From: Flaccisagitta enflata
Taxonomy: Eukaryota
Assembly: GCA_965153355.1 (NCBI GenBank)
Contig: OZ231126.1
Span: 33,852,001 to 33,916,000, forward strand
Direction: 5' to 3'
Length of the DNA stretch: 64,000 nucleotides
In this document: positions 1 through 64,000 of the stretch, piece after piece
Position numbering within the stretch: the first letter of the stretch is position 1
Layout: every line of letters starts with the position of its first letter
Notes under the pieces: generated by a model
What the model was told of the DNA's origin: nothing
Database searches by the model: none
What the model saw: only the letters and a program-made list of their open reading frames with translations
Position numbers and translations under genes: made by a program

Positions 1-39
1 ATCAAACCAAGAACAATTACATTTATTGATAGCACTGAA

Positions 40-500
40 AACCAAAATTAAATGGGACTGAGCCAAATGAGCTAGATGAGCTAAAATACTAAAAATCACT
101 CAACCAGACAACCAGCTATGCTCAGTGATATTCATTTTTGTATTTGCATGCTTACATCAGAACATTTGATTATTTAATTGTATTTAATTATCCTATTCAA
201 AATCAGAAAAAAGAATGAGCTAAACCAGGCTAAATAAGCAAGAATACTCAAAAACACCCTGACAGATGAGCAGCTATGCTCACTGACATGCTTTTCTGTA
301 TTTGCATACTAAAACATGTATCAAAACATTTTTTCATTTATCCCATTTAAAATCAGAAAAAAAGACTGAGCTGAATGAGCAAATTGAGCTAGAATATCGA
401 ATCACACACCCTCACATATGAGCAGCCATGCTCATAGACATGTTTTCCTGTATTTGCATGCCCAAACAAACATAAATACAATCCTTTTTTTATCCTACAC
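40..500. repeat. Degenerate tandem repeat, about 150-bp unit, about 3 copies
   Basis: The motif CAGC(T/C)ATGCTCA...TGTATTTGCAT recurs near 114, 271 and 423. Confidence 0.7.
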
Positions 501-642
501 AAAATCAAAAATCTTTAAAAATTCTTAAAATATTTGTCGTAGAGCATCTGCTTGGATTCCTCGATCAGTCCATGTTATTATGCTGTTTTGGGCATCAGGC
601 CACATCATAATTGGTAGTCAAAAATTGCATTTACCTCACCCC

Positions 643-835
643 AACTTACCCTCAGTAAGACAGACCTCTTTAGGAAACCCAAAATTACAAAGATGTCAAT
701 TCCTAATTTTGACAACAGATTTGAAATCTACAGTCAAAACTTACCCTCAGTAAGACAGACCTCTTTAGGAAACCCAAAATTACAAAGATGTCAATTCCTA
801 ATTTTGACAACAGATTTGAAATCTACAGTCAAAAC
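643..835. repeat. Near-perfect 95-bp tandem duplication
   Basis: CTTACCCTCAGTAAGACAGACC...CTACAGTCAAAAC starts at 645 and again at 740. Confidence 0.9.
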
Positions 836-1119
836 TGACAGTCAAAACTGCTGAATATTCCAACTAGAACATGCTCAAATTTTGCATTGAAATTAAGAAG
901 CTTCGTAAAGGGTTTTTGAAGGGGCGGTTGAATTCGATCAAAATAACCTATTTTTTCGTCCATCCGGTGGGCGAAATAGTGATGCCTTTTTTCGCCTGAT
1001 CGAAACAAAAAGTCGATACGAAATGGGACAATGAGCGGCAATGATGCCATTATCAATGGTACACAATGGTGCCAATCGATTTCCCTATCTTTTTTCTCTT
1101 CCTTATCCTCTTCCTCATC

Positions 1120-1124
<5 letters not shown>

Positions 1125-1204
<80 letters not shown>
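1125..1204. repeat. (CT)n microsatellite
   Basis: Directly visible. Similar CT/GA tracts occur at 3832-3924, 53837-53881, 53950-54030 and 61910-61957. Confidence 0.95.
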
Positions 1205-1208
<4 letters not shown>

Positions 1209-2298
1209 CGTCCTCTCCTCGAAAAAATGACCATTTCGACCCAACTCGAAAATCCTGCCCAAAAACCGATTTGAAACAAAGTCGAAACATATCGAAGCTG
1301 CTTGGTTGGTCCATCACATTTTAGTTTAGTTAAGTTATTTTAGGTCATTAAAATCATTTTATGTCCTTTTTAGTCAAAAAATTCAATGAAATTCATTTTC
1401 ATCATGTAGTTATATAATAAGCCACTGATGTAAGTCTCGCACACGACTTATTGGTTTCGGCCTTGTTAGTCAATTTAGTCATTTTAAGTCAATTAAAAAA
1501 TTTCAAGTCATTTTAAATCATTTTATGTCAATTCAAGTCTCTTTAGTCGTTTAAGTGATTTTAGGTCAATTCAGGTCAATTTAAATCAGTTTAAGTTAAT
1601 TCAAGTCATTCTAGGTCAATTTCAGTCATTCATAGTCATTCAAGTCAATTTAAGTCAATTCAAGTCGCTAAAGTCGCTCAAGTCATTTTAGTCATTTTAA
1701 ATCAATTCAAGTCAATTTAGGTTGTTCTATTTATGTCCTGCACGCGACTTATAAGTGTTGGCCTTGTTTATGCTCATGATTGATTTTGACAATATTCCCG
1801 AAGGAATTTTGAAAAAAGGAAAAAACTTTCCTCTATCAGTTTTTTTCTGTAGATTTCAGATCTGCTGTCAAAATTGATATCTGAACATTTTGAAATTTTA
1901 GGTTTTCTATAGGGTTCTGTCTAAAAGAGCGTAAGTTGCAGTAAGGTAAATGAGAAATTTGAAGACCAAGATTGATGTCAACAGATGCCCAAGACACAAC
2001 TACATCAAGAACTGGTCTGGGATTTCTATCATTATTGCTTCTTGTCATTTAGGTACTAGCTGTCCATTGTACACAGTCTTTTAAGTATGCGTATTTGCAA
2101 CAAAAAACAAGGCCAACAGACTTTCATTGTGTTTTATTTGCATTGGTAGATGTAAAAGCATGACTTAAACTTGTGTTAGTATTTTCTTTTTCTTTTTATT
2201 TTTTTCTTTTTCTTTTTCTTTTTCTTTTTCTTTTTCTTTTTCTTTTTTTTTTTTCTTTTTTTGTTGCAGGAAAGCAACAAAAAGTCTCCGATGCGAGA

Positions 2299-2348
<50 letters not shown>

Positions 2349-2427
2349 CACACACAGAAAACAGTCAGTCAGCTCTGCCGATGTTGGTGTTGTTGTTGTT
2401 GTTGCTCATGTCATTCATGCAATGTTC

Positions 2428-2556
2428 CTTTTTAGTTGCGGATACGCAACTCTGTAAGAGGCTTTGTCCGTCCGTCGGTCCGTCAGTCCGTCCGTCCGTC
2501 AGCACGAGTCGAAAAGTGGGAAAACCGCCCCTGGTGGCCGTGTACCCGGCCTTGTT
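2428..2556 (+). mobile_element. Helentron/DINE-1-like non-autonomous element (HINE), representative short copy
   Basis: TTTTTAGTTGCG...CGCAACTCT hairpin head, (GTCC)n tract and CCGGCCTTGTT tail. Related copies lie near 7951, 10583, 10826, 40144, 40918, 42090-43055 (-), 44430, 44960, 48464, 50026, 52920-53083 (-), 59100-59364 (-) and 59965. Confidence 0.65.
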
Positions 2557-2711
2557 TGTCTTGTTTTGTTTTAGTCGTGGGCTGATTGTTCTGTGCATCC
2601 GTCACTCCGGCCGAGCGTCCGTCCATCCAAAAGGCGTCTGTCTGTGAAAACGCACATTTTTGATTGTCTGAGTGTGGGGTATAGGTGGCACAATGAGGTG
2701 ACACTAAGGAG

Positions 2712-2970
2712 GTGTTTCTAGTCAAAGACAATTGCAAATTTCTAACGGGCCACTTGGTCGTGCGCTACGTTAGTTCGCTCGCACTGCCCACTCCGCTCAC
2801 TTGCTCCGCAGCGCTCCGCTTTGCTATGTTCGCTTTGCTATGCTCGCTTTGCTATGATTGCTTTGTTTGCTCACTTGCTCCATTCTCAGGCTTGTTCACT
2901 CACTTCGCTCACTCCCTCGAGGACAGTGAAATTCATAGATATGTGTTCATGCTGTAAACGCGTTCAACGT
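2712..2970 (+). mobile_element. Dispersed ~260-bp MITE family, possibly PIF/Harbinger-like
   Basis: GTTTCTAGTC...GGGCCACTTGGTCG...(CGCT)-rich core...TGAAATTCAT. The same family occurs at 49520-49772 (-), 51865-51998 (-), 54190-54464, 54465-54726 (-), 55690-55790 and 63530-63783 (-). Confidence 0.7.
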
Positions 2971-3375
2971 CCAACCTCATTAGAGAGACTAGGAAGGGGC
3001 CAATGAAGTGCGCCGTGTGGATTGTCAAGTGAATGCGGACACAGCCAATTTTACAGGTGCTTTAGCGCACCTAAAAACTATTTGAATAATGTAAAAAATC
3101 TCTTACAATTCAAAAGCACAGCTTACAAAAAAGCAAAACATAATTTTCCGATGAAAAGTTGTCAAACTTGTTTTTAATCACTGTTAATCATTAAGTTCAT
3201 TTTAGCCTTGCAACATTTCATTTCCTTTATAATTTCTGAAATTGGAAAACACATACAAGAAACTTGTGTTCGTAATATGATTCATTAAAAAAATTCAAAG
3301 GTGGAGGTGGGAGGGATGTTGACCGGCTATCAAGGTGAGAAATCGTGGGATCGAAACACCTTTTTCCTAGGGTGT

Positions 3376-3527
3376 AGGTGGGTAGGGTGGTTCTAGTTGG
3401 TTGGTGGGTGGTATTTCCAAGTCGGGGGTGGTTTTGCCTCACGGTGATGGTGATTGAGGTGGGTAGGGTGGTTCTAGTTGGTTGGTGGGTGGTATTTCCA
3501 AGTCGGGGGTGGTTTTGCCTCACGGTG
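3376..3527. repeat. 81-bp-period tandem duplication
   Basis: GGTGGGTAGGGTGGTTCTAGTTGG...GCCTCACGGTG occurs twice. Confidence 0.9.
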
Positions 3528-3830
3528 CATCCGTGTGTTCATAGTCAACTCTCCTTTAACCCCCCTGCCCCTCTTCTCCCCTTCTCAGCCCGGAGGCTAG
3601 TTGATTTTAAATCTCTCTCGGGATAGAAAGGCGCTTCTTCGGCCTCACTTTTGCTTTCTCTCTTTTGCTTCTCTTTCGCTTTCACGGCTTTACATCAACA
3701 AGAGGCCTTCAGCAACTGCTCGCCTGCGCGTTTTGCGCTTTGACTTTCAGATTGTCTCCCATCTGTCTGTGTATCTCTGTCTGTATCTCTGTCTGTGTCT
3801 CAGTCTGTATCCCGGTCTGTATCTCTGTCC

Positions 3831-3926
<96 letters not shown>

Positions 3927-4496
3927 TTTTTGTGTGATAGGGAAATTTCTTTTCTTAATCATAACACTTGAGTTGCAAGAAGCGACTTGCAATAAAGGAG
4001 AAAAAATACTGTTGAATGACGGATTAAAATTCAACGAGAACGACAGAAAAGACTCACGTCTGCCACGCGCAGGATAGAATAGCAGAGAGGAACTCAGTAA
4101 AATACATGTAAAGAAAGATGCGTAATTTTGCGTATATGCATCACCAGGTTCTGAACAAATCTTCATGAGTTGTGTAGTTTCTAAATTTTCCAATGTTTAA
4201 CACATGTCGGTCAAGTCCCGCTTGATTTTCAAATTTCAAATGCAATTTTCCTCTTGACATTAACATGGAATTAGAATCATCAACGGGAGTGACATATTGT
4301 GGGCAAATCAAGAGAGGGGACCACAATAGGCTGATGGGCCTCGTATAAGTAAAGGGTTTCAGGTACGACGTTACTTAGCTAGTTGACTGCAGACCTTAAG
4401 ATAAACGTATGGGAGTTGAATAGTTGAATAGTTCGTACACTTGTACAAGCATCTGTCGATCTTTTGTTTTTAAGACTTTTTAAGCGGTTTTTTAAA

Positions 4497-4556
4497 TTAG
4501 GGTTAGGGGTGGGTTTAGGGTTAGGCTTAGGGTTGGGGATAGGGTTAGGGTTAGGG
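4497..4556 (+). repeat. Degenerate (TTAGGG)n tract
   Basis: TTAGGG TTAGGG GTGGGT TTAGGG TTAGGC TTAGGG. It is short and interstitial. Confidence 0.75.
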
Positions 4557-7500
4557 ACAAGGTCAGCTTTAGGGCTAAGGGTTGGCTGGGTTTTATGTAT
4601 TACGACCCGAAGCTATTCAAATTTAATTCGCTCTGGCGGAGGATTCTGAAAGAAAAACAAAATCGTGCAGAGACTAAGTCAGCAGCTCCGAATAGTTGAA
4701 TACTAGACACGACATGATCCTAATTTTCCCTACCCATCGTGCCACTCGCATGCTACCGAGGCAACTAAGATTCTATGGTGGTTTCCTTCGTTTTCCTGCC
4801 ACGGTAAGTAACAAAGGAAGAATGAGTAGAAATTAGTTCCTTTCTGGCTGAGAGCTTTGTTGCGCGGGAGTTTCGACCTGCGCAGAATGAAAATGAAAGC
4901 CGATGAGTTTCTCTTTCCAATTCCATGCACCAATGCTTGCTAGTTATTCTTCGGTTATTCTTAGTTCGCTTCTCTTTTTCATTTCTTTTCTCTCTTATAA
5001 CAATTTTTTCGCTTCCTCTCTTGTTGGTCCGTCTCCCCCCCCCCCGTTCACATGGTTGCATTTAAAATTTTGACAACATTACAACTGAATCCTTAATCCC
5101 CCACCTGATAAAAAAAAGGTTCCACAAACTTACTTGGGTACTTACCCACTATATTAGCTAGAGAGTCGATGAAGAATTGCTGTTCTGTGGAATTGAACCT
5201 ACCACAGGCCTGTCCTCTTTCTATCTCAACTTTTTTCACGTTCCTTTCCTTCTCTTAATTATTTCTTTTTCATTTCTCATATCTTCTCATTTGCATCTTC
5301 CCGCGCTTTATTTTTGTTTTCGCGCGTTCGTCTGTCTTTGCTCATTTGCCAATTTGTTTTTTCGAGACACAGGCTCGGGCTCATGCGCAAGCGCAGGCAC
5401 GTGCACAATGAGGTGAAGTCTATCATGGAATCAAATCAATTCGGAAGTGAAAGGGAATTTTACCCTATTCTATCGTCATTTATGATGCTCGTCTTCATTA
5501 TGACATCCTTAGATCAGCCAATCCCTTATTTTCTCCCCCTCTTCCGCCCCCCTCCCTCTCCCCCCCCCCCTTCCCCTCCCATTCTTCTTCCATTCCAACA
5601 TCCCGTCCATCGTCTTTTCTTTTTTTCTTATTTTGTTCCTTTTGTTTTCTCACGCGTTTCTTCCTTCTACGCAGACAATTCGTTACCATTGCTAATGAGG
5701 CTAACTTCCTCCTCGCCCAATTACCATTCAAATTTATACGATTGGTAGAAAAAAGGCCGAATCTTTGAAATGGCGTTGTTAATTGCCGCTTCCATTCTGT
5801 AAAAAAAAAGATGACTGCTTGTTTACAAAAGACACTGTACAATTGCACGAAGTAGCTCATTAATTAGCACCCTCTCATCTTCCCCCTTGAACCGCGACGA
5901 GGTTTTTTTTCTTTTATTCCTAATTTTCTTCTTTTTCTTTTGTCATTATTAATTAGTGCTCGTGGCTGTGCCAAGAGAGAGTGTCTAGTGTGCTTCGTCG
6001 TCTTCGTCCCCGTCGTCTTCGTCCCCGTCGTCGTCGTCCCCGTCGTCATCATCGTCGTTTTCATAGTCGTGTAAACCCTCATCAGCGTCATCGCATGTCA
6101 GTCTGTCTGTGCCTCTTGAGTTCATCTCTGCCTTGATTTCTTCCTAGTGGCTGGCCCTTGTTTACATATCTTGTCTGCCAATTTTTTTTCCTCTCTCTCT
6201 CTTCGCACCACTCTTTGCTTTGCAAGGCGGCAAAAAAACGAAAAGAAAGCTAATAAATATTTATGGAATAATTCTATGACAAATGGAAAACGAAATGGAA
6301 TTGTCATCAATTATGCCCCGATTATCCATTGCTTTCATTTGCATTTCCCCATTCCTTCTCAGTGCTTCATTTCTTTTGCACACAACTCTTTTGACCAGAT
6401 TTCAGTTGGTCTGACGGTCCGTCAAGCAGATAGTCTGTCGGTCTGTCCCTCTGCTCATTTCTGTTTTTAGTGAGATAACATTTTGTCCACTCTGGACAAC
6501 AAAACAAAGAAATATTGAAATATCAATACTTTGTAACATCCCCCCCCCCCCGATTCGTAGGTAAAACTCGCTTTGTAAATATCCTCAACTTTGACTGTCC
6601 AAATTTCTCAAAATGGCCACTCATCAGCCCAATGCATGGGCACGAACATTAGGCAAACCATTTCCAGCTCATTAACTCAATGACCCAAGATAAATTTCAT
6701 GGGAAAACTAACTGACATATGCGCACAAAAAAGGCGAAGACACGCACGCACACACGCATATATGCTCAGTCATACACGGTCACACGCGCCGTGTGTCATC
6801 CCAGGTAGACAGTAAAGTGTTAAGGTTCGTGGATTGGGCGTACACACGCCTACTTCCCCCTTCCCCCCGCTCCCCCGCCCCGCCCCCCAAAAAAAGCAAA
6901 AAGAGCTGATATCATTCTTGACTGAAAAGAATCGATCTTTGTTTAAGCACGATTTATTTCACAGACGTTAGAAGTGCCGTTTCTTTTGTCGTTGTTGTTG
7001 TTGCTGTTGTTGTCTTGCCGGGGAGTCTTAACACCACATTGGGCTCATGTACTTTACTTTGGCTGATATGTATTCAGACTCCATGTTCAGGTGTGTCTGG
7101 GTGTCATTGTTTTGTCTTGTATTTTAGCACGGCCTACCCCCTCCTCCGAAGCTAACTATTATTCAGGATGGATCATCCAGCAAGTCAGCAACCCCCCTTG
7201 AACCCCACCAAGAGGACTACTCTTTTGTCGCCGTCTTCATTGCTGTCATCGTTGTCATTGTCGTCATGGTTGTCATTGTCTTTTTTTTCTTTTTGTCATG
7301 TTAGAATCGTCGACTTCGTTGGCATATAATCGGCTACGTTGTCGATGTCACCGTCGTTCGATTCCACTCCCTTTTGCTTTCCTCCATTTTTTCCTGCCTC
7401 TTGGATGAAACGAGCTTTGTTGAGCCATTTGCATACGAGGATTATTATCTATGTATCAACAAGTCCAGGCCTTATCTTGAACAGTAAGGATAATAGAAGC

Positions 7501-7679
7501 TTGTTGAAAGAGAAATTATTTCTGAGCGTTTGAAAAAAAACGTGAACAATCGCGAGCCTTGGGAAAAACTAGCTTGATTGTACATAGTTGAGATGAGTTC
7601 TCTGCAAATTGTTTTTCCTCTCTGTTCTTTCTCAGACGATGTCAATCAGTCATTTTTTGAGGTGTACTTACGACCCGTT

Positions 7680-7680
7680 T

Positions 7681-7768
<88 letters not shown>

Positions 7769-7770
7769 TT
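7680..7770. repeat. (TTTC)n microsatellite
   Basis: Directly visible. Related tracts occur at 56361-56505, 60975-61046 and 62048-62262. Confidence 0.95.
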
Positions 7771-9000
7771 TTCCTTTTTTTCTTTCTTCCTTCTTTTTTG
7801 GCTTGTCTGCTTTTAGAGATAGAATCTTTGATTTTCTCAAACATCTTCCCTTTTTCATCTTTATTCATCTTCATCTTCTGTCTCTTTATTTCACTTTGTT
7901 TTTATTCTCTAGTTCCATTCCGTTTTCTTCCTCATCTCCTATTCCCGCCATTTTTAGATGCGTCCGTCAGGAACGCATCTCTATAAGAGGGTTTGTCCGT
8001 CCGTCCGTCGGTCCGTCCGTCGGTCCGTCCGTCCGTCCGTAACGCCTGTGCGAAAATCGCGTTTCCGGACTGATTTTGGCCAAAGTGAAATCCTATACTG
8101 AATGTTATGGTCAACAAACGTGTTTTGAGAGCCTCCTTCACTACTGTGTCGTTTCATGAGTCTATTCGTCCATCAGTCTCTCCATATATGCACATATTAA
8201 GTAGAGACACAGTCCGGACGCATCGTTGCCCGGTCGGGCTTGTTAATTTGTAAATGGCAAGCAAGCTTCTTTACCAAAGCATCATTCTGCTTTCCAGGCA
8301 GTTGGAAATGATTTTCTTTTACGCACGTGTAGACTGTGAAGTTTCATCTGCTCATTTAAGGGGTGAATGGTGTAGGTTGTGAGAGAGTTGTTGAGCTGGG
8401 TTGGGAAGGATAACAAGAACGCTGTGAAAGTCATTTGAGTTTTTAGTCGCTGGCTAAGCGACTTAATGAAAAACTGTGTCCTTAAAAAAAAAAACCCGCA
8501 CCTTTCTTTTCATTGATAAAACAGATGCAAAATAGTAATCAAACTTTTTTCAATTGAGACATTTTAAATTTTTCAGAAAATCTTTCAATCTACTATCTAG
8601 AGCAAAGGTAAAGGGACAAAATATGATACGAATATAGTTTTTCAATAAATCATGCAAAACACAATTCCCGAATGCTTCCGATACTTCCCGTGGCTCTTCT
8701 GGGCATCCACAACCATCTACTTAAACTTTTGCGTGGTTTTCGTGACAGATATGGATGATCTTCCTTCAGGCCATGTGGGCAAATGATTTCAGATTTCTAG
8801 CTAACGTTGTATGCTCTTGATTTGGAATGCTTCAATTGTCACCACATCTCAAGGAATTGGGGTTTAAGTGTTCACAGGCCAAGCCGGGAACAGTCTGGCA
8901 CCATGTTTGTAGTGCCATGGCTTTATCTTATTGAAAATACAACTTCTTATCAAGCACAGACAACCAACAGCAACTTTTTCATCCTTTTTCATATGGAGTA

Positions 9001-9500
9001 CAGTAGGTGTCGTCTAGACTTGGAAATACGGGGGAGCTCATAGCCTGATCATCAGTATAATGAGGGGACTGATATTTTGCTGGTGTAATGTACTCTAAAG
9101 GGTTGACGATAGGGTATGGCATCCCCTTACGGCTTACCTTACAAAAAACATTTAGTATAGAATTAGGATCAATCACTTTTATGGCAGAATTTCAGCGTCA
9201 TCTATTTGCTTTAATCGCAAAACCAGCTCGGGATTCGTACCCGGAACCTTTAAAGAAATAAACTAATCACAATAAATCTGAAGTTAAGTGAGTTGACCAC
9301 TAGACCAATTCTGACAGCTGTTCAAGTGGAGCTAATATGATTTAGTATATTCAAAAGAATTTTCTATCCACAGAGCTGCCATACCCCATCGTCAACCCTA
9401 TAGGACATAAGCATTATACACACACATTTTCATTCCATTAGCACAAATGGTAGTTATGATATGAGGACCCCGGATTTCCAAGTATAGACGACATCTACTG
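9001..9500. mobile_element. Tc1/mariner-type MITE with TA TSD
   Basis: TA|CAGTAGGTGTCGTCTAGACTTGGAAATACGGGG ... CCCCGGATTTCCAAGTATAGACGACATCTACTG|TA. Confidence 0.85.
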
Positions 9501-12500
9501 TAGCAATTTTGTTTTGCTTGTCATTTCTAAACGGTTTGAGCTAGGGAAACGCGATTGGCAGAATTCAAAAAGAAATTCAATCTAGTTTCAGAATCTCACC
9601 GATTTTCTTATGAAATCTTTATATTAGTCTAAGAGGAGATATTGTCCAAAATGCTTGTCCATATAGTTATGCTCTGGGTAGTAGACCAATCCCGGGTCTG
9701 TATCTAAAACGGTTTAGGAGCTAGAGCCTTCTAAAGAGAAGCTCTTATTTGCAAAAATGCACTTTTTTCAAACAAAAAAAAAGAAATACTACATGGAGAT
9801 TGGTTGCCACAATAAACCATTCAAAAGTGCGTCTTTTTTATTGATACGCGTGGTATAGGTATGCCAGAAGGTTGGTAAAGCGAAATCTTGGATGACGCAA
9901 TATCGGCATAAATAAGTATTTCTGAGCATTACGGCCCCTGCCCAGCCATATTACACCTACATACTGCCTCTGCCTCTGCCCACCCGCATTACTGCCCTTG
10001 CACACCCGCCAGCGACTACCCATCGGTTTAGATAGTGATTTTCCCTGAACTCCAGGAAAACCGATCGTTTCAAGTTTTTCTCAATGATTATGTAAAAGAG
10101 AAGAAAACAAGTGACGCGGGGTAACAATATTGTTGCGGACGGGTGTGCAGGGGCATCCAATACCCATCCACACCTCATGCCCTCCATACATACACAGAAA
10201 CCATCTAAAGCGCTCATTTATGCACTTTTCGACCTGTGTCCACAGACCAAAAGACGAACCAATGGACCAACGGACGGACAGACGGACGGACAAAGCCTCT
10301 TATAGACTTGCGTGTCCGCCACTAAAAAGTGGAATAGAGTATTAACTAACACAAGTGTAAAAGACTGTACATTTTTGTTTTTCCCCCACCGAGTTTTGGA
10401 TTTACTTTCTACGAGTGATGGTGCCCTCGTTCACTATCAAGGTAATAAATGGATCACTTGTCGGCCGTTTCGCAGAATTACGAGAAGTCGAGAACCGCAA
10501 GAACCTCGACCCACCCACGAATTTGACAAATGCTCGTTTCACTTCTTAAAACTCTTTTTTTTTCGCCGTCAGTCTGGCATTTTTTAGTCGCGTGCACGCG
10601 ACTCTACACCCCGCTTTGTCCGTTCGTCCGTCGGTCGGTCGGTTGGTTGGTCGGTCTGTCGGTCCGTCACACTTTTAGTTTTTTTATCAATTTTTTTTAA
10701 AAGTCATTTAAAGTCATTTAAGAGTATACTGAGTCATTCTAAGTCATTCTAAGTCATTTTAAGTCAATCTGTAAATCTCTCACGCGACTTATAGGTGTTG
10801 GCCTTGTTGATTGTTCTGTTTACTTTTTAGTCGCGTGCACGCGACTCTACACCTTGGTCTGTCGGTCAGTTGGTCAGTCGGTCCGTCCCGTAACATTTTT
10901 AAATTTTTAAATTTTTAAGTATTTCAACATTGTTTAGCTTTCTTTAACAACCTTTAACATTTTTTAACATTTTCTGAGTTTTTTATGGCATTTTAACATT
11001 TTTTAACATTTTTTAACATCATCTAACATTTTTTAACATTCTTTGATATTTCCTGACATTTTAACATTTTGTTTGTCATTTCCAGACGCACGCGACTGTT
11101 GCCCTCTTGGGCTTGTTCCTTGTTACTATACTGGTTCCTGGATTCTTTCGCTTTTGAAAGCTTGTTTGTTTTCCCTTACATTTGTTACCGTTGGCGTTTT
11201 TGGCTCAACTATACAAAGGAAGAATTGTCCGACTGTTAGTCCGACTGTTGCATGTTGGTCCTGTTTTAGTAAGAGAGCGATTCAACTGGGCTAAGTTGTG
11301 TGTAACTGATTGACATCTTTCAGATTACCATTTCTATCTACACTGCCATCAATGTGTTAACAACAACTTTTGTCTAAAGAATGTTACGTCGGTCAAGTTT
11401 CGGACGCACAAAATGCGGACAGACAAACTGGTTCTCAAAAAAAACCATAAGCGCATCCAAAAACCCTTGGTGGCCTATTTTGAATGTCATGAAACCGGCG
11501 CAAACGAGAATGTTTACCATCCCTTTTTTTTTCTCTCTCTCTCTTTGCCCGGAGCAAGACAGGGCTGAACGAAGGCACCGGGCTGAAATTTGAGCATTAT
11601 TTCCTCTTTATGAGATAGCAATTTTTTTCTGATGGCGTGTTTTATTCCCGCGCGAAAAATGCTTTCAATGCATATCATCAAAATGGCGGAAATTAGATTT
11701 AGGGCGTCAAAGGGCTTTTTGGCATGATGAGCGAAACTATTGCCATTTGGAAGTTATGCATTCGAAATTATTAGGGAAAGGGAATAGAGGAATAGATATG
11801 GAATCACTAGCCCGACACTACAAGGGTCAGTTGGAAGTGATGATGATGCATCAATGGCGATATGAAGTGGGCAAAAATTTACTTATCACATCGATTTTTT
11901 CTTCCTTTCTGCCAACCATAACCTAACATTACGCAAGAATAATTGGTCTTCACTAAGTGCTATGTTATGAATTATGTAGAGGTTTTCCATTTTCCCAGAA
12001 GTATAGAGATTCAGTTTTTGCGTGGTTGTCGGTGTTGTTGTTGTTATCTCCCCCTAAAGCAATCGCCACCAAGGGAGAAATTTTCTGTTCTCCCTTCGAC
12101 TTTTGTTTATCCCTCTTTTCGACCCTTATCGAATATTTATGGCCAGGTAGTAAATATCACGAATGGGAACGCATGCGCGCGCGACCCGTCGCGGCGACCT
12201 GCTTCACCAAAAATCGCCGAAACGTGGAGTGGGAATAAAAACCCAAAACAAAACAACAAGCCTGACTATACTTTCAGCATACGTATTGGACTTAGACTTC
12301 CATTATTTTTTCTCCCTCAGGCTTGAACCCTTGAGATCTCGTACAAAGGATGGGGATATTTTGAGAGGATGAAAGCTGTAATGCTACTCAGTAGTATTTT
12401 TTTCAGAAGAGAAATGTTGTTATGAGTGAGCGAGATTGTGAAACAATTTTTTGGGGAGGGAGGCGACTAGTTTTTGGAGAGGATGTGTATGGCATAATGG

Positions 12501-13050
12501 AAGCGTCACGCTTGTCGGCACGTTGTCAAACCATACTTTGCGCTTGTTCCAGCTTGGGCCCTCATAGGCACACTCTAAGTAGGACACCCCAGATAGGATG
12601 CAGTATCATAAAAGTCCAAAATCTCTTTCTAAAACTTACCATCGACATCCTCTTTGACCAAAATGATTGTTGTTTTATGATTTTCTCAAAAAATGTGCAA
12701 CGGGAGCCCTTATATAGACTGCTGGCTAAGGAACCGAAAAATGCGAAAATCGCAATAAACGCCAAAAATAGATGGGGGTGAAAAAAATTTTTATGGTCAT
12801 AGAAAGATTTGCATTTGTGAAAAGTTTACTTTTTATGTCTACTTTGAGAAAAAAAAAAGTTTGGGCCATATTTCCCATTTCCCTACCGAGGAGCTTTTAG
12901 TTCCCCCTTTTGAGGTGTGCACTACCAAAAAAAATGCAAATGAGATTTTTCTTGTTTTTCTTTGCTATTCATGACAAATTGGTAAAAATCCTTGGGCTGG
13001 TCTTTTGAAAGATATTAAGAGTAGAACATAAAATAGGAGAAGTAGCTGAT

Positions 13051-13968
13051 AGGGGTCCCTGTGGGATCCTCAAAGGGCCCCCAAATGACCAAAATAGCTG
13101 AAAATGGCTAAAAAATGAGGGGTTTTGGAGTTGTTTCTTCTCAAATGTTATTGGGGAGGACAATTTTATGTTAAGATACTGTCACCTGATTTGGAGCAAC
13201 AAAAAAAAAGGTCAGGGGCCCCTTAAGGGCCCATTCAAGGGGCCCCTAGATGCTGCTAAAGGCTTAAAACGGCAAAAATGACCAAAACTTACATTTTTAT
13301 CAATTTTTCGCCATCTTTGGCAATGAAGGGCCTAGTTATCTGTTTAGCTTCCCTCATCAGTGCAGCAGACCAAGATAAGAAGGCTGAAGACCCCTGATGG
13401 GCCCATCCAGAGGACCTAAAGGACTCATAATAGCCAAAAATGACCAAATCTTGACATTTTAATACCATTTTTCATGCATTGTTGGACTGCACCTATTTAC
13501 TGTTTATTGGATGGATGATTGATTGATTTACTGAATGATTGATTGTTAGATTGATTCATATGTCTGTGGGGCCCTTCTGGGTTCCTCAAAGGGCCCCCAA
13601 ATAACCTAAACAGCTGAAAATAGCCCAAAAATGGGGTTTTGAGTTGTTTCTTCTCAAACGTTGTTGGGAGGGAAATTCCATGTAAAGATACTGTCATCTG
13701 GTGTGGAACATCAAAAGAAAAGGTCAGGGGCCCCTCAGGGACCCATTCAAGGGGCCCCTAGATGCTCCAAAAGGCTTAAAACGGGAAAAAATGCTCAAAA
13801 TTTAAGCAGTTTTGACAATGAAGGACCTAGTTATCTGTTTAGCTTCCCTCATCAGTGCAGCAGAACTAGATAAGAATAAAAGTGAAGGCTGAAGACCCCT
13901 GTTGAACCCATACAAACGCCTTGTGGGACCCGTGATAGCCAAAAGTGACCAAATCTTGACATTTTTAA
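13051..13968. repeat. Diverged direct duplication of ~400 bp (13051-13462 and 13568-13968)
   Basis: Shared blocks include CCTCAAAGGGCCCCCAAAT, CCTAGTTATCTGTTTAGCTTCCCTCATCAGTGCAGCAGA and TGACCAAATCTTGACATTTT. Confidence 0.85.
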
Positions 13969-14869
13969 TGTTATTCATCGTTCATAGATTGTTTGCTTAC
14001 TGTTTGTTGGATAATTGATTATCTCCTATATCTTGTAACAAACTTTATCTGAATTTTTCTCCGTTTGGGTATAAAGAATATTTTCCCACTTGTCATACAC
14101 GATATGATTGATATGAAAATTAATTGATTTATAAGCTGCTGCAGCTCTTGCTGTAAAGATCAAGACTTGCTACTTGACATTGTACAATTTGATGAACAAT
14201 AGAAGAACACAGAAAGACTTATGTTCATTTATCTGTCTGTCCGTCTATCCCTTTGGCTTTGTGCATCCTTCCCTCTTTTCAGCCTTCAGCCTTCAGCCTC
14301 TGCTGATCAACTCTTTCAGGCACCAAATTAGCGTTTTGAGCCATGAAATCAACTGTTTTAGGCGTCAAATTAGCCTCGTCTGACCTCAATTAAATCCTCT
14401 CAGGCCTTAAATCAGTTTTACCAGGGCTCTTTCAGGCCTCAAATCAGCCTTCTTTTTCATGAAATCAACTGTCTCGGACCTCAAATTTTGTCTTTTCAGC
14501 CCCAATCAGCCCTCCCAAGCTTTTTGAAGCCTTTAATCACCCCCTGTGTACTAACCCCTTTGGAGCTGTGCCCTGCTCCCAAATACAATCATAAAAAGAA
14601 GGGCAGTGGGTATTGCTGAACACATATCACTACTGCTTTGTTTTAGTAATAGCATTTTGTTTGTGTAGCAGGCTGGTTCAGATATCAATGACTTAAAGCC
14701 AGCCTGGGGGGCAGGGGCATTAGCCGGAATGAGCCTGCCCTTTGCCCCTGACCATTTACATTACCTTTTCATAACAGTTGGAACTAAGGTTGACTATCTC
14801 TTTCATTTCTCTATCCCTTCTCGTTCCTGATAGTTTATCAACTCATTTTCCTATAGATATATTGAGGAG

Positions 14870-15730
14870 GAAAAGGATTGCCCCTGCCCTTTGCCTCTCT
14901 GTTTCCCACCCGCCTCTGCCGATGCTGCTGCCATCTCAACCCATACGACCATCACTCTTCTCCTTCCCGCTGCCGATGCCGATGCCGACTCTCATGCCCA
15001 TAACCTACATAGCTGTATAACCATATTCCTATCTTCTGCTGCCGCTGCCTTTGCCGCCTGAACCCTTATCTTCTGCTGCTGTTGCTGCCGCAGCCGCTGC
15101 CGCTGCCGCTGAAGATGTCACCCATATGGCCAATTGCCAATCATCTTAACTGCCACTACCAATGCCACTGCCAACTCTCCCTGTTAGCTCATGACATTCA
15201 TACCTGCCGCTGCCGCTGCCGCTGCCGCTGCCGCTGCATCTCATATGATTTTCACCTTCCTACCTGCCAATGCCGCTGCCGCTGCCGATTCAACCTGTGG
15301 AACCATCACTCCTCTACTTGTCAATGCCGATGCCGATGCCGACTCTACCTGTGTGCCCATAATCTTCATTGCTGTATAGTCATCTATTTATCTGCCGCTG
15401 CTGATGCCGCTGCCGATGCCGCTGCCGACTCAACTCATATAACCATCAACTCTCTTCCTGCTGCTGTCGTTGCCATTGCTTACTCTACCTTCATATCTGC
15501 TGCTGCTGCCGCTGTCACTGCCGCTGCCGCAGCCGCTGCCGCAGCCGCAGCATATTCTATGATCATGACCTTTCTTCCTGCCGCTACCGATGCCACTGCC
15601 GACTCTACCCATACAACCATAGTCCTTAAGCTTGCCGTTGCCGCTGCCGGCGCCGGCTCTACCTATAAGCCCATCACCTTCAAGTCCTTCACACCAGCCG
15701 CTGCCGATGCCGCTGCCGCTGCCGACTCAT
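14870..15730. repeat. Compound minisatellite of GCCGCT/GCCGAT hexamer runs with ~35-bp spacers
   Basis: Repeated (GCCGCT)n GCCGACTC...CCCATA...ACCATCA units. The Ala-rich and CR-repeat ORFs here are by-products. Confidence 0.8.
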
Positions 15731-16348
15731 GATAAAAAATAACCTTAAGCTTGCATCAACCATGCTTTGATTTACGCAATTTTTTTGGCTTTTTTGTAAT
15801 TCAATTATACAAGTGGATTCAAAAAGGCCAACTGTCGTTACAATCTTTGCCAAACGCAGATCCATAAAAACAGAAGATTTTGTCCAAATCTGTGGCAAAT
15901 GAAACTGCCATACACACTACCATTTTTTCATTCTACACTGTACTTGTTATAAGGGTTATAAGGGCTAGATCGAGCAACAAGGTTTTTCAGATTATATTTT
16001 ATGGAAAACTAGGAGTGGTGCGCGTATTAACTGGTCAGTGGGGGTTCACAAGGCCCTCTTCCATTTTTTCAGTTTGGGTATAGTGAGGGATATTGTTCCA
16101 CCTATCATACATAGAGGATAGTCAAGTGCGATTGACCCCAGTTCAGATTAAATTTTAATTTTGCAGTTGTTGTTTAATTAGTGTTCCTTACTTGTATACC
16201 AAATAAAAAAAATCACACTCTGTAAATACCATCTACCTGTGTTAAACACATAATTTCCATTAGAATGTTATTACAAAAATAATGGGCAAAGGGGAGAAAA
16301 AGTTTATGAACTTTTTTGGAAATTGGTACACGAGCTCCCATCAACCTA

Positions 16349-16514
16349 CAGTTGAATCCCGCTCAAGGAACTAACGAGTTTTTGCTGTTACAGGTGAAAT
16401 TCTGTTAGAGCCAATATAGGGAAAAAAAGGAAAAAAGTTGATGGAACTATGAATTTGCATCCATTGCAAGCAAAATTCCGTTAGTGGCGGGTCTGTTAGA
16501 GCGGGGTTTAACTG
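16349..16514. mobile_element. Tc1/mariner (pogo/Tigger-like) MITE with TA TSD
   Basis: TA|CAGTTGAATCCCGCT ... AGCGGGGTTTAACTG|TA. Confidence 0.75.
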
Positions 16515-16796
16515 TATACCGTGAATAAACAGGTCAAGTTTCTTGAGCTCCTTTAGTTTGGTTTAGAAAATATCTTACGTTTTAAAAAGACAAACAAACA
16601 AACAAACCAACAAACCAACAAACGGATGGATTCGTTCAAGTCCTTCTCATAGTCTCACTGATGATCTGAGTGCGGTTGGAGTGTACACTTTTCTCCTTCT
16701 TCTTTTTCATCTCCTTCTTCTCCTCCGCACCCCCCCTTCATCTCCTTTCTCCTTCTTCTCGTTCCTCATCTCCATTCTTTCATAACTTATAACTAA

Positions 16797-17153
16797 CACT
16801 TTTTATTTTTTATAAGAACGTCATGTTTTTGTAGAAGCCTTAGAAGAAATATAGGAATAATACTAATAAAATAACACCACAACACACTCAACTGATTCGC
16901 AGTGAAATCCTGGGCTAATCCATCCTTAAATGGATATCCCTTGATTTAGAGCTTACATATAAGAATTAGCCATAGCGACAAGCGACTTAAAAGTTATAAT
17001 CGATAGATTTCAACTGAAGGATTTTCATCCGAAAGAAATACTACTTCGCGATTTACAATTAAACAAAGTAAGTGTGACAATGTTCTTAATTTTTGAAGCG
17101 ATTTCAAGCCTTGATGTTCTTATAAACTACGTTCTTATAAAAAATAAAAAGTG
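16797..17153. mobile_element. MITE with 25-bp perfect TIRs
   Basis: CACTTTTTATTTTTTATAAGAACGT ... ACGTTCTTATAAAAAATAAAAAGTG|TA. Confidence 0.85.
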
Positions 17154-17894
17154 TATATAAATCATGGAGACAGCAGCGCCGGTCTCAAAGAAATGAGGAA
17201 CAATGTCTTTTGTTTTCACTCAAAAGATAACAACGTAAACATTCGCCTGAATCGTCTCCTTAAGTCAAATGCGCTTTTATCATCTTTAGTTACATTCACA
17301 AGACTCTGATTGGCTGACAGTCGATAATGATGTCAGGAACACAGTGGGCTTTTTTAGGCGAACCTTTCTCAAAACCTCTGGTAGCTTCTAACCTAATTTT
17401 TCTTGCACATTACAATCTTATCACCCATATCACCTGGCAATTATTATTACAACATTATCACAGTAATGTCAGCATGGAAATGGCGATATATCAGCAAAAA
17501 CAAACCGCAACAATAATTATGCGAGATTTAACATTAGGCTGCTGTTTCATCGTTTCGCGATTCTATTCTTAATGCTATTCTAAAGAATGACGATCTAGCA
17601 AAAAATATATTAACAACGACTGTTAATTATCAAAAATAATTGTTGGACGAAGGTTCACATTGCAACGAAAACAAAATAAAATATAGCACGGCTGGAACGG
17701 TGACATCTAGGCTACTGTTAACGGTAATTCAAAACGCAATATAACTCTTTTATTGCTGCAACTACACTTTCTAGAAAATAAATGCTACGTGAAGGTGAAC
17801 ATGGCGGTCATGGCGCTGATGGAGATGATGGCGGTGAGCGGGGTTGATGGCGCTTATGGCGTTGTCGGCCAAGGAGCTGTCTCTTCCACTTCCT

Positions 17895-18608
17895 CTAGTG
17901 GACCCACGTTGGCGGCCAAGGATCTGTCTCTTCCACTTCTTCGAGCGGAACCACTTTGTGTCCAGAATGATCATACCTGTAGACACGATGAGAGGAAATA
18001 TTTTTTCAGAAAACGATGTAATAAATCAAGTTAAATTAACTCAAATCAATCATATCAGGAAACGAAAAACATCTAAAAGGTGGATTCCCTCGCAAAGGAA
18101 GGAGAAAGTACTTACATCCAGCACCAGTTGCAACCTTCTTTGTTACAGTCCTCGCAATAGATTGAGAGCTCCCTCTGCGGATGGACAGCGCACGCTGGTA
18201 TCACGCTTTCGTATAAACCAATGAGGACGTTGAGAAATGCAGCGCGAACGTAACTGTCGAGAGACACCTCCCTCCTGGGTAGGATAATTTAAGTAGTGAA
18301 CACTCAAGCGGGTATGTGAGGATTAAAACAAGATAATCATAAAGTCCCAATAGATTTATGCAGTTACAAAACAGAAACAGTACCTTACGACTTCATTGCA
18401 AAACAATAGCGAATACTAAAGAATAATACCTGCAATGTGGACAGGAATCCAGGTCGTACATCATGTACGCGTCGGATATGCATTCGTAACAATAATGAGT
18501 GATGCATGCGAAGCAGATGTAAGGGTTGGTCGGCATCGCCCAGCATATTAGACATTTGAAGTCGTGATAGAAATTGTTAATCTCTTCCCGGGTCCATAAC
18601 ACCGGCAT
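17895..18608 (-). CDS. TRIM37-like RING(C4C4)+B-box mini-protein, paralog A (exons 18608-18430, 18274-18116, 17976-17895; 139 aa)
   Basis: FKCLICWAMPTNPYICFACITHYCYECISDAYMMYDLDSCPHCR | ...CAVHPQRELSIYCEDCNKEGCNWCW | YDHSGHKVVPLEEV. GT-AG phase-2 introns give an intact frame. Minus-strand AATAAA lies near 17750. Confidence 0.85.
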
Positions 18609-18916
18609 GGTGTCCTTAGTGTAACTTGCACGATGACCGCCACTTTCAACGAAAAGACAAGTGTTTCAGTAACACTGCTAAAAATAAGAAACAAATAAAA
18701 CTGGTCGCAGATATACTACAACTGTGGCAATATATACTATGGCGCGATAGTTGTTAACACTGCAACTATCAGTAACAATAACGGCCCAATGTCATACTCA
18801 AAATTTTAACGGGGCTATACTTTCGGTATCCCGTTAATGTTAGAAAATGTTTTTTCCAATTCATCCGTTCCGTAGCCCGTGACCGGCGATGATGGCGAGG
18901 CTGGCGGCGTCGACAC

Positions 18917-19628
18917 TTAAGGCGGCTGAACGGGTGCATGTGGAACAATGTGATGTCCAACATGACGCTCCCTGTAAAGCCGATGAGAGGAAACATCAAT
19001 TACCAAACCATGTCAACTGAAAATAGCACAAATTAGACTGACAAGGCAACAGAAACATATGTTAAACTCGGAATGTATTCATACCTATCCCGTACAACAA
19101 AAACAAACAGGACTTACTGCCAGCAAGCGTTGCAACCCTCCAGCTCGCAGATTGTGCAATACATCGACAGCGGTTTGACGTTATGGATCGCGCAGGCGGG
19201 CTTCACTGTCTTGAAAACCTCAATGAGGGTGGTCATGAATGGAGCGAGTATAAACGATTCCATGGTAACCTCCGACCTGCGCATGATAATGCCATATGTA
19301 AAAAGTATTGCGGCAATCTGCTAGTTTCACCTAGGGGCGTAAAATATCATCAAAGTATTGCAAACGATTCAGCAATATCTTCTTACTAATTCATTTCCTA
19401 TAACAACAATCATACCTATAACATATAATACCTGCAATATGGACAGCGCTTGTGCTCGTACATGACCATCAACGTCGTGACACAGTCGTAGCAATAAATT
19501 TGGACGCATACCTCGCATAAGTGCGGGTCTGTTGGCAGCAAGAAGCAGATGCCGCATCGAAACTCCTTTTCCGCCTCTTCCATGCGCTTTTTAGTCATCA
19601 ACAATGGCATGTCTGTTTTGATATTCAT
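18917..19628 (-). CDS. TRIM37-like RING(C4C4)+B-box mini-protein, paralog B (exons 19628-19432, 19276-19118, 18971-18917; 136 aa)
   Basis: FRCGICFLLPTDPHLCEVCVQIYCYDCVTTLMVMYEHKRCPYCR | ...CAIHNVKPLSMYCTICELEGCNACW | ERHVGHHIVP. Intron positions and phases match paralog A, and exon 2 is also 159 bp. Confidence 0.85.
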
Positions 19629-20121
19629 TTACGTTATCGTGCCTGCGAAACACAAACCATGTTACAGTGAAAATGAATTGGCGCTGGCGCTGGTTGTCAT
19701 TACATTTCTCACAATACAGCACAAGGGTCCGCTTAGTAATTTATTCATTAATAACTAAACTGCTCATTATAAAAAACGAAAAGACCCAAAAACGGAAACG
19801 AAAGACGAAAAACGGAACGGAAACGAAAACTGGAAGGGGCCAAAACCAAATTTGGATGAGAACATGAAATGGTTGCTCAACACCATGGACACAAATATAA
19901 TATTTATCTTAGGCCAGGCCTTTGACTTTTTAAAAAGGCGGCAAACAAGCCGGTCGAGGCAAATATAATTGTTATCTACTAACTAGGAAAAAAATATTAT
20001 CACAGGATACTAACTGTTAGCATTGCACAAAAGGCTTTCACTAATGTCGAAAATATCGCAACACAATCAATTCAGTCCATGGGTTCCCCACAGCATTGGC
20101 TTGCGAAGCAAAACGCCGACG

Positions 20122-20553
20122 TTAACGTCCACTGTTGCTAGAAGCCCCGATGGACAAAAGGCGCATGGAATCCAAATTGTCAAACTTCTCTATGATGAGC
20201 TGCGCGACGCAGTCTCCCTGACAGAGCGTGAAGGCTTTGTCGCTGCTGTTGGCAATGATGATTTTGATCTCGCCACGATAGTCGGAAGTGATTAGGCCCC
20301 CCAGAACGTCGACGCCAAAGTCAAGTGGGAAACCGGATCTCGGCGCCACGCGGCCATACGTTCCACTCAGCAACATGACCACGACGCCCGTACCGATAAA
20401 CGCTTTTTCGCCAGGTGGGATAACGACTTCTTGTCCGGATGCAGACCACAAAACGGCGTGCAGGTCAAACCCCGCGCCGCCTTCGGACTTGTTGTCCGGC
20501 GCCACGGACGCTGGGTGCAGTAGCAAGTAACGAAAAAAGTCATTGGCAGCCAT
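20122..20553 (-). pseudogene. dut: Intronless trimeric dUTPase homolog, degenerate (pseudogene or pseudoenzyme)
   Basis: Motifs AGFDL, GRVAPRSG, GGLITSDYRGEI and GDCVAQLI are present. The motif III Asp is replaced by Thr. Motif V is broken by TAA (R*RRRFAS). Confidence 0.85.
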
Positions 20554-20806
20554 GATTTCAGTGGAGTCCACAAAGCGGAATGAGACAACTGGCGGGAAAC
20601 TAAGATATCGTTGAAGCATCATGCAGCAAATGAATTGTGACAGCAATGGAGCACGCAACACAATAATGACGACGGTTAGGGGGGGGGGGGGGCAGAATCC
20701 AACATTTTTTTAAAACAACTGAAACAATAGTCATCACTGGATCGTCTGGCCCGGTCTCGGCATTACGTTTTTTCTGCTAGAGATTTGCTTTTAACCCAAA
20801 TACGTG

Positions 20807-21785
20807 CTATCTATCTGCTTCGGGGTCGTTGTCGTCGTTGTCATCATCCTCCTCGTCCTCATTTTCTGCGCCTTGGTTGGCCATCTCCACGGGAACGATT
20901 AAGTGGCCGCTGTGATCATCACTGTGAAGTAAATGGAACACTAACTGCATTAACAAAATATATAAGGCCGGATACATGGCAATCGCGTAGGGCTGGGCAG
21001 GAGCAGTGTTGCAAATACAGCTCGACATGAAAAAATGTGACGATGGGACGGACAAAACGATCAACATGGGTAGGTATCAAGTCGCGTGGCCGCGACTAAT
21101 TACTGATATTCAGGAAAGTTTTATCTATTGTTGCCCCAAAATGCTAAGTGATTTAGTTTTGACTCACTTTCTGCAAAGCTTGCACAATGGCTTCGAGCAG
21201 ACTTTACAAAACGAGATAATGATGTTCATGATGCTCTGTGGATGGAGTGGGCAGACGGTGACTGCCTTCGATGCCCTTAACTCCTTTACAAATGGGGTGA
21301 CCCAGTCGCATTCATCAAATCTTTCGAGATCAAGGGCCAACCTGCATTACAAAATCTTAACACTTGATTTGGTTCGTCCTACCATCTACTCATGAAATAT
21401 ATTTGTTTTACCCAAAACACAGCACATGAAATATATTGATTGTACTACAAACACTGCACATGAAGTATAATTCTTATAACAAAAACACTCGGTGTCTGGA
21501 GTGAACAACTTTAGAACATTACCTTCAATGCGGGCAACAATTTGCATTTTCCTGGTAAGCTGCTCGAAGACATTGTAGACAGAAGTATTTGTCGCAACCG
21601 GGACAAATGAAAGCGTTGACGGGATCGGATTCGCACAGCGGGCAGCGAAAATGAGAGATGAGACGGTCGCGTTCACCGACCTCAATGATCAACCACTCCG
21701 GGAAAGGCCTGTCCATTGCGTCACAAATGAGCCAGGGATCTTGCGTCTTGTTAACCAGGACTAATCCCTTTTCGTTGAATAACAT
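20807..21785 (-). pseudogene. TRIM37-like RING+B-box paralog C with in-frame TGA at the last RING Cys (exons 21785-21523, 21341-21168, 20921-20807)
   Basis: FRCPLCESDPVNAFICPGCDKYFCLQCLRAAYQENANCCPH*R | LALDLERFDECDWVTPFVKEL...CPLHPQ...FCKVCSKPLCKLCR | DDHSGHLIVPVE plus an acidic tail. Intron positions match A and B. Confidence 0.8.
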
Positions 21786-22430
21786 CTTTTAAATACAAGT
21801 GTCTCATGTATCAATTAAGTTTTGGATTGCAAATGACGGGGATAACTGGAGAAAATAGGAATATTACCAATTCTTGTTCATACATCTGGCTGCTTTTTCA
21901 ATGTTAACGTTTTTTAAGAAACCAAATAATCACAATTGGCGAGGAGGAGATTCGGGAAAAATACTTAACGCTTGTTTTGGGAAGCTAACGTTTGGGGGAA
22001 AAAAAACCACAGCATCTGGCACGCAAATAACGGTAACATATGCGATAACTTCCATGCAAATACACAACGCCGGAATGAAGGGAAACAATGGCGGAAGTAA
22101 CGGCGAAAATGTGATCACGCAACGCGGGCAATACCTAACAATTATATCACAGGCCGCAATATTTCTTTAACTAACACGTTGGTTTAAATTGCACTCTTGC
22201 AATACCAACAAGGAAAACCCAGATATCACAGACGAATAAATACCCGTGAGCCACTATACACTGGAAAAATACTGGACTGCAACAATGATGAGGATAATAC
22301 TGGACTACAAAAGTTAATCAGATTCCACAAACGTCCCTATTTTGGGGGAAGGGGTCGACGATGAACGGTCACCATTGGGGGCTGCTCTGGCGTAATGGAG
22401 CCATGAACGCATCCGTTTGGATTTGATGCT

Positions 22431-22922
22431 TCAGAAACCAGAGCTGCAAGAGTCTGAGGATTCACAGGTGATGTCGTCATCGGCGTCATCCGCGTCGTCG
22501 CCGCTGTCGGCACAAGATGGCGATTCTGTAGACTCGACTTTAATTAATCACAGAAATTACTTTTTTTTTTCCCTCGATATAATTAAGAGAGAATTAGTAA
22601 ATAAGTCAAAGAAATAAAATTATTTTATTTCAGCCTATTTCTCACCTATCAGATCAACTATTTCCTTTAAAGTCTCTTTATCGACCGCCTGTATCTTTGT
22701 GTCGTCAGCATTGGCCAACAGTCTTTTTCTTTTGCGACTCATCTTTCGTAAATGATGGTCGCCAGTCCTTATGCCGGCATGGACTGACGCGGACTCCGAC
22801 GCCGATGACGAGCGAACACCATCGTCAACTAAATACCAGCCTTCCCCTTCGCGCACGATTTGGCATGGTCGGAACGACATGCCTTTTAGGGAAACGAGTT
22901 TTCTACTTTTTCTACGGCCCAT
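22431..22922 (-). CDS. Hypothetical 2-exon protein (~123 aa), basic N-terminus and acidic C-terminus (exons 22922-22646, 22525-22431)
   Basis: MGRRKSRKLVSLKG...RKMSRKRKRLL... followed by a G|GTGAG donor and CTACAG acceptor. The frame continues as ESPSCADSGDDADDADDD...GF*. Confidence 0.5.
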
Positions 22923-23335
22923 ACTAATTCTAAATCTAATGGGGAAAATGTCCTGAAATGGAAATGCAAATGGAAATGAAAAATAGGGGAGGAAAGAATA
23001 ACTAATGTTTAGCAATGGTTTTCCAAATTTTTTTCAAACATTTCCATTTTTGGGATCCCACAAAAAAGGGCTAAGCTATATGGTTTTGGGTCAAATAGGC
23101 TGACCACTTAAATTTTGGGCCTAAAATGATTCTAGCTGAAAAGTAACACGGTGAATTATCACAAAAATGAAAGGCTACAATAAAAAGTGGTAAACTGGAA
23201 TTTGCAAAAACATCAGTTAAACTCATTGATTGAAAAACAGCATTATCATGGGAGCACATATGAGGTTTTTGTTAGATAATAACGGCAATTTTCGACTATT
23301 ATTTACTTGCCATCATTCAGCCGTAATAGCAATTT

Positions 23336-23410
23336 CTGAACGGGCTGAACGGGCTGAACGGGCTGAACAGGCTGAACAGGCTGAACGGGCTGAATCGCAC
23401 CGGCTGAATG
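23336..23410. repeat. 9-bp tandem repeat (GGGCTGAAC)n
   Basis: About 7 copies are visible. The same motif appears twice near 11562-11590. Confidence 0.8.
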
Positions 23411-23846
23411 ACGGCAAGTCAATAATTTTAAAAATTCTCCGTTCATATCTTATAAATGAATAATATGTGCTTCCATGATAATGCTGTTTTCCCATCATTT
23501 TACCTACCATATGTGCCATGACTGTCAACCAACAGAAGTTAAACTCATGAGGTATACAGTTTTGGCCCAAAAAAAGGCCGCATATCTACCTTTGGACCCG
23601 ATATTGTGCAAAAGAAAATCAAACTAAAAGCTGTTTAGCAAAAATCTCGAGCAGAAAAAACGTAATGCCGAGACAGGGCCAGACGATCCAGTGATGACTA
23701 TTGTTTCAGTTGTTTTTAACTATTTTTTTATTCTGCCCCCCCCCCCCTCACCGTCGCAACACAATAATGATGACGGTTGATAAATCGTTACTAAAATATT
23801 TGTTGTCTGCCCCCCCACCTTTTTAAAAGGGAAATGATAAGGCAGT

Positions 23847-26800
23847 TTAGGAATTGGCAGAGAACAGGTCAGCGAGAACGTCTTGCGTGGCGTTTCCACC
23901 GTCACGACCGTCCTGGCCGGCGTCGGCAACGGCGTTGGTGTCGGCAACGTCGCCCTCGGCGGTTTCCTCCACGCCGGCGTTGGCCACGTCATCGTCGACG
24001 ACGTCCTCCCATCGATCGCTCAGTCTTGCTTCCATCTCAAGGCAGCCTTCGACGAAGTCATCGAAGTCAGCGTACGGCATTTGAAGAACCGAGCGAGCTT
24101 CAATGGCCCTGCGGAAGATGCGGCGCCGTCCTTCGACCATGCCTCGTTCGTACTCGGCGATAAACTCTCCAATCAATTTGTCGCCTCTCTTCTGTTTCCC
24201 CAAGGCTTGATGTCTTTGACGTCGCCGAATGTCCATGACCCAGTCGCTCACTCCGAAACCGTAACTGGAGGATAGTGGATGGTTGGTAAAACACACAAGA
24301 CCCTAGCATAAATGATGTGACACAAGAAAATAGTATAAAGGATGCGACCGAAGAAACAAGCATAAACCATGCAACTTACCATTCCAAGAAATCCCAGAAT
24401 GCGTCTAGCTGAGGACTGTAAGCGCACTGGTCCATCCACTCGTGGTCTATTTTAAGGTCTCGAAAAAAGGACATGTAATAGACGTGGAAGAGGGTGCGCA
24501 AGTATCGGTCCCAGCTACCACAATCGTTGCCTTCCGCGCGAGTTAGGAGCCACGTTAGCCCGTATTCGGTGCAGGCTCCGACGTCGAAGTCTCCCGACTC
24601 GTCATGGTGAAGAAAAAACATGGCGCAATGGGGGCCTCTGCTAGCAACCTCCATGATGTCATCGATATCCTGCGGGATGAAGGATGGATGAGAAATTGTA
24701 AATGTGGTTAAAGATCCTAGATCCAAATATAATTGTTACATTAGGCACGCCCTTTCTTTTCATAAACGGTGGGTAACACGACGTTCCAGCCGATTACAAT
24801 TAATAAAATGTGTCACTGTTTTTAGCGCTGTAAGACACCCAATGCAACACAATGTGGTACAATACCGGTATTTTTGGACATCCGAATTCGTTCAAAAGCC
24901 ATTGGATGACGTCGAAGCCAGCTTCGGCCTTGTCCATGACCCCTTTTTGAACGCGGACCTCGTCTCCCTCCTTGGAGATTATCATTGTTGCCAGTGGATG
25001 CAACAGCTGTATGAGGGTGGCCGCGTTTTGGATGCATAACTCGTAGGAGTTCCTCTTGTTCACGCCAGGCTCACGGTCACGAATGTGGTACGCGGTCAGA
25101 ATCTCGTTGGCCAGCAGCGGTTGCAGGTGGCGCAGATAGAGGAAGGGGAAGAGCTGGCGCGGATCCTAATGTATAAAAGACAAGTTGTCAAAAATTATAT
25201 TTTTAGAGGTACTAGAGACAGGATTAAATGGAACCCCCCCCCCCAACACACATTTCCTAACTAAACTTACAATCTTAGGGCTCCGGCTCAAAACCACGAC
25301 GATATGGCCGTATCGGCATAAGAATGCACCCAATTTGGAGTTGAAGAACTTGTCGATGTCTTTTTCTCTTGTCGACACCACCATCACGTTATCGTCGGGG
25401 ACGTGCCTGTTGTAGAGGCTCATGAGCCCTAATCGATCTTGCTCAAACTGAAGATTCCATCGGGCCACTCGTTCGGGAAACGTCGTCTTCAGAGTAGTTT
25501 CAACCAACTAAATGGAAGAATGAAGTCAAACAAGTCAAGTATTAAAAAATATAGGCATGACAAGTGGTGTCTTTATAGAGGCATGTGTGGCAGGCGTGTG
25601 TGCCATTGATGGCACGTGAACGCATGTGTTCCTTTAATGGAGCCATGCCCATGAAGGCATGGCCAGGAAGCCATGTGTGCCATTCATATGAGGCAAGTTA
25701 CATTGTATCTGGTGGCCACTTACATTGTATACGCTGCTGAGCGTTTGCCAGTCGGGGATAGGCTGGACGTAGATCCGTCGGAAAAACTCGTTGATCCCCA
25801 AACTTCGCAGTTCAATGTTGTTGACAATCCTGTCCCAGAATTGTCTGACTTCCGCGGTCTTTACTTTTTTGATCCCGGCCTCTTTGGCGAGTGTCGACAC
25901 CATCGAAAGAAACATGCTGGGGGTGCAAGGCTGCACCGGAGGAGGAGGAGGAGGAGGAGGAGCAGCTCCGAAAGTCGAGATCGCTGGCCTGTTTTGAAAG
26001 TGTATATAAATAAAATTTTAACGAATGTGCTGGGAGGTGGAAATTGAAAAAAAATAAAAACAACCGTTTCCAGCACAAGATAAACAACCATTTACTTACA
26101 ATTTTTTTGGGCAGCGTTGGCCTTTCTTTCTCAACGCACTGTTTTCTGCAACGACACCCCTGTTAATGGTCAAGTTTGGAAATTTGTTATACCACGGGAA
26201 TTTCCAAACTGTCCTCTCCAACCACCTCCTTGTCGCTTAACTCACCCACGAGTGGAATCTTGGCTGAATTCCGGGGGGACGGCGGCATCATCGTCGCTAA
26301 CAGAGATGATTTGGGTCGGCAATTTTTCGACGGTGTCTTCCGCTTCGTAATCGGCATCAACATCCACGCCAGCCAAGTTGGGGATGGAGGGAGTGGTTTC
26401 TACCACCTCCGCTCTTGCGTTCTTGAAACTGTGAACATATATGGATGAAAATCTAACAGTTATATTGGGGGCCAAAGTATAATTATTGTCAATGACACTG
26501 AAAATTGCAATGTTAACGCTTCTCTTTTCGCATTACCTGTTCACAACTGAGCGAGTGATTCTCCGACGCTTGATTTGATATCGGTCCATAACCGCCAATT
26601 GCTCGGGAGTCAATGACTGCTCGTTATGATCCATTGCGTCGCCGAAACTCGTGGCAAATGGACGTTTGGAAAATTGGGGGAGAGACTTCTCACCGCCAAC
26701 GAAATCGGACCGCAATCGTTTTTGCCCAATGTGTCTGCCCGAGGACTTGGAAGACGACGAATTTGCAGCGGACGATTTTGAAGACGACGAATTTGCAGCG

Positions 26801-29800
26801 GACGATTTAGAAGACGACGAATTTGCAGCGGACGATTGGCCAGCGGATGATTTGGCAGAGCATGTAGTAGATGCAGTTGAGGGAAGCGCGGCTCCAATAT
26901 TTGGGGATTGTGTGTGCTTCTTGGTTCTGTAGAAAAATAATGGGATTATTATATAATGATCATCTCAGCCATGAAATATAATTGTTTTTTCTCATTCCCT
27001 TCGACTAAACTCAATTTCTTGTGTGTTCACAAGTTGCAATGTTACCTAGTCGGAGCAGCAGCGGAAGTGGACGTTGGTGAGGTCGCATTGGAGGGGACGA
27101 CATCCTCTTGAATCAAGTCGTTAAAATCGTCACCCCCGCTGTCATCTTCTTCAGAGTGATCATCGCTGCAGTCCTTCGTCCTTGTAACCAAAATATAATC
27201 ATGATATGAACCACATGATATTATTATCGCAGCAATCATGACACATAATTGTGTGTTGGCTGGCGAAAGCTTAATCTCACCTCCTCGATGTTGCAGCTGG
27301 AGCGGCAGCGGCAGCGGCAGCGGCAGTGGCGCGTCTGGAAGAGATTGTCAGATTGGCCGCTTGATTGGGCGGTTGAGACGATGGAATCACGCTGACATAA
27401 ACAATGGAAAAAAAAAATCACCATCAGCAATAAACTGTTTTCGAAATGGATAGTCTGATGGAATAATTCAAAAAATGCTTATCCACTTCAATAATACTCA
27501 CTCGTCAGCATCCGAAGCATCGTCCAAACCCTCGCTGGAAGCATCGTCGCCTTCATCCACAAACTGCTTCGATGTCGGAGTCTTGGCCGGTGGGGGGGGC
27601 ATGTTCGGCGTAGAACGTGCTTCCACCCGGGGAAAGTACCTTTCCACCTTCTTGGCCAGCTTTGCGTCTTCCAGCATTTGGGAGCGCAACTGGGCGCAAT
27701 TCAGTTTATTGCTAAGAAATAATAGCAAAAATTATAAATTAATAAATACATAAATAAATACATGAGATTTTAATTCATCAATAAATAGATCAGGTTTCAA
27801 ATCATCATTCAATAAATCATTATTCATCAATCATCACAAAATACATGAAATTTCAAATCTATGAATACATCATTCTCGACATGCATATGCAGGCAAATAT
27901 TTCATTATTTTAAGCAACCCCTTACCCTGGTTTCTCCAACGCTTTTTTGAGCAGTGCTGCGTGATGATTGATGTTTAAAGCCGTCTGACGCCCGAGCCAG
28001 TTCACCCCCTTGCCGGCTGACTTTGCCAAATTTTCGATTTCACGGCGCATATTGCTCAACGTTTCCCTTTGCTTTGGGGTCGCTCTTCTGCCATACAGAG
28101 AGTCTTTGTAGGTCTTCATCTGCCTCTTGAGGTCCCGCTGAAGTTCGCTGATGTTTTTGCCCTCCTTGGTGAATCTGTGAAAGTAAGAAAGAGTGGTGGT
28201 GTAATAAAAAGTAGTTAGCCAATGTCAGTGGAATCTGTAATTGTAGGAGCAACTGTACACCTACAGCGTAACCGTTTGCTACTTACGTGTCACGAAGTAA
28301 GAGGGAAATCGGAATCTCCTTGTGGTTGTCGGGCCACTCAAACAGTTTGCAACCCGCCATCTCCTCGGCAAAAAGGTCCACGAGGCGGAAAAACTCCCCC
28401 AAACAGACGTATGTTGGAGCTGAGTGGTGGGTCGGGCCGAAATTATCCTTCTGTATGAAAAGAAAATTTGCAGACTACTTATATAAACAGTTATAACAGT
28501 TTTGCAGTTGTACCACTTTAAACAGTTATATTAACAGTTACAACAGTTCTATTCGAAATAAGCATTTTCTCATGATAAAAATTTCGAAGCAATGATATAA
28601 AAACTACCTTAAACAACCCAATCACTGCACCTGGCTTTGTCGAAGGATCCTGTCCAAAATCCCGCGTAACAGCAATGTCTCGTTCTTCGACAACTTCGCC
28701 ACTCCACCCTACATTGTCAACAAAGAAACAGTGGCTATACAAAGCAAGAAATATAATTATTAGAAGATATGTCATTGTCATTGCTAACATCGCGCAACTC
28801 ACCACTTCCTTGATCCTCCCAAGAATATCAATGAGGTGGGGATCCGTTCTTATATATTGAAGGAGACCACCATTCATGACCCACATGTGGTACTGGCTCT
28901 TCGAGAACATTTTGCCTTAAAAAAACGTAAAAAAAAAGATCCATATAAATCCAACTGCTATTTCGATCATTACAATAACACCCTGCGTATAACAGTGCAC
29001 TTGGCTTAAGTTCCTTAACGATACCTTCAAAGTCGCTTCCGAGCTGTTGCGGGACGAATCGGCAGCGGTTGGAGTCGGAGTCGACGACGACATAGCCCAG
29101 GCAGAACACGTGCGAGACGCCGCGGGTGAGATCGTGATAACCGATCGGGCCTTTCCGCACGGGGCAGTGCAGCATCATATAAGGCCGGACGATTTTTATG
29201 TCTTTGCCGTCGTTGTCCTTTTGAACCGTAGGCGCTTGCATATAGAGCCGAAAAGGGTTTTTGGGGTCGGGTCCAGGCGTTTTGGTATCCGGCAACAGGG
29301 CTGGGTCTGTGGGCGAAATACAAACATTCATTATGTTTAGATAAGGTCAAATGGGCATATGGTGGAAAATACAAAAATTTATATACAACCTTAAAGGATA
29401 TAACAATTATATACAACCTTCAACAACATCCACGACTAAAAACTCACCACAAGTCGCCAGGAAACTATGTTCGCCGTTTTCGAGATCTACCATAAGGTAA
29501 TCCAGTTCTTCCGCGGTCAGGCCAGCGACGGTGGGCAATTTCGAGGGAGGAGCAAGAGAACGTTTTGGAGCTTTCTTTGCAGAAGGTTCTCCTGAAGCAG
29601 CGGTCGCCATGTCGACTTCTATCTCTCCTTCCATGTCTTCTTCGTCGTCTTCTTCATGGACTTCTTCATCGACATCTTCTTTTGACTCCCCCTCATCGTC
29701 ACTCCCTCTGTCACTCACTTCCTCATCCTTTTCCTGCTCATCATAATCCTTGCGATGAGAAGCAGGGCCACGACCTTTGCCACCTTCATTGGCGGAAGAG

Positions 29801-30036
29801 GGCAAGTAATCAGAATCATCCTCTGCCCTTGTTCTTCTGCGTGCGGTTGAACTGGTGACAGCTTTGTTTGCCGCAAGATCCTCTCTCAGCACGTCTCGAG
29901 GCTTCGCCGATGCGCTCTGACTTGTGTCTGGCCGGGATCTCTGCCGGCAAGTTGAATTGGATCCCGCGCCGGACTTCCCCACATCCTTCTTTCCCGACTT
30001 CCGCTGTCTCGGGCTCGTTACATACGCCTTGACCAT
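23847..30036 (-). CDS. Multi-exon EnSpm ORF2 (TnpA-position) accessory gene; exon structure only partly resolved and possibly disrupted
   Basis: A series of GC-richer exons is separated by short AT-rich GT-AG introns. The C-terminal LRTLFHVYYMSFF...YSPQLDAFWDFLEC|YGFGV resembles the LF..Y..F...Y......FL....G motif of animal EnSpm ORF2/SAMD3-like proteins. The N-terminal exons are acidic or Ser-rich. Confidence 0.6.
26745..26850. repeat. 30-bp tandem repeat, about 3.5 copies, inside an ORF2 exon
   Basis: GAAGACGACGAATTTGCAGCGGACGATTT occurs three times. It encodes Ser-rich repeats on the minus strand. Confidence 0.85.
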
Positions 30037-30037
30037 T

Positions 30038-32792
30038 TCACTCTTTCACCATTACGTTTACATTAAAGTCGTGCAAGCTGAGTACTGTGGAGGTGTTTAC
30101 CTGGTATGCATTAACAGGGGACATTTTTTTTCATCAAGAAAGAACTGTTCGATTGAATCATTTATTGTTTGTAAAGCGAACAGACCATGCGTTTCAATTG
30201 GAACAGGACGGAGTGGTTGCGCTAAGACTACAATTTCCGGGTGATGGTGGACAAGGGCTAACACGCGCATAAATTTCCCGTCAGGTGCGCCATTTTCCGC
30301 GAAAGCAATGACATCTTTGATTGTGACTTTCCCTACTGTAGTTGCGACGGATTTTAACCTTGACTGCGGATTATATTGCATATAAAACGTTATCGCTTGT
30401 GGGTGAAGTCCATTTTCGTTTTTCAAGATAGAAACTTTTCTTGTCTCCAATTGCGCTTGACTTCTTGATATTAATTTGGAATCGATGCGTCTCATGATGG
30501 TTTTTAATACATTTATTGTACATCTGCTACTACCGAACGCCCTCTTACACAACTGGTGTGTTTGCTCACAAAGCCCAGAATTCTGTAATGACAAAGGGAC
30601 GGCCCATCTGAGTGCAGCAGGGTAATGTACTAGGTTATGCTCTTTGGATTTGAGTCTGGGATCATATTCTCCAGTTGCTGTCCTTGTGAGATTCATGCGC
30701 GCATTCAATGTGTCTTGGATGTAAGCTTCCAACTGAGTTAGGCTAGCCACGTTGTGGTTTCGGGTTAGTAATAGTCTAGTTAAATGGAGAACTTTCAAAT
30801 AAAATTGCCAAACGGGGTGGACCGGATTTTCCACTTTCGAGTATAGCACAGTGCTAAACATTAATATAAAGATGTCTTGTGTGCGCAACTTTGTTGCAAA
30901 TCTTTATCTCTTTTTTCCATAATCAAATTTGAAGTAGGCTCGATTCCTGCAATCCTCCCTCCTGCAATCCTCCCTACGGAATTTAAAACGTTTCCACCGA
31001 TTTCTCAATGACATTGGCGATATCCATTGCAAGTCAAAGACAATACGGTTTACGATGATTGTCATCCAAGTTACAGTGCAGCCGAGAAAGAAATCATGAT
31101 CCAGATCTAAACAGTAAATGTTTGTGTTTGGGTGGATATATGGAATGTTGTGCAAAACGGGTACACTAGTGAATCCGTGCGGCAAAATATCGTCGTTGGC
31201 TTCGGCACGAATGACCTCCATGTATTCTTGAGGGGTGCGAATAGCGGCTGTTGACAGACTAGCAGCGGTATTTGCAGTAGCTAAATCAGCCATTAAATAA
31301 TGGCAAAAGCGACAACATTTTCCATGTGACCATGACCGCGTTAACCCACAAAGCTGATTCTGGGACAAAGTGTCCCCTATGATATACATGACTCTCACTT
31401 GGAGACGACGGCCCTTCCAAATCATACCATTTAGCACAACCTCTGTAAACTGCTTGTAAATTTCTTCCATTATCCTTTTTAATCCAATTTCTCCTACATC
31501 TTGAGAATAAATGAGTGCCAAAGGAAATACTTGTTCCAGTTTCCGTTGGTTCGTACCTTCCAAAATAATTATTACATAAAAGTTCCAAAGCTTATAATAA
31601 CTATTCTTGGCGTACAATGAGGCCAAAGGTTGAACTTCATCGTAAGCAATAGCAAGAAGTAAAACAGGCTGATCTTCTTGGATACTCAATTCCTGGTATA
31701 ATTGAGAGTTCTTTATAGAATGATGCGTTCCAGCACTTGGCGATTTCAGGTGAAACTGTTGGACTCGCTGCCAATTGTCTTTGGAGCTCAAAAACAATTT
31801 GATCATTTCCTGTACGTCATAGAAGTGAACTTGGATTCTTTTAGGGAGAAATGGGTCATTTCAATGGAAAACTTTTTACAGTTTCTGAATTTCAGAGCTT
31901 TTTGCCTTAAGTTGTTTGCGAGCATAACTGGATTTAAGCTGCCTAACTTTTTTCCTTAGCCGTTCTGTAATGGGGATTTGTAGATGTAACAGTAAGTTCC
32001 ATATAGTTTTCATAACAAAGTTGATTACGATTTCCGTCGCCGCGAACGTATTCTCCAGAGTATCAACTGCTTCCTCAAGTAGCTTTATTATAAAATCCAG
32101 ATTGCCACCAGCACCACCACCACCACCAACACCAACCAACACCACCACCACCACCACCTCCTCCTCCTCCTCCTCCTCCACCACCACCACCACCACCACC
32201 ATCCCCACTGCCATCACCTCCACCATCACCATCACCGCTACCACCGCCGCCACGACCACCATTGCCACTGCTGCCTACACAGAAATGCTCATCAAAAAAA
32301 TGCTCTTCCAGTTCACTGTCATCACCAACATCATCTTCCTCCTCCTCGTCCTCCTCAACCTCATTGTCACTACTTTCAGAGTCGCTGGACAAGGCATCGT
32401 TCTCCATGTCATCATCATTGTGCGGCTGGTCACATTCACAAAGTATATGGCCTATAAGTCTGTGTTTTTCAAAATGTTCAGGTCCGTTATAAACACACCT
32501 TGTTTTGGATATTATCTGGTATGGACATACTTTGGAATGGTCTGGTGCGAGTTCATAATGACTTTGGAGGAAACGAAAGTTGTCAGAGAGTTTTTGGGAG
32601 AAAGGAAGCGTTGTACCACAAACAAGGCACTCCTTTGTCTGTTCGAAGTGCCTGCTAATGTGTCTCCGAGCAGAGGCAGTGTCTGACACCCTTGTATATC
32701 GCTTGCACAAGAGGCATTTTGGCCTTGTGGTTTTCTTAGCGTTTACTTTGTCCAACAGGTCTTGAAACGCAATTTCTTTTAATGATGACATT
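30038..32792 (-). pseudogene. CMC/EnSpm (CACTA-type) DDE transposase, disrupted
   Basis: N-terminal C2H2 fingers (CLLC...H...H). Core motifs are LAIAYDEV, YIIGDTLSQNQLCGLTRSWS...CCRFC, LDLDHDFFLG (DxxH), KEHNLVHYP and LCEQTHQLCK. There is a frameshift in the Gly microsatellite, stops at 31876, 31861 and 30904, and a probable homopolymer frameshift near 30125. Confidence 0.85.
32105..32270. repeat. (CCA)n/(CCT)n trinucleotide tract inside the transposase (poly-Gly)
   Basis: Directly visible. The reading frame shifts within it. Confidence 0.9.
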
Positions 32793-32927
32793 TTAAAACT
32801 GAACAGGGCAAGGGCGCTATGGTGGGCAGATATAATGATTATAATTGCCACGTAGTCGGCAGAGTAATTATATGTCGCTTGTTTACGGCGTTCACTACTG
32901 TCACTACAAGTAATATTCCCAATACAG

Positions 32928-33413
32928 AACTGGAACAAGTATTTCCTTTGTCACTCATTTATTGTCAAGATGTAGGAGAAATAGGATTAAAAAGGATAAC
33001 GGAAGAAATTGACAAGCATTTTTTAGAGATTGTGCTAAATGGTATGATTTGGAAGGGCCGTCGTCTCCAAGTGAGAGTCATGTATATCATGGGGGACAAT
33101 TTGTCCCAGAACCAGGTTTGTGGGTGAACGGGGTCATGGTCACAAGGAAAATGTTGTCGCTATTGCCATTATATAATCGCTGATTTCCCAAGATTACATG
33201 GAGGTCATTTTTGCCGAAAGCAACAACGATATTTTGCCGCACGGCTTTATTACTGTACCCGCAACCGATTCGACATATCCATATATCGAGCGAAAGACAA
33301 ACATTTAGTGTTTAGATTCGAATCATGACAATCATAGTAAACCTATTGTCTCTCAATGGCAATGGATATCGGCAATGTCATTGAAAAGTGTTTAAAAAGT
33401 TTTCAGTTCCGTA
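32928..33413 (+). pseudogene. Inverted partial duplicate of the transposase core (copy of ~30975-31542)
   Basis: It encodes LEQVFPLSLIYCQDVGEIGLKRITEEI...GRRLQVRVMYIMGDNLSQNQVCG*. It is roughly 90% identical by eye over the first ~260 bp, then more degraded with two internal deletions. Confidence 0.92.
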
Positions 33414-34404
33414 ATCAATTAAAAATATTGCAAATTGTTGTCTGCCCTCGAGCCAAATATAATTAGTACATTCAGCTCCAGCCGATTGTACTAAAAAAAA
33501 AAAAGTGGAAGATGCTGACCACCCTGTTGTGCAATTGTAATGAAAAGATGCTCATTTAAGTAGCGTAGGTGAATTTGAAGATTACATAAAAGCCACATGG
33601 AATGCGCGCATCAATCTGACAAGGAGAGCAACTGGAGTCTATGGGTCCAAAAAAAGAATCCCAATTTAATCCAAACAGCGTAACCTTACGCATTACCCAG
33701 AAGCAATCAGATGGGCTTGCCCTTCCTTGTTCAACTCAGCATTGCCCTCTTCTTCCCTCACGGAGAAAATCCCTCAGTTATGTAAATCAGCGATTGGAAG
33801 TAGCCCATGTACTAAGGATATGAAAAAACTATCCTAGACACGATCATTTCCAAAGTGATAAGAAAAAGTAAACCGAATAACGGAAATGGATTGCCCTAAA
33901 ACAGTTCTACACAATTTCACCTCATACAACAAATAAAAAAGCTACATTGGTTACTTAACCAACAAGAGACGCAATGAATTGGGAACGGACACGAAAACGT
34001 GAAACAAAATTAATGAAAGAAATGTATGTTAAGAAATAACCAAACTTACATGACGTGTATCCTGTTGGCGACTTTTCTGTGCTTATTCTTATCTTTAGAA
34101 ATAGTTTAAACTTTACTCAGCGACATAAAAGAAATGGTCTTTGAAAGCAAAATTGATTAGTTATGTTCGGAAATTAATTTAGGCGAAATTGAGTGCTGCA
34201 CAACCAATTAGGAAATTGACCAAATGTCTTACCTCTTATTTCCCTTTGGAAAACGAAGCAAAGAACTATCACCAAAACCACGACGAATACTAAATCTACG
34301 TTACTAAGGTGAATGGTAACTGTGCAGCCGGGAAAACTAATTTCTACATCCATCGTTTACAATGGGCACTGTAAAGAAATGAAAATAGGTATTGGGACAT
34401 AAAA

Positions 34405-36870
34405 TCACATTTTCGGTGAGATGGACGACGCAAATTGATTGGAAACGTCCTTGCCCAACGAAGTGGATTTTAACTTTGCAAACACATTGAAAACGTTAGG
34501 TGACTCCGACGATTGGACTTTCAATTGTCCCTGGGAGTTGCGATGGACCTGCTCCCAGAATTTCGCCATGTTGTTGGCTTCCAGTTGTTGTTTACTCAAT
34601 CGTTTTGGAGTATTTTTTCGAGCGGTGTTTCTGCCCTTTGAAGGAGTGTGGTTGGACGAAGTTGCGTCTGCTTCCGTGGAGGTAACCTCACCCGCAGTCT
34701 CCGAAGGTTTGGTGACTTCACTCGCACTGTGAGAACGTTTCGATGGTCGCCCTACCCTCCTTTGTGGGTGCACCACCATCAACGCTGACGGCTGCAGTGC
34801 CGCGCTCCTCCTCGCACCAATACGACTGGAGCGTCGCTGTTCACCCGTCGCGTACACAATGGACTCCGACGATGACGTATCGCCTCCATCCATGTCGGCG
34901 TCATTTGAGATCCGTGAACGCGGTGAACGCGGCGGTGTCGATTCAGCGTCCCCGTCGTCGCCGCGAAAGAGGGAATGTTCGTAGTCGTTGTTCTTCACTG
35001 GGCAAGCACAAAGTAGGGAAGGAAAAGAATAAAACAGCCACACCTACACATTTGCTATCGGGAAGCATGAAACTGGGCGAATGAAATTAAAGTATATGTC
35101 TAAGCGGTAATGTTGATGCATATGACTTAAGAGATGGAAGTGAAAAACCCGGTCAAGACCAGCGTACAAATTTGAAACCTGCTCGCCCTATTCGTCATTT
35201 TGGCAACCAACAAGACTGTCGTGGGGAACATAATAAATATATTTGGCCCCCTTGTATTTCTTAAAACGGCCGCAAATCACACGATCGAGTCAAATATAAT
35301 AATTATATTTAGCCGTCATTAGTTCTTTTTAACCGACGGTAAACAAGACGGTCGAGCCGATTATGATTATTACAATAAGCACAGATTGTATAATTTATTT
35401 TAACACCGTGGAGCCCAATATAACGGTGAATGAATGAATGAATGAATGAATGAATGAATGAACCCATGAAACCTATAGTTACTATTAATTTCACACCTTG
35501 GTCATTTCGACGATGGGTGACGTTCGATGAACCCGTTGGAATCGCATTAGAATTAGTATGGACCAAGTTTAGGAGGGCGGATACACTCTCCTCAGTTGAC
35601 ACATGGCCTCCACTGCGCGTCGTCTGCTGAAGACGATGTTCGTCGGCGCCACCGCCCACCAAATCATCACGACAGACTGGAGCCGTAAACAAAGGAGGAT
35701 GGTTTGGACGGTCAACTGGAAGACCGTGAGGAGCAACATCCGGACCATGTTGCTGAGCGGGTTGCTGATAATGTTGATCAACTTCGGGAGCATGTTGACC
35801 GACTTGCTCGGAATGTGGAGAATCGGTGACGCGATGAAGACCGTCATCTCGAACAGCGGCATGACCGTCAACAGAAGCCTGTTTTTCACGGGCATCTAAA
35901 GGATCGTCAACACCGCCAGCTCGACATTCTTCATGAGGGACCTGTGGAGAAGCGATAGAAGGCGATTTTCCTGAGGAGCCGGGTTGCGAAGATGGGTCTG
36001 GCGCAGGGAAGGAAGAATGCGCCACGGCCTGATTCACCACTCCCACGACCTTGGTTGAAACATCTCCATGCTCGCCAATAACTTGAGGCGATGCTTTGCG
36101 AGAAATTTGTGCCAGATTTGCATCAAACACTCCACGTACATCATCCTCATGGACGGTAGATGAGTCCACCTCGCTCGAAAGTGTAAAGATACTTGTTGTG
36201 GCGGAAGACGTCAGAGTAACTCCCGCTGACAATGAACTCTCGTTGGAGTCTTCCCCTGCAGCGAGGAGGTTGGGCGTTGACGCGCTGAGTTGTGTGCCGG
36301 CCGCAGCGGCAGCGGCGGCGGCGTTGGCGGCGTTGTCGGCGTTGTCGGCGTTTGCGGCGGTGTTTGAGCTGTTTGCCGCCTCGATCTGACGAAGACGTTG
36401 TTGAAAGCGGCCCTTCGTGATAAGGACTTGCTCCTCTGGGAACAAGAAGATATAGACATAAATAAAGTGTGGGGAAATTAATTATCGTTTTCGGCTGTCT
36501 AGCGGATTTTACTAATTAAAAATTTTGCATTTGTAAAAAAATATGGCCATCGTGGAAAAGGCCTGAGATAAAAACAGAAACGTTCTATAAAAAGATTTAA
36601 TTTTAAAACTGTTTAAAGAAATGGGCGTTTGACAAGAGGAAGATGAAAACACAACACATAAATCACATAAGCATTGAAGCGTTGCGGTCCATAGGAGATT
36701 CGGTGGTTATGCGGCCATCATGCCAATGGTATACCGGCGTATTTGGCAGGATATTCAGCAATCGTTGTTTCTTCATGACTGATTGTGGGGTGTCCGACGG
36801 CGAGTTTGAGAAGCCATAGTCGATGGTGTCAGTGATGAGGAACGCGGACAAATGCTCTACCCAAAGTTTC
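34405..36870 (-). CDS. Hypothetical multi-exon low-complexity (Ser/Ala-rich) protein upstream of the transposase; may extend to ~38.4 kb
   Basis: Long GC-rich open frames at 34405-35043, 35309-36445 and 36663-36870 have plausible AG acceptors and GT donors. No domain was recognised. Confidence 0.45.
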
Positions 36871-37914
36871 TGTAGAAGGAGTGAGGTACATATGTTAAAC
36901 ATATTAGCAAGTACTACAAATAATGACAGTAAAACAGAGCGACGGACAGACAGACAGAGAGACAGACGCAGAAGAAGAGAGAAACACAAAAAACAACAAA
37001 ATGAAGCATGACATACAGACGCGTGCACACAACTGGAAATGGTAAAGTGGCCTGTCAAATAAATAACAAGTTAAGCAGAATTGTATCGGCGGTTGTGTTT
37101 AAACCGAAACTCGTTAATCTTTCAAGAGCAATTATCGTAATTAAAATGACATGCCATTATTTTGGATTTAATTTACATGTTGTAAAACGAAAAGCTTTGC
37201 GAGTAAATGTAAAAAAGAATTTGCATATCGCAGTCAACCCAAAAGAACCATTAAAAAAGAATCACCGAAAACACTGTTCTGAAACGGCCATATCCAACAA
37301 TAATGAAAAAAAAAGGGAAAAAAATTGAAAATACGTAAAAGGTCATGGCTACAGCCAAATACCAGGAAGGTTTGGTTGATTGAAATGAAAGCAATGGCTC
37401 GTGAGAACAGTTCTTTAGTGTGGGTGCCAAAAGCAGCAGTGACAAAGTAGCTTGGGGAACATCCCGTTTTTGAGGGTGTGTAACATCTTGTATATGTTTG
37501 TGTGGCTGTTCCTAGCACGATATGTCGTTGGACATAATCTTGCTAGTACTGGAACAGTTGCTGCTAATATTGTGTTACTAAAAACCAGGGGAAAACTTAT
37601 TTGGCCAATTTTTTGCATATCACTACTGCTTAACAGACTCAGACAGGAAGGTAAAAAATTATTGGTAAAATACAATTTACCTTGAAACAGTGTATATACC
37701 GGCCGACGAGGTACTTTGTACGGTGAATGAGCACGTAAAGACGCGGTTAGTAATTAGGACCGACGCCCTCCTCCCAGAAGCATTGGAAGTTGTTGAAGGT
37801 GAATTGTTGGTTAGTTAAGGGGTCGGGAAGGGGAAACGTCGCTAAACCTGTGGAAAGAAAAAAAAATTAGGTAAGTAAAACGAGTTGAACAAGAAAAATT
37901 AATAAGTTTTATGT

Positions 37915-38050
37915 TGGGCACGACCGGCACCGCCAGCGGCCCGGGGACCGCCACCGGCACCGGCACGGGGACCGGCACCGCCACCGGCACGGGGACCGGC
38001 ACGGCCACCGGCACGTGGACCGCCACCGCCACCGGCACGTGAACCGCCAG
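37915..38050. repeat. GC-rich 6/12-bp tandem array (ACCGGC/ACCGCC/ACGGGG)
   Basis: Directly visible. The VPVAVP ORF here is a by-product. Confidence 0.85.
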
Positions 38051-41000
38051 GGGTTTAATCAGTGAAACGGTAACTTAACCCTAAGTAAACGATAAGTTAA
38101 CGATATCTTTCCCGATACATATAATGATTTTAACGATAAGTACAATGATAACCTAATTTTAACGTTTCATTGTTGTCTTCAGTCTTGATCCATTTTTACC
38201 CTGTCGTACATCTTTTCCATTTCCTACTTGTAATGTTGTTTTATCTAATTTGTATTTAAGACACAAACTATTACCCACGTCATTTTATGATAAGGTGTAA
38301 TGACACTTCAACATATTTCCTTATCCACTTACTGAACGGCTCGATGATCGGCTCCATTATCGTTCCACCCTCCTTCACGTTTTCGTTGAACGCAACTTGA
38401 GTCGTTTACGTCGATTTCATTTGTTAAGAAACAGTTAATTTTGACGTGGAAGTAAAATCAGTGTTTAAAGTCAATTAAAAACGAAGCCATTCTTTAATCT
38501 GCAAGGAAACGATAGTAATTAGTAAAGTTTTTCTAAAAAGGTAAAGAAATATCGGGTTCATCCTTGGGCTTAACTCCACGTCAGCAATTTTAGCGACAAA
38601 TCATCAAACGAGGCCGAATTATCGCAAAAAGATGAAATATCCGCGGCGTGAGCGAGACGCCGTCGACGAAGACTTTCCGTGGCGCATTTGATGAAGAAGC
38701 GACTGCCGTGTTAAGCATCGAGATAACGCTAATATTAACTATTTTTTACTAAAATTCGATACATAACGCAGATATGAACTATTTTTAACTAAATTTTTTT
38801 TTTTTAAAGTAATTTATTAATAATTATTTTTTAGTAACGTCGTTAATAAATTTGGCAGCATGCCGGCCACACCCGCGTAGAATATTTTTTTCATTTTTTA
38901 AATTCGCAAAAGTAGATATTTTATTTCCGACGCAGCGGTACGCTGAGCCGTGCTGCGCTGCTTCCCTGTGCTGCTGGTTGGGGCGAGCGGTTTCCGTCTA
39001 TAAACAAAAGAGCAAACTTCTTCCTTCTGCGCTGAAAGAAAATAGCTCGGTAGATGTCTGGTTTGCGTTCCCTTGATTTCGGCCAAACAAAAGAACAATA
39101 GGGCAAGTGAGAAAAATTACAAGTGTTTAGACTGAATAACAGTTATATTCTGAAAAACTTTTACCGACCGGCCTGCCAAAAAAAAAAAATTAAAGTTTCT
39201 TCAATAAAACTGTTATACATGAGGAAACTTTAACTTAAGAAAAATTAACCTTTTTTTTTTAGTCTTTTTCGCCAATATAATAAATATATAATTCAAAAAC
39301 TCTGTTTTTTTTTCGGAAGGTGGTTTTTTTTTATGTTTACCAAATATAATACTTATATTCTGTACATTAAAAAAAAATTTTTTAGCCAGTCTTTTTACTA
39401 TAATTGTTATATATGTGGGCCGAAAATTTTTTTTTAAAAATAGAGATTTTTTGCTCATACACATGCACTGCAAGCCAACCTGAAACTTTCCCAGTGGTAA
39501 AAAAGGCCGCACAACCTTTTAAGAGAAAAGTAGTGGTCGTGCTGTTTGTGTAATAGTTATATTTTTTTAATAGGCTTTTATTATTCGAACACAATTGATT
39601 TTTCGACTCCATTAACCTCCTCTATGTCATTCCCATTGTTGCTGTGATTCTGCGCTTGTTTGTTTTTAGTTGTTTTCGGAAGTACTGGTAAGTTTCAGTT
39701 TCTTTCGATATAATTATGTATAATGTCGGTGAAAATCGCTTTGCGGATGAATATAATAATTATACAAAATCGCAAGTATAATAATTGACCCACTAGATAT
39801 AATTTTCATAATAATTATTAGATTTCGAAAAGTTTTTTATGAGTGATGATTTTGAACTAGTTTTCAGCTTAAAAACAAGATGGTTTTGTAATTTTCTGTT
39901 CGTTTGCGCCATGACTTATCCGCAATGAATTACAAATCAACAAAACTGTAGTCCAGCTAACCCTTCAGGGAAATTATCCAAACTATCTGTCGTAGAAAAG
40001 GCGCAGTAGAATGCAAATACCAGAGACATGGCTTTTTCTTCAACCAATTTTCATGACACCAGTTTCAATCAATGATAACTTCTCTATTGTTTGACCGATA
40101 TAAACCTGCCTGATGGCAATGTCTTCATTTTTTAATATTGTTTTTTAGTTGCGGACACGCAACTCTATAAGAGGCTTTGTCCGTCCGTCCGTCCGTTGGT
40201 CCGTTGGTCCGTTGGTCCGCCGTCGGTCCGTGAACACGGTCGATAAAGTAGAAAACGAGCGTTTTGGAGTCATTCTGTGCATGTGAGTGGAGGACTTGGG
40301 GTGTGGATGGGGCTTTGATGCCCCTGCCCACCCGTCCGCAACAATATTGTGACCCTGCGTCACTTGTTCTTATATTTTGTCTTGATCTTATTCTATAATT
40401 CATTATCAATTACATGAGATCTGAATGAGATCACATCACATCATGAGCAGCACTTTGATACAAATTATCAACATTGAAGCATTTCAAAGAAGAAAATTAA
40501 ACCGAGAAGATGCGTCTAAATTGAATGTCTGGCCCGTCACCAATCATTGTTAACAAAATATAGAAATAAAGAAATGCATGATATCCCATTCATCATGAAA
40601 CAAGCATGAATCAATCGATTGTTCTGACGCTTATCATTGTTGACAAAATAAAGAAATGGAACAACGAATTCTATTTCATCAAGTAGATAAGCATGAATTG
40701 ATAGTTCCATTGTTAATTATTGTTGACATAATACAGAAATAAAACAGTAATTTCCATTTTTTATGATGATTAGCACAAGGGTTGTTCTGTCAATAATTGT
40801 CCTTGACGATAAAATAGAAGCAATGGATTCTTTTTTATTTCATGATTTATTTGGATTTCATCAAAATCAACATCAACTATCGAGCTAAAACCAACAATTT
40901 TAGGACATTCTGGACGTTTTTAGTCGCGTGCACGCGACTCTTCACTTTGCCTTGTCAGTCCGTAGGTCGGTCCAGTCAGCAAATCCGTCCGTCCAAGTGG

Positions 41001-41410
41001 TCTCACTTTACTTTTTTTTATGATTTTTATCTTTGAACCTCACTGCTCCTACCTCTGGTAGTCTAGTGACCTCAAATATGGCCCCTGCCCACCCGCACGC
41101 GACTGGGGTAGCCGTGTACCATTAGGTTTAAAAGCCCTGATTACAGTTCACAGAAAGGTAAGAGATTCATAACAAAACAAAAGAAGTTTTATTCAATTAA
41201 ATCGTAAAATTCTTTGATATAGTCCAAAGTTGCTACAATCTCACTGGCCCAGAGATATCTTTTGTCTCTTCATATATCCAAGCAGAAAATGATATGTAAG
41301 TCAATACTTAGCTGACCAGTTCGGTTTGAGAAAAAAAATTGGTCTTCATGCCTAATGATCCTTGTTTTGTTTCACGTCCATGGACAACAACCAAGTGTTT
41401 TGCACAGACT

Positions 41411-44400
41411 TTAATTTCTGGGCCTTGTAAGCACCACAGACAGGGTTATGGCTACAATGGTACAGATAAGAAATAAAACGGTTCCGTGTATGACCACAAA
41501 CCGTTTCGCTTTGACAAGTCTCTCTTTGTCTCCTCGGTACTGACGTCGCTTGATGATGTCAGAGTATGCCCAGAGAAGAAAGAATCCAAACATTGGAATG
41601 CAAATACACATCATGATGAAGAATATCCAAATCCACCTTGGAAACGCCTCCTCTGCCGGGATGATGTCCTCCTCACGAATGAACCAATACTAGAGTGAAC
41701 AATAGGGTTGTCGGGGATGAGGGTCAAATTTCAAAAAAGTGATATACTCTAGTTTATTGCATAATTGTACAAAACTAGAAGATTCTCTCTCAAGTTGAGG
41801 TCTGAATTTGAAGATGAAACCATATCGGTAACACTATGGGCTTCCTATGGCGGTGAAATAATACCCATAGTAAGCCTATGCTGTTGCCGACAAGGTCTCA
41901 CACCCCAGCTTGTAAGAAATCCTTCTTTTACAGGTTGTTTGTGCATAGGGCCCGAGTATATCAATATAGAATAGCTCTGTGTTATTTTTGCGCTTGTTTT
42001 TACGGTCACTTTATTGTTGACAAATATAAAAAACTCATATATGAAATTTGACCAAATTCCCGACCACCCTAATGAACAAGGCCAACACGTGTAAGTTGGG
42101 TGCGAGACTTACATAATTTCTTGATTACACCAACAATCACCTAAAATCATCATTAATTACAAAATAACCTTAAGCATGTTACCTATAAACCTATGAAATG
42201 GCCTAAAATATCTTAAGACTTGAAATGGCCTAGAATCAAAATGGCCCTAAATGACTTAAAATGACCAAAAATAACTTAGAATGACTTAAATGACAAAAAT
42301 AACAAAAAATGACTTGAGAACACGACATAAAACAACTTAAATTACCTTAAAATTGACTAAAATGGAAAATTCAGAATGACTTTGAATGACTTCAAATAAC
42401 TTAGAATGAATCAATGACTAAGAATAACCTAAAATGATTTAAATTGACCTTAAATAAATCAAAATACCTGAAATGGCTTAGAAAAACTTAACATCGCCAT
42501 TGATATAAACAATGTAAGAAACAAAACAGATAAAATGAAGAAAATAACTAAAAATGACTTCAATGACCTAGAATGACCCTATATGACTTTAAATGACCAT
42601 AAAGCATTTAAATCAACTGTGAATAACCGTAATTGATTAAAAATGACATATCGTAAATGAAAAAATTTACAACCATCTTGGCGGAAAGAAATGCGACGGC
42701 TGCCAAAAGTATTATCAACTTTGGAGGAGTTCTGCTTCTTATCGAATAATGTCACAGACTCCAGATTGATCCCATTTAAAGGTCTGTATTAAACCTTTAT
42801 GATAAGACCATGCCCAAGACTGCAGCTTTATTTGTTAAGGGGCAGCACTTTTCCAAAATTGATGCTACTTTAAGCAACTGTCTCTTTTATTTCCGCCAAG
42901 ATAGTAAAATGACAAAAATGACTTAGAATGACTAAGAATGACTTAAAATGACGTAAAGAAATAAAATTGATAAAAAGTAAAAGTGTGACGAACCGAACAA
43001 TGGACGGATAAACGGACTAAGCGGGGTGTAGAGTCACGAGCATGCGACTAAAATAAAGAACAAAAGGTCAAACTCGCGTGCATGCGACTCTATAGCCCGC
43101 TGTCTGTCGATCCATTGGTCAGATGGTTGATTGGTCCCCATTTTACTTTTTTTTATGTTTCTGCGATCTTTGGCCTCTCAGCTCCTCCCAAAATGCTCTA
43201 GTAACCTTAAATCCTGCCCAGCCTTGTTAAGGTTGCAAAGTGACTCAATATTATTCTCCGTCTGCCCATATGTCCATTGGTCCATCTGTCTGTCCATCTG
43301 TCCATTCGTTGTTCCGTAACATATGTTTAAGATACTGTAGATGTCGTCTAGACTTGGAAATACGGGGGAATTCATTACAGGAAGACAAATAAAGTTAAGA
43401 GAGTGATATTTGGAATATAAACTAATAAAAGGATGCTTTATTGCCCATGTGTGTTGGTTGCCATGGAAACACATTTCCATGTATTTACGCTAAAGTATCA
43501 ATTTTTTGAGAAATTTTTTGAGGGAACATTGTTTAAAATAAGATTTGCTACAACTTTCCCACAGTATGTTCTGTAAGAATATGTGCTGGTTTGGCGGTTG
43601 CTAGGGAGCATCACAGGGCTGTCACACATAGTTACGCTCCCTAGCAACGGCTAAACGAGCAATATTCTTACAGAACATACTGTGGGAAAGTTGTAAAAAT
43701 CTCTCAAAATTTTATTTTAAACAATATTTAAAAAAAAATTCTCAAAATATTGATACTTTAGCGTGAATACCGTATTTCTTGCATTTATCGCCCTCCCTCT
43801 AATTATCGCCCCCCCTTTTTTCATTAAATAATAAGCTCATGGAAAAAATGATTTTTTGTATAAATCTTGAAAGATTCATTGGAAATAAGATGTTTTGGCA
43901 AAAAAACATATGAGAACAAGACACAATTCTACAAAATATCCACTGATCCAAAATATTCACTGATTTGAATCATAAAAAAATTGTTAAAAAGTGTGAATTT
44001 CATAAAACATTATTCAGACATTAGTGAAAAGGGCGCGCTAATTGCAGGTTTAAAATAACAATGTTTCATTTCAATTTCAAAGGCGCCCGGGGCGTTAATT
44101 ACAAGAAATACGGTACATGGAAATCTGTTTCCATGGCAACCAACACCCATGGGCAACAAAACATCCTTTTATTAGTCTATATTCCAAATTTCAGTCTCTT
44201 AAGTAAATTTGTCTTCCTGTAGTGAATTCCCCCTTATCTCCAAATCTAGTTGACATCTACTGTATGTGTTTATAAACATATCAATATATCAATATATCAA
44301 TGCATATATCAATACACACACACATAAGAAGCTGGGAAGCAGAAGTGGTGAAAGTGGCATGAAAACAGACCGCTTAGGCGTTTAGGTATCCCTAGTTTTT

Positions 44401-47400
44401 TTGTTCAATCATTTGATGGTTATTTCTATTCGCGTGCTTCGCGACTCTACACCCCGCTTTGTCTGTCAGTCGGTTGATCTGTCACATTTCACTTTTTTTA
44501 TGTTTTTTATTCTTTGACCTAACTGCTCCTGCCCAAATGCTCTAGTAACTTAAAATATGGCCCCTGCCCACCCGCACGCGACTGGTGTAGCCGTGTATCC
44601 GGCCTTGTTGATCACTGATCAACAACCACCACAACAACAACAAAACCAATATAATGAATCTAAAACAACAAAAACACCATTTTCCTACCAGGTTACTTAT
44701 TAAGTGTTGAGATTGAGGATTCAGATTCAGGTCCATTTCCGGGGGAAAGGGTGTCTCCTCGCCAGGACGAACAATTCTGATGCTGCAACATGCTTGCCAA
44801 TTTTGAACGATTCCAACGTAGCCTGGTGGGGGCGTCTGTTGGAATTTTAATTGAGTCACTTTTGATTCCACCCTCTCACTGCACTTTGTTCCTCGGTTTT
44901 TACGTCGCATGCACGCGACTCTACAACCTGCTGTCCATCTTTCGGTAACACTTCTTTTTTTTGGTCGCGGACTAGCGACTCTATAAGAGGCTTTGTCCGT
45001 CCGTCCGTCCGTCAGTTGGATTGGTCGGTTGGTCAGTTGGTTGGTCAGTCCGTCACGCTCGAGAGTCGAAAGTGGGAAAACACGCATTCCGCCTGCCCTG
45101 TCGCAGCTGGTATTGTAATGTATCGGCTAGCTTGTTTTTGTCGTTTTACGCCATTTTAAGTCATTTTAAGACATTTAAATATGTTCAAAGTTAATTTTAG
45201 TCTCGTAGTCTCTTAGTCTCTTAGTCTTTCGGTCTCTTAGTTCTTTGGTCTTAAAGTATTTTGGTCTTATAGTATTTTGGTCTCTTAGTATTTTGGTCTT
45301 ATAGTATTTTGGTCTTATGGTCTAAACAACCGCACGCGACTGTAAGGTCTTGGCCATGTTTTTTATCTCCCATAGAATATTGAGTCGTTACAATTTCAGT
45401 TGTATAAGTGTCAAATTGTGTCAGTCGGTGGTTGCATTCAGTCACGTAACGCTGAGTTAAGAAAATCTCGAAAGAAGCGAAAATCACTGAAATGATTAGA
45501 ATATGCTGGAATAGTTTTTTGATGCCTTAACATCTCTATAGTAGCTCTGTCCGTCATTCACGTCATCGTCAGTGCCAGAATGAAAAATCGCTAGAAATGT
45601 TTGAAATCAATAGAAAACTCATTTCGTTCATCATAAATGATACTTATATATCATAGATGATACTAATATATCATAAATGATATCATATATATCATATCAT
45701 ATATATCATATATATCATCATACATATCATCATATATATATATATATATATATATCTATATATATATATATCATATATATATCATATATATATCCAATAT
45801 CATATATACATATATATATATGCATGTGTATCATATTTCATATCATGTATCATATCGTATATCATATGATATATGATATGATATATCAGATCATGTATCA
45901 TATCATATATCATATCATATATCATATCATATATCATATCATATATCATATCATATATCAGATCACATATCCTGTCATATATCCTGTCATATATCATATC
46001 ATATATCAAATCATATACCGTATATCAAATCATGTGCCGTATATCATATCATTTATATCATATATATCATGTATATATATATATATATATCTTATATCAT
46101 ATCCTATATCATATCCTATATCATATCATATATCATATATCATATCATATCATATATCATATCATATATCATATCATATCATATCATAAATCATATTATA
46201 TATCATATCATATATCATATCATATGTCATATCGTATATCATATATCATATCATATCATATATCATATCATATATCATATATATATCATATATCATATCA
46301 TATCATATATATCATATATTGTATCATATATCATATCATAAATCATATCATGTATATCATATCATATATCATATATCATATCATATCATATATCATATCA
46401 TATATCATATCATATCATATATCATATCATATATCATGTCTCTCATATATATATCATATATATATCATATCATATATATCATTATATATGTATATATACA
46501 TATATGTAAATGATACTAATATAATCCTTCACAGTCTTATAGAGGCACAGGGGATAGGTCAGGATGGAGGTCTGGTGATGGGTCGGATAGGTCTTAGGAT
46601 AAGTCAAGTAGAGCTAGGGATAGGTCTGATAGAGCTGGTGATAGGTCCTATAGAGCTAGGAATGGTCTGATAGAAGGCACTCAGGATAAACATAGAGAGC
46701 TCAGGATAGGTCTTATAAAGCTAGGAATGGTCTGATTGAGCTAGGGATAGGTCTGAATGGATAAAGCTCGGCGCATCGTCTTGGACCGTGTAATAATGCC
46801 CAGCAGGATAGGTCTGGTAGAGCTAGGAATGGTCTGATAGAGCTAGAAATAGGTCTGATAGAGCTAGGGATAGCTTTGAATAAATAACGCTCGGCGCACC
46901 GTCTTGGCCCGTGTATCCGGCCTTGTTTATCTCCCATAGAATATTGAGTCGTTACAATTTCAGTTGTATAAGTGTCAAATTGTGTCATAGACTCAAAAGT
47001 GACCATGTTTAATGTTTTAACACTACCAAAGGTATTGAGTAGTGGATATCCTCCGTTATTCTTTTAAATCTTTTTTCCCCCCTTTAATTCCTATCCCTAT
47101 TTCCAGACCCTTAGTTACAGTTCCGCCCCTCCCCCCCCTTCCCCGCCCCTAAATTGGCGGGGGTAACTCAACCATATACACATCCCTGTCGGAAACTAGT
47201 AGGAAGGACGATCTTGCCCACAGCACTAGACTGTGGCTGGATGGTGATGACTTGTTGACCACCGACGTTGCCATAAGCCACACCACCGACGTTACCATAA
47301 GCCACACCACCACTCTGCAATTACAAAGAACTTCATTTCAAACAAAATTTGGCGCGGTAGATCTTATCAAAAAACTTGGGAAAAATAGGGGGGCATGCGC

Positions 47401-48711
47401 AGCGCGAGGCTTTAGAGTAGATAATACTGAGGGGTTCAGTAAAAGCTGTATTCATCGCTACAGACGGCTTACAGGGTGTTTCACATCAAATGAAATATAA
47501 GAAAACAATGTCATTCTGCTTTTGAAAATGAGAGAATAATTCTGAAAAAAGATTTTAAGAGCTCTTACACTCCGATTTTTCATGTAAAAATTGCATGGGT
47601 ATAAGTTAAATAGCTTGGCCATAACATTGATGTGAAGAATAATGAATATTTAGAGACAATGTTTTTTCTTTCTTAGAAGTTTTCCTTCAAATTGTTTTCA
47701 CTTCTAAACAGCTTGTGTAACAGATCCCAGATCGATCTCAATTTAAAGATATTCAAATTTTCTTTCATCTGAGTCCAATCTGGCAACTGTAGGTCAAACC
47801 GTTTTGAAGTATGAGCAATTTAAAGATAAACATTTTGGATACAAAAACAGTAAATAATCATTTTACTTCAAATCCATGTTTTGGCCAGACTACTTAACTC
47901 AGACCAATGAAATTTTTACATGAAAAATTGGAGCTAAAAATTATATGAATCTAAAAATTATATGAATTTTTTTTTTAAAATTGTTTTTTTCAATTTTAGA
48001 GACACAATGGCATCGTGTTCTCATATTTCATTTGATGTGAAACACCCTGTAGTAACACGTCTTCTCACGTAACTACGTACGTATAATGTAGCAGTGTGAC
48101 TTCAATCTCTTGTCTATTCATAGAAATTAGTGATGTCAAAGAATTTTGATTGGCGCCATCTGAACAACCATGATTATTGATTAAGTTTGTTTACCCTTTC
48201 GAATTGTTAATTCAATTGCTAATTGGTAATTGTAAATTTCAAATTTCGAATTTCAAATTTCAAATTTCAAATTTCAAATTTCAAATTTCAAATTGTAAAT
48301 TGTAAATTGTAAATTGCAAATTGCAAATTGCAAATTGCAAATTGCAAATTGCAAATTGCAAATTACAAATTACAAATTACAAATTGTAAATTGTAAATTG
48401 TTAATTGTTAATTATTGATTGTTAAATTTCTTGCGCATTAACTTTCAGAACAAAGACTTCAATTTTTAGTCGCGGACACGCGACTCTAGAACTCGCCGTG
48501 TCGTCCTGTTGGTCGGTCGGTCGGTCATTTTTCTGTTTTTCGCTCCTGCCCACTCGTGCGGGGGGAGTGTATACAGCCTTGTTTTCAAACCATTCAAATG
48601 AAAATTGTTCCAATCCGTAAATGAATCACAAAATCTTACCTGATTGGCCAAGAACATATTCCCGGGGACAGTTGGTCCATTGACAAAAGCATTATTGGCG
48701 TATCCACTCAT
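41411..48711 (-). CDS. CD225/dispanin-like (IFITM/PRRT-type) membrane protein, 3 coding exons (48711-48640, 44835-44689, 41689-41411; ~165 aa)
   Basis: Phase-0 GT-AG junctions give MSGYANNAF...ANQ|TPPPGY...ISNL|YWFIREEDIIPAEEAFPRWIWIFFIMMCICIPMFGFFLLWAYSDIIKRRQYRGDKERLVKAKRFVVIHGTVLFLICTIVAITLSVVLTRPRN*. Two hydrophobic segments flank a GD loop. AATAAA lies near 41190. The last exon is the best supported. Confidence 0.55.
43334..44261. mobile_element. Palindromic (foldback) MITE of the same TIR family as 9001-9500, carrying a nested MITE
   Basis: The arms are complementary around a centre near 43620. Termini read GTAGATGTCGTCTAGACTTGGA and TCCAAATCTAGTTGACATCTACTG|TA. Confidence 0.85.
43770..44113. 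mobile_element. Nested Tc1/mariner-type MITE with TA TSD
   Basis: TA|CCGTATTTCTTG ... CAAGAAATACGG|TA interrupts the right arm of the foldback element. Confidence 0.85.
45640..46520. repeat. (ATATC)n-type simple satellite, about 0.9 kb
   Basis: Directly visible. Confidence 0.95.
46545..46880. repeat. Degenerate ~20-bp minisatellite (GAGCTAGGGATAGGTCTGATA)
   Basis: Directly visible. Confidence 0.8.
47472..48049. mobile_element. Tc1/mariner-type MITE with TA TSD
   Basis: TA|CAGGGTGTTTCACATCAAATGAAATAT ... ATATTTCATTTGATGTGAAACACCCTG|TA. Confidence 0.9.
48230..48410. repeat. 7-bp tandem repeat (TCAAATT/GCAAATT/ACAAATT)
   Basis: Directly visible, with the variants arranged in blocks. Confidence 0.9.
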
Positions 48712-48758
48712 TTGCACGTTGGGCTGTACTGCCTGTGGCCAAATCAGATGGTCATTAA

Positions 48759-49368
48759 GTCGGGGTGCAAACAAAGGCAAAGTTTCGGTTTCAGTAACTT
48801 TTTATAACTATATTCATGAGCATGATGTAATTTTTTAAATAAAATTTATAGTTATGTATTTTATTGTTATCTTACTAGTGAAAGAAAACCTAGTAAAATT
48901 AAGGGATTGCTTTGTTGTATTCACAAAGATAAGAAATAATCACTGAAAGTAATAGATTCCTTGAAAATTGTAGAGCAAAAATTCAAAACCTGTGAAGGGA
49001 AAATTCTAAGTCTTTAACAAATTGAATAATTTTGCATTTCTAAAAACATGGCCCTCATCTTATATGTTCTTAGAATGAGGCCATGTTTTCGAAAATGCAA
49101 AATTTTGTATTTAGAGAGAGTCTTAGAATTTTCCCTAAGACTGGTCAGGTTGCAAAATCAAATTTTTTATAGAATACCTGTTCTTTTTCTCCCCTTTTTA
49201 CTTGCTCAGCACTCTCTTTTTTAACTGCAAATGATCTTCTATGCAAAACTAAAATAAATATAATATAATAATTATATTCTTTAGTGAAAATAATCAAAAT
49301 CAGTAAAATTAAGAATATTGAAAATATTGTTTTGACCCCTCAAATTTGGTCTTCGTTTGCACCTCGAC
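48759..49368. mobile_element. Non-autonomous TIR element flanked by TTAA
   Basis: TTAA|GTCGGGGTGCAAACAAAG ... CTTCGTTTGCACCTCGAC|TTAA. The superfamily is uncertain (Kolobok- or piggyBac-type target). Confidence 0.75.
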
Positions 49369-50357
49369 TTAAAACTCATTATCAATATATCCATCCATGT
49401 GCATGTTGGGCGGTACTGCCTGTGGTTTGATCAGATGCGACATTATTTATGTATACATAACATTCATTTGCACATTGGGCAATACTGCCTGAAGAATTAT
49501 CAGATGTGTCATCGAGTGTGTTTCTAGTAACGACAAGAATCTCGATGGTTCCCGTGAAACATGATTTTGGGGTGAACACAGATTCAACAGTCCCACGAGG
49601 GAGTGAGCAAAGTGAGTGAGCGAGCCTGTGAAAAGAGCGAGCGAGCGAAGCAAGCGTAGCAAATCAGAGCGCTGCGGATTGAGTGAGCAGAGTGCGCGGT
49701 GCGAGCAAACGAACATGGCGAGCGACCGAGTGGCTTTTTCAAAACGCGATTGTCACGACTAAAAACAGGCCCAGTATCATTACATCCACCCATTTGCACG
49801 TAGGCGGAACTGCTTCTTGTATAATCAGATGCGTCACAATTGCTGTATCCACCCATATGCATACCAGGATTTTAAGGTCAGGAAAATTCAGCACCAAGAA
49901 TTATCCAATCAGTTTTTTTTTTATCTTTGATCACTAATTAAGATCTTTGCATGTTATTGTGTTGTTAAGGATAAATGGAACACTGACTTCTGTGCAAGAA
50001 ATTATGAGCAAGTTAAGGAATTTCGTTTTAGTCGCGTGCACGCGACTCTACAACTTATTCTGTCTGTCGGTTGGTCTGTCTGTCAGTCGGCAACGCTTTG
50101 CTTCGTCGTTTTACGTCATTATAAGTCATTTTTAGTTATCTAAAGTTATTTTTAGTCAATTTACATTTAGTCTCTTAGTCTTGTGGTCTTATGGTCAACC
50201 GATTTCAGGCCTTACGTAACATTAAAAAAAGAATCAACATATTATGAACATTGACTCTAACTTTTATGATGTTAGCTTTCAATTTACTCGCATTTTACTC
50301 TGGTTGAAAGAGAGAGAGAGAGTAGAGAGAGAGAGAGAGAGAGTAGAGAGAGAGAGA

Positions 50358-50439
<82 letters not shown>

Positions 50440-53400
50440 ACTATTACTCCCAAAGATAGACAGACAGACAGACAGAGAGAGGGAAAAAGTGACACAGAGA
50501 AACCGAAATTAAATAATTAAAACAGACAGGCAGTCAACCAAACAGCATGAAATGCACACACAGAAAACCACAATGAAAAAAAAAAAGATTTCCCTTTACG
50601 ACTTTTTTCCGGTCGGTGATAGCCACATTTATTGGTAATAATTTCAACATACTTCCTCAGTAGTATGAATCATTAAAAAATCGTTTCTTTTTAGTCAGAC
50701 ATGAATTGATAAGATTGATTAAAAAGATCTTCTCTTATGGCATGTTGGAGAGCCCTCCCCTTCCCCCCCCCCCGTAAAATTGTCCAGCTTATCAAATGTG
50801 TGCGATGCGACTCTACATCCCACTCTGTTGATCCATTCATTGGTCCGTGGGTCCATCCGTCCGTCCATCCATCCGTTCATCTGTCCGTCCGTCACACTTT
50901 CTTTTTTTGCGGTCTTTGGCGTCACTGCTCCTGCCTGAATGGTCAAGTGACCTCAAATACGACTCCTGCCCATCTGCACGCAACTGGGGTAGCCGTGTAA
51001 CCAGCCTTGTTTTTGACCACTCTTGAGGCTCCGAATGTTACCATCAGAAGACATCAGGCTGACAGGCCCGAGGCCCGCAAAATGGCCATCAGGCCCGCCA
51101 GTATATCTAGCTGCGGGCCCGATGGCTCGCTGCAACTTTGTATGGTATCTTTTATTTTTTCATCAGAGCTTATTTGACTGATCATTGTATCATTGTATCA
51201 TTGGTCCCACTTAATATTAGAGCAACTTCTCCTATTGTTTTGCAATTACACTTACTACTACTACCATGCATCCTCCCTTCCTTCCTTCCCTCCTTCCTTC
51301 CTTCACCTCCTTCCCTTCCTTCCTCCCCTTCCCCTTCCTTCCTTATTCCTTCCTCCCTTCCTACCTCCCTGTAGTTTCCTTTCTTCCTTCCTTCCTCCAT
51401 TCTTTCCTTCCTTCCTTCCTTCCTCCCTCCCTTCCTTCTTTCTTTCTTCCTCCCTCTATTTTTACTCCTTCCTTCCTTCTTTCCTTCCTTCCTACCAATA
51501 AGGATGGATAGAAGGACCAACTGACAGAGTAATGTAAAGAGTCGCTTGCTCGCAACTAAAAAGTTACCTTGATTGTAATCTTTTTCCTATTTCTTAGATA
51601 ACAGTTTGCATAGATAGAGAAAGTAACACTAACAGCTGTGATGTAGGAGTATATACATATAGACTACTATTATCAGGAAACCTGATATAACAGCATAGCA
51701 GTTGGGCCCGCTGTTTTTCTATTGGGCCCGCAAAAATTGTGAGGAGCGGCTCCACGGGCCCGCTGAAAAAAAAAGTTACTTTTCATCAGGACGTGTTTAT
51801 AGTGACGACAATAATCCTGTTTGTTTCCTTTTAAGGCAATTTCAGCATGAACAAATATTCATAAATTTCAACGTCCCACGAGGGAGTAAGCAAAGTGAGG
51901 TTAAGAACCCGTGAATGGTGCGAGCGAACAAACGAGCGAACGTAGCGAGCGACCGAGTGGCCCTTTCAAACCGCGATTGTCACGAGTAGAAACAGGCCCT
52001 TACGTTGGCGGGAAACGCAGCGGCTTGACCGTAAGTTGGAGGAGGACTGTTGATTCCAGCCACGTTATCGTTCAACCCGGCTTCATTACTGTTCAATCCG
52101 GCCACATTGGATGGTTGCGATAGTTGCATTTTTCTATGAGAAAAGTAAAGTGTTAGGAAGGCTGGTGAGATTCAAGTTTCCCGGAAAGCATGGGCAAATG
52201 ATGAGTGGAAATCGTTTGAAAATCAGAACTAGCTATTTCCAGCCATCTTACCTGTTTTGTTTTGTTTTGTTTTGTTTTGTTTTGTTTTGTTTTGTTTTGT
52301 GTTGTGTTGTGTTGTGTTGTGTTTATTATTTGTGTTTTGTTTTGTTTTTGTTTTGTTTTGTTTTTTTTTTGTTTATTTTGTTTTGTTTTGTTTTGTTTTT
52401 GCCTTTTTCACATGGCAGGTAAAGAAAAAGAAAGGAATGGAAAAGAAATCTTGGTTTCGGCATAAGATTTGCATATAATAAAGATTAAACACAGACTTGA
52501 AAAATGGCCATAAACTCCTCCGCCTGATCGGATTTATTGATAACCCTTATCATACCAAACAATGACGAAAAAGTTCATCAGGGTACAAATTTCTTTTCTT
52601 TTTCATTCAATGATGGTTCATGGTGTTTTTAAATCGCATGTACACTTTTTAATTACATAAAGAACAATCATTGATTCATTAGCACGCCTTCAGCAAAATC
52701 AGCGTGCCCGACAGTAAAACAGAATGCCTCAGCCACGCGGGCACGCTCTGAATGAAGGCCTTGTTATATCATTGAAGTATTTCGTTCTTCTTTGGCTCAT
52801 TGATGTCATTTTTTAGATCAACGGAGACATACTTGTCAATTGAGTCCCTGAATTGTGTATAGCTGAGTCATTTCCCTCACCCTCTCAGTTTCCTTACTCT
52901 CGCTCTGCGTACCAAAAAAGGCCGGATACACGGCCAATACCAGTTGCGGACAGGTGGGCAGGGGCGGAAATGCACGTTTTCACACTTTTCGATTCGTGTT
53001 CACGGACGGACGGACGGACGGACCGACGGACGGACGAACGGACAAAGAGAAGCTCTTATAGAGTTGCGTGTCCGCGGCTAAAAGGGGCCATCATCCAGAA
53101 AGCGTCGTTTTCTCTTCTCTGTCAATCCTTCACTGCTTTTTGGTTGCGGTAACATAGCCTCTAATAAGCCTTTGTCACGTCGTCCGTCCGTCCGTCCTTT
53201 GTCCGTCCGTCCCACCATCCGTCCGTCCGTCCTCCCGTCCGTCCGTCCGTTGGTCCATCCGTCTCCGTAGAGAACGACAAAATGTCGCTTCGAAAACTAG
53301 GTTATCGCGATTAAAAAACACGCAATCAAACTCAAAATCAATATTGATCGATCGTTTTGGTTACCGCAAAATTGACAACTTGAAAACACTTGTTTTTTAA

Positions 53401-53833
53401 TCTGGTCTCCCTCGTGGAAGAAATGCAATCATTTCCAACACAAATGTGAACCCGAAAATCAGGTGGGAATCAAATGATGTACACTTATGCCCGCCACCAC
53501 GCTCATTTCCCATAGAAATAGTGCAGGAAGTATTTTGGTTTCCAAACTTACCTAGTGTCTGTAATGGAGGAGGGGCGGGGTGGAGGACATGAGTAGACTT
53601 TATTTTATCATCACCAGATGTTGAGCTAGTATTTGTGATGGAAATAATCTCACTTTTCCCACAAGGAAGACTTGATTCAGATTTGACCATTATTTTGTTC
53701 AAATACCGACCTCTGCTTGCCTGATTTAGTGCGTGCGTGTACGTGCGTGTGTGTTCTAAGGTTCATAAAAAAGTTAAACACACACTTGAATAAGCTCAGA
53801 TTCAGAATTAAGTTCAGAGTAAAGAGTAATGGG

Positions 53834-53888
<55 letters not shown>

Positions 53889-53975
53889 AAGCAAGAAGGC
53901 AAGCAGCGTAAGTGAGAGAAACAAGATTCAAGTACCAGTGTGCTGCTCTTTCTCTCTCTCTCTCTCTCTATATAT

Positions 53976-54034
<59 letters not shown>

Positions 54035-54189
54035 ATGAAAGTGTAAAAGTGATTAGTTTTGAATTAGGGTCAATTCAACAGAGACACCAGGTAATAAAGT
54101 AGAAGTTTTGACGTTTATTGTACTTTTGACACCTGCGGAGGAATCCTGTTTCCCCCTATGGTTTTCGAGATATTGGGTGTGTGTCTTGG

Positions 54190-54464
54190 GGGGCGTTTCT
54201 AGTCAAAGACGATCGCGGTTTTGAAGGGCCACTCGGTCGCTCATACGTCCGTTGGCTCCACCGCTCACTCCGCTCACTCCGCTCACTCGCTCTGCAGTGC
54301 TCGGCTTTGCTACGCTCGCTTCGCTTGCTCGCTCCGTTCACGGGCTCGCTCACTCACTTCGCTCACTCCCTCGTGGGACAGTTGAAATTCTTGAATATGT
54401 GTTCATGCTATTATCGCGTTTTATCGTAACAAACGCGTTTTTGGCGCTCACTAGAAACACCCCC
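54190..54464 (+). mobile_element. Full-length copy of the GGG...GTTTCTAGT MITE family
   Basis: GGGGCGTTTCTAGT ... ACTAGAAACACCCC termini. An inverted copy follows immediately at 54465-54726. Confidence 0.75.
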
Positions 54465-56360
54465 TAGGAACGACAAGAATCTCGATTGTTCCCATGAAAC
54501 ACAATTTCAGCGTGAACACGGACACATGAATTTCAACGGTCCCACAAGGAAGTGAACGAAGTGAGTGAGCGATCTCGTGCACGGAGCAAGCAAGCGAAGC
54601 GAGCGGAGCGGAGCAGAGCGCTGCCGCCGCTGCGTAGCGAGTGATTGGAGTGAGCGGTGCAAGCGAACAAACGTAGCGGGCGACCAAGTGGCCCTTTTGC
54701 GATTGTCATGACTAGAAACAGGCCCATTCTATAATTTTGTTTTACTTTTTGGGTAAAATGAGACAACACGGTGGGTGGCATGTCACAGATAGAAAACTTT
54801 TTGTCCACAAAGGATTTCAGTTGACTCAGTGGGCAATAATTCTTAGAGCATTCTTAATCTAAATTTGATTATTACTGATGACAAACTAAAAATATGGTTA
54901 TGGAGAGCGAGGGTAGAGATTGAAGAAAATTAGAGAATTTCTCGTATCATTAACGACCGTAAGTTGAAGTTCAACAAGGTCAGATACGCGGCCAAAAAGT
55001 AGTCGCTGGCGGGGGGGGGCAGGGGCAGTAACAGAGGTCAGAGGTGGGCAGGGGCAGTATGGGAGTAGGCGGGGCTGTAATGTGGTCGAAACGCGCTGAA
55101 AATGGCATTTTGGCTAATCTCGCGCCATCAAAACTTTCGCATTACCAACCTTCTTACAGACAACGCCTCCTAGAGAGTCGCTTAGACAGCAACTAAGAAT
55201 GAAAAAAAAATTGTTTGAATGGCTAAAAATCGTTTTTGTCATCTACTCCATAGAGTAGATATAGCTTCATGGGTGGTGCGTCGTCAAATAGACGGCACTG
55301 CTACAATTATTCCCTACATAATGTAACGCCATGCTCTAAAACTAGATTTTGCATGGTGTTACCAAGGAAACATGAAGACAAACATAATCTTTTTTTGGAC
55401 AAACTTAACCCTTCATGGAGACCTATCATCCCATGATTTATAATTCTATGAAGATAAAGAGCTTTTCGACTAATATTGAATAGCTTTAATTCATTGGTGA
55501 ATGAGGGAAATAAGGGAAAGAGAGAGAATTCAAAGGCAGAGAGACAATGAGAAAATATGGGTGAGGAAAGGCGAGAAATGGACAATGAGGATGAGGATTA
55601 ACAGATGTTTTTTTTTTGTTGTTTTTGTGTGCTCGAATCAGCCTTTGACGATGAATGGAGCGAATGGGTGACGCTGCCGATAAGTCTTAGGGCCTGTTTC
55701 TACTCGTGACAAACGCGTTTTGAAAGGGCCACTTGGTCGCTCTCTACATTATTTGCTCACTCGCTCACTCGCTCCGCGATCAACGGGTAAGATCGCGTTC
55801 GCTGTCGTCACTATAGACATGCCCTCGCGCTGTCCATATGACGCTAGAGCGACCTGTTACTTTTTCGGTGTTTTTGCGCTTCTTGAGCATACGACTCCTG
55901 CCCAGATGCCCTAGTGACCTTCTCCAAAACTGCTCCTACCCACCCGCACGCGACTAGGGTAGCCTTGTATCCCGCCTTGTTGTCTCACTTGTTCATCATC
56001 GATTTGGTCGAATGGACAATGGACGCGTTAGCCTTGTCTAGCCTTGTCTCGCCTGTCTCATTCCTATCTCTGTTCACAATAACAATTTAATAATTAAGAA
56101 GGGGGTGCAATGGACAATTAACTATTTTAACTATTATATTACTACATAGAATCAAATTTGCAAAAGATTGTATGTGCGAAGAAAACGGACAATTCAACTT
56201 TAGAAAACTAAACTGCACAAGAGATGGTTGAACACATTGAATATGGAAAATCACAGATTGTATCGTTATTGTTCAATGTACATTGTCAAAATGTACATTG
56301 TCAATCGTAATTCTTCCTATTGCGTTTACCTGCTAGTCATCCTTACTTTATTTATCTTTG

Positions 56361-56444
<84 letters not shown>

Positions 56445-56473
56445 TCATTCTTTCTTTCTTTCTTTCTTTCTTA

Positions 56474-56507
<34 letters not shown>

Positions 56508-56892
56508 CCCTTTCTTTTTACGTTGGGTCGTTGATTCTTTCATTCTTTGATACTCTGTCTGTTTGTCTGTTAGTTTGATTTTTCTTCCCTTCATTTTTTC
56601 TTTCTTTTTTTTTTGTTTTCCTTTCTTTCTTGCTTTCTTTCTCTTTTTCTCTCTTTGTTTGTTTGTTTGTTTGTTTGTTTGTTTGTTTGTTTGTTTGTTT
56701 GTTTGTTTCTTTATTTGTTTGTTTGTTTGTTTGTTTGTTTGTTTGTTTGTTTGTTTGTTTGTTTGTTTATTTCTTTCTTTCTTTCTTTCGTTCTTCCTGC
56801 CTTCCTGAATTCCCTCCTTCCTTCCTTCCTTCCTTCCTTTCTTCCTTTCTTTCTTTCTCTCCTTTCATCCCTTTGATCCTCTACCAAGTCTC

Positions 56893-57329
56893 TCAAAGCA
56901 GTTCTCCCGTGTCTCCATCTGCCAGATGTTGTCTGGCCACGTAGAACTTGACATCTCTGACTTGCACCCATCCCACGTTCTCTCCGGAATTTGGGTCCAT
57001 CCATCCGACTTTTTTCACCAGCAAAGTGAACGTTTTGAAAGTTTTGCCTATTGGGGGTTCGAACCTATGACGACGAACCTCGGCACCACTGGAAAACGCC
57101 AGACCTACCATAAAGGCAATGGGAAAGGTGGCAATGGGAAAGGTGATGGGGAAGGTGTTGGCGAGGGAGTGGGGGGGGATGGGGGAGTGGGGATTGAAGG
57201 AAGGTTGAGTAAAATGGAGAGAAAAGGGGGGAAGGAGGAAGTGGTGATTTAGTATTGTACGGTAATGCAAAGATGGAACTCCGAAGTGTCATTTTATACA
57301 ACATCAACAAATATGACAACAACAATAAT

Positions 57330-57378
<49 letters not shown>

Positions 57379-60300
57379 TCAACAACAGCAACAACAACAA
57401 CAGCAGCAGCAACTTAAAACAGCAACAGCAGCAAAAACCAGCAACAGCAACCCAGCAACAACAACAGCAACAACAACAACAGCCGCCAACAAAGGTACAA
57501 CCCTGGCAACGGCAGCAACAAGACGGACAGGAACAGGAGGAATGAAGTAGGCCAGCCAAGGGTGCGACATGCTGCTGATCGTCGAACGAATGCGTTACAG
57601 ACAGACAGCAGCCAGCGGACTGAGCCAGTTATGGGGTGCTGTCGCACCTATAAAAAGAAAAGGAAACACCAACATCAACACTGACAACAACCACAAAAAC
57701 ACCAACAAATGCAACACCAGCAACAATAACAACAACGAGAAAAAAAAATGATCAGAAACAAAAACAAAAGCAAAAACATCTTTTGACAAACCTCCATTGA
57801 TACTGAAGAGTACAACTGGATCTTCGTCGATATTTTTGCCAATTAATTGGTAGCTGGTTGGTCCATCTTGAGGCCGCCTTTTGTCAGTTTTGAACTCAAA
57901 ACCAAAAACAGTCTCGCCAGAGGGAAACGAGTACGACATTTCTTGTTCTGGTCAAAACAAAATGACACTTTTGTTTAATGATAGCTTACAAAAATAAAGA
58001 CAACCTTTTGAAGGATTGACAGTAAGAAAGTTGATTTTGCCTTAAATATGTACTTTTTTCAATCTATCCAACTCCTAACTACTGTTTACTAAAAACACAA
58101 AACACAAAACCGCAGCATATCACCAACATACATAGTAAACTGAAAATTTGAAGAGCTCCAAAGGTTTACAAAAAGTCAATTACTCATTCCGAATCAAAGA
58201 CCCTGTATAATAAATCTCAACCCCCTCTCCCCTCCCCTTGCTCCTCACCATTGTAGTCGTCGGAGTACATTTGCCAGGACACAAACTTCCTGTTTGGTCC
58301 CATGAAAGCTGCTTCTCCTTTGAAGCAGTTGCAGGGTTTGTCTTCGGCGTCACAAAGCGGAGGCTGAGGCTGCGCGTAGCTCATTTGTATATCGGAGACG
58401 ATAATGAAATGCCGACAATCATTGTCCATCGGCACCTCCGGGAAGTACAACCGAAAACAACTGTAGGCCGCTGTTTAAGTGGAGCGGGTTTAAAAAGGAG
58501 AGGTTTTTTAAAAGTTAGAATCTTTACATGTTCTATACAAGTGGGGATTACCACACGGATAAAAAAAAACCGCACTTTTGTATTGCTAATTTAATAAAAT
58601 TTAATAAAAGTCGTTGGTCGCGGATGAATGAAGGGACGTAATGACGGACAGACTCTGAGATGAGAAGTCGCTTCTTTGATAGGCTCCTTTCAAGTGATAC
58701 CCACAATCTACATTTAGTATAATTATTAATCATATTAGTTTAATAAGCGTGATTATCTACTTTGATCTTCTATGTCGAGAGTTCTGTCATCCCCAAGAAA
58801 TGTGAAATGGTCCGCGTCATCATCTTCTTTGAGAGTCTTCCATCCAATTGTACAAGTTGGTGGCATGCCAGGAAAAGCCACATTAGGGTTCACTGCTTCA
58901 AGCCTGGCGACAAAAGTGAATGGATGGTACAAATTGGAGGCTTGCCAGGAAAGGTTACATTAGGGTTCGCTGCTTCCAGCCTGGTCTCAAAAGTAAATGG
59001 ATTAGCATTGTAGTGAAAACATAATAAGACAGACCGACAGACATAGCAAGTTAAATGATCGCGTGCCCGCGAATGAAAAGATAGAAGAAAAAAAGACAAG
59101 GCCAACACCTTACAGTCGCGTGCGGTTGTTAAAAGACTGAAAGACCAAAGACTAAAAGACTAAAGACTAAGAAAGACCAAAAGACCCAAAGACCAAAAGA
59201 CCAAAACACTAAAAGACTAAATGTAATTTGTCTTGATATTACTTAAAATACCGTAAAACGACAAAAAAAACTAACGAAAGCAAAGTGTGACCGACCAACC
59301 GACCGACCGACTGACAGACAGACGGACAGAGCGGGTTGTAGAGTCGCGTGCACGCGACTAAAAACTTCTCGTCGTCTCTTATTGACCGACTGACCTGTAA
59401 TGGGTTTTGCCTCTCTTATCTCCTTTAATCTTATCCTCAAAGGAGAGTTTGCCGGTGAAATGAAATTGAGAAATTCTAATTGGTTTTTTGAACTGGATTT
59501 TGACCCATTGTGGAAGGCCGACTTCTGAGTGCCAAATGTCAAATCCTGGAGCGCCCTCGAAGGCACCGGAAGGCACCGGGAACCGCGCAAAGGCCACGCC
59601 AGGAACGCCCGCAACGGACACTGAGGGGCAAAAAGAGTTGAGGGTGGTGAGGAAGGACTGAGGATTCCTCAGTGAGGAAATGCTGATATGTAAATAGGTG
59701 GTTAGGCTGGGCTCATTTTAGACTTTGGAAAAAAAAATTTTCTGATTGCATAATTGATTTGGACTTGTTCTTGTCAGAACGTCATCAATGCTGTAGTTCT
59801 ATGGAATTGATTGCTGTAGTTTTGAAAGAAATTTCTCCCATAGCAATTCTATACAACTACAGCATTGATGACGTTCTGACTAGATCAAGTCCAAATCGAT
59901 TTTGCTTGTTGATAGGCCTCTAATTATACGTGTGGAACATAAAATTTGCTTGGAGATAATTCATAGTTGCGGACACGCAACTCTATAAGAGACTTTGTCC
60001 GTCCGTCGGTCGGTCGGTTGGTCCGTAGAGGTGATCGAGTTGAAAAGTGGGAAAACGCGCATATCCGCTCCTGCCCACCCGTCCCCAAACGGGTGGCCGT
60101 GTATCCGGCCTTGTTCTTTTGTATGCCCAGATTGAATCCAGCCAATCGGTGGTGGTGATGGAATGATTTGGGGTTGACAGCTATCTATTTTTTGTGGTGG
60201 TTGGATCTGGGGCAGCATGAGAAAGAGATAAAGATGGGACTCAAATATGATATTCAATTTTCCACTCTCAATTTCCCATTCAACAAAACCCTAGATTGAT

Positions 60301-60774
60301 CACCTGATTTGTTGACAGAGGAAAAAGTGATGGCTGTGTCAGCAAAAGGAACTCCCAAGGGTTTGTATGTTCCCGCCGCGGTACATACTCCCACCGCCAA
60401 CAATCTGTGTCATTTTGGATCAATCAAAATGACCAAACACTTTATATCACTTGTGTTCAGATTTATAGACCTATGTTTTTTTCTTTTGTTTTTGTTTTGT
60501 TCTTTTTTGAATTAGTGCTGCAGCAAAATCTTTTTGCAGTCTCTGCCAATTTTTCTGTTCTGAGACCTGAGTTTCCATAAATTATACTTTTTTTAAGATC
60601 AACTGATTTTAATTTTCACTCTTCAAATCATAGAATAAAACGAGCGGGAAATGTCCACTCAATCCACTGTGCAGGCAAAACTTTTTTATCATATGGTTTT
60701 TTATCATATGGTTGGATGAATTGAAAAAAAAGTTATATGCATACTTACGCCATGAGAATAGATGTCAACCTCAT
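56893..60774 (-). CDS. Secreted protein with two tandem F5/8 type C (discoidin/galactose-binding-like) domains; 7 exons (60774-60749, 60404-60304, 59620-59395, 58903-58761, 58470-58249, 57947-57792, 57104-56893), 361 aa
   Basis: All six introns are GT-AG with consistent phases. Signal peptide MRLTSILMALLAVGVCTA. Domain 1 reads AFEG...WHSEVGLPQWVKIQFKKPIRISQF...WKTL...AYSCFRLYF. Domain 2 reads AFMG...SWQ...FGFEF...GPTSYQLIG...FKTFTLLV...VQVRDVKFY. Confidence 0.75.
57314..57485. repeat. (CAA/CAG)n intronic trinucleotide tract
   Basis: Directly visible. It lies in the last intron of the discoidin-like gene. Confidence 0.9.
59753..59900. repeat. Intronic hairpin or small MITE with ~55-bp arms
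   Basis: GATTTGGACTTGTTCTTGTCAGAACGTCATCAATGCTGTAGTT pairs with AACTACAGCATTGATGACGTTCTGACTAGATCAAGTCCAAATC. Confidence 0.85.
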
Positions 60775-60974
60775 TTTTGACGGCGCCTTATAAACAATTA
60801 TTTTTTAATGTTGCAAATATCGTGAAAAATGGACTCTGTTGTCAAAAAGAAAACATGACTTATTCTTAAATCCACGATGCAGAGTTTGAATAACTACACG
60901 ATTATATCCAACTTGCGGTAAAAATTTCAAGACGGTGTCATGACCGCCACGGCCGTCACAGACCAAGTCGAAAA

Positions 60975-61046
<72 letters not shown>

Positions 61047-61135
61047 AAAGAAAGCAGTCTCCAAAGATCACTTACATTGTCACCGGTGCCCGATGCCCTG
61101 CTTGGAGTGATCAGCTGAAGAAGTGGAGTGAGAGC

Positions 61136-61701
61136 AGGGCAGCGTCCCCAAAGGGCCGATGTCCTGTAGGACACGGGTGAATTTCCAGATATCCTGAGAA
61201 GGCACATTAAAGGGCTGATTTGATCAATTGAAGCACAGTAATGAGGCATGTAGGGGCTGATTTGGGGGGTCCAAGGGCTTAAACATGATCAGGGATGAGG
61301 GAAGATTAGAGACTTAAGAGGGTTATTTTGAGGGTTAAATTGAGAGATTAGATTTTAGGTGTGAGAGGGCTGATTTTAGGCCTGAAATGCTTGATTTTTA
61401 GCCTGACAAGGCTGATTTAGGGCCTCAGAGAGCTAATTTTGGGTCTGAGAGGGCTGATACTGGGTCTAAGAGGGCTGATTTTGGGTCTGAGAGGGCTGAG
61501 TTTTGGGCCTGAGTGTACTGATATAGGGCCTGAGAGGGCTGATTTGGGGCTTGAGAGGGCTGATTTGGGGCTTGAGAGGGCTGATTTGGGGCCTGAGAGA
61601 GGCCTCAGGGGGGGGGGGAATGAACGGATGTACAGACAGACGGACGTCTGAAAATTCACCCCTGTGTCCTACAAGACATCGTCCCTTTGGGGCCGCTGCC
61701 C
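61136..61701. mobile_element. Non-autonomous element with ~45-bp inverted repeats enclosing a ~21-bp minisatellite
   Basis: GGGCAGCGTCCCCAAAGGGCCGATGTCCTGTAGGACAC ... GTGTCCTACAAGACATCGTCCCTTTGGGGCCGCTGCCC, with internal (GAGAGGGCTGATTTTGGGCCT)n. A related decayed array lies in reverse at ~14290-14580. Confidence 0.7.
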
Positions 61702-61904
61702 AAAAAGCAAGACGGAAAGAGAGAAAGAAAGAGAGAATGAAAGTGACAAAGAATCTGAAGTCCCGAACATTTTCATTCCCCACAGGAGGGTGCACTTTAA
61801 TTTCCCTCCGTGGGGAATCACAAAAGTGATATTAGCGAAAAATGTGACTTACAGAAACATCACTGAAATGAATTTAGGTAATTAAAAGGATGTGAAAAAA
61901 AAAG

Positions 61905-61960
<56 letters not shown>

Positions 61961-62092
61961 CAGGGCAAGGAGACAGGACAGACAGACAGACAGTGGAGCC
62001 CAAGTCAGACTTGGAAAAAGCTGAAAGGAAGAATGGAGGAAGGAAGGAAAGAAAGAAGGAAAGAAAGAAAGAAAGGAAGAAAGAAAGAAAAA

Positions 62093-62167
<75 letters not shown>

Positions 62168-62189
62168 GGAGAAAGAGAGAACAAGAAAG

Positions 62190-62262
<73 letters not shown>

Positions 62263-63956
62263 AAAAAGAAAACATTAGCGAGACCGACCAACCAACAAAT
62301 AGGCACGACGCAATATAAAGGTGCTTTGGCGCACCTTACAAAGAAGTACGTAGTAATTAAAGTGCGAGAGAAACAAGGCCAGGTAGGCCAATGATGCGTC
62401 CTCTTTAAATGAATGAAAGTTTCTATTGAATGAATGTTTTTTTCATGAATGAATGTCATTTATGAATGAATAAATGATTTATTCAATTAATTAGTAGATT
62501 TATGCTTCTTCTACTGGGTCAGGACCACTTTTCTGTTGAAAAAATGCATAAATTCGATGTTCCTAATGAATGCGTTACCCGACCGACCGACGGACAGAGC
62601 CTATTATAGAGATGCGAGGACGCATCTAAAAACTAACGTGACACAAGAACAGACGAAGAGACAGAGACAGAGACAGAGACAGCGACGCATACAGAATTAG
62701 AAAGGGGAAAAGTAGAAAAGGAGAGAATTACTGACAAGACACACCAAATGCTTTTTTTTGCAATCTTGATGTTTTTTTTCCTCTCAAGAGCCGGTAAATA
62801 TTCATAACGATAAATTGAATAATTACTCGTAATTGATGTATGTATTGTAATATGAAAACCCATTACTATCTAGGAAATATGTTTGGAAACACCTTTAAAG
62901 AGAGATATCTTGACTTCCCGTTCAGATAAGTAAACAAAATTTATAAGCACATTAATCTGCATAAAAAAATCTACAATCTGAGCGCAATCTCATCTCTGTG
63001 CATCAAACCGTTCAGAAATGCCATGAGTTTGAAGTTGATCAAGTGCTTTCAAAAATGTTAAAAAAAACAAGAATTTCTTTTTCCTCCTACCCTTCCATCT
63101 TTGAAACGCTCTCAAATTTTACCAGAAAATGATTGAAACATGCGGATTTTACCACTGGTTAGCTCTTGAGCTCTATTTTTATAATCTCATGAATTTTTAG
63201 TTCAATTTTAAAAGGGAAGTACCCCAATTTTGCAGCTAAAATGACCAAAATCTACTATTTATACCACAACCATCTCTTAGTTGTGATAAACAAACCAAGC
63301 TCGTGGTCCCTAAGTTGGATTGAAGATTGTTATTTGCTTTTGTTTTAGTTAGTAAAAATATAAAAATAACCAAAAACAATCAGATACATGAGTTTTAAGC
63401 ATATGAGGGGGCAAACATACCATCAACCCTAAGTGTTTCCAAACTTTTTTCCTAGATAGTAAATGGTAGTAATTCTTGAGAAAGAGCGACCACCATGAAT
63501 CAGGTCTTTAACGTGAACTGCAAATTTGAAGGCATGTCTCTAGTGACGGCAAAAACGCGATCATTCCCGCAAAACGCGTTTTCAGTGTGAACACATATTC
63601 ATGAATTTCTATTGTCCTACGAGGGAGTGAGCAAAGTGACTGAGCCCATGAAAGAAGCGAGCGAGCAAAATTAGGGTAGCGAAATAGAGTGTAGTAGAAC
63701 AAGTGGAAAGTGCAAGGGAACGAACGTTGCGAGCGACCGAGTGAAGCATTCAAAACGCGATTGTCGCGAGTAGAAACAAACCCTGAAGCAGAGGACACTA
63801 AAATCTTCGTAACTCAAGGAATTCATACTTGTTTTGGTAGGTCACATAGAATTCAAAAGTGACAACATTTAGCGGAAAACACAAAGAGTTTAAATGTGAC
63901 ATTCAGGTGACCTTTTCTCTATACTCACTATTTTGTCATATCAACTTTATTTTTAG

Positions 63957-64000
<44 letters not shown>

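Follow-up and report, generated by a model that had tools for sequence, protein, structure and literature searches.

A CMC-clade transposase in an island of same-strand genes of Flaccisagitta enflata: one giant transposon or a composite locus?

In the 64-kb stretch of Flaccisagitta enflata DNA analyzed here (the window), a transposase gene lies in a block together with genes resembling dUTPases and RING proteins. An earlier note on this DNA had taken the block, from position 17340 to 39646, for one recently inserted, gene-capturing transposon of the EnSpm type. This raises the question of whether the neighboring genes travel with the transposase or have a history of their own. The genes proved to be real, and a CMC-clade transposase with same-strand neighbors is supported by our data; the element boundaries, the giant mobile unit and its recent arrival are not. 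We tentatively favor the reading that the island is a composite, in which a low-copy cut-and-paste transposon core of the CMC/CMCT type would be surrounded by clustered same-strand genes that evolve fast and are specific to the lineage.

Extent and composition of the island

Self-BLASTN of the window delimits a stretch that lacks the interspersed repeats of its flanks (Table 1). None of the 40 repeat pairs of at least 80 nt connects the island with a flank; 37 run from flank to flank and three are internal to the island. The reported lack of flank repeats therefore holds, but the island does have some repeat structure of its own, namely inverted repeats and a repeat of ~80 nt. The GC content is 0.435 over positions 17155-39646, as against 0.41 and 0.39 in the flanks. 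On its left, the island adjoins a MITE; in three DNA runs, the depth of the bin 16801-17467 is ~50-190 times that of the island, and loose ends are numerous at 16841, 17080-17102 and 17144-17157.

As had been described, all homology-supported genes of the island are on the minus strand, over ~20 kb, and nearly all are orphans. Such a one-strand, orphan-rich block without flank repeats favors a single giant transposon and, being the pattern of a single mobile or virus-like unit, counts against a composite origin. Two sequences that span the island weigh in the same direction. A 15-nt AT-rich motif has 25 of its 30 window matches in the island (5.66 expected for the whole window), and the ~80-nt repeat is confined to it in an nhmmer search of the window; the nhmmer profile was built from three copies, so that the match at the copy next to the dUTPase-like gene holds by construction. 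Both the motif and the repeat give a hint that the block is regulated in common. The short introns of the earlier note are represented by 14 candidates (GT[AG]AG..AG, 70-216 nt; 13 distinct) that keep the reading frames open; the contigs of one RNA run, compared over 16801-36800, are colinear and unspliced only.

Part of the island has borders of its own: a 3.1-kb segment is enclosed by 117-nt inverted repeats (20670-20786 and 23642-23756, ~90% alike), which in turn are flanked by perfectly matching direct repeats of 14 bp (20656-20669 and 23757-23770). Within the segment are RING2 and an ORF at 22635-23033.

Table 1. Features of the island and of its left border, in window positions.
Feature	Position	Strand	Basis
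MITE at left border, outside the island	16796-17154		Perfect 26-nt inverted ends (16796-16821, 17129-17154)
Island without flank repeats	17155-40141		Self-BLASTN and GC values
RING1, C4C4 RING-like ORF	18393-18665 (ATG 18608)	-	Sub-threshold Pfam match, PDB match, ligand spacing
~80-nt repeat copy	19901-19984	-	138 nt downstream of dUTPase-like stop; nhmmer E 1.7e-21
dUTPase-like gene, 143 aa	20122-20553 (ORF 20122-20709)	-	Pfam PF00692, structure search, family alignment
3.1-kb segment within the island	20656-23770		117-nt inverted repeats and 14-bp direct repeat
RING2, paralog of RING1	21525-21788	-	BLASTP against RING1; sub-threshold Pfam match
Multi-exon gene, no known family	23847-26099	-	Five ORF pieces, candidate GTAAGT..AG introns
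ORF-X	27711-30036	-	ORFs 29407-30045, 28828-29346 and 27922-28224
Transposase, ~900 aa	32791-30041	-	tblastn, profile search, 48-sequence alignment
Second transposase copy, truncated, decayed, inverted	32804-33828	+	tblastn; inverted repeats I1, I4-I6
~80-nt repeat copy	33395-33478	-	nhmmer E 1.3e-14
ORF rich in Ser, Arg and Lys	34405-35043	-	AT-hook-like GRP motif; no Pfam family
~80-nt repeat, two adjoining copies	35234-35376	-	3' end of ORF 35309-36481; nhmmer E 1.6e-19 and 2.6e-6
390-aa low-complexity ORF	35309-36481	-	Rich in Ala, Ser, Pro and Gln; no Pfam family

The transposase and its immediate neighbors

The presence of a DDE transposase on the minus strand was borne out by six database homologs that cover it end to end in tblastn searches (95, 69, 68, 59, 56 and 55% identity). 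From its N-terminus onward, the protein has a C2H2-like zinc finger, a poly-Gly tract and a DDE core that carries the C(2)C and H(3)H motifs. Our profile search recovered 2282 relatives at E <= 1e-3, and the transposase's own subfamily comprises only two clusters at 50% identity. Across an alignment of 48 sequences, D383, D472, C492, C495, H712 and H716 are invariant and E736 is found in at least 90% of the rows. Within the window, the catalytic D, D and E residues are present in ORFs 30904-31860 and 30097-30903; a C-x2-C follows closely on the second Asp, and an H-x3-H precedes the Glu. The arrangement D..D..C(2)C..H(3-4)H..E is the signature of EnSpm, Mirage, Chapaev, Transib and Plavaka transposases according to PMC12730594.

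With the EnSpm/CACTA-Mirage-Chapaev elements (CMC, or CMCT when Transib, Plavaka, ESTA and Lanisha are included), the protein shares the N-terminal zinc finger and this DDE core, in which C(2)C and H(3)H are placed between the second Asp and the Glu. Among the 48 distant relatives, eight match Pfam Transposase_21 and five Plavaka at E <= 0.01, and four match DUF4218. These features support its assignment, on sequence grounds, as a DDE enzyme of the CMC/CMCT clade. The proposed EnSpm type is upheld by the signature but not by a direct Pfam Transposase_21 match: the window's three transposase ORF pieces match neither Transposase_21 (PF02992) nor Plavaka (PF18759), and none of the six close homologs matches a Pfam transposase model even at E <= 1. 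In this, and in forming a subfamily of two clusters, the protein differs from known CMC/CMCT elements, and its apparent position outside every described Pfam family is supported; the earlier note had likewise recognized no described family.

As assembled in the window, the gene carries one in-frame stop, two frame-shift pairs and a 15-nt duplication, whereas all contigs that span the broken places in three DNA data sets have the unbroken form. Since four of the seven single-base differences whose context was read fall inside runs of at least five identical bases, the frame breaks may be assembly errors. Abutting the 5' end of the main gene, head to head with it, is the decayed second copy, which matches residues ~142-500 of P0001 and shows 72-74% BLASTN identity to the main transposase, with one stretch of 259 nt at 93%. 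This decayed copy points to past insertion activity.

ORF-X starts 5 nt past the end of the transposase; its N-terminus is acidic and of low complexity, and the part that comes next is beta-rich. Candidate introns lie at 28286>28174 and 27925>27711, database relatives number only two (98 and 82%), and the AF2 model is unusable (pLDDT 46.6). The contigs of four transposase homologs (95, 68, 59 and 55%) are 2429-2510 nt long, and the same span separates the (CCA)n tract at 32105-32261 from the acidic repeat of ORF-X at 29616-29679 in the window. From this match we infer that ORF-X is tied to the transposase.

The dUTPase-like and RING-like genes and the multi-exon gene

The gene that had been taken for a dUTPase belongs to this family by its Pfam PF00692 match (E 1e-22; score 80.7 bits, cut-off 22) and by its similarity to 54 solved dUTPases at E <= 1e-5. 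The top three solved matches, chains 3c3i (E 1.2e-24), 3ca9 and 3c2t, are each named deoxyuridine triphosphatase and are, we assume, chlorovirus enzymes. AF2 models the protein as all-beta (mean pLDDT 62.9). Of the dUTPase motifs, it retains I, II and IV. In motif III, a Thr faces the Asp of the solved enzyme and of four outgroup dUTPases, an Asp that we take to be the catalytic residue (Asp90 of Escherichia coli). Motif V is absent; the ORF stops ~10 residues ahead of the position of this C-terminal Gly-rich arm, and no further exon is visible downstream of the ORF. The 12 family rows have Thr (8), Asp (3) or Pro (1) in motif III; apart from the four outgroup rows, P0021 alone has motif V, and the family is graded from near-canonical to degenerate forms. 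Lacking the motif III Asp and motif V, it is not a working viral-type dUTPase, and this part of the earlier claim did not stand.

Judged from its sequence, the dUTPase-like gene is a member of a lineage-specific family. Its relatives fall at 98-88% and then at 66-52% identity, a ladder similar to that of the transposase; parallel ladders would fit elements that carry both genes, which speaks for a giant transposon and counts against a composite. Herpesviruses have non-catalytic dUTPase-related proteins, and these resemble the island protein in having lost catalytic motifs while keeping the fold. Domains of the dUTPase type occur in retroviruses and LTR retrotransposons as well, according to PMC6431247. 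In these viral and mobile contexts, as here, a dUTPase-fold gene is found; the island gene, however, is free-standing and belongs to a one-lineage family, and it is neither a polyprotein domain nor a duplicated fused fold.

The proposed RING ligases are Cys-rich paralogs, which BLASTP aligns at E 2e-9 over 50 aa with 32% identity. In RING1, eight Cys follow a RING-compatible spacing (C-x2-C-x9-C-x2-C-x4-C-x2-C-x12-C-x2-C), and its best solved relative is the RBBP6 RING (E 5e-4); its exon probably ends at CAG|GT near 18430, and position 18175 is a candidate acceptor. RING2 has seven zinc ligands and then a stop at the expected eighth, the last Cys. The Pfam thresholds, however, were not reached: RING1 matches zf-RING_2 below the cut-off (E 0.005), and the best RING scores, 17.5 bits for RING1 (against 27.3) and 14.2 bits for RING2, stay under gathering cut-offs of 21-27.3.

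The multi-exon gene between RING2 and ORF-X has candidate introns at 26099>25916, 25723>25507, 25270>25165 and 24379>24264, and matches no Pfam family at threshold.

Ends, depth and the competing readings

Position 17340 begins CACAG and position 39646 finishes CTGTG, which are inverted-complementary over five bases only; the flanking triplets are GAA and ATT, with no target-site duplication. General inverted-repeat searches found no inverted ends at these or other positions, although short ends are unrecognizable without a second copy. When we scanned for CAC..GTG ends that agree in at least 11 of 14 positions and have a 2-3 bp duplication, two hits were obtained, which is chance level. The 5'-CA..TG-3' ends (CAC..GTG in EnSpm) and 2-5 bp duplications of CMC/CMCT elements were thus not found here, and the boundaries given earlier were not confirmed. 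No ends of a smaller element were found either.

For read-contig comparison, we divided positions 16801-36800 into 30 bins, all of which are covered in three DNA runs (X1, X3 and X7). Long contig pieces differ by ~1% from the window, so that the DNA of three separate studies contains the stretch from 16.8 to 36.8 kb at ~99% identity. A recent arrival is therefore not supported, and the frame breaks of the window transposase also speak against it. Summed contig depth is 28.6-36.3 (X1), 1192-2302 (X3) and 4.8-14.7 (X7) over the transposase (30141-32808) and 20.7-85.9, 1049-2181 and 4.6-9.5, respectively, over 21470-30140, figures that are not copy numbers and whose uniformity equally fits one single-copy 22-kb element. 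Since the transposase has the depth of its neighbors, nothing points to a multi-copy family at a likeness of at least 85%. Extra depth (2-4x) is confined to 17.5-20.1 kb and does not extend to the transposase. In IMG/VR and JGI metagenome contigs, no relatives were found. GC3 is 0.41-0.43 in the transposase and 0.46-0.51 in ORF-X, and 0.54-0.66 in both RING-like ORFs, in the dUTPase-like gene and in the five pieces that make up the multi-exon gene (23.8-26.1 kb). Uniform depth and the absence of small-element ends count against a composite.

Under the composite reading, the core would consist of the zinc-finger DDE transposase and probably ORF-X, with the decayed inverted copy alongside, and its separation from the neighbors is suggested by their different GC3. 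The N-terminal zinc fingers would bind the element ends and the DDE core would cut and rejoin DNA. Because its frame is broken, the window copy would need transposase from another source in order to move; the gene is unbroken in natural populations. The surrounding same-strand cluster would include the non-catalytic dUTPase-like gene and the two RING-like paralogs, which we regard as neighbors from small gene families of their own and not as demonstrated passengers. A composite history is indicated by the inverted transposase fragment, the separately bounded 3.1-kb segment and the local extra depth. The block appears old enough to be common to the samples of three studies.

It is unlikely, in our judgment, that the island, with all its ~22-23 kb, forms a single giant transposon of the CMC clade, whose transposase would mobilize at least eight passenger genes, among them host-acting ones of the non-catalytic dUTPase-like and the RING-like kind. 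Even depth across the block would fit such an element, and there are precedents. Chondrus crispus has enlarged En/Spm families of 16-20 kb with 4-5 ORFs (2013 work cited in PMC6431247); the island resembles these in its CMC-type transposase amid more than the usual 1-2 ORFs in a ~20-kb block, but for those families the ends are defined and several copies exist, whereas the island is known from one block without found ends. Fungal EnSpm, Plavaka and KDZ transposons, which belong to the same broad cut-and-paste clade, carry a TET/JBP dioxygenase, an enzyme-family gene thought to affect host control of the element (PMC12730594); this passenger sits in complete multi-copy elements with ends and duplications, while the putative passengers here are dUTPase-like and RING-like. 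Against a giant transposon stand the lack of inverted ends and target duplication at 17340/39646 and elsewhere, the absence of a visible second copy at a likeness of at least 85%, the uneven GC3, the inverted fragment and bounded segment inside the block, and extra depth that spares the transposase. If it were true, this cosmopolitan marine plankton would harbor a virus-like accessory set unlike any described cut-and-paste cargo: an enzyme-dead dUTPase-like family together with RING-like proteins, all evolving alongside the transposase and acting on the host.

Less probable still is domestication of the transposase into an immobile host gene that belongs to a small family and lies in an ordinary lineage-specific cluster in which nothing is mobile any longer. 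Neighbor-like depth, ~99% identity in three studies' samples and the lack of ends agree with this. So do the relatives at 55-69% identity, each of which is a long intact ORF, and the invariance of the catalytic and zinc-binding residues. However, frame breaks would be unexpected in an essential host gene (unless they are assembly errors), the decayed head-to-head copy speaks for past insertion, and the nearest relatives form a very large, transposon-typical family (the 2282 hits).

Genes for dUTPases and RING proteins are common in large DNA viruses, and these gene types, the presumed chlorovirus origin of the top solved matches and the orphan genes on one strand would suit an endogenised piece of such a virus, or of a virus-like element, that gained the transposase later; we consider this highly improbable, because capsid, polymerase, packaging and integrase families are absent from 25 island ORFs in Pfam searches (of single exons, which distant homologs may escape), IMG/VR viral contigs contain no relatives of the transposase, ORF-X or the 24.4-kb exon of the multi-exon gene, candidate spliceosomal introns are present, and the dUTPase-like family grades from near-canonical to degenerate.

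The island and its occurrence in public data

The window sequence is eukaryotic, and its flanks carry microsatellites and short interspersed repeats throughout. Self-BLASTN of the window returned 40 repeat pairs of at least 80 nt; 37 of these connect flank with flank, three lie within the island, and none joins the island to a flank. The repeat-free stretch begins on the left where a MITE ends (17154) and stops on the right at the first flank repeat (40142). The earlier note's observation of an island lacking the repeats of its flanks therefore holds, as does its statement on gene orientation, since all homology-supported genes are located on the minus strand (Table).

A 10-kb segment (17340-27339) is present in 20 public runs from 9 studies, mostly labelled marine metagenome and in some cases with one organism, and at least half of its sampled words were found in 8 runs from 3 studies. 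Contigs from three DNA runs of three studies (X1, X3 and X7) cover 30/30 bins of 16801-36800, and their long pieces are about 1% off the window. Hence, the block is common to the DNA of three studies, and the proposal that it was recently inserted gives way to that of a shared sequence, neither private nor new. Summed contig depth, which is a weak hint because the tool warns that it is not a copy number, is the same for the transposase as for its neighbors in these runs, and nothing points to additional transposase copies at 85% likeness or above; the depth rises, by 2-6x, only at 17.5-20.1 kb and 20.8-21.5 kb. Between 18900 and 19600, where no long minus-strand ORF is found, every run departs from the window by about 3% (elsewhere about 1%) at 2-4x the island baseline depth; this stretch may be repeated sequence with copies elsewhere.

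Features of the island and its borders (window coordinates)
Feature	Position	Strand	Remarks
MITE	16796-17154		359 bp, perfect 26-nt inverted ends
RING1	18393-18665	-	RING-like gene
dUTPase-like gene	20122-20553	-	
3.1-kb segment	20670-23756 (with flanking repeats 20656-23770)		holds RING2; 117-nt inverted repeats (~90%), perfect 14-bp flanking direct repeat
RING2	21525-21788	-	RING-like gene
ORF-X	27711-30036	-	
Transposase	30041-32791	-	
Second transposase copy, decayed	32804-33828	+	inverted; residues ~142-500 only
~80-nt repeat	19901-19984, 33395-33478, 35234-35315, 35324-35376	-	within the window, island only
Interspersed flank repeat	40125-40409, 44542-45126, 10094-10328, 52968-53083		(GTCC)n-like core
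92-aa ORF	41411-41689	-	two hydrophobic stretches; just right of island

The transposase and the adjoining ORF-X

Six database proteins, 654-908 aa long and 55-95% identical, align with the minus strand over 32103-30041. The longest of these (P0002) possesses an N-terminal C2H2-like zinc-finger part, as does the window ORF at 32075-32950. No Pfam family matches the three transposase ORF pieces of the window or any of the six homologs. A profile built from the homologs recovered 2282 relatives at E <= 1e-3, of which no more than two 50%-identity clusters come near the window protein; the transposase profile found no relatives in IMG/VR and JGI metagenome contigs. In an alignment of 48 sequences, D383, D472, C492, C495, H564, D565, H712 and H716 are invariant and E736 and H739 nearly so, and the family thereby carries the D..D..C(2)C..H(3)H..E signature of the CMC/CMCT clade as described in PMC12730594. 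Pfam assigns some of these 48 relatives to Transposase_21 (8/48; best E 2.8e-6), Plavaka (5/48) and DUF4218 (4/48), and the language-model neighbors of the transposase agree with this direction. Taken together, the signature, the Pfam matches of the relatives and these neighbors establish that the designation "EnSpm-type" in the earlier note is right at the level of the clade, within a subfamily that Pfam misses. Irrespective of any mobility of the block, this is a CMC-clade transposase subfamily unseen by Pfam and intact in natural populations.

Relative to the homolog P0001, the window copy is interrupted by a stop codon in frame (30904-30906) and twice leaves and regains the frame through paired one-base shifts (30868/30910 and 31861/31899). 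It further differs by a tandem duplication of 15 nt at 30945 and by 3 nt at 31917, and its zinc-finger and core ORFs lie in different frames on either side of a (CCA)n tract. Every covering contig of all three DNA runs has the unbroken form at the break sites. Since four of the seven single-base differences whose context was inspected (five of them in the transposase) sit in runs of at least five identical bases, some of the breaks may be errors of the window assembly and not mutations. The indel differences in the transposase, seven in all, are fixed across the three DNA runs, and P0001 shares the form of the runs; all public holders found are thus about 1% away from the source of the window. 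The decayed second copy lies 13 nt from the start codon of the main gene, and an X1 piece (32263-33059) spans their junction. The missing half of this fragment, which would mark a nested insertion, was not found in the window at E <= 5.

ORF-X begins 5 nt past the transposase end and has only two database relatives (98 and 82%); neither it nor the exon at 24.4 kb has relatives in IMG/VR. Its AF2 model (mean pLDDT 46.6) was too poor for a fold search, and an Atlas lead to acetoacetate decarboxylase clusters (score 0.90, 159 shared features) was rejected as within the stated chance range. The contigs of four transposase homologs measure 2429-2510 nt, the distance in the window from a poly-Gly microsatellite to an acidic repeat in ORF-X, which suggests that ORF-X may follow the transposase in diverged relatives too. 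No Pfam family was found for the remaining island ORFs.

Candidate introns of 70-216 nt with GTAAGT-type donors keep the frames open in ORF-X and the 23.8-26.1 kb gene, and RING1 probably contains one of this type as well. The short introns claimed previously are therefore retained as candidates; the contigs of the RNA run X12 are colinear through the candidate introns (24735-25220) and unspliced. X12 gives low, flat cover of 28/30 bins with no sign of splicing or expression, and may contain carried-over DNA.

RING-like and dUTPase-like genes

RING1 and RING2 are paralogs. RING1 possesses eight Cys residues in RING-compatible spacing, with the RBBP6 RING as best solved match (E 5e-4). Both genes, however, score under the Pfam cut-offs and the stop codon of RING2 falls at the expected place of the last ligand, so that of the proposed ubiquitin-ligase cargo two RING-like paralogs stand, for which "ubiquitin ligase" is a plausible label. 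A contig found in X3 and X7 skips 258 nt (18170-18427), approximately the candidate RING1 intron (255 nt) but not at GT-AG; other X3 contigs cover 18381-18400 inside it, which means that the RING1 region exists in two forms in X3.

The second proposed cargo gene is a clear member of the dUTPase family by Pfam, with chain 3c3i as best solved relative; the sequence match settles its fold (AF2 model pLDDT 62.9). It is expected to be inactive as an enzyme: in motif III, the Asp of the 3c3i enzyme and of four outgroup dUTPases, which we take to be catalytic, is replaced by Thr, and the protein ends before motif V with no downstream exon visible. Database relatives at 97-98% probably derive from this locus in other samples; others follow at 88% and, as a group, at 52-66%; beyond these there are generic dUTPases only (<= 47% identity), as were all 80 loci from a scan of metagenome contigs (<= 47%, no family member). 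Eight of 12 family rows have Thr and are without motif V, three keep Asp (two with a degenerate motif V, the third with a different tail), and one combines Pro at this position with a canonical motif V. That catalytic motifs are lost by degrees while the remainder stays conserved suggests that the protein has kept a role other than catalysis. Ranging from near-canonical dUTPases to forms without motif V and without Asp in motif III, this small family is, irrespective of mobility, a clean case in which to study the repurposing of an enzyme fold.

One mobile unit or an embedded transposon core

We tentatively favor, at somewhat less than an even chance, a low-copy CMC-clade transposon core (the transposase, probably ORF-X, and the decayed second copy) embedded in a lineage-specific gene cluster. 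The reading of the earlier note, one giant cargo-carrying CMC-clade transposon spanning the whole island, appears unlikely. The proposed ends at 17340 and 39646 have five bases in common and no target duplication, and only chance-level pairs emerged when 15.5-24.5 kb was compared with 32.5-41.5 kb for inverted repeats (k-mer plus extension) and in searches for CAC..GTG ends with a target duplication and for inverted ends within 26.0-34.6 kb; these boundaries are thus not upheld. The transposase depth, equal to that of its neighbors, is a further, weak hint against a single unit. Third-position GC content (GC3) also speaks against one, with 0.41-0.43 in the transposase but 0.54-0.66 in the dUTPase-like gene, in RING1 and RING2, and in the five ORF pieces that make up the gene at 23.8-26.1 kb. 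Furthermore, the island contains the separately bounded 3.1-kb segment, which arose by an insertion of its own or by fold-back duplication of sequence upstream of the dUTPase-like gene; none of the superfamilies checked makes a 14-bp target duplication. The repeat arm of this segment corresponds to that upstream sequence, a short hairpin can form at the right junction of the segment, and in one X3 contig position 23734 of the arm is connected to 17208 by 40 other letters. No contig among the joints listed crosses the island or 20670-23756. Joints skipping 11-15 kb into 32322-32364 were discarded as repeat artefacts because their sides (21-25 nt) lie in coding sequence that is acidic and of low complexity, or in the end of the MITE.

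Still, a single giant element would fit the one-strand arrangement of supported genes, most of them orphans, the similar ladders of relatives of the transposase and the dUTPase-like gene, the transposase-ORF-X spacing deduced from homolog contigs, the minus-strand ~80-nt repeat with its four island-only copies, and a 15-nt AT-rich motif with 25 of its 30 window matches in the island (5.66 expected for the whole window). If the block moves as a unit, it would add to the few eukaryotic cut-and-paste elements carrying several working genes, and would tie a dUTPase fold without catalytic motifs to a transposon, not a virus. Since large En/Spm elements with extra ORFs (PMC6431247) and CMC-clade elements with enzyme cargo (PMC12730594) have already been described, even this would vary a known kind. 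A domesticated transposase in a host gene cluster is a doubtful alternative, and an endogenous virus is highly improbable because the Pfam scan of 25 island ORFs found no hallmark genes and the transposase, ORF-X and the 24.4-kb exon gave no IMG/VR relatives.

Copies of the ~80-nt repeat sit just downstream of three ORF ends; the repeat may represent a common 3' element or else a small mobile sequence, and showed no conserved fold (consensus folding -0.37 kcal/mol, no covariation). At the island borders, the MITE reaches ~50-190x island depth in three DNA runs, with many shorter variants seen as joints skipping 250-303 nt inside it. The 92-aa ORF, with Pfam matches all sub-threshold, resembles a membrane-protein exon belonging to a host gene. 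The (GTCC)n-like repeat has several copies spread over both flanks and none in the island, and one of its frames reads as a conserved peptide.

Follow-up and report, generated by a model that had tools for sequence, protein, structure and literature searches.

Three genes with three exons each, named here A (17895-18608), B (18917-19628) and C (20807-21785), are encoded on the minus strand of the window, the stretch of 64 kb of Flaccisagitta enflata DNA considered in the current analysis. An intronless dUTPase gene is situated between C and B, and a Transposase_21-like open frame has been identified outside the cluster. The features are as follows.

Gene A, exon 1, 18430..18608, minus strand: ATG, N-terminal helix region and complete RING with eight Cys; at its end the AG/GT border falls within the Arg codon of CPHCR
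Gene A, intron 1, 18275..18429, minus strand: 155 nt, GT..AG, phase 2
Gene A, exon 2, 18116..18274, minus strand: linker helix and B-box ligands 1-6
Gene A, exon 3, 17895..17976, minus strand: B-box end H-S-G-H-x2-V-P, short acidic tail, TAG stop
Gene B, exon 1, 19432..19628, minus strand: RING, with an in-frame stop immediately 5' of the ATG
Gene B, exon 2, 19118..19276, minus strand: linker and B-box ligands 1-6
Gene B, exon 3, 18917..18971, minus strand: H-V-G-H-x2-V-P, TAA stop
dUTPase gene, 20122..20553, minus strand: intronless, Pfam PF00692 with an E-value of 1e-22 (80.7 bits, cut-off 22), between C and B
Gene C, exon 1, 21523..21785, minus strand: conserved N-terminal extension and RING, broken by an in-frame TGA at 21527-21525
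Gene C, exon 2, 21168..21341, minus strand: linker and B-box ligands 1-6, five codons longer than in A and B
Gene C, exon 3, 20807..20921, minus strand: H-S-G-H-x2-V-P, long acidic tail, TAG stop
Transposase_21-like open frame, 30097..31860, minus strand: one TAA break, protein atlas score 0.95-0.97
Partial copy of the Transposase_21-like frame, 32928-33640: inverted

The introns of A, B and C occupy matching positions and all six have GT..AG borders. Both are of phase 2 in each gene, since exon 1 leaves two extra bases and the length of exon 2 is divisible by three. An earlier note on this DNA had proposed three genes of three exons with common phase-2 introns, and its four junctions (18430/18274, 18116/17976, 19432/19276 and 19118/18971) are reproduced exactly in the gene models. 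The spliced proteins of the family comprise 136-183 residues, with the stop codon placed 16-37 codons past the H-x-G-H of the B-box. A 47-nt tandem duplication at 17860-17958 overlaps the tail of gene A in exon 3.

In the dUTPase, motifs 1-4 can be aligned and motif V is degenerate in this lineage. In the copy of the window, three conserved residues show private changes, and Cys takes the place of the conserved Arg in the G-D-R-x-A-Q motif. At least nine loci encoding related dUTPases are found in JGI metagenomes at 31-42% identity, too distant for a comparison of synteny. The Transposase_21-like frame falls in atlas clusters in which 29-45% of the members carry PF02992.

RING and B-box domains

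A regular-expression search of the spliced models reveals in each gene the pattern C-x2-C-x9-C-x2-C-x4-C-x2-C-x11/12-C-x2-C following F(R/K), the last Cys being a stop codon in C. The B-box, C-x2-H ... C-x2-C-x4-C-x2-C ... H-x-G-H-x2-V-P, shows its full ligand pattern only once the exons are joined. Neither motif occurs elsewhere in the six frames of the 64-kb window, and they are therefore not considered chance occurrences. A and B retain all eight zinc ligands, together with the Pro of C-P-x-C and an Arg behind the last Cys; the hydrophobic residue that follows the first RING Cys is also kept. A complete RING had been claimed for every copy; this holds for A and B and fails for C, which has TGA at the position of the eighth and last ligand.

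The RING of gene A matches Pfam RING families with E-values of 0.0045-0.9, under the cut-off. The zf-B_box family of Pfam has been assigned to exon 2 of A (E-value 2.9e-4, 21.4 bits, profile positions 5-29 of 42), of B (0.0017) and of C (3.6e-4), with scores that stay under the cut-off because the intron splits the domain at profile position 29 of 42. Relatives with an unsplit B-box pass the cut-off of 24.1, as exemplified by P0029 (27.6 bits) and P0034 (38.2 bits). The B-box profile matches the B-boxes of TRIM63, TRIM28, TRIM54 and TRIM2/3, the best PDB matches being TRIM B-box2 structures. The suggestion that a B-box directly follows the RING is thus borne out by the zf-B_box matches on exon 2 (3e-4 to 2e-3) and by the PDB comparison.

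The TGA of copy C is absent from near-identical public proteins, which are uninterrupted at this site in 15 of the 15 listed from a cluster of 18. The reading of TGA as a sense codon was considered and rejected. Other in-frame stops nearby are TAA, in the transposase-like frame, and TAG at 25166-25168, which separates two other contiguous ORFs, so reassignment of TGA is not indicated; reading through TGA lengthens the ORFs no more than reading through TAA does. Copy C would be a null allele in this assembly, with intact versions dominating the public data.

Relationship to TRIM37

TRIM37 (TRIM subfamily A / class VIII) is a protein of ~800-1000 residues comprising a RING, a B-box2, a coiled coil and a MATH domain. 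The proteins described here resemble it in the spacing of the RING ligands, in the F-R/K before the first Cys, in the C-P-x-C-R end, and in the helical linker leading to a B-box2 that ends in H-x-G-H ... P. They differ from it in their length of 136-183 residues and in lacking the coiled coil and MATH.

When a profile built from the RING exons of the three copies is compared with the PDB, RBBP6 is ranked first (1.9e-7) and TRIM37 (3lrq) second (4e-7), a near tie. Copy B alone finds TRIM37 3lrq as its best match (E-value 0.002); copy A alone finds RBBP6 first (0.0031) and TRIM37 fourth (E-value 0.18). The resemblance to RBBP6 (PDB 2yur, 3ztg) is confined to the RING: no B-box follows the RBBP6 RING, and the x9/x2/x4 spacing of A, B and C is not shared in the alignment of copy A. 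The RING of TRIM37 has the same Cys spacing as A, B and C in the 3lrq alignment. The position of a TRIM37 Trp, which we take to be an E2-contact residue, is occupied by Ala or Leu in the present copies in that alignment, obtained from the copy B search.

The same RING-exon profile finds 121 matches at E-values of 1e-3 or better among 1.84 billion proteins. The Cys spacing is the same in 76 of the 121, a B-box is found in 25 and MATH_2 in 5; P0068 has the organisation RING, B-box and MATH_2, and two others (P0047 and P0055) are named 'TRIM37-like' at NCBI. Identity to the TRIM37-type relatives over the RING is only about 30-45%. The earlier assignment to a RING and B-box2 of the TRIM37 type is supported by these comparisons, in which TRIM37 holds rank 1-2 in the PDB with the profile and copy B, the spacing is shared in 76/121 matches, and the relatives include proteins with TRIM37-like names and with the RING, B-box and MATH_2 organisation. 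On this sequence evidence, the module of A, B and C is best described as a putative TRIM37-type RING followed by a B-box2.

The first intron has a possible counterpart in TRIM37-type genes. Of 18 TRIM37-type fragments compared with a full-length one, 2 diverge right after CPHCR, where a T-initial codon or a stop follows, as expected if the Arg codon is interrupted by a GT intron of phase 2; a further 2 diverge one codon later and 14 do not break there, the intron position being inferred in each case from the divergence of read-through ORFs and not from DNA.

Closer to A, B and C than the TRIM37-like proteins is a set of marine proteins without a name (P0029, P0034, P0137 and P0040), whose C-terminal domain could be matched to no identified domain. 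In a tree that is unrooted and has no outgroup, A and B form a pair (support 99/98) that groups with C and the 558-residue P0137 (81/85). A, B and C are thereby placed with the marine group of P0034 and P0137, apart from the named TRIM37-like group (81/85). Residues 84-145 of P0137 match exon 2 of gene A (tblastn, E-value 1.5e-5). Its C-terminus has no MATH match in Pfam and no similarity to the MATH regions of TRIM37, and its single-sequence AlphaFold model is unusable (mean pLDDT 36.7). The family is represented by several diverged lineages among marine sequences, and none of the public relatives looked up is a family member carrying a name. Diverged relatives are exemplified by the A-type P0138, encoded on a contig of 9.2 kb, the C-type P0277, on a contig of 11 kb, and the dUTPases P0143-P0154.

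Truncation, transcripts and divergence of the copies

The absence of a coiled coil and of MATH/TRAF in A, B and C follows from their ending right after the B-box. When ten full-length RBCC/TRIM37-like relatives, three with a MATH domain by Pfam, were used as tblastn queries, no coiled-coil or MATH exon was detected in the 64-kb window, all the matches falling in the RING and the linker/B-box exons. The next gene starts 253-493 nt past the preceding stop. The description of these loci as mini-genes without coiled coil or MATH is thereby confirmed, given the stop after the B-box and the lack of such exons in 64 kb. That A, B and C merely begin ordinary TRIM genes of full length, with coiled-coil and C-terminal exons further downstream, is largely refuted and extremely improbable: in the closest unsplit relatives, P0034 and P0137, the B-box is indeed followed by an extended helical part and a C-terminus rich in beta structure, but exon 3 ends in a stop in each gene, the next gene begins within 308 nt of B and 253 nt of C, no coiled-coil or MATH similarity is found in the whole 64 kb, and no minus-strand open frame of at least 100 residues is present at 11000-17838, downstream of A.

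Splicing is seen in one metatranscriptome contig of RNA run X3, which joins 18274 to 18430 and skips exactly the 155 nt of A intron 1 (joint 18273/18429, cut +1, CT..AC on the plus strand). The contig has a depth of 3.08, a shorter side of 30 letters and 90% likeness. Contigs from the same RNA libraries are unspliced across A intron 2, both B introns and intergenic DNA, and the libraries may therefore hold DNA or pre-mRNA. Of the four splice junctions for which reads had been anticipated, that of A intron 1 was recovered in the single X3 contig; A intron 2 and both introns of B were met only unspliced. In each of the three RNA runs, contigs have a sense codon in place of the TAA stop of gene B. 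The polyA RNA run X6 yielded one read at 90-95% likeness in about 6% of the run, which is no evidence either way. A word-index search for longer proteins containing exon 1 of A found nothing beyond an ORF call that reads unspliced through this same locus.

The three proteins are highly diverged, with identities of 42% for A and B (55/130), 30% for A and C (42/138) and 24% for B and C (31/130). The dN/dS of A and B is about 0.4 (dN 0.56, dS 1.35, near saturation). Substitutions are saturated for A-C and B-C, which makes dN/dS uninformative for these pairs. The zinc ligands are conserved in all the diverged public relatives examined: the eight Cys are kept in A-type, B-type and at least five C-type lineages, and an A-type relative has 16 changes in 60 residues with none at Cys. 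Public relatives of the three types break off at the same exon end. The partial variant list of gene B holds 6 synonymous and 7 non-synonymous changes. Purifying selection had been invoked by the earlier note; the ligands conserved in relatives speak for it, the A-B ratio comes with a dS near saturation, and the variants in B stand at 6:7. Taken together, these sequences only weakly suggest purifying selection on the copies.

Origin and possible role of the array

We consider that A, B and C are probably old tandem paralogues of a small RING and B-box2 family derived from the TRIM37 branch of the TRIM ubiquitin ligases. The copies would have arisen through duplication at the DNA level, as indicated by the introns that have been kept. 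Judged from its domains, each protein may serve as a minimal E3 module whose RING binds E2~ubiquitin. Without coiled coil and substrate domain it could act as a stand-alone or auto-ubiquitinating ligase making its contacts through the B-box and tail, or alternatively as a modulator pairing with full-length relatives.

Shortened TRIM proteins have precedents. According to Marin 2012 (PMC3503706), TRIM37 is regarded as the most ancient of the TRIM lineages and occurs across eukaryotes; TRIM37-like genes have multiplied within single lineages with loss of C-terminal domains, those of mosquitoes having 0-2 MATH domains and those of Dictyostelium none. The present genes have lost the coiled coil too; they are compact, with three exons each, and stand in tandem about a dUTPase gene. 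TRIM52 of primates, as described by Malfavon-Borja et al. 2013 (PMC3845644), consists solely of RING and B-box2, originated by a partial duplication of TRIM41 in which the coiled coil and the C-terminal domain were lost at birth, and has undergone recurrent pseudogenisation in some lineages. It differs in its parent (TRIM41, the type here being TRIM37), in its C3HC4 RING, whose loop is greatly expanded, and in being a single gene instead of an array. With TRIM52 and the MATH-less TRIM37-like genes as precedents, the family would be a modest addition to a known pattern. A conserved family keeping only the RING and B-box of TRIM37 would be a natural minimal TRIM module, of use in learning what a TRIM RING and B-box does without the coiled-coil scaffold and whether such small proteins regulate full-length relatives.

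A different and rather unlikely explanation, compatible with TRIM37 ancestry, is that a mobile or virus-like element carries the array C-dUTPase-B-A as cargo and is present in the window as an integrated copy in decay; the element would then be served by manipulation of host ubiquitination and nucleotide pools through the E3 modules and the dUTPase. The four same-strand genes are separated by only 253, 493 and 308 nt in a window that otherwise holds few genes. The dUTPase has no intron; it is most similar to marine proteins without a name (52-98% identity), and the first named proteins after these are bacterial (38-49%). A local dispersed repeat has 11 copies, none of them in the interval 10.9-40.1 kb; two copies, full and inverted, are situated at 10106-10328 and 40142-40368. 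Microsatellites are rare in 11-37 kb, and the CpG observed/expected ratio is 1.04 in the cluster and 0.84-0.86 in the flanks. The Transposase_21-like pseudogene lies 8 kb upstream. Decay is suggested by the nonsense codon in C and by the private dUTPase changes, which are three CpG-to-TpG changes at conserved residues; at these sites the copy differs from every public relative that covers them, of which there are five for codons 111 and 115 and four for codon 62.

Against such an element, none of 40 further open frames compared with Pfam matched a capsid, a polymerase, an integrase or another hallmark protein. Among IMG/VR viral contigs, neither the RING profile nor the ORF at 28828-29346 has a relative, and the dUTPase has a single match (29%). 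The repeats on either side are members of a dispersed family; neither a target-site duplication nor termini could be defined. The genes also carry spliceosomal introns, one of them at what may be an intron site of some TRIM37 genes too. No test gave support to the idea of capture by a mobile element, or to a role of the module as decoy or anti-silencing factor: no element boundaries, no viral hallmarks and no RING relatives in viral contigs were found, and the link of A, B and C to a mobile element is hypothetical. A more elaborate version, which we regard as quite unlikely, supposes that an undescribed intron-bearing element took a TRIM37-type front end from a host together with its introns and multiplied it, the array being cargo, the copy in the window endogenised and decaying, and intact copies still circulating in the population. 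The array and its bacterial-like dUTPase would gain a larger importance if they were proved to be mobile-element or viral cargo.

A reading of A, B and C as dead remnants of a tandem array, without function and gene-like only in appearance, is decidedly improbable. The in-frame stop in C, the B stop read as sense in all three RNA runs, the predominance of unspliced contigs and the frequent non-synonymous changes in the partial variant list of B would fit this. However, all six splice-site pairs and the zinc ligands of A and B are intact despite identities of 24-42% between copies, diverged public lineages share the exon structure and retain the ligands, the C alleles listed are intact (15 of 15), and one spliced contig is available.

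In the remainder of the window, a comparison with Rfam covering the whole 64 kb gave no matches, and the 40 further ORFs gave a weak BTB-like and a weak C2H2 match in Pfam, along with chance matches only. The ORF at 28828-29346 has relatives from the same lineage only.

Organisation of the gene array

Four tightly packed genes, all in a single orientation, occupy the minus strand from 17895 to 21785. Three of these, referred to as C, B and A, are small RING and B-box genes, and the order is C, dUTPase, B, A with spacings of 253, 493 and 308 nt.

21785-20807, minus strand: gene C, three exons
20553-20122, minus strand: dUTPase gene, intronless, between C and B
19628-18917, minus strand: gene B, three exons
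18608-17895, minus strand: gene A, three exons

All six introns of A, B and C have GT..AG ends, and both intron 1 and intron 2 are in phase 2 in each gene. Intron 1 falls within the last codon of C-P-x-C-R, the Arg that closes the RING, and intron 2 interrupts the B-box one to two codons past its sixth ligand. The spliced proteins comprise 139 (A), 136 (B) and 183 (C) residues and share identities of 42% (A-B), 30% (A-C) and 24% (B-C). In a six-frame scan of the window the RING-core and B-box patterns are found three times each, confined to these genes. The earlier note is essentially right about the genes, introns and motifs, and its four splice-junction coordinates match the gene models exactly; it overlooked an in-frame TGA that interrupts copy C at 21527-21525, where the eighth RING ligand belongs.

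Recoding of this TGA has been considered and rejected: of the two other stops that split nearby frames one is TAA and one TAG, and in a comparison of open frames TGA read-through opens frames no more than TAA read-through. The near-identical public cluster of copy C has 18 members, and all the 15 listed, of 88 or 96 residues, are uninterrupted at the TGA site. Given these intact members and a TGA that is not recoded, the copy C present here represents a null allele or a copy in decay, unless the TGA is an assembly error.

A 47-nt tandem duplication (17860-17958, 2.1 copies, 86% identity) spans the C-terminal tail of gene A and, through its stop, reaches into the 3' flank. A 117-nt inverted repeat with a poly-G/C run (20670-20786 / 23642-23756, 90% identity) has one arm just downstream of the gene C stop and the other 2.9 kb upstream, bracketing gene C and an ORF at 22635-23033; no target-site duplication is seen at this repeat.

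Relationship to TRIM37

Since the introns cut through the domains, each exon of A, B and C was searched singly. The RING exons match RING families of Pfam under the cut-off (E 0.0045-0.04). The B-box exons match zf-B_box with E-values of 2.9e-4 (A), 1.7e-3 (B) and 3.6e-4 (C) from profile positions 3, 4 or 5 to 29 of 42, where the end corresponds to the intron site. Public relatives without the exon split exceed the Pfam B-box cut-off of 24.1 bits (P0029, 27.6; P0034, 38.2). Combined in one profile, the three B-box exons identify the B-box2 structures of TRIM63 (0.0019), TRIM28, TRIM54 and TRIM2/3 in PDB.

Copy B has the TRIM37 RING (3lrq) as its top match in PDB (E 0.002), with identical ligand spacing and a common F-R-C start. 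Copy A matches RBBP6 first (0.0031) and TRIM37 fourth (0.18), and the three-copy RING profile ranks RBBP6 (1.9e-7) and TRIM37 (4e-7) with RING2/BMI1 far behind (1e-5). The RING of RBBP6 is also all-Cys. Against 1.84 billion representative proteins the same profile has 121 matches at E<=1e-3, 76 of them with the spacing C-x2-C-x9-C-x2-C-x4-C-x2-C-x8-16-C-x2-C. Many of the 121 are short fragments, and the Pfam domains among the 121 include B-box (25), MATH_2 (5) and MATH (3). Of ten matches looked up, two are named, one from a beetle and one from a mosquito, each as 'E3 ubiquitin-protein ligase TRIM37-like', and the protein P0068 has RING, B-box and MATH_2 domains all above cut-off. The PDB ranks, ligand spacing, names and domains of P0068 support the TRIM37-like reading for the N-terminal module.

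In exon 3 of A, B and C a stop occurs shortly past H-x-G-H-x2-V-P, and the next gene starts directly after B and after C. Downstream of A, no minus-strand open frame of at least 100 residues is found in 11000-17838. When ten full-length or longer relatives were compared with the window by tblastn, the matches were confined to the RING and linker/B-box exons and ended at the exon ends of the window genes; one 17-residue match (E 0.74) was dismissed as noise. The stops and the lack of further exons agree with the proposal that coiled-coil and MATH domains are absent. In contrast to TRIM37, A, B and C have neither, and hence are not full members of this family.

TRIM37-related genes are described as widespread across eukaryotes; in mosquitoes they have been amplified, the copies encoding 0-2 MATH domains, and a Dictyostelium gene lacks MATH (PMC3503706). 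TRIM52, which consists of RING and B-box2 alone, is described as having arisen when TRIM41 was partly duplicated, and losses followed (PMC3845644). A, B and C conform to this pattern, yet on the TRIM37 branch and without both coiled coil and MATH.

The closest relatives of A, B and C are unnamed proteins from marine assemblies. The short ones are exon-1 read-throughs ending at or just beyond C-P-H-C-R (A-type: P0017, P0138; B-type: P0016; C-type: P0018, P0019, P0022, P0024, P0025; others: P0021, P0023, P0028). P0029 and P0040 continue from RING into B-box without intron 1 and end at the intron 2 site, P0049 is an unsplit RING and B-box protein of 183 residues, and P0034 and P0137 (558 residues) extend into a long helical region followed by a beta-rich C-terminus. 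In P0137 this C-terminus gives no MATH match in Pfam and no similarity to the MATH regions of TRIM37. The eight RING Cys are kept in all these relatives but P0027, and an A-type relative has 16 of 60 residues changed, none at Cys. In an unrooted tree of 21 RING and B-box sequences, with long branches and no outgroup, A and B pair (support 99/98) and group with P0034/P0137 and C (81/85), separate from the named TRIM37-like set.

Intron positions were compared indirectly by aligning 18 TRIM37-type fragments to the full-length P0136 and recording where the matches end. In P0065 and P0073 the match ends right after C-P-H-C-R and is followed by Tyr or a stop, as expected when a reading frame runs on into a phase-2 GT intron that splits the Arg codon. 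A, B and C, with the proteins closest to them, show this pattern. The match ends one codon further on in P0103 and P0096, and elsewhere or not at all in the remaining 14. The fragments breaking at C-P-H-C-R suggest that some TRIM37 genes seem to share intron 1 with the window genes, as judged from ORF calls rather than DNA. Intron 2 lies near the break in two fragments (after P0136 residues 133 and 137), where a two-residue length difference prevents the positions from being equated.

Expression and constraint

Four RNA runs were compared: three marine metatranscriptome contig sets and a polyA run, which yielded one read. The three sets cover 23-27 of 30 bins, introns and intergenic DNA included, at a depth of 2-6, and the libraries may contain DNA. 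One contig of the set X3 omits exactly 18275-18429, with CT..AC ends, which is the predicted intron 1 of A (depth 3.08; shorter side of 30 letters; 90% likeness). Support for splicing of this intron is thin, and the other five junctions have none. Unspliced contigs cross intron 2 of A (17929-18323, 17792-18120) and both introns of B (18903-19604).

The values for A-B are dN 0.56 and dS 1.35, A-C and B-C being saturated. Of 118 differences in all, 40 were listed and 24 classified, leaving out 16 between B and the dUTPase gene; among those listed, gene B has at least six synonymous and at least seven non-synonymous changes, including a stop to sense. The ligands, splice sites and exon ends kept across paralogues and diverged lineages are the better argument for constraint than dN/dS or the variants.

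Contigs of all three metatranscriptome runs have a sense codon in place of the TAA stop of gene B (18917-18919), a change that would lengthen the tail. Upstream of gene B, in its promoter region, contigs of two RNA runs have 17 other letters instead of the 112 nt at 19674-19785, an insertion/deletion difference.

The dUTPase gene and the surrounding DNA

The dUTPase scores 80.7 bits against Pfam. Its closest relatives are unnamed marine proteins (52-98% identity), and the closest named ones are bacterial (38-49%). In this lineage motif V has become degenerate. Three changes at conserved residues, the Arg of G-D-R-x-A-Q among them, are private to the window copy, and each of the three turns CpG into TpG on the coding strand; the public relatives covering these sites differ from this copy in five of five cases at codons 111 and 115 and four of four at codon 62.

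The window contains 11 copies of a dispersed repeat that measures about 240 nt and includes a GC-rich hairpin and a (GTCC)n tract (near 2418, 7950, 10570, 10813, 40131, 40906, 44413, 44947, 48452, 50014 and 59949). No copy lies within 10.9-40.1 kb, a block edged by two full inverted copies (10106-10328 and 40142-40368). Microsatellites are scarce in 11-37 kb, and CpG (observed/expected) is not depleted in the gene cluster (1.04, versus 0.84-0.86 in the flanks). The block also encodes the following frame:

30097-31860, minus strand: Transposase_21-like open frame with one interrupting TAA

The block free of the dispersed repeat, scarce microsatellites, CpG level, transposase-like frame and dUTPase are hints of an inserted element. 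Neither a hallmark gene, a terminus nor a viral relative of such an element was found by Pfam searches of the window open frames and viral contig scans, and the earlier proposal of genes captured by an element that may act as decoys is unsupported, with a low probability. In the literature searched for marine endogenous viral elements with RING finger, B-box and dUTPase genes, the paper found, on malacoherpesviruses, does not treat genes of this kind.

A series of open frames occupies the minus strand at 22600-30050 (28828-29346, 25166-25507, 24800-25165 and 23847-24302, for example), in which no Pfam families are found; the one frame searched has relatives only among same-lineage proteins from marine assemblies. 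The Transposase_21-like frame is preceded by a C2H2-finger ORF (32075-32950, minus strand) and adjoined by an inverted partial duplicate (32928-33640, plus strand) with 93% identity over 259 nt.
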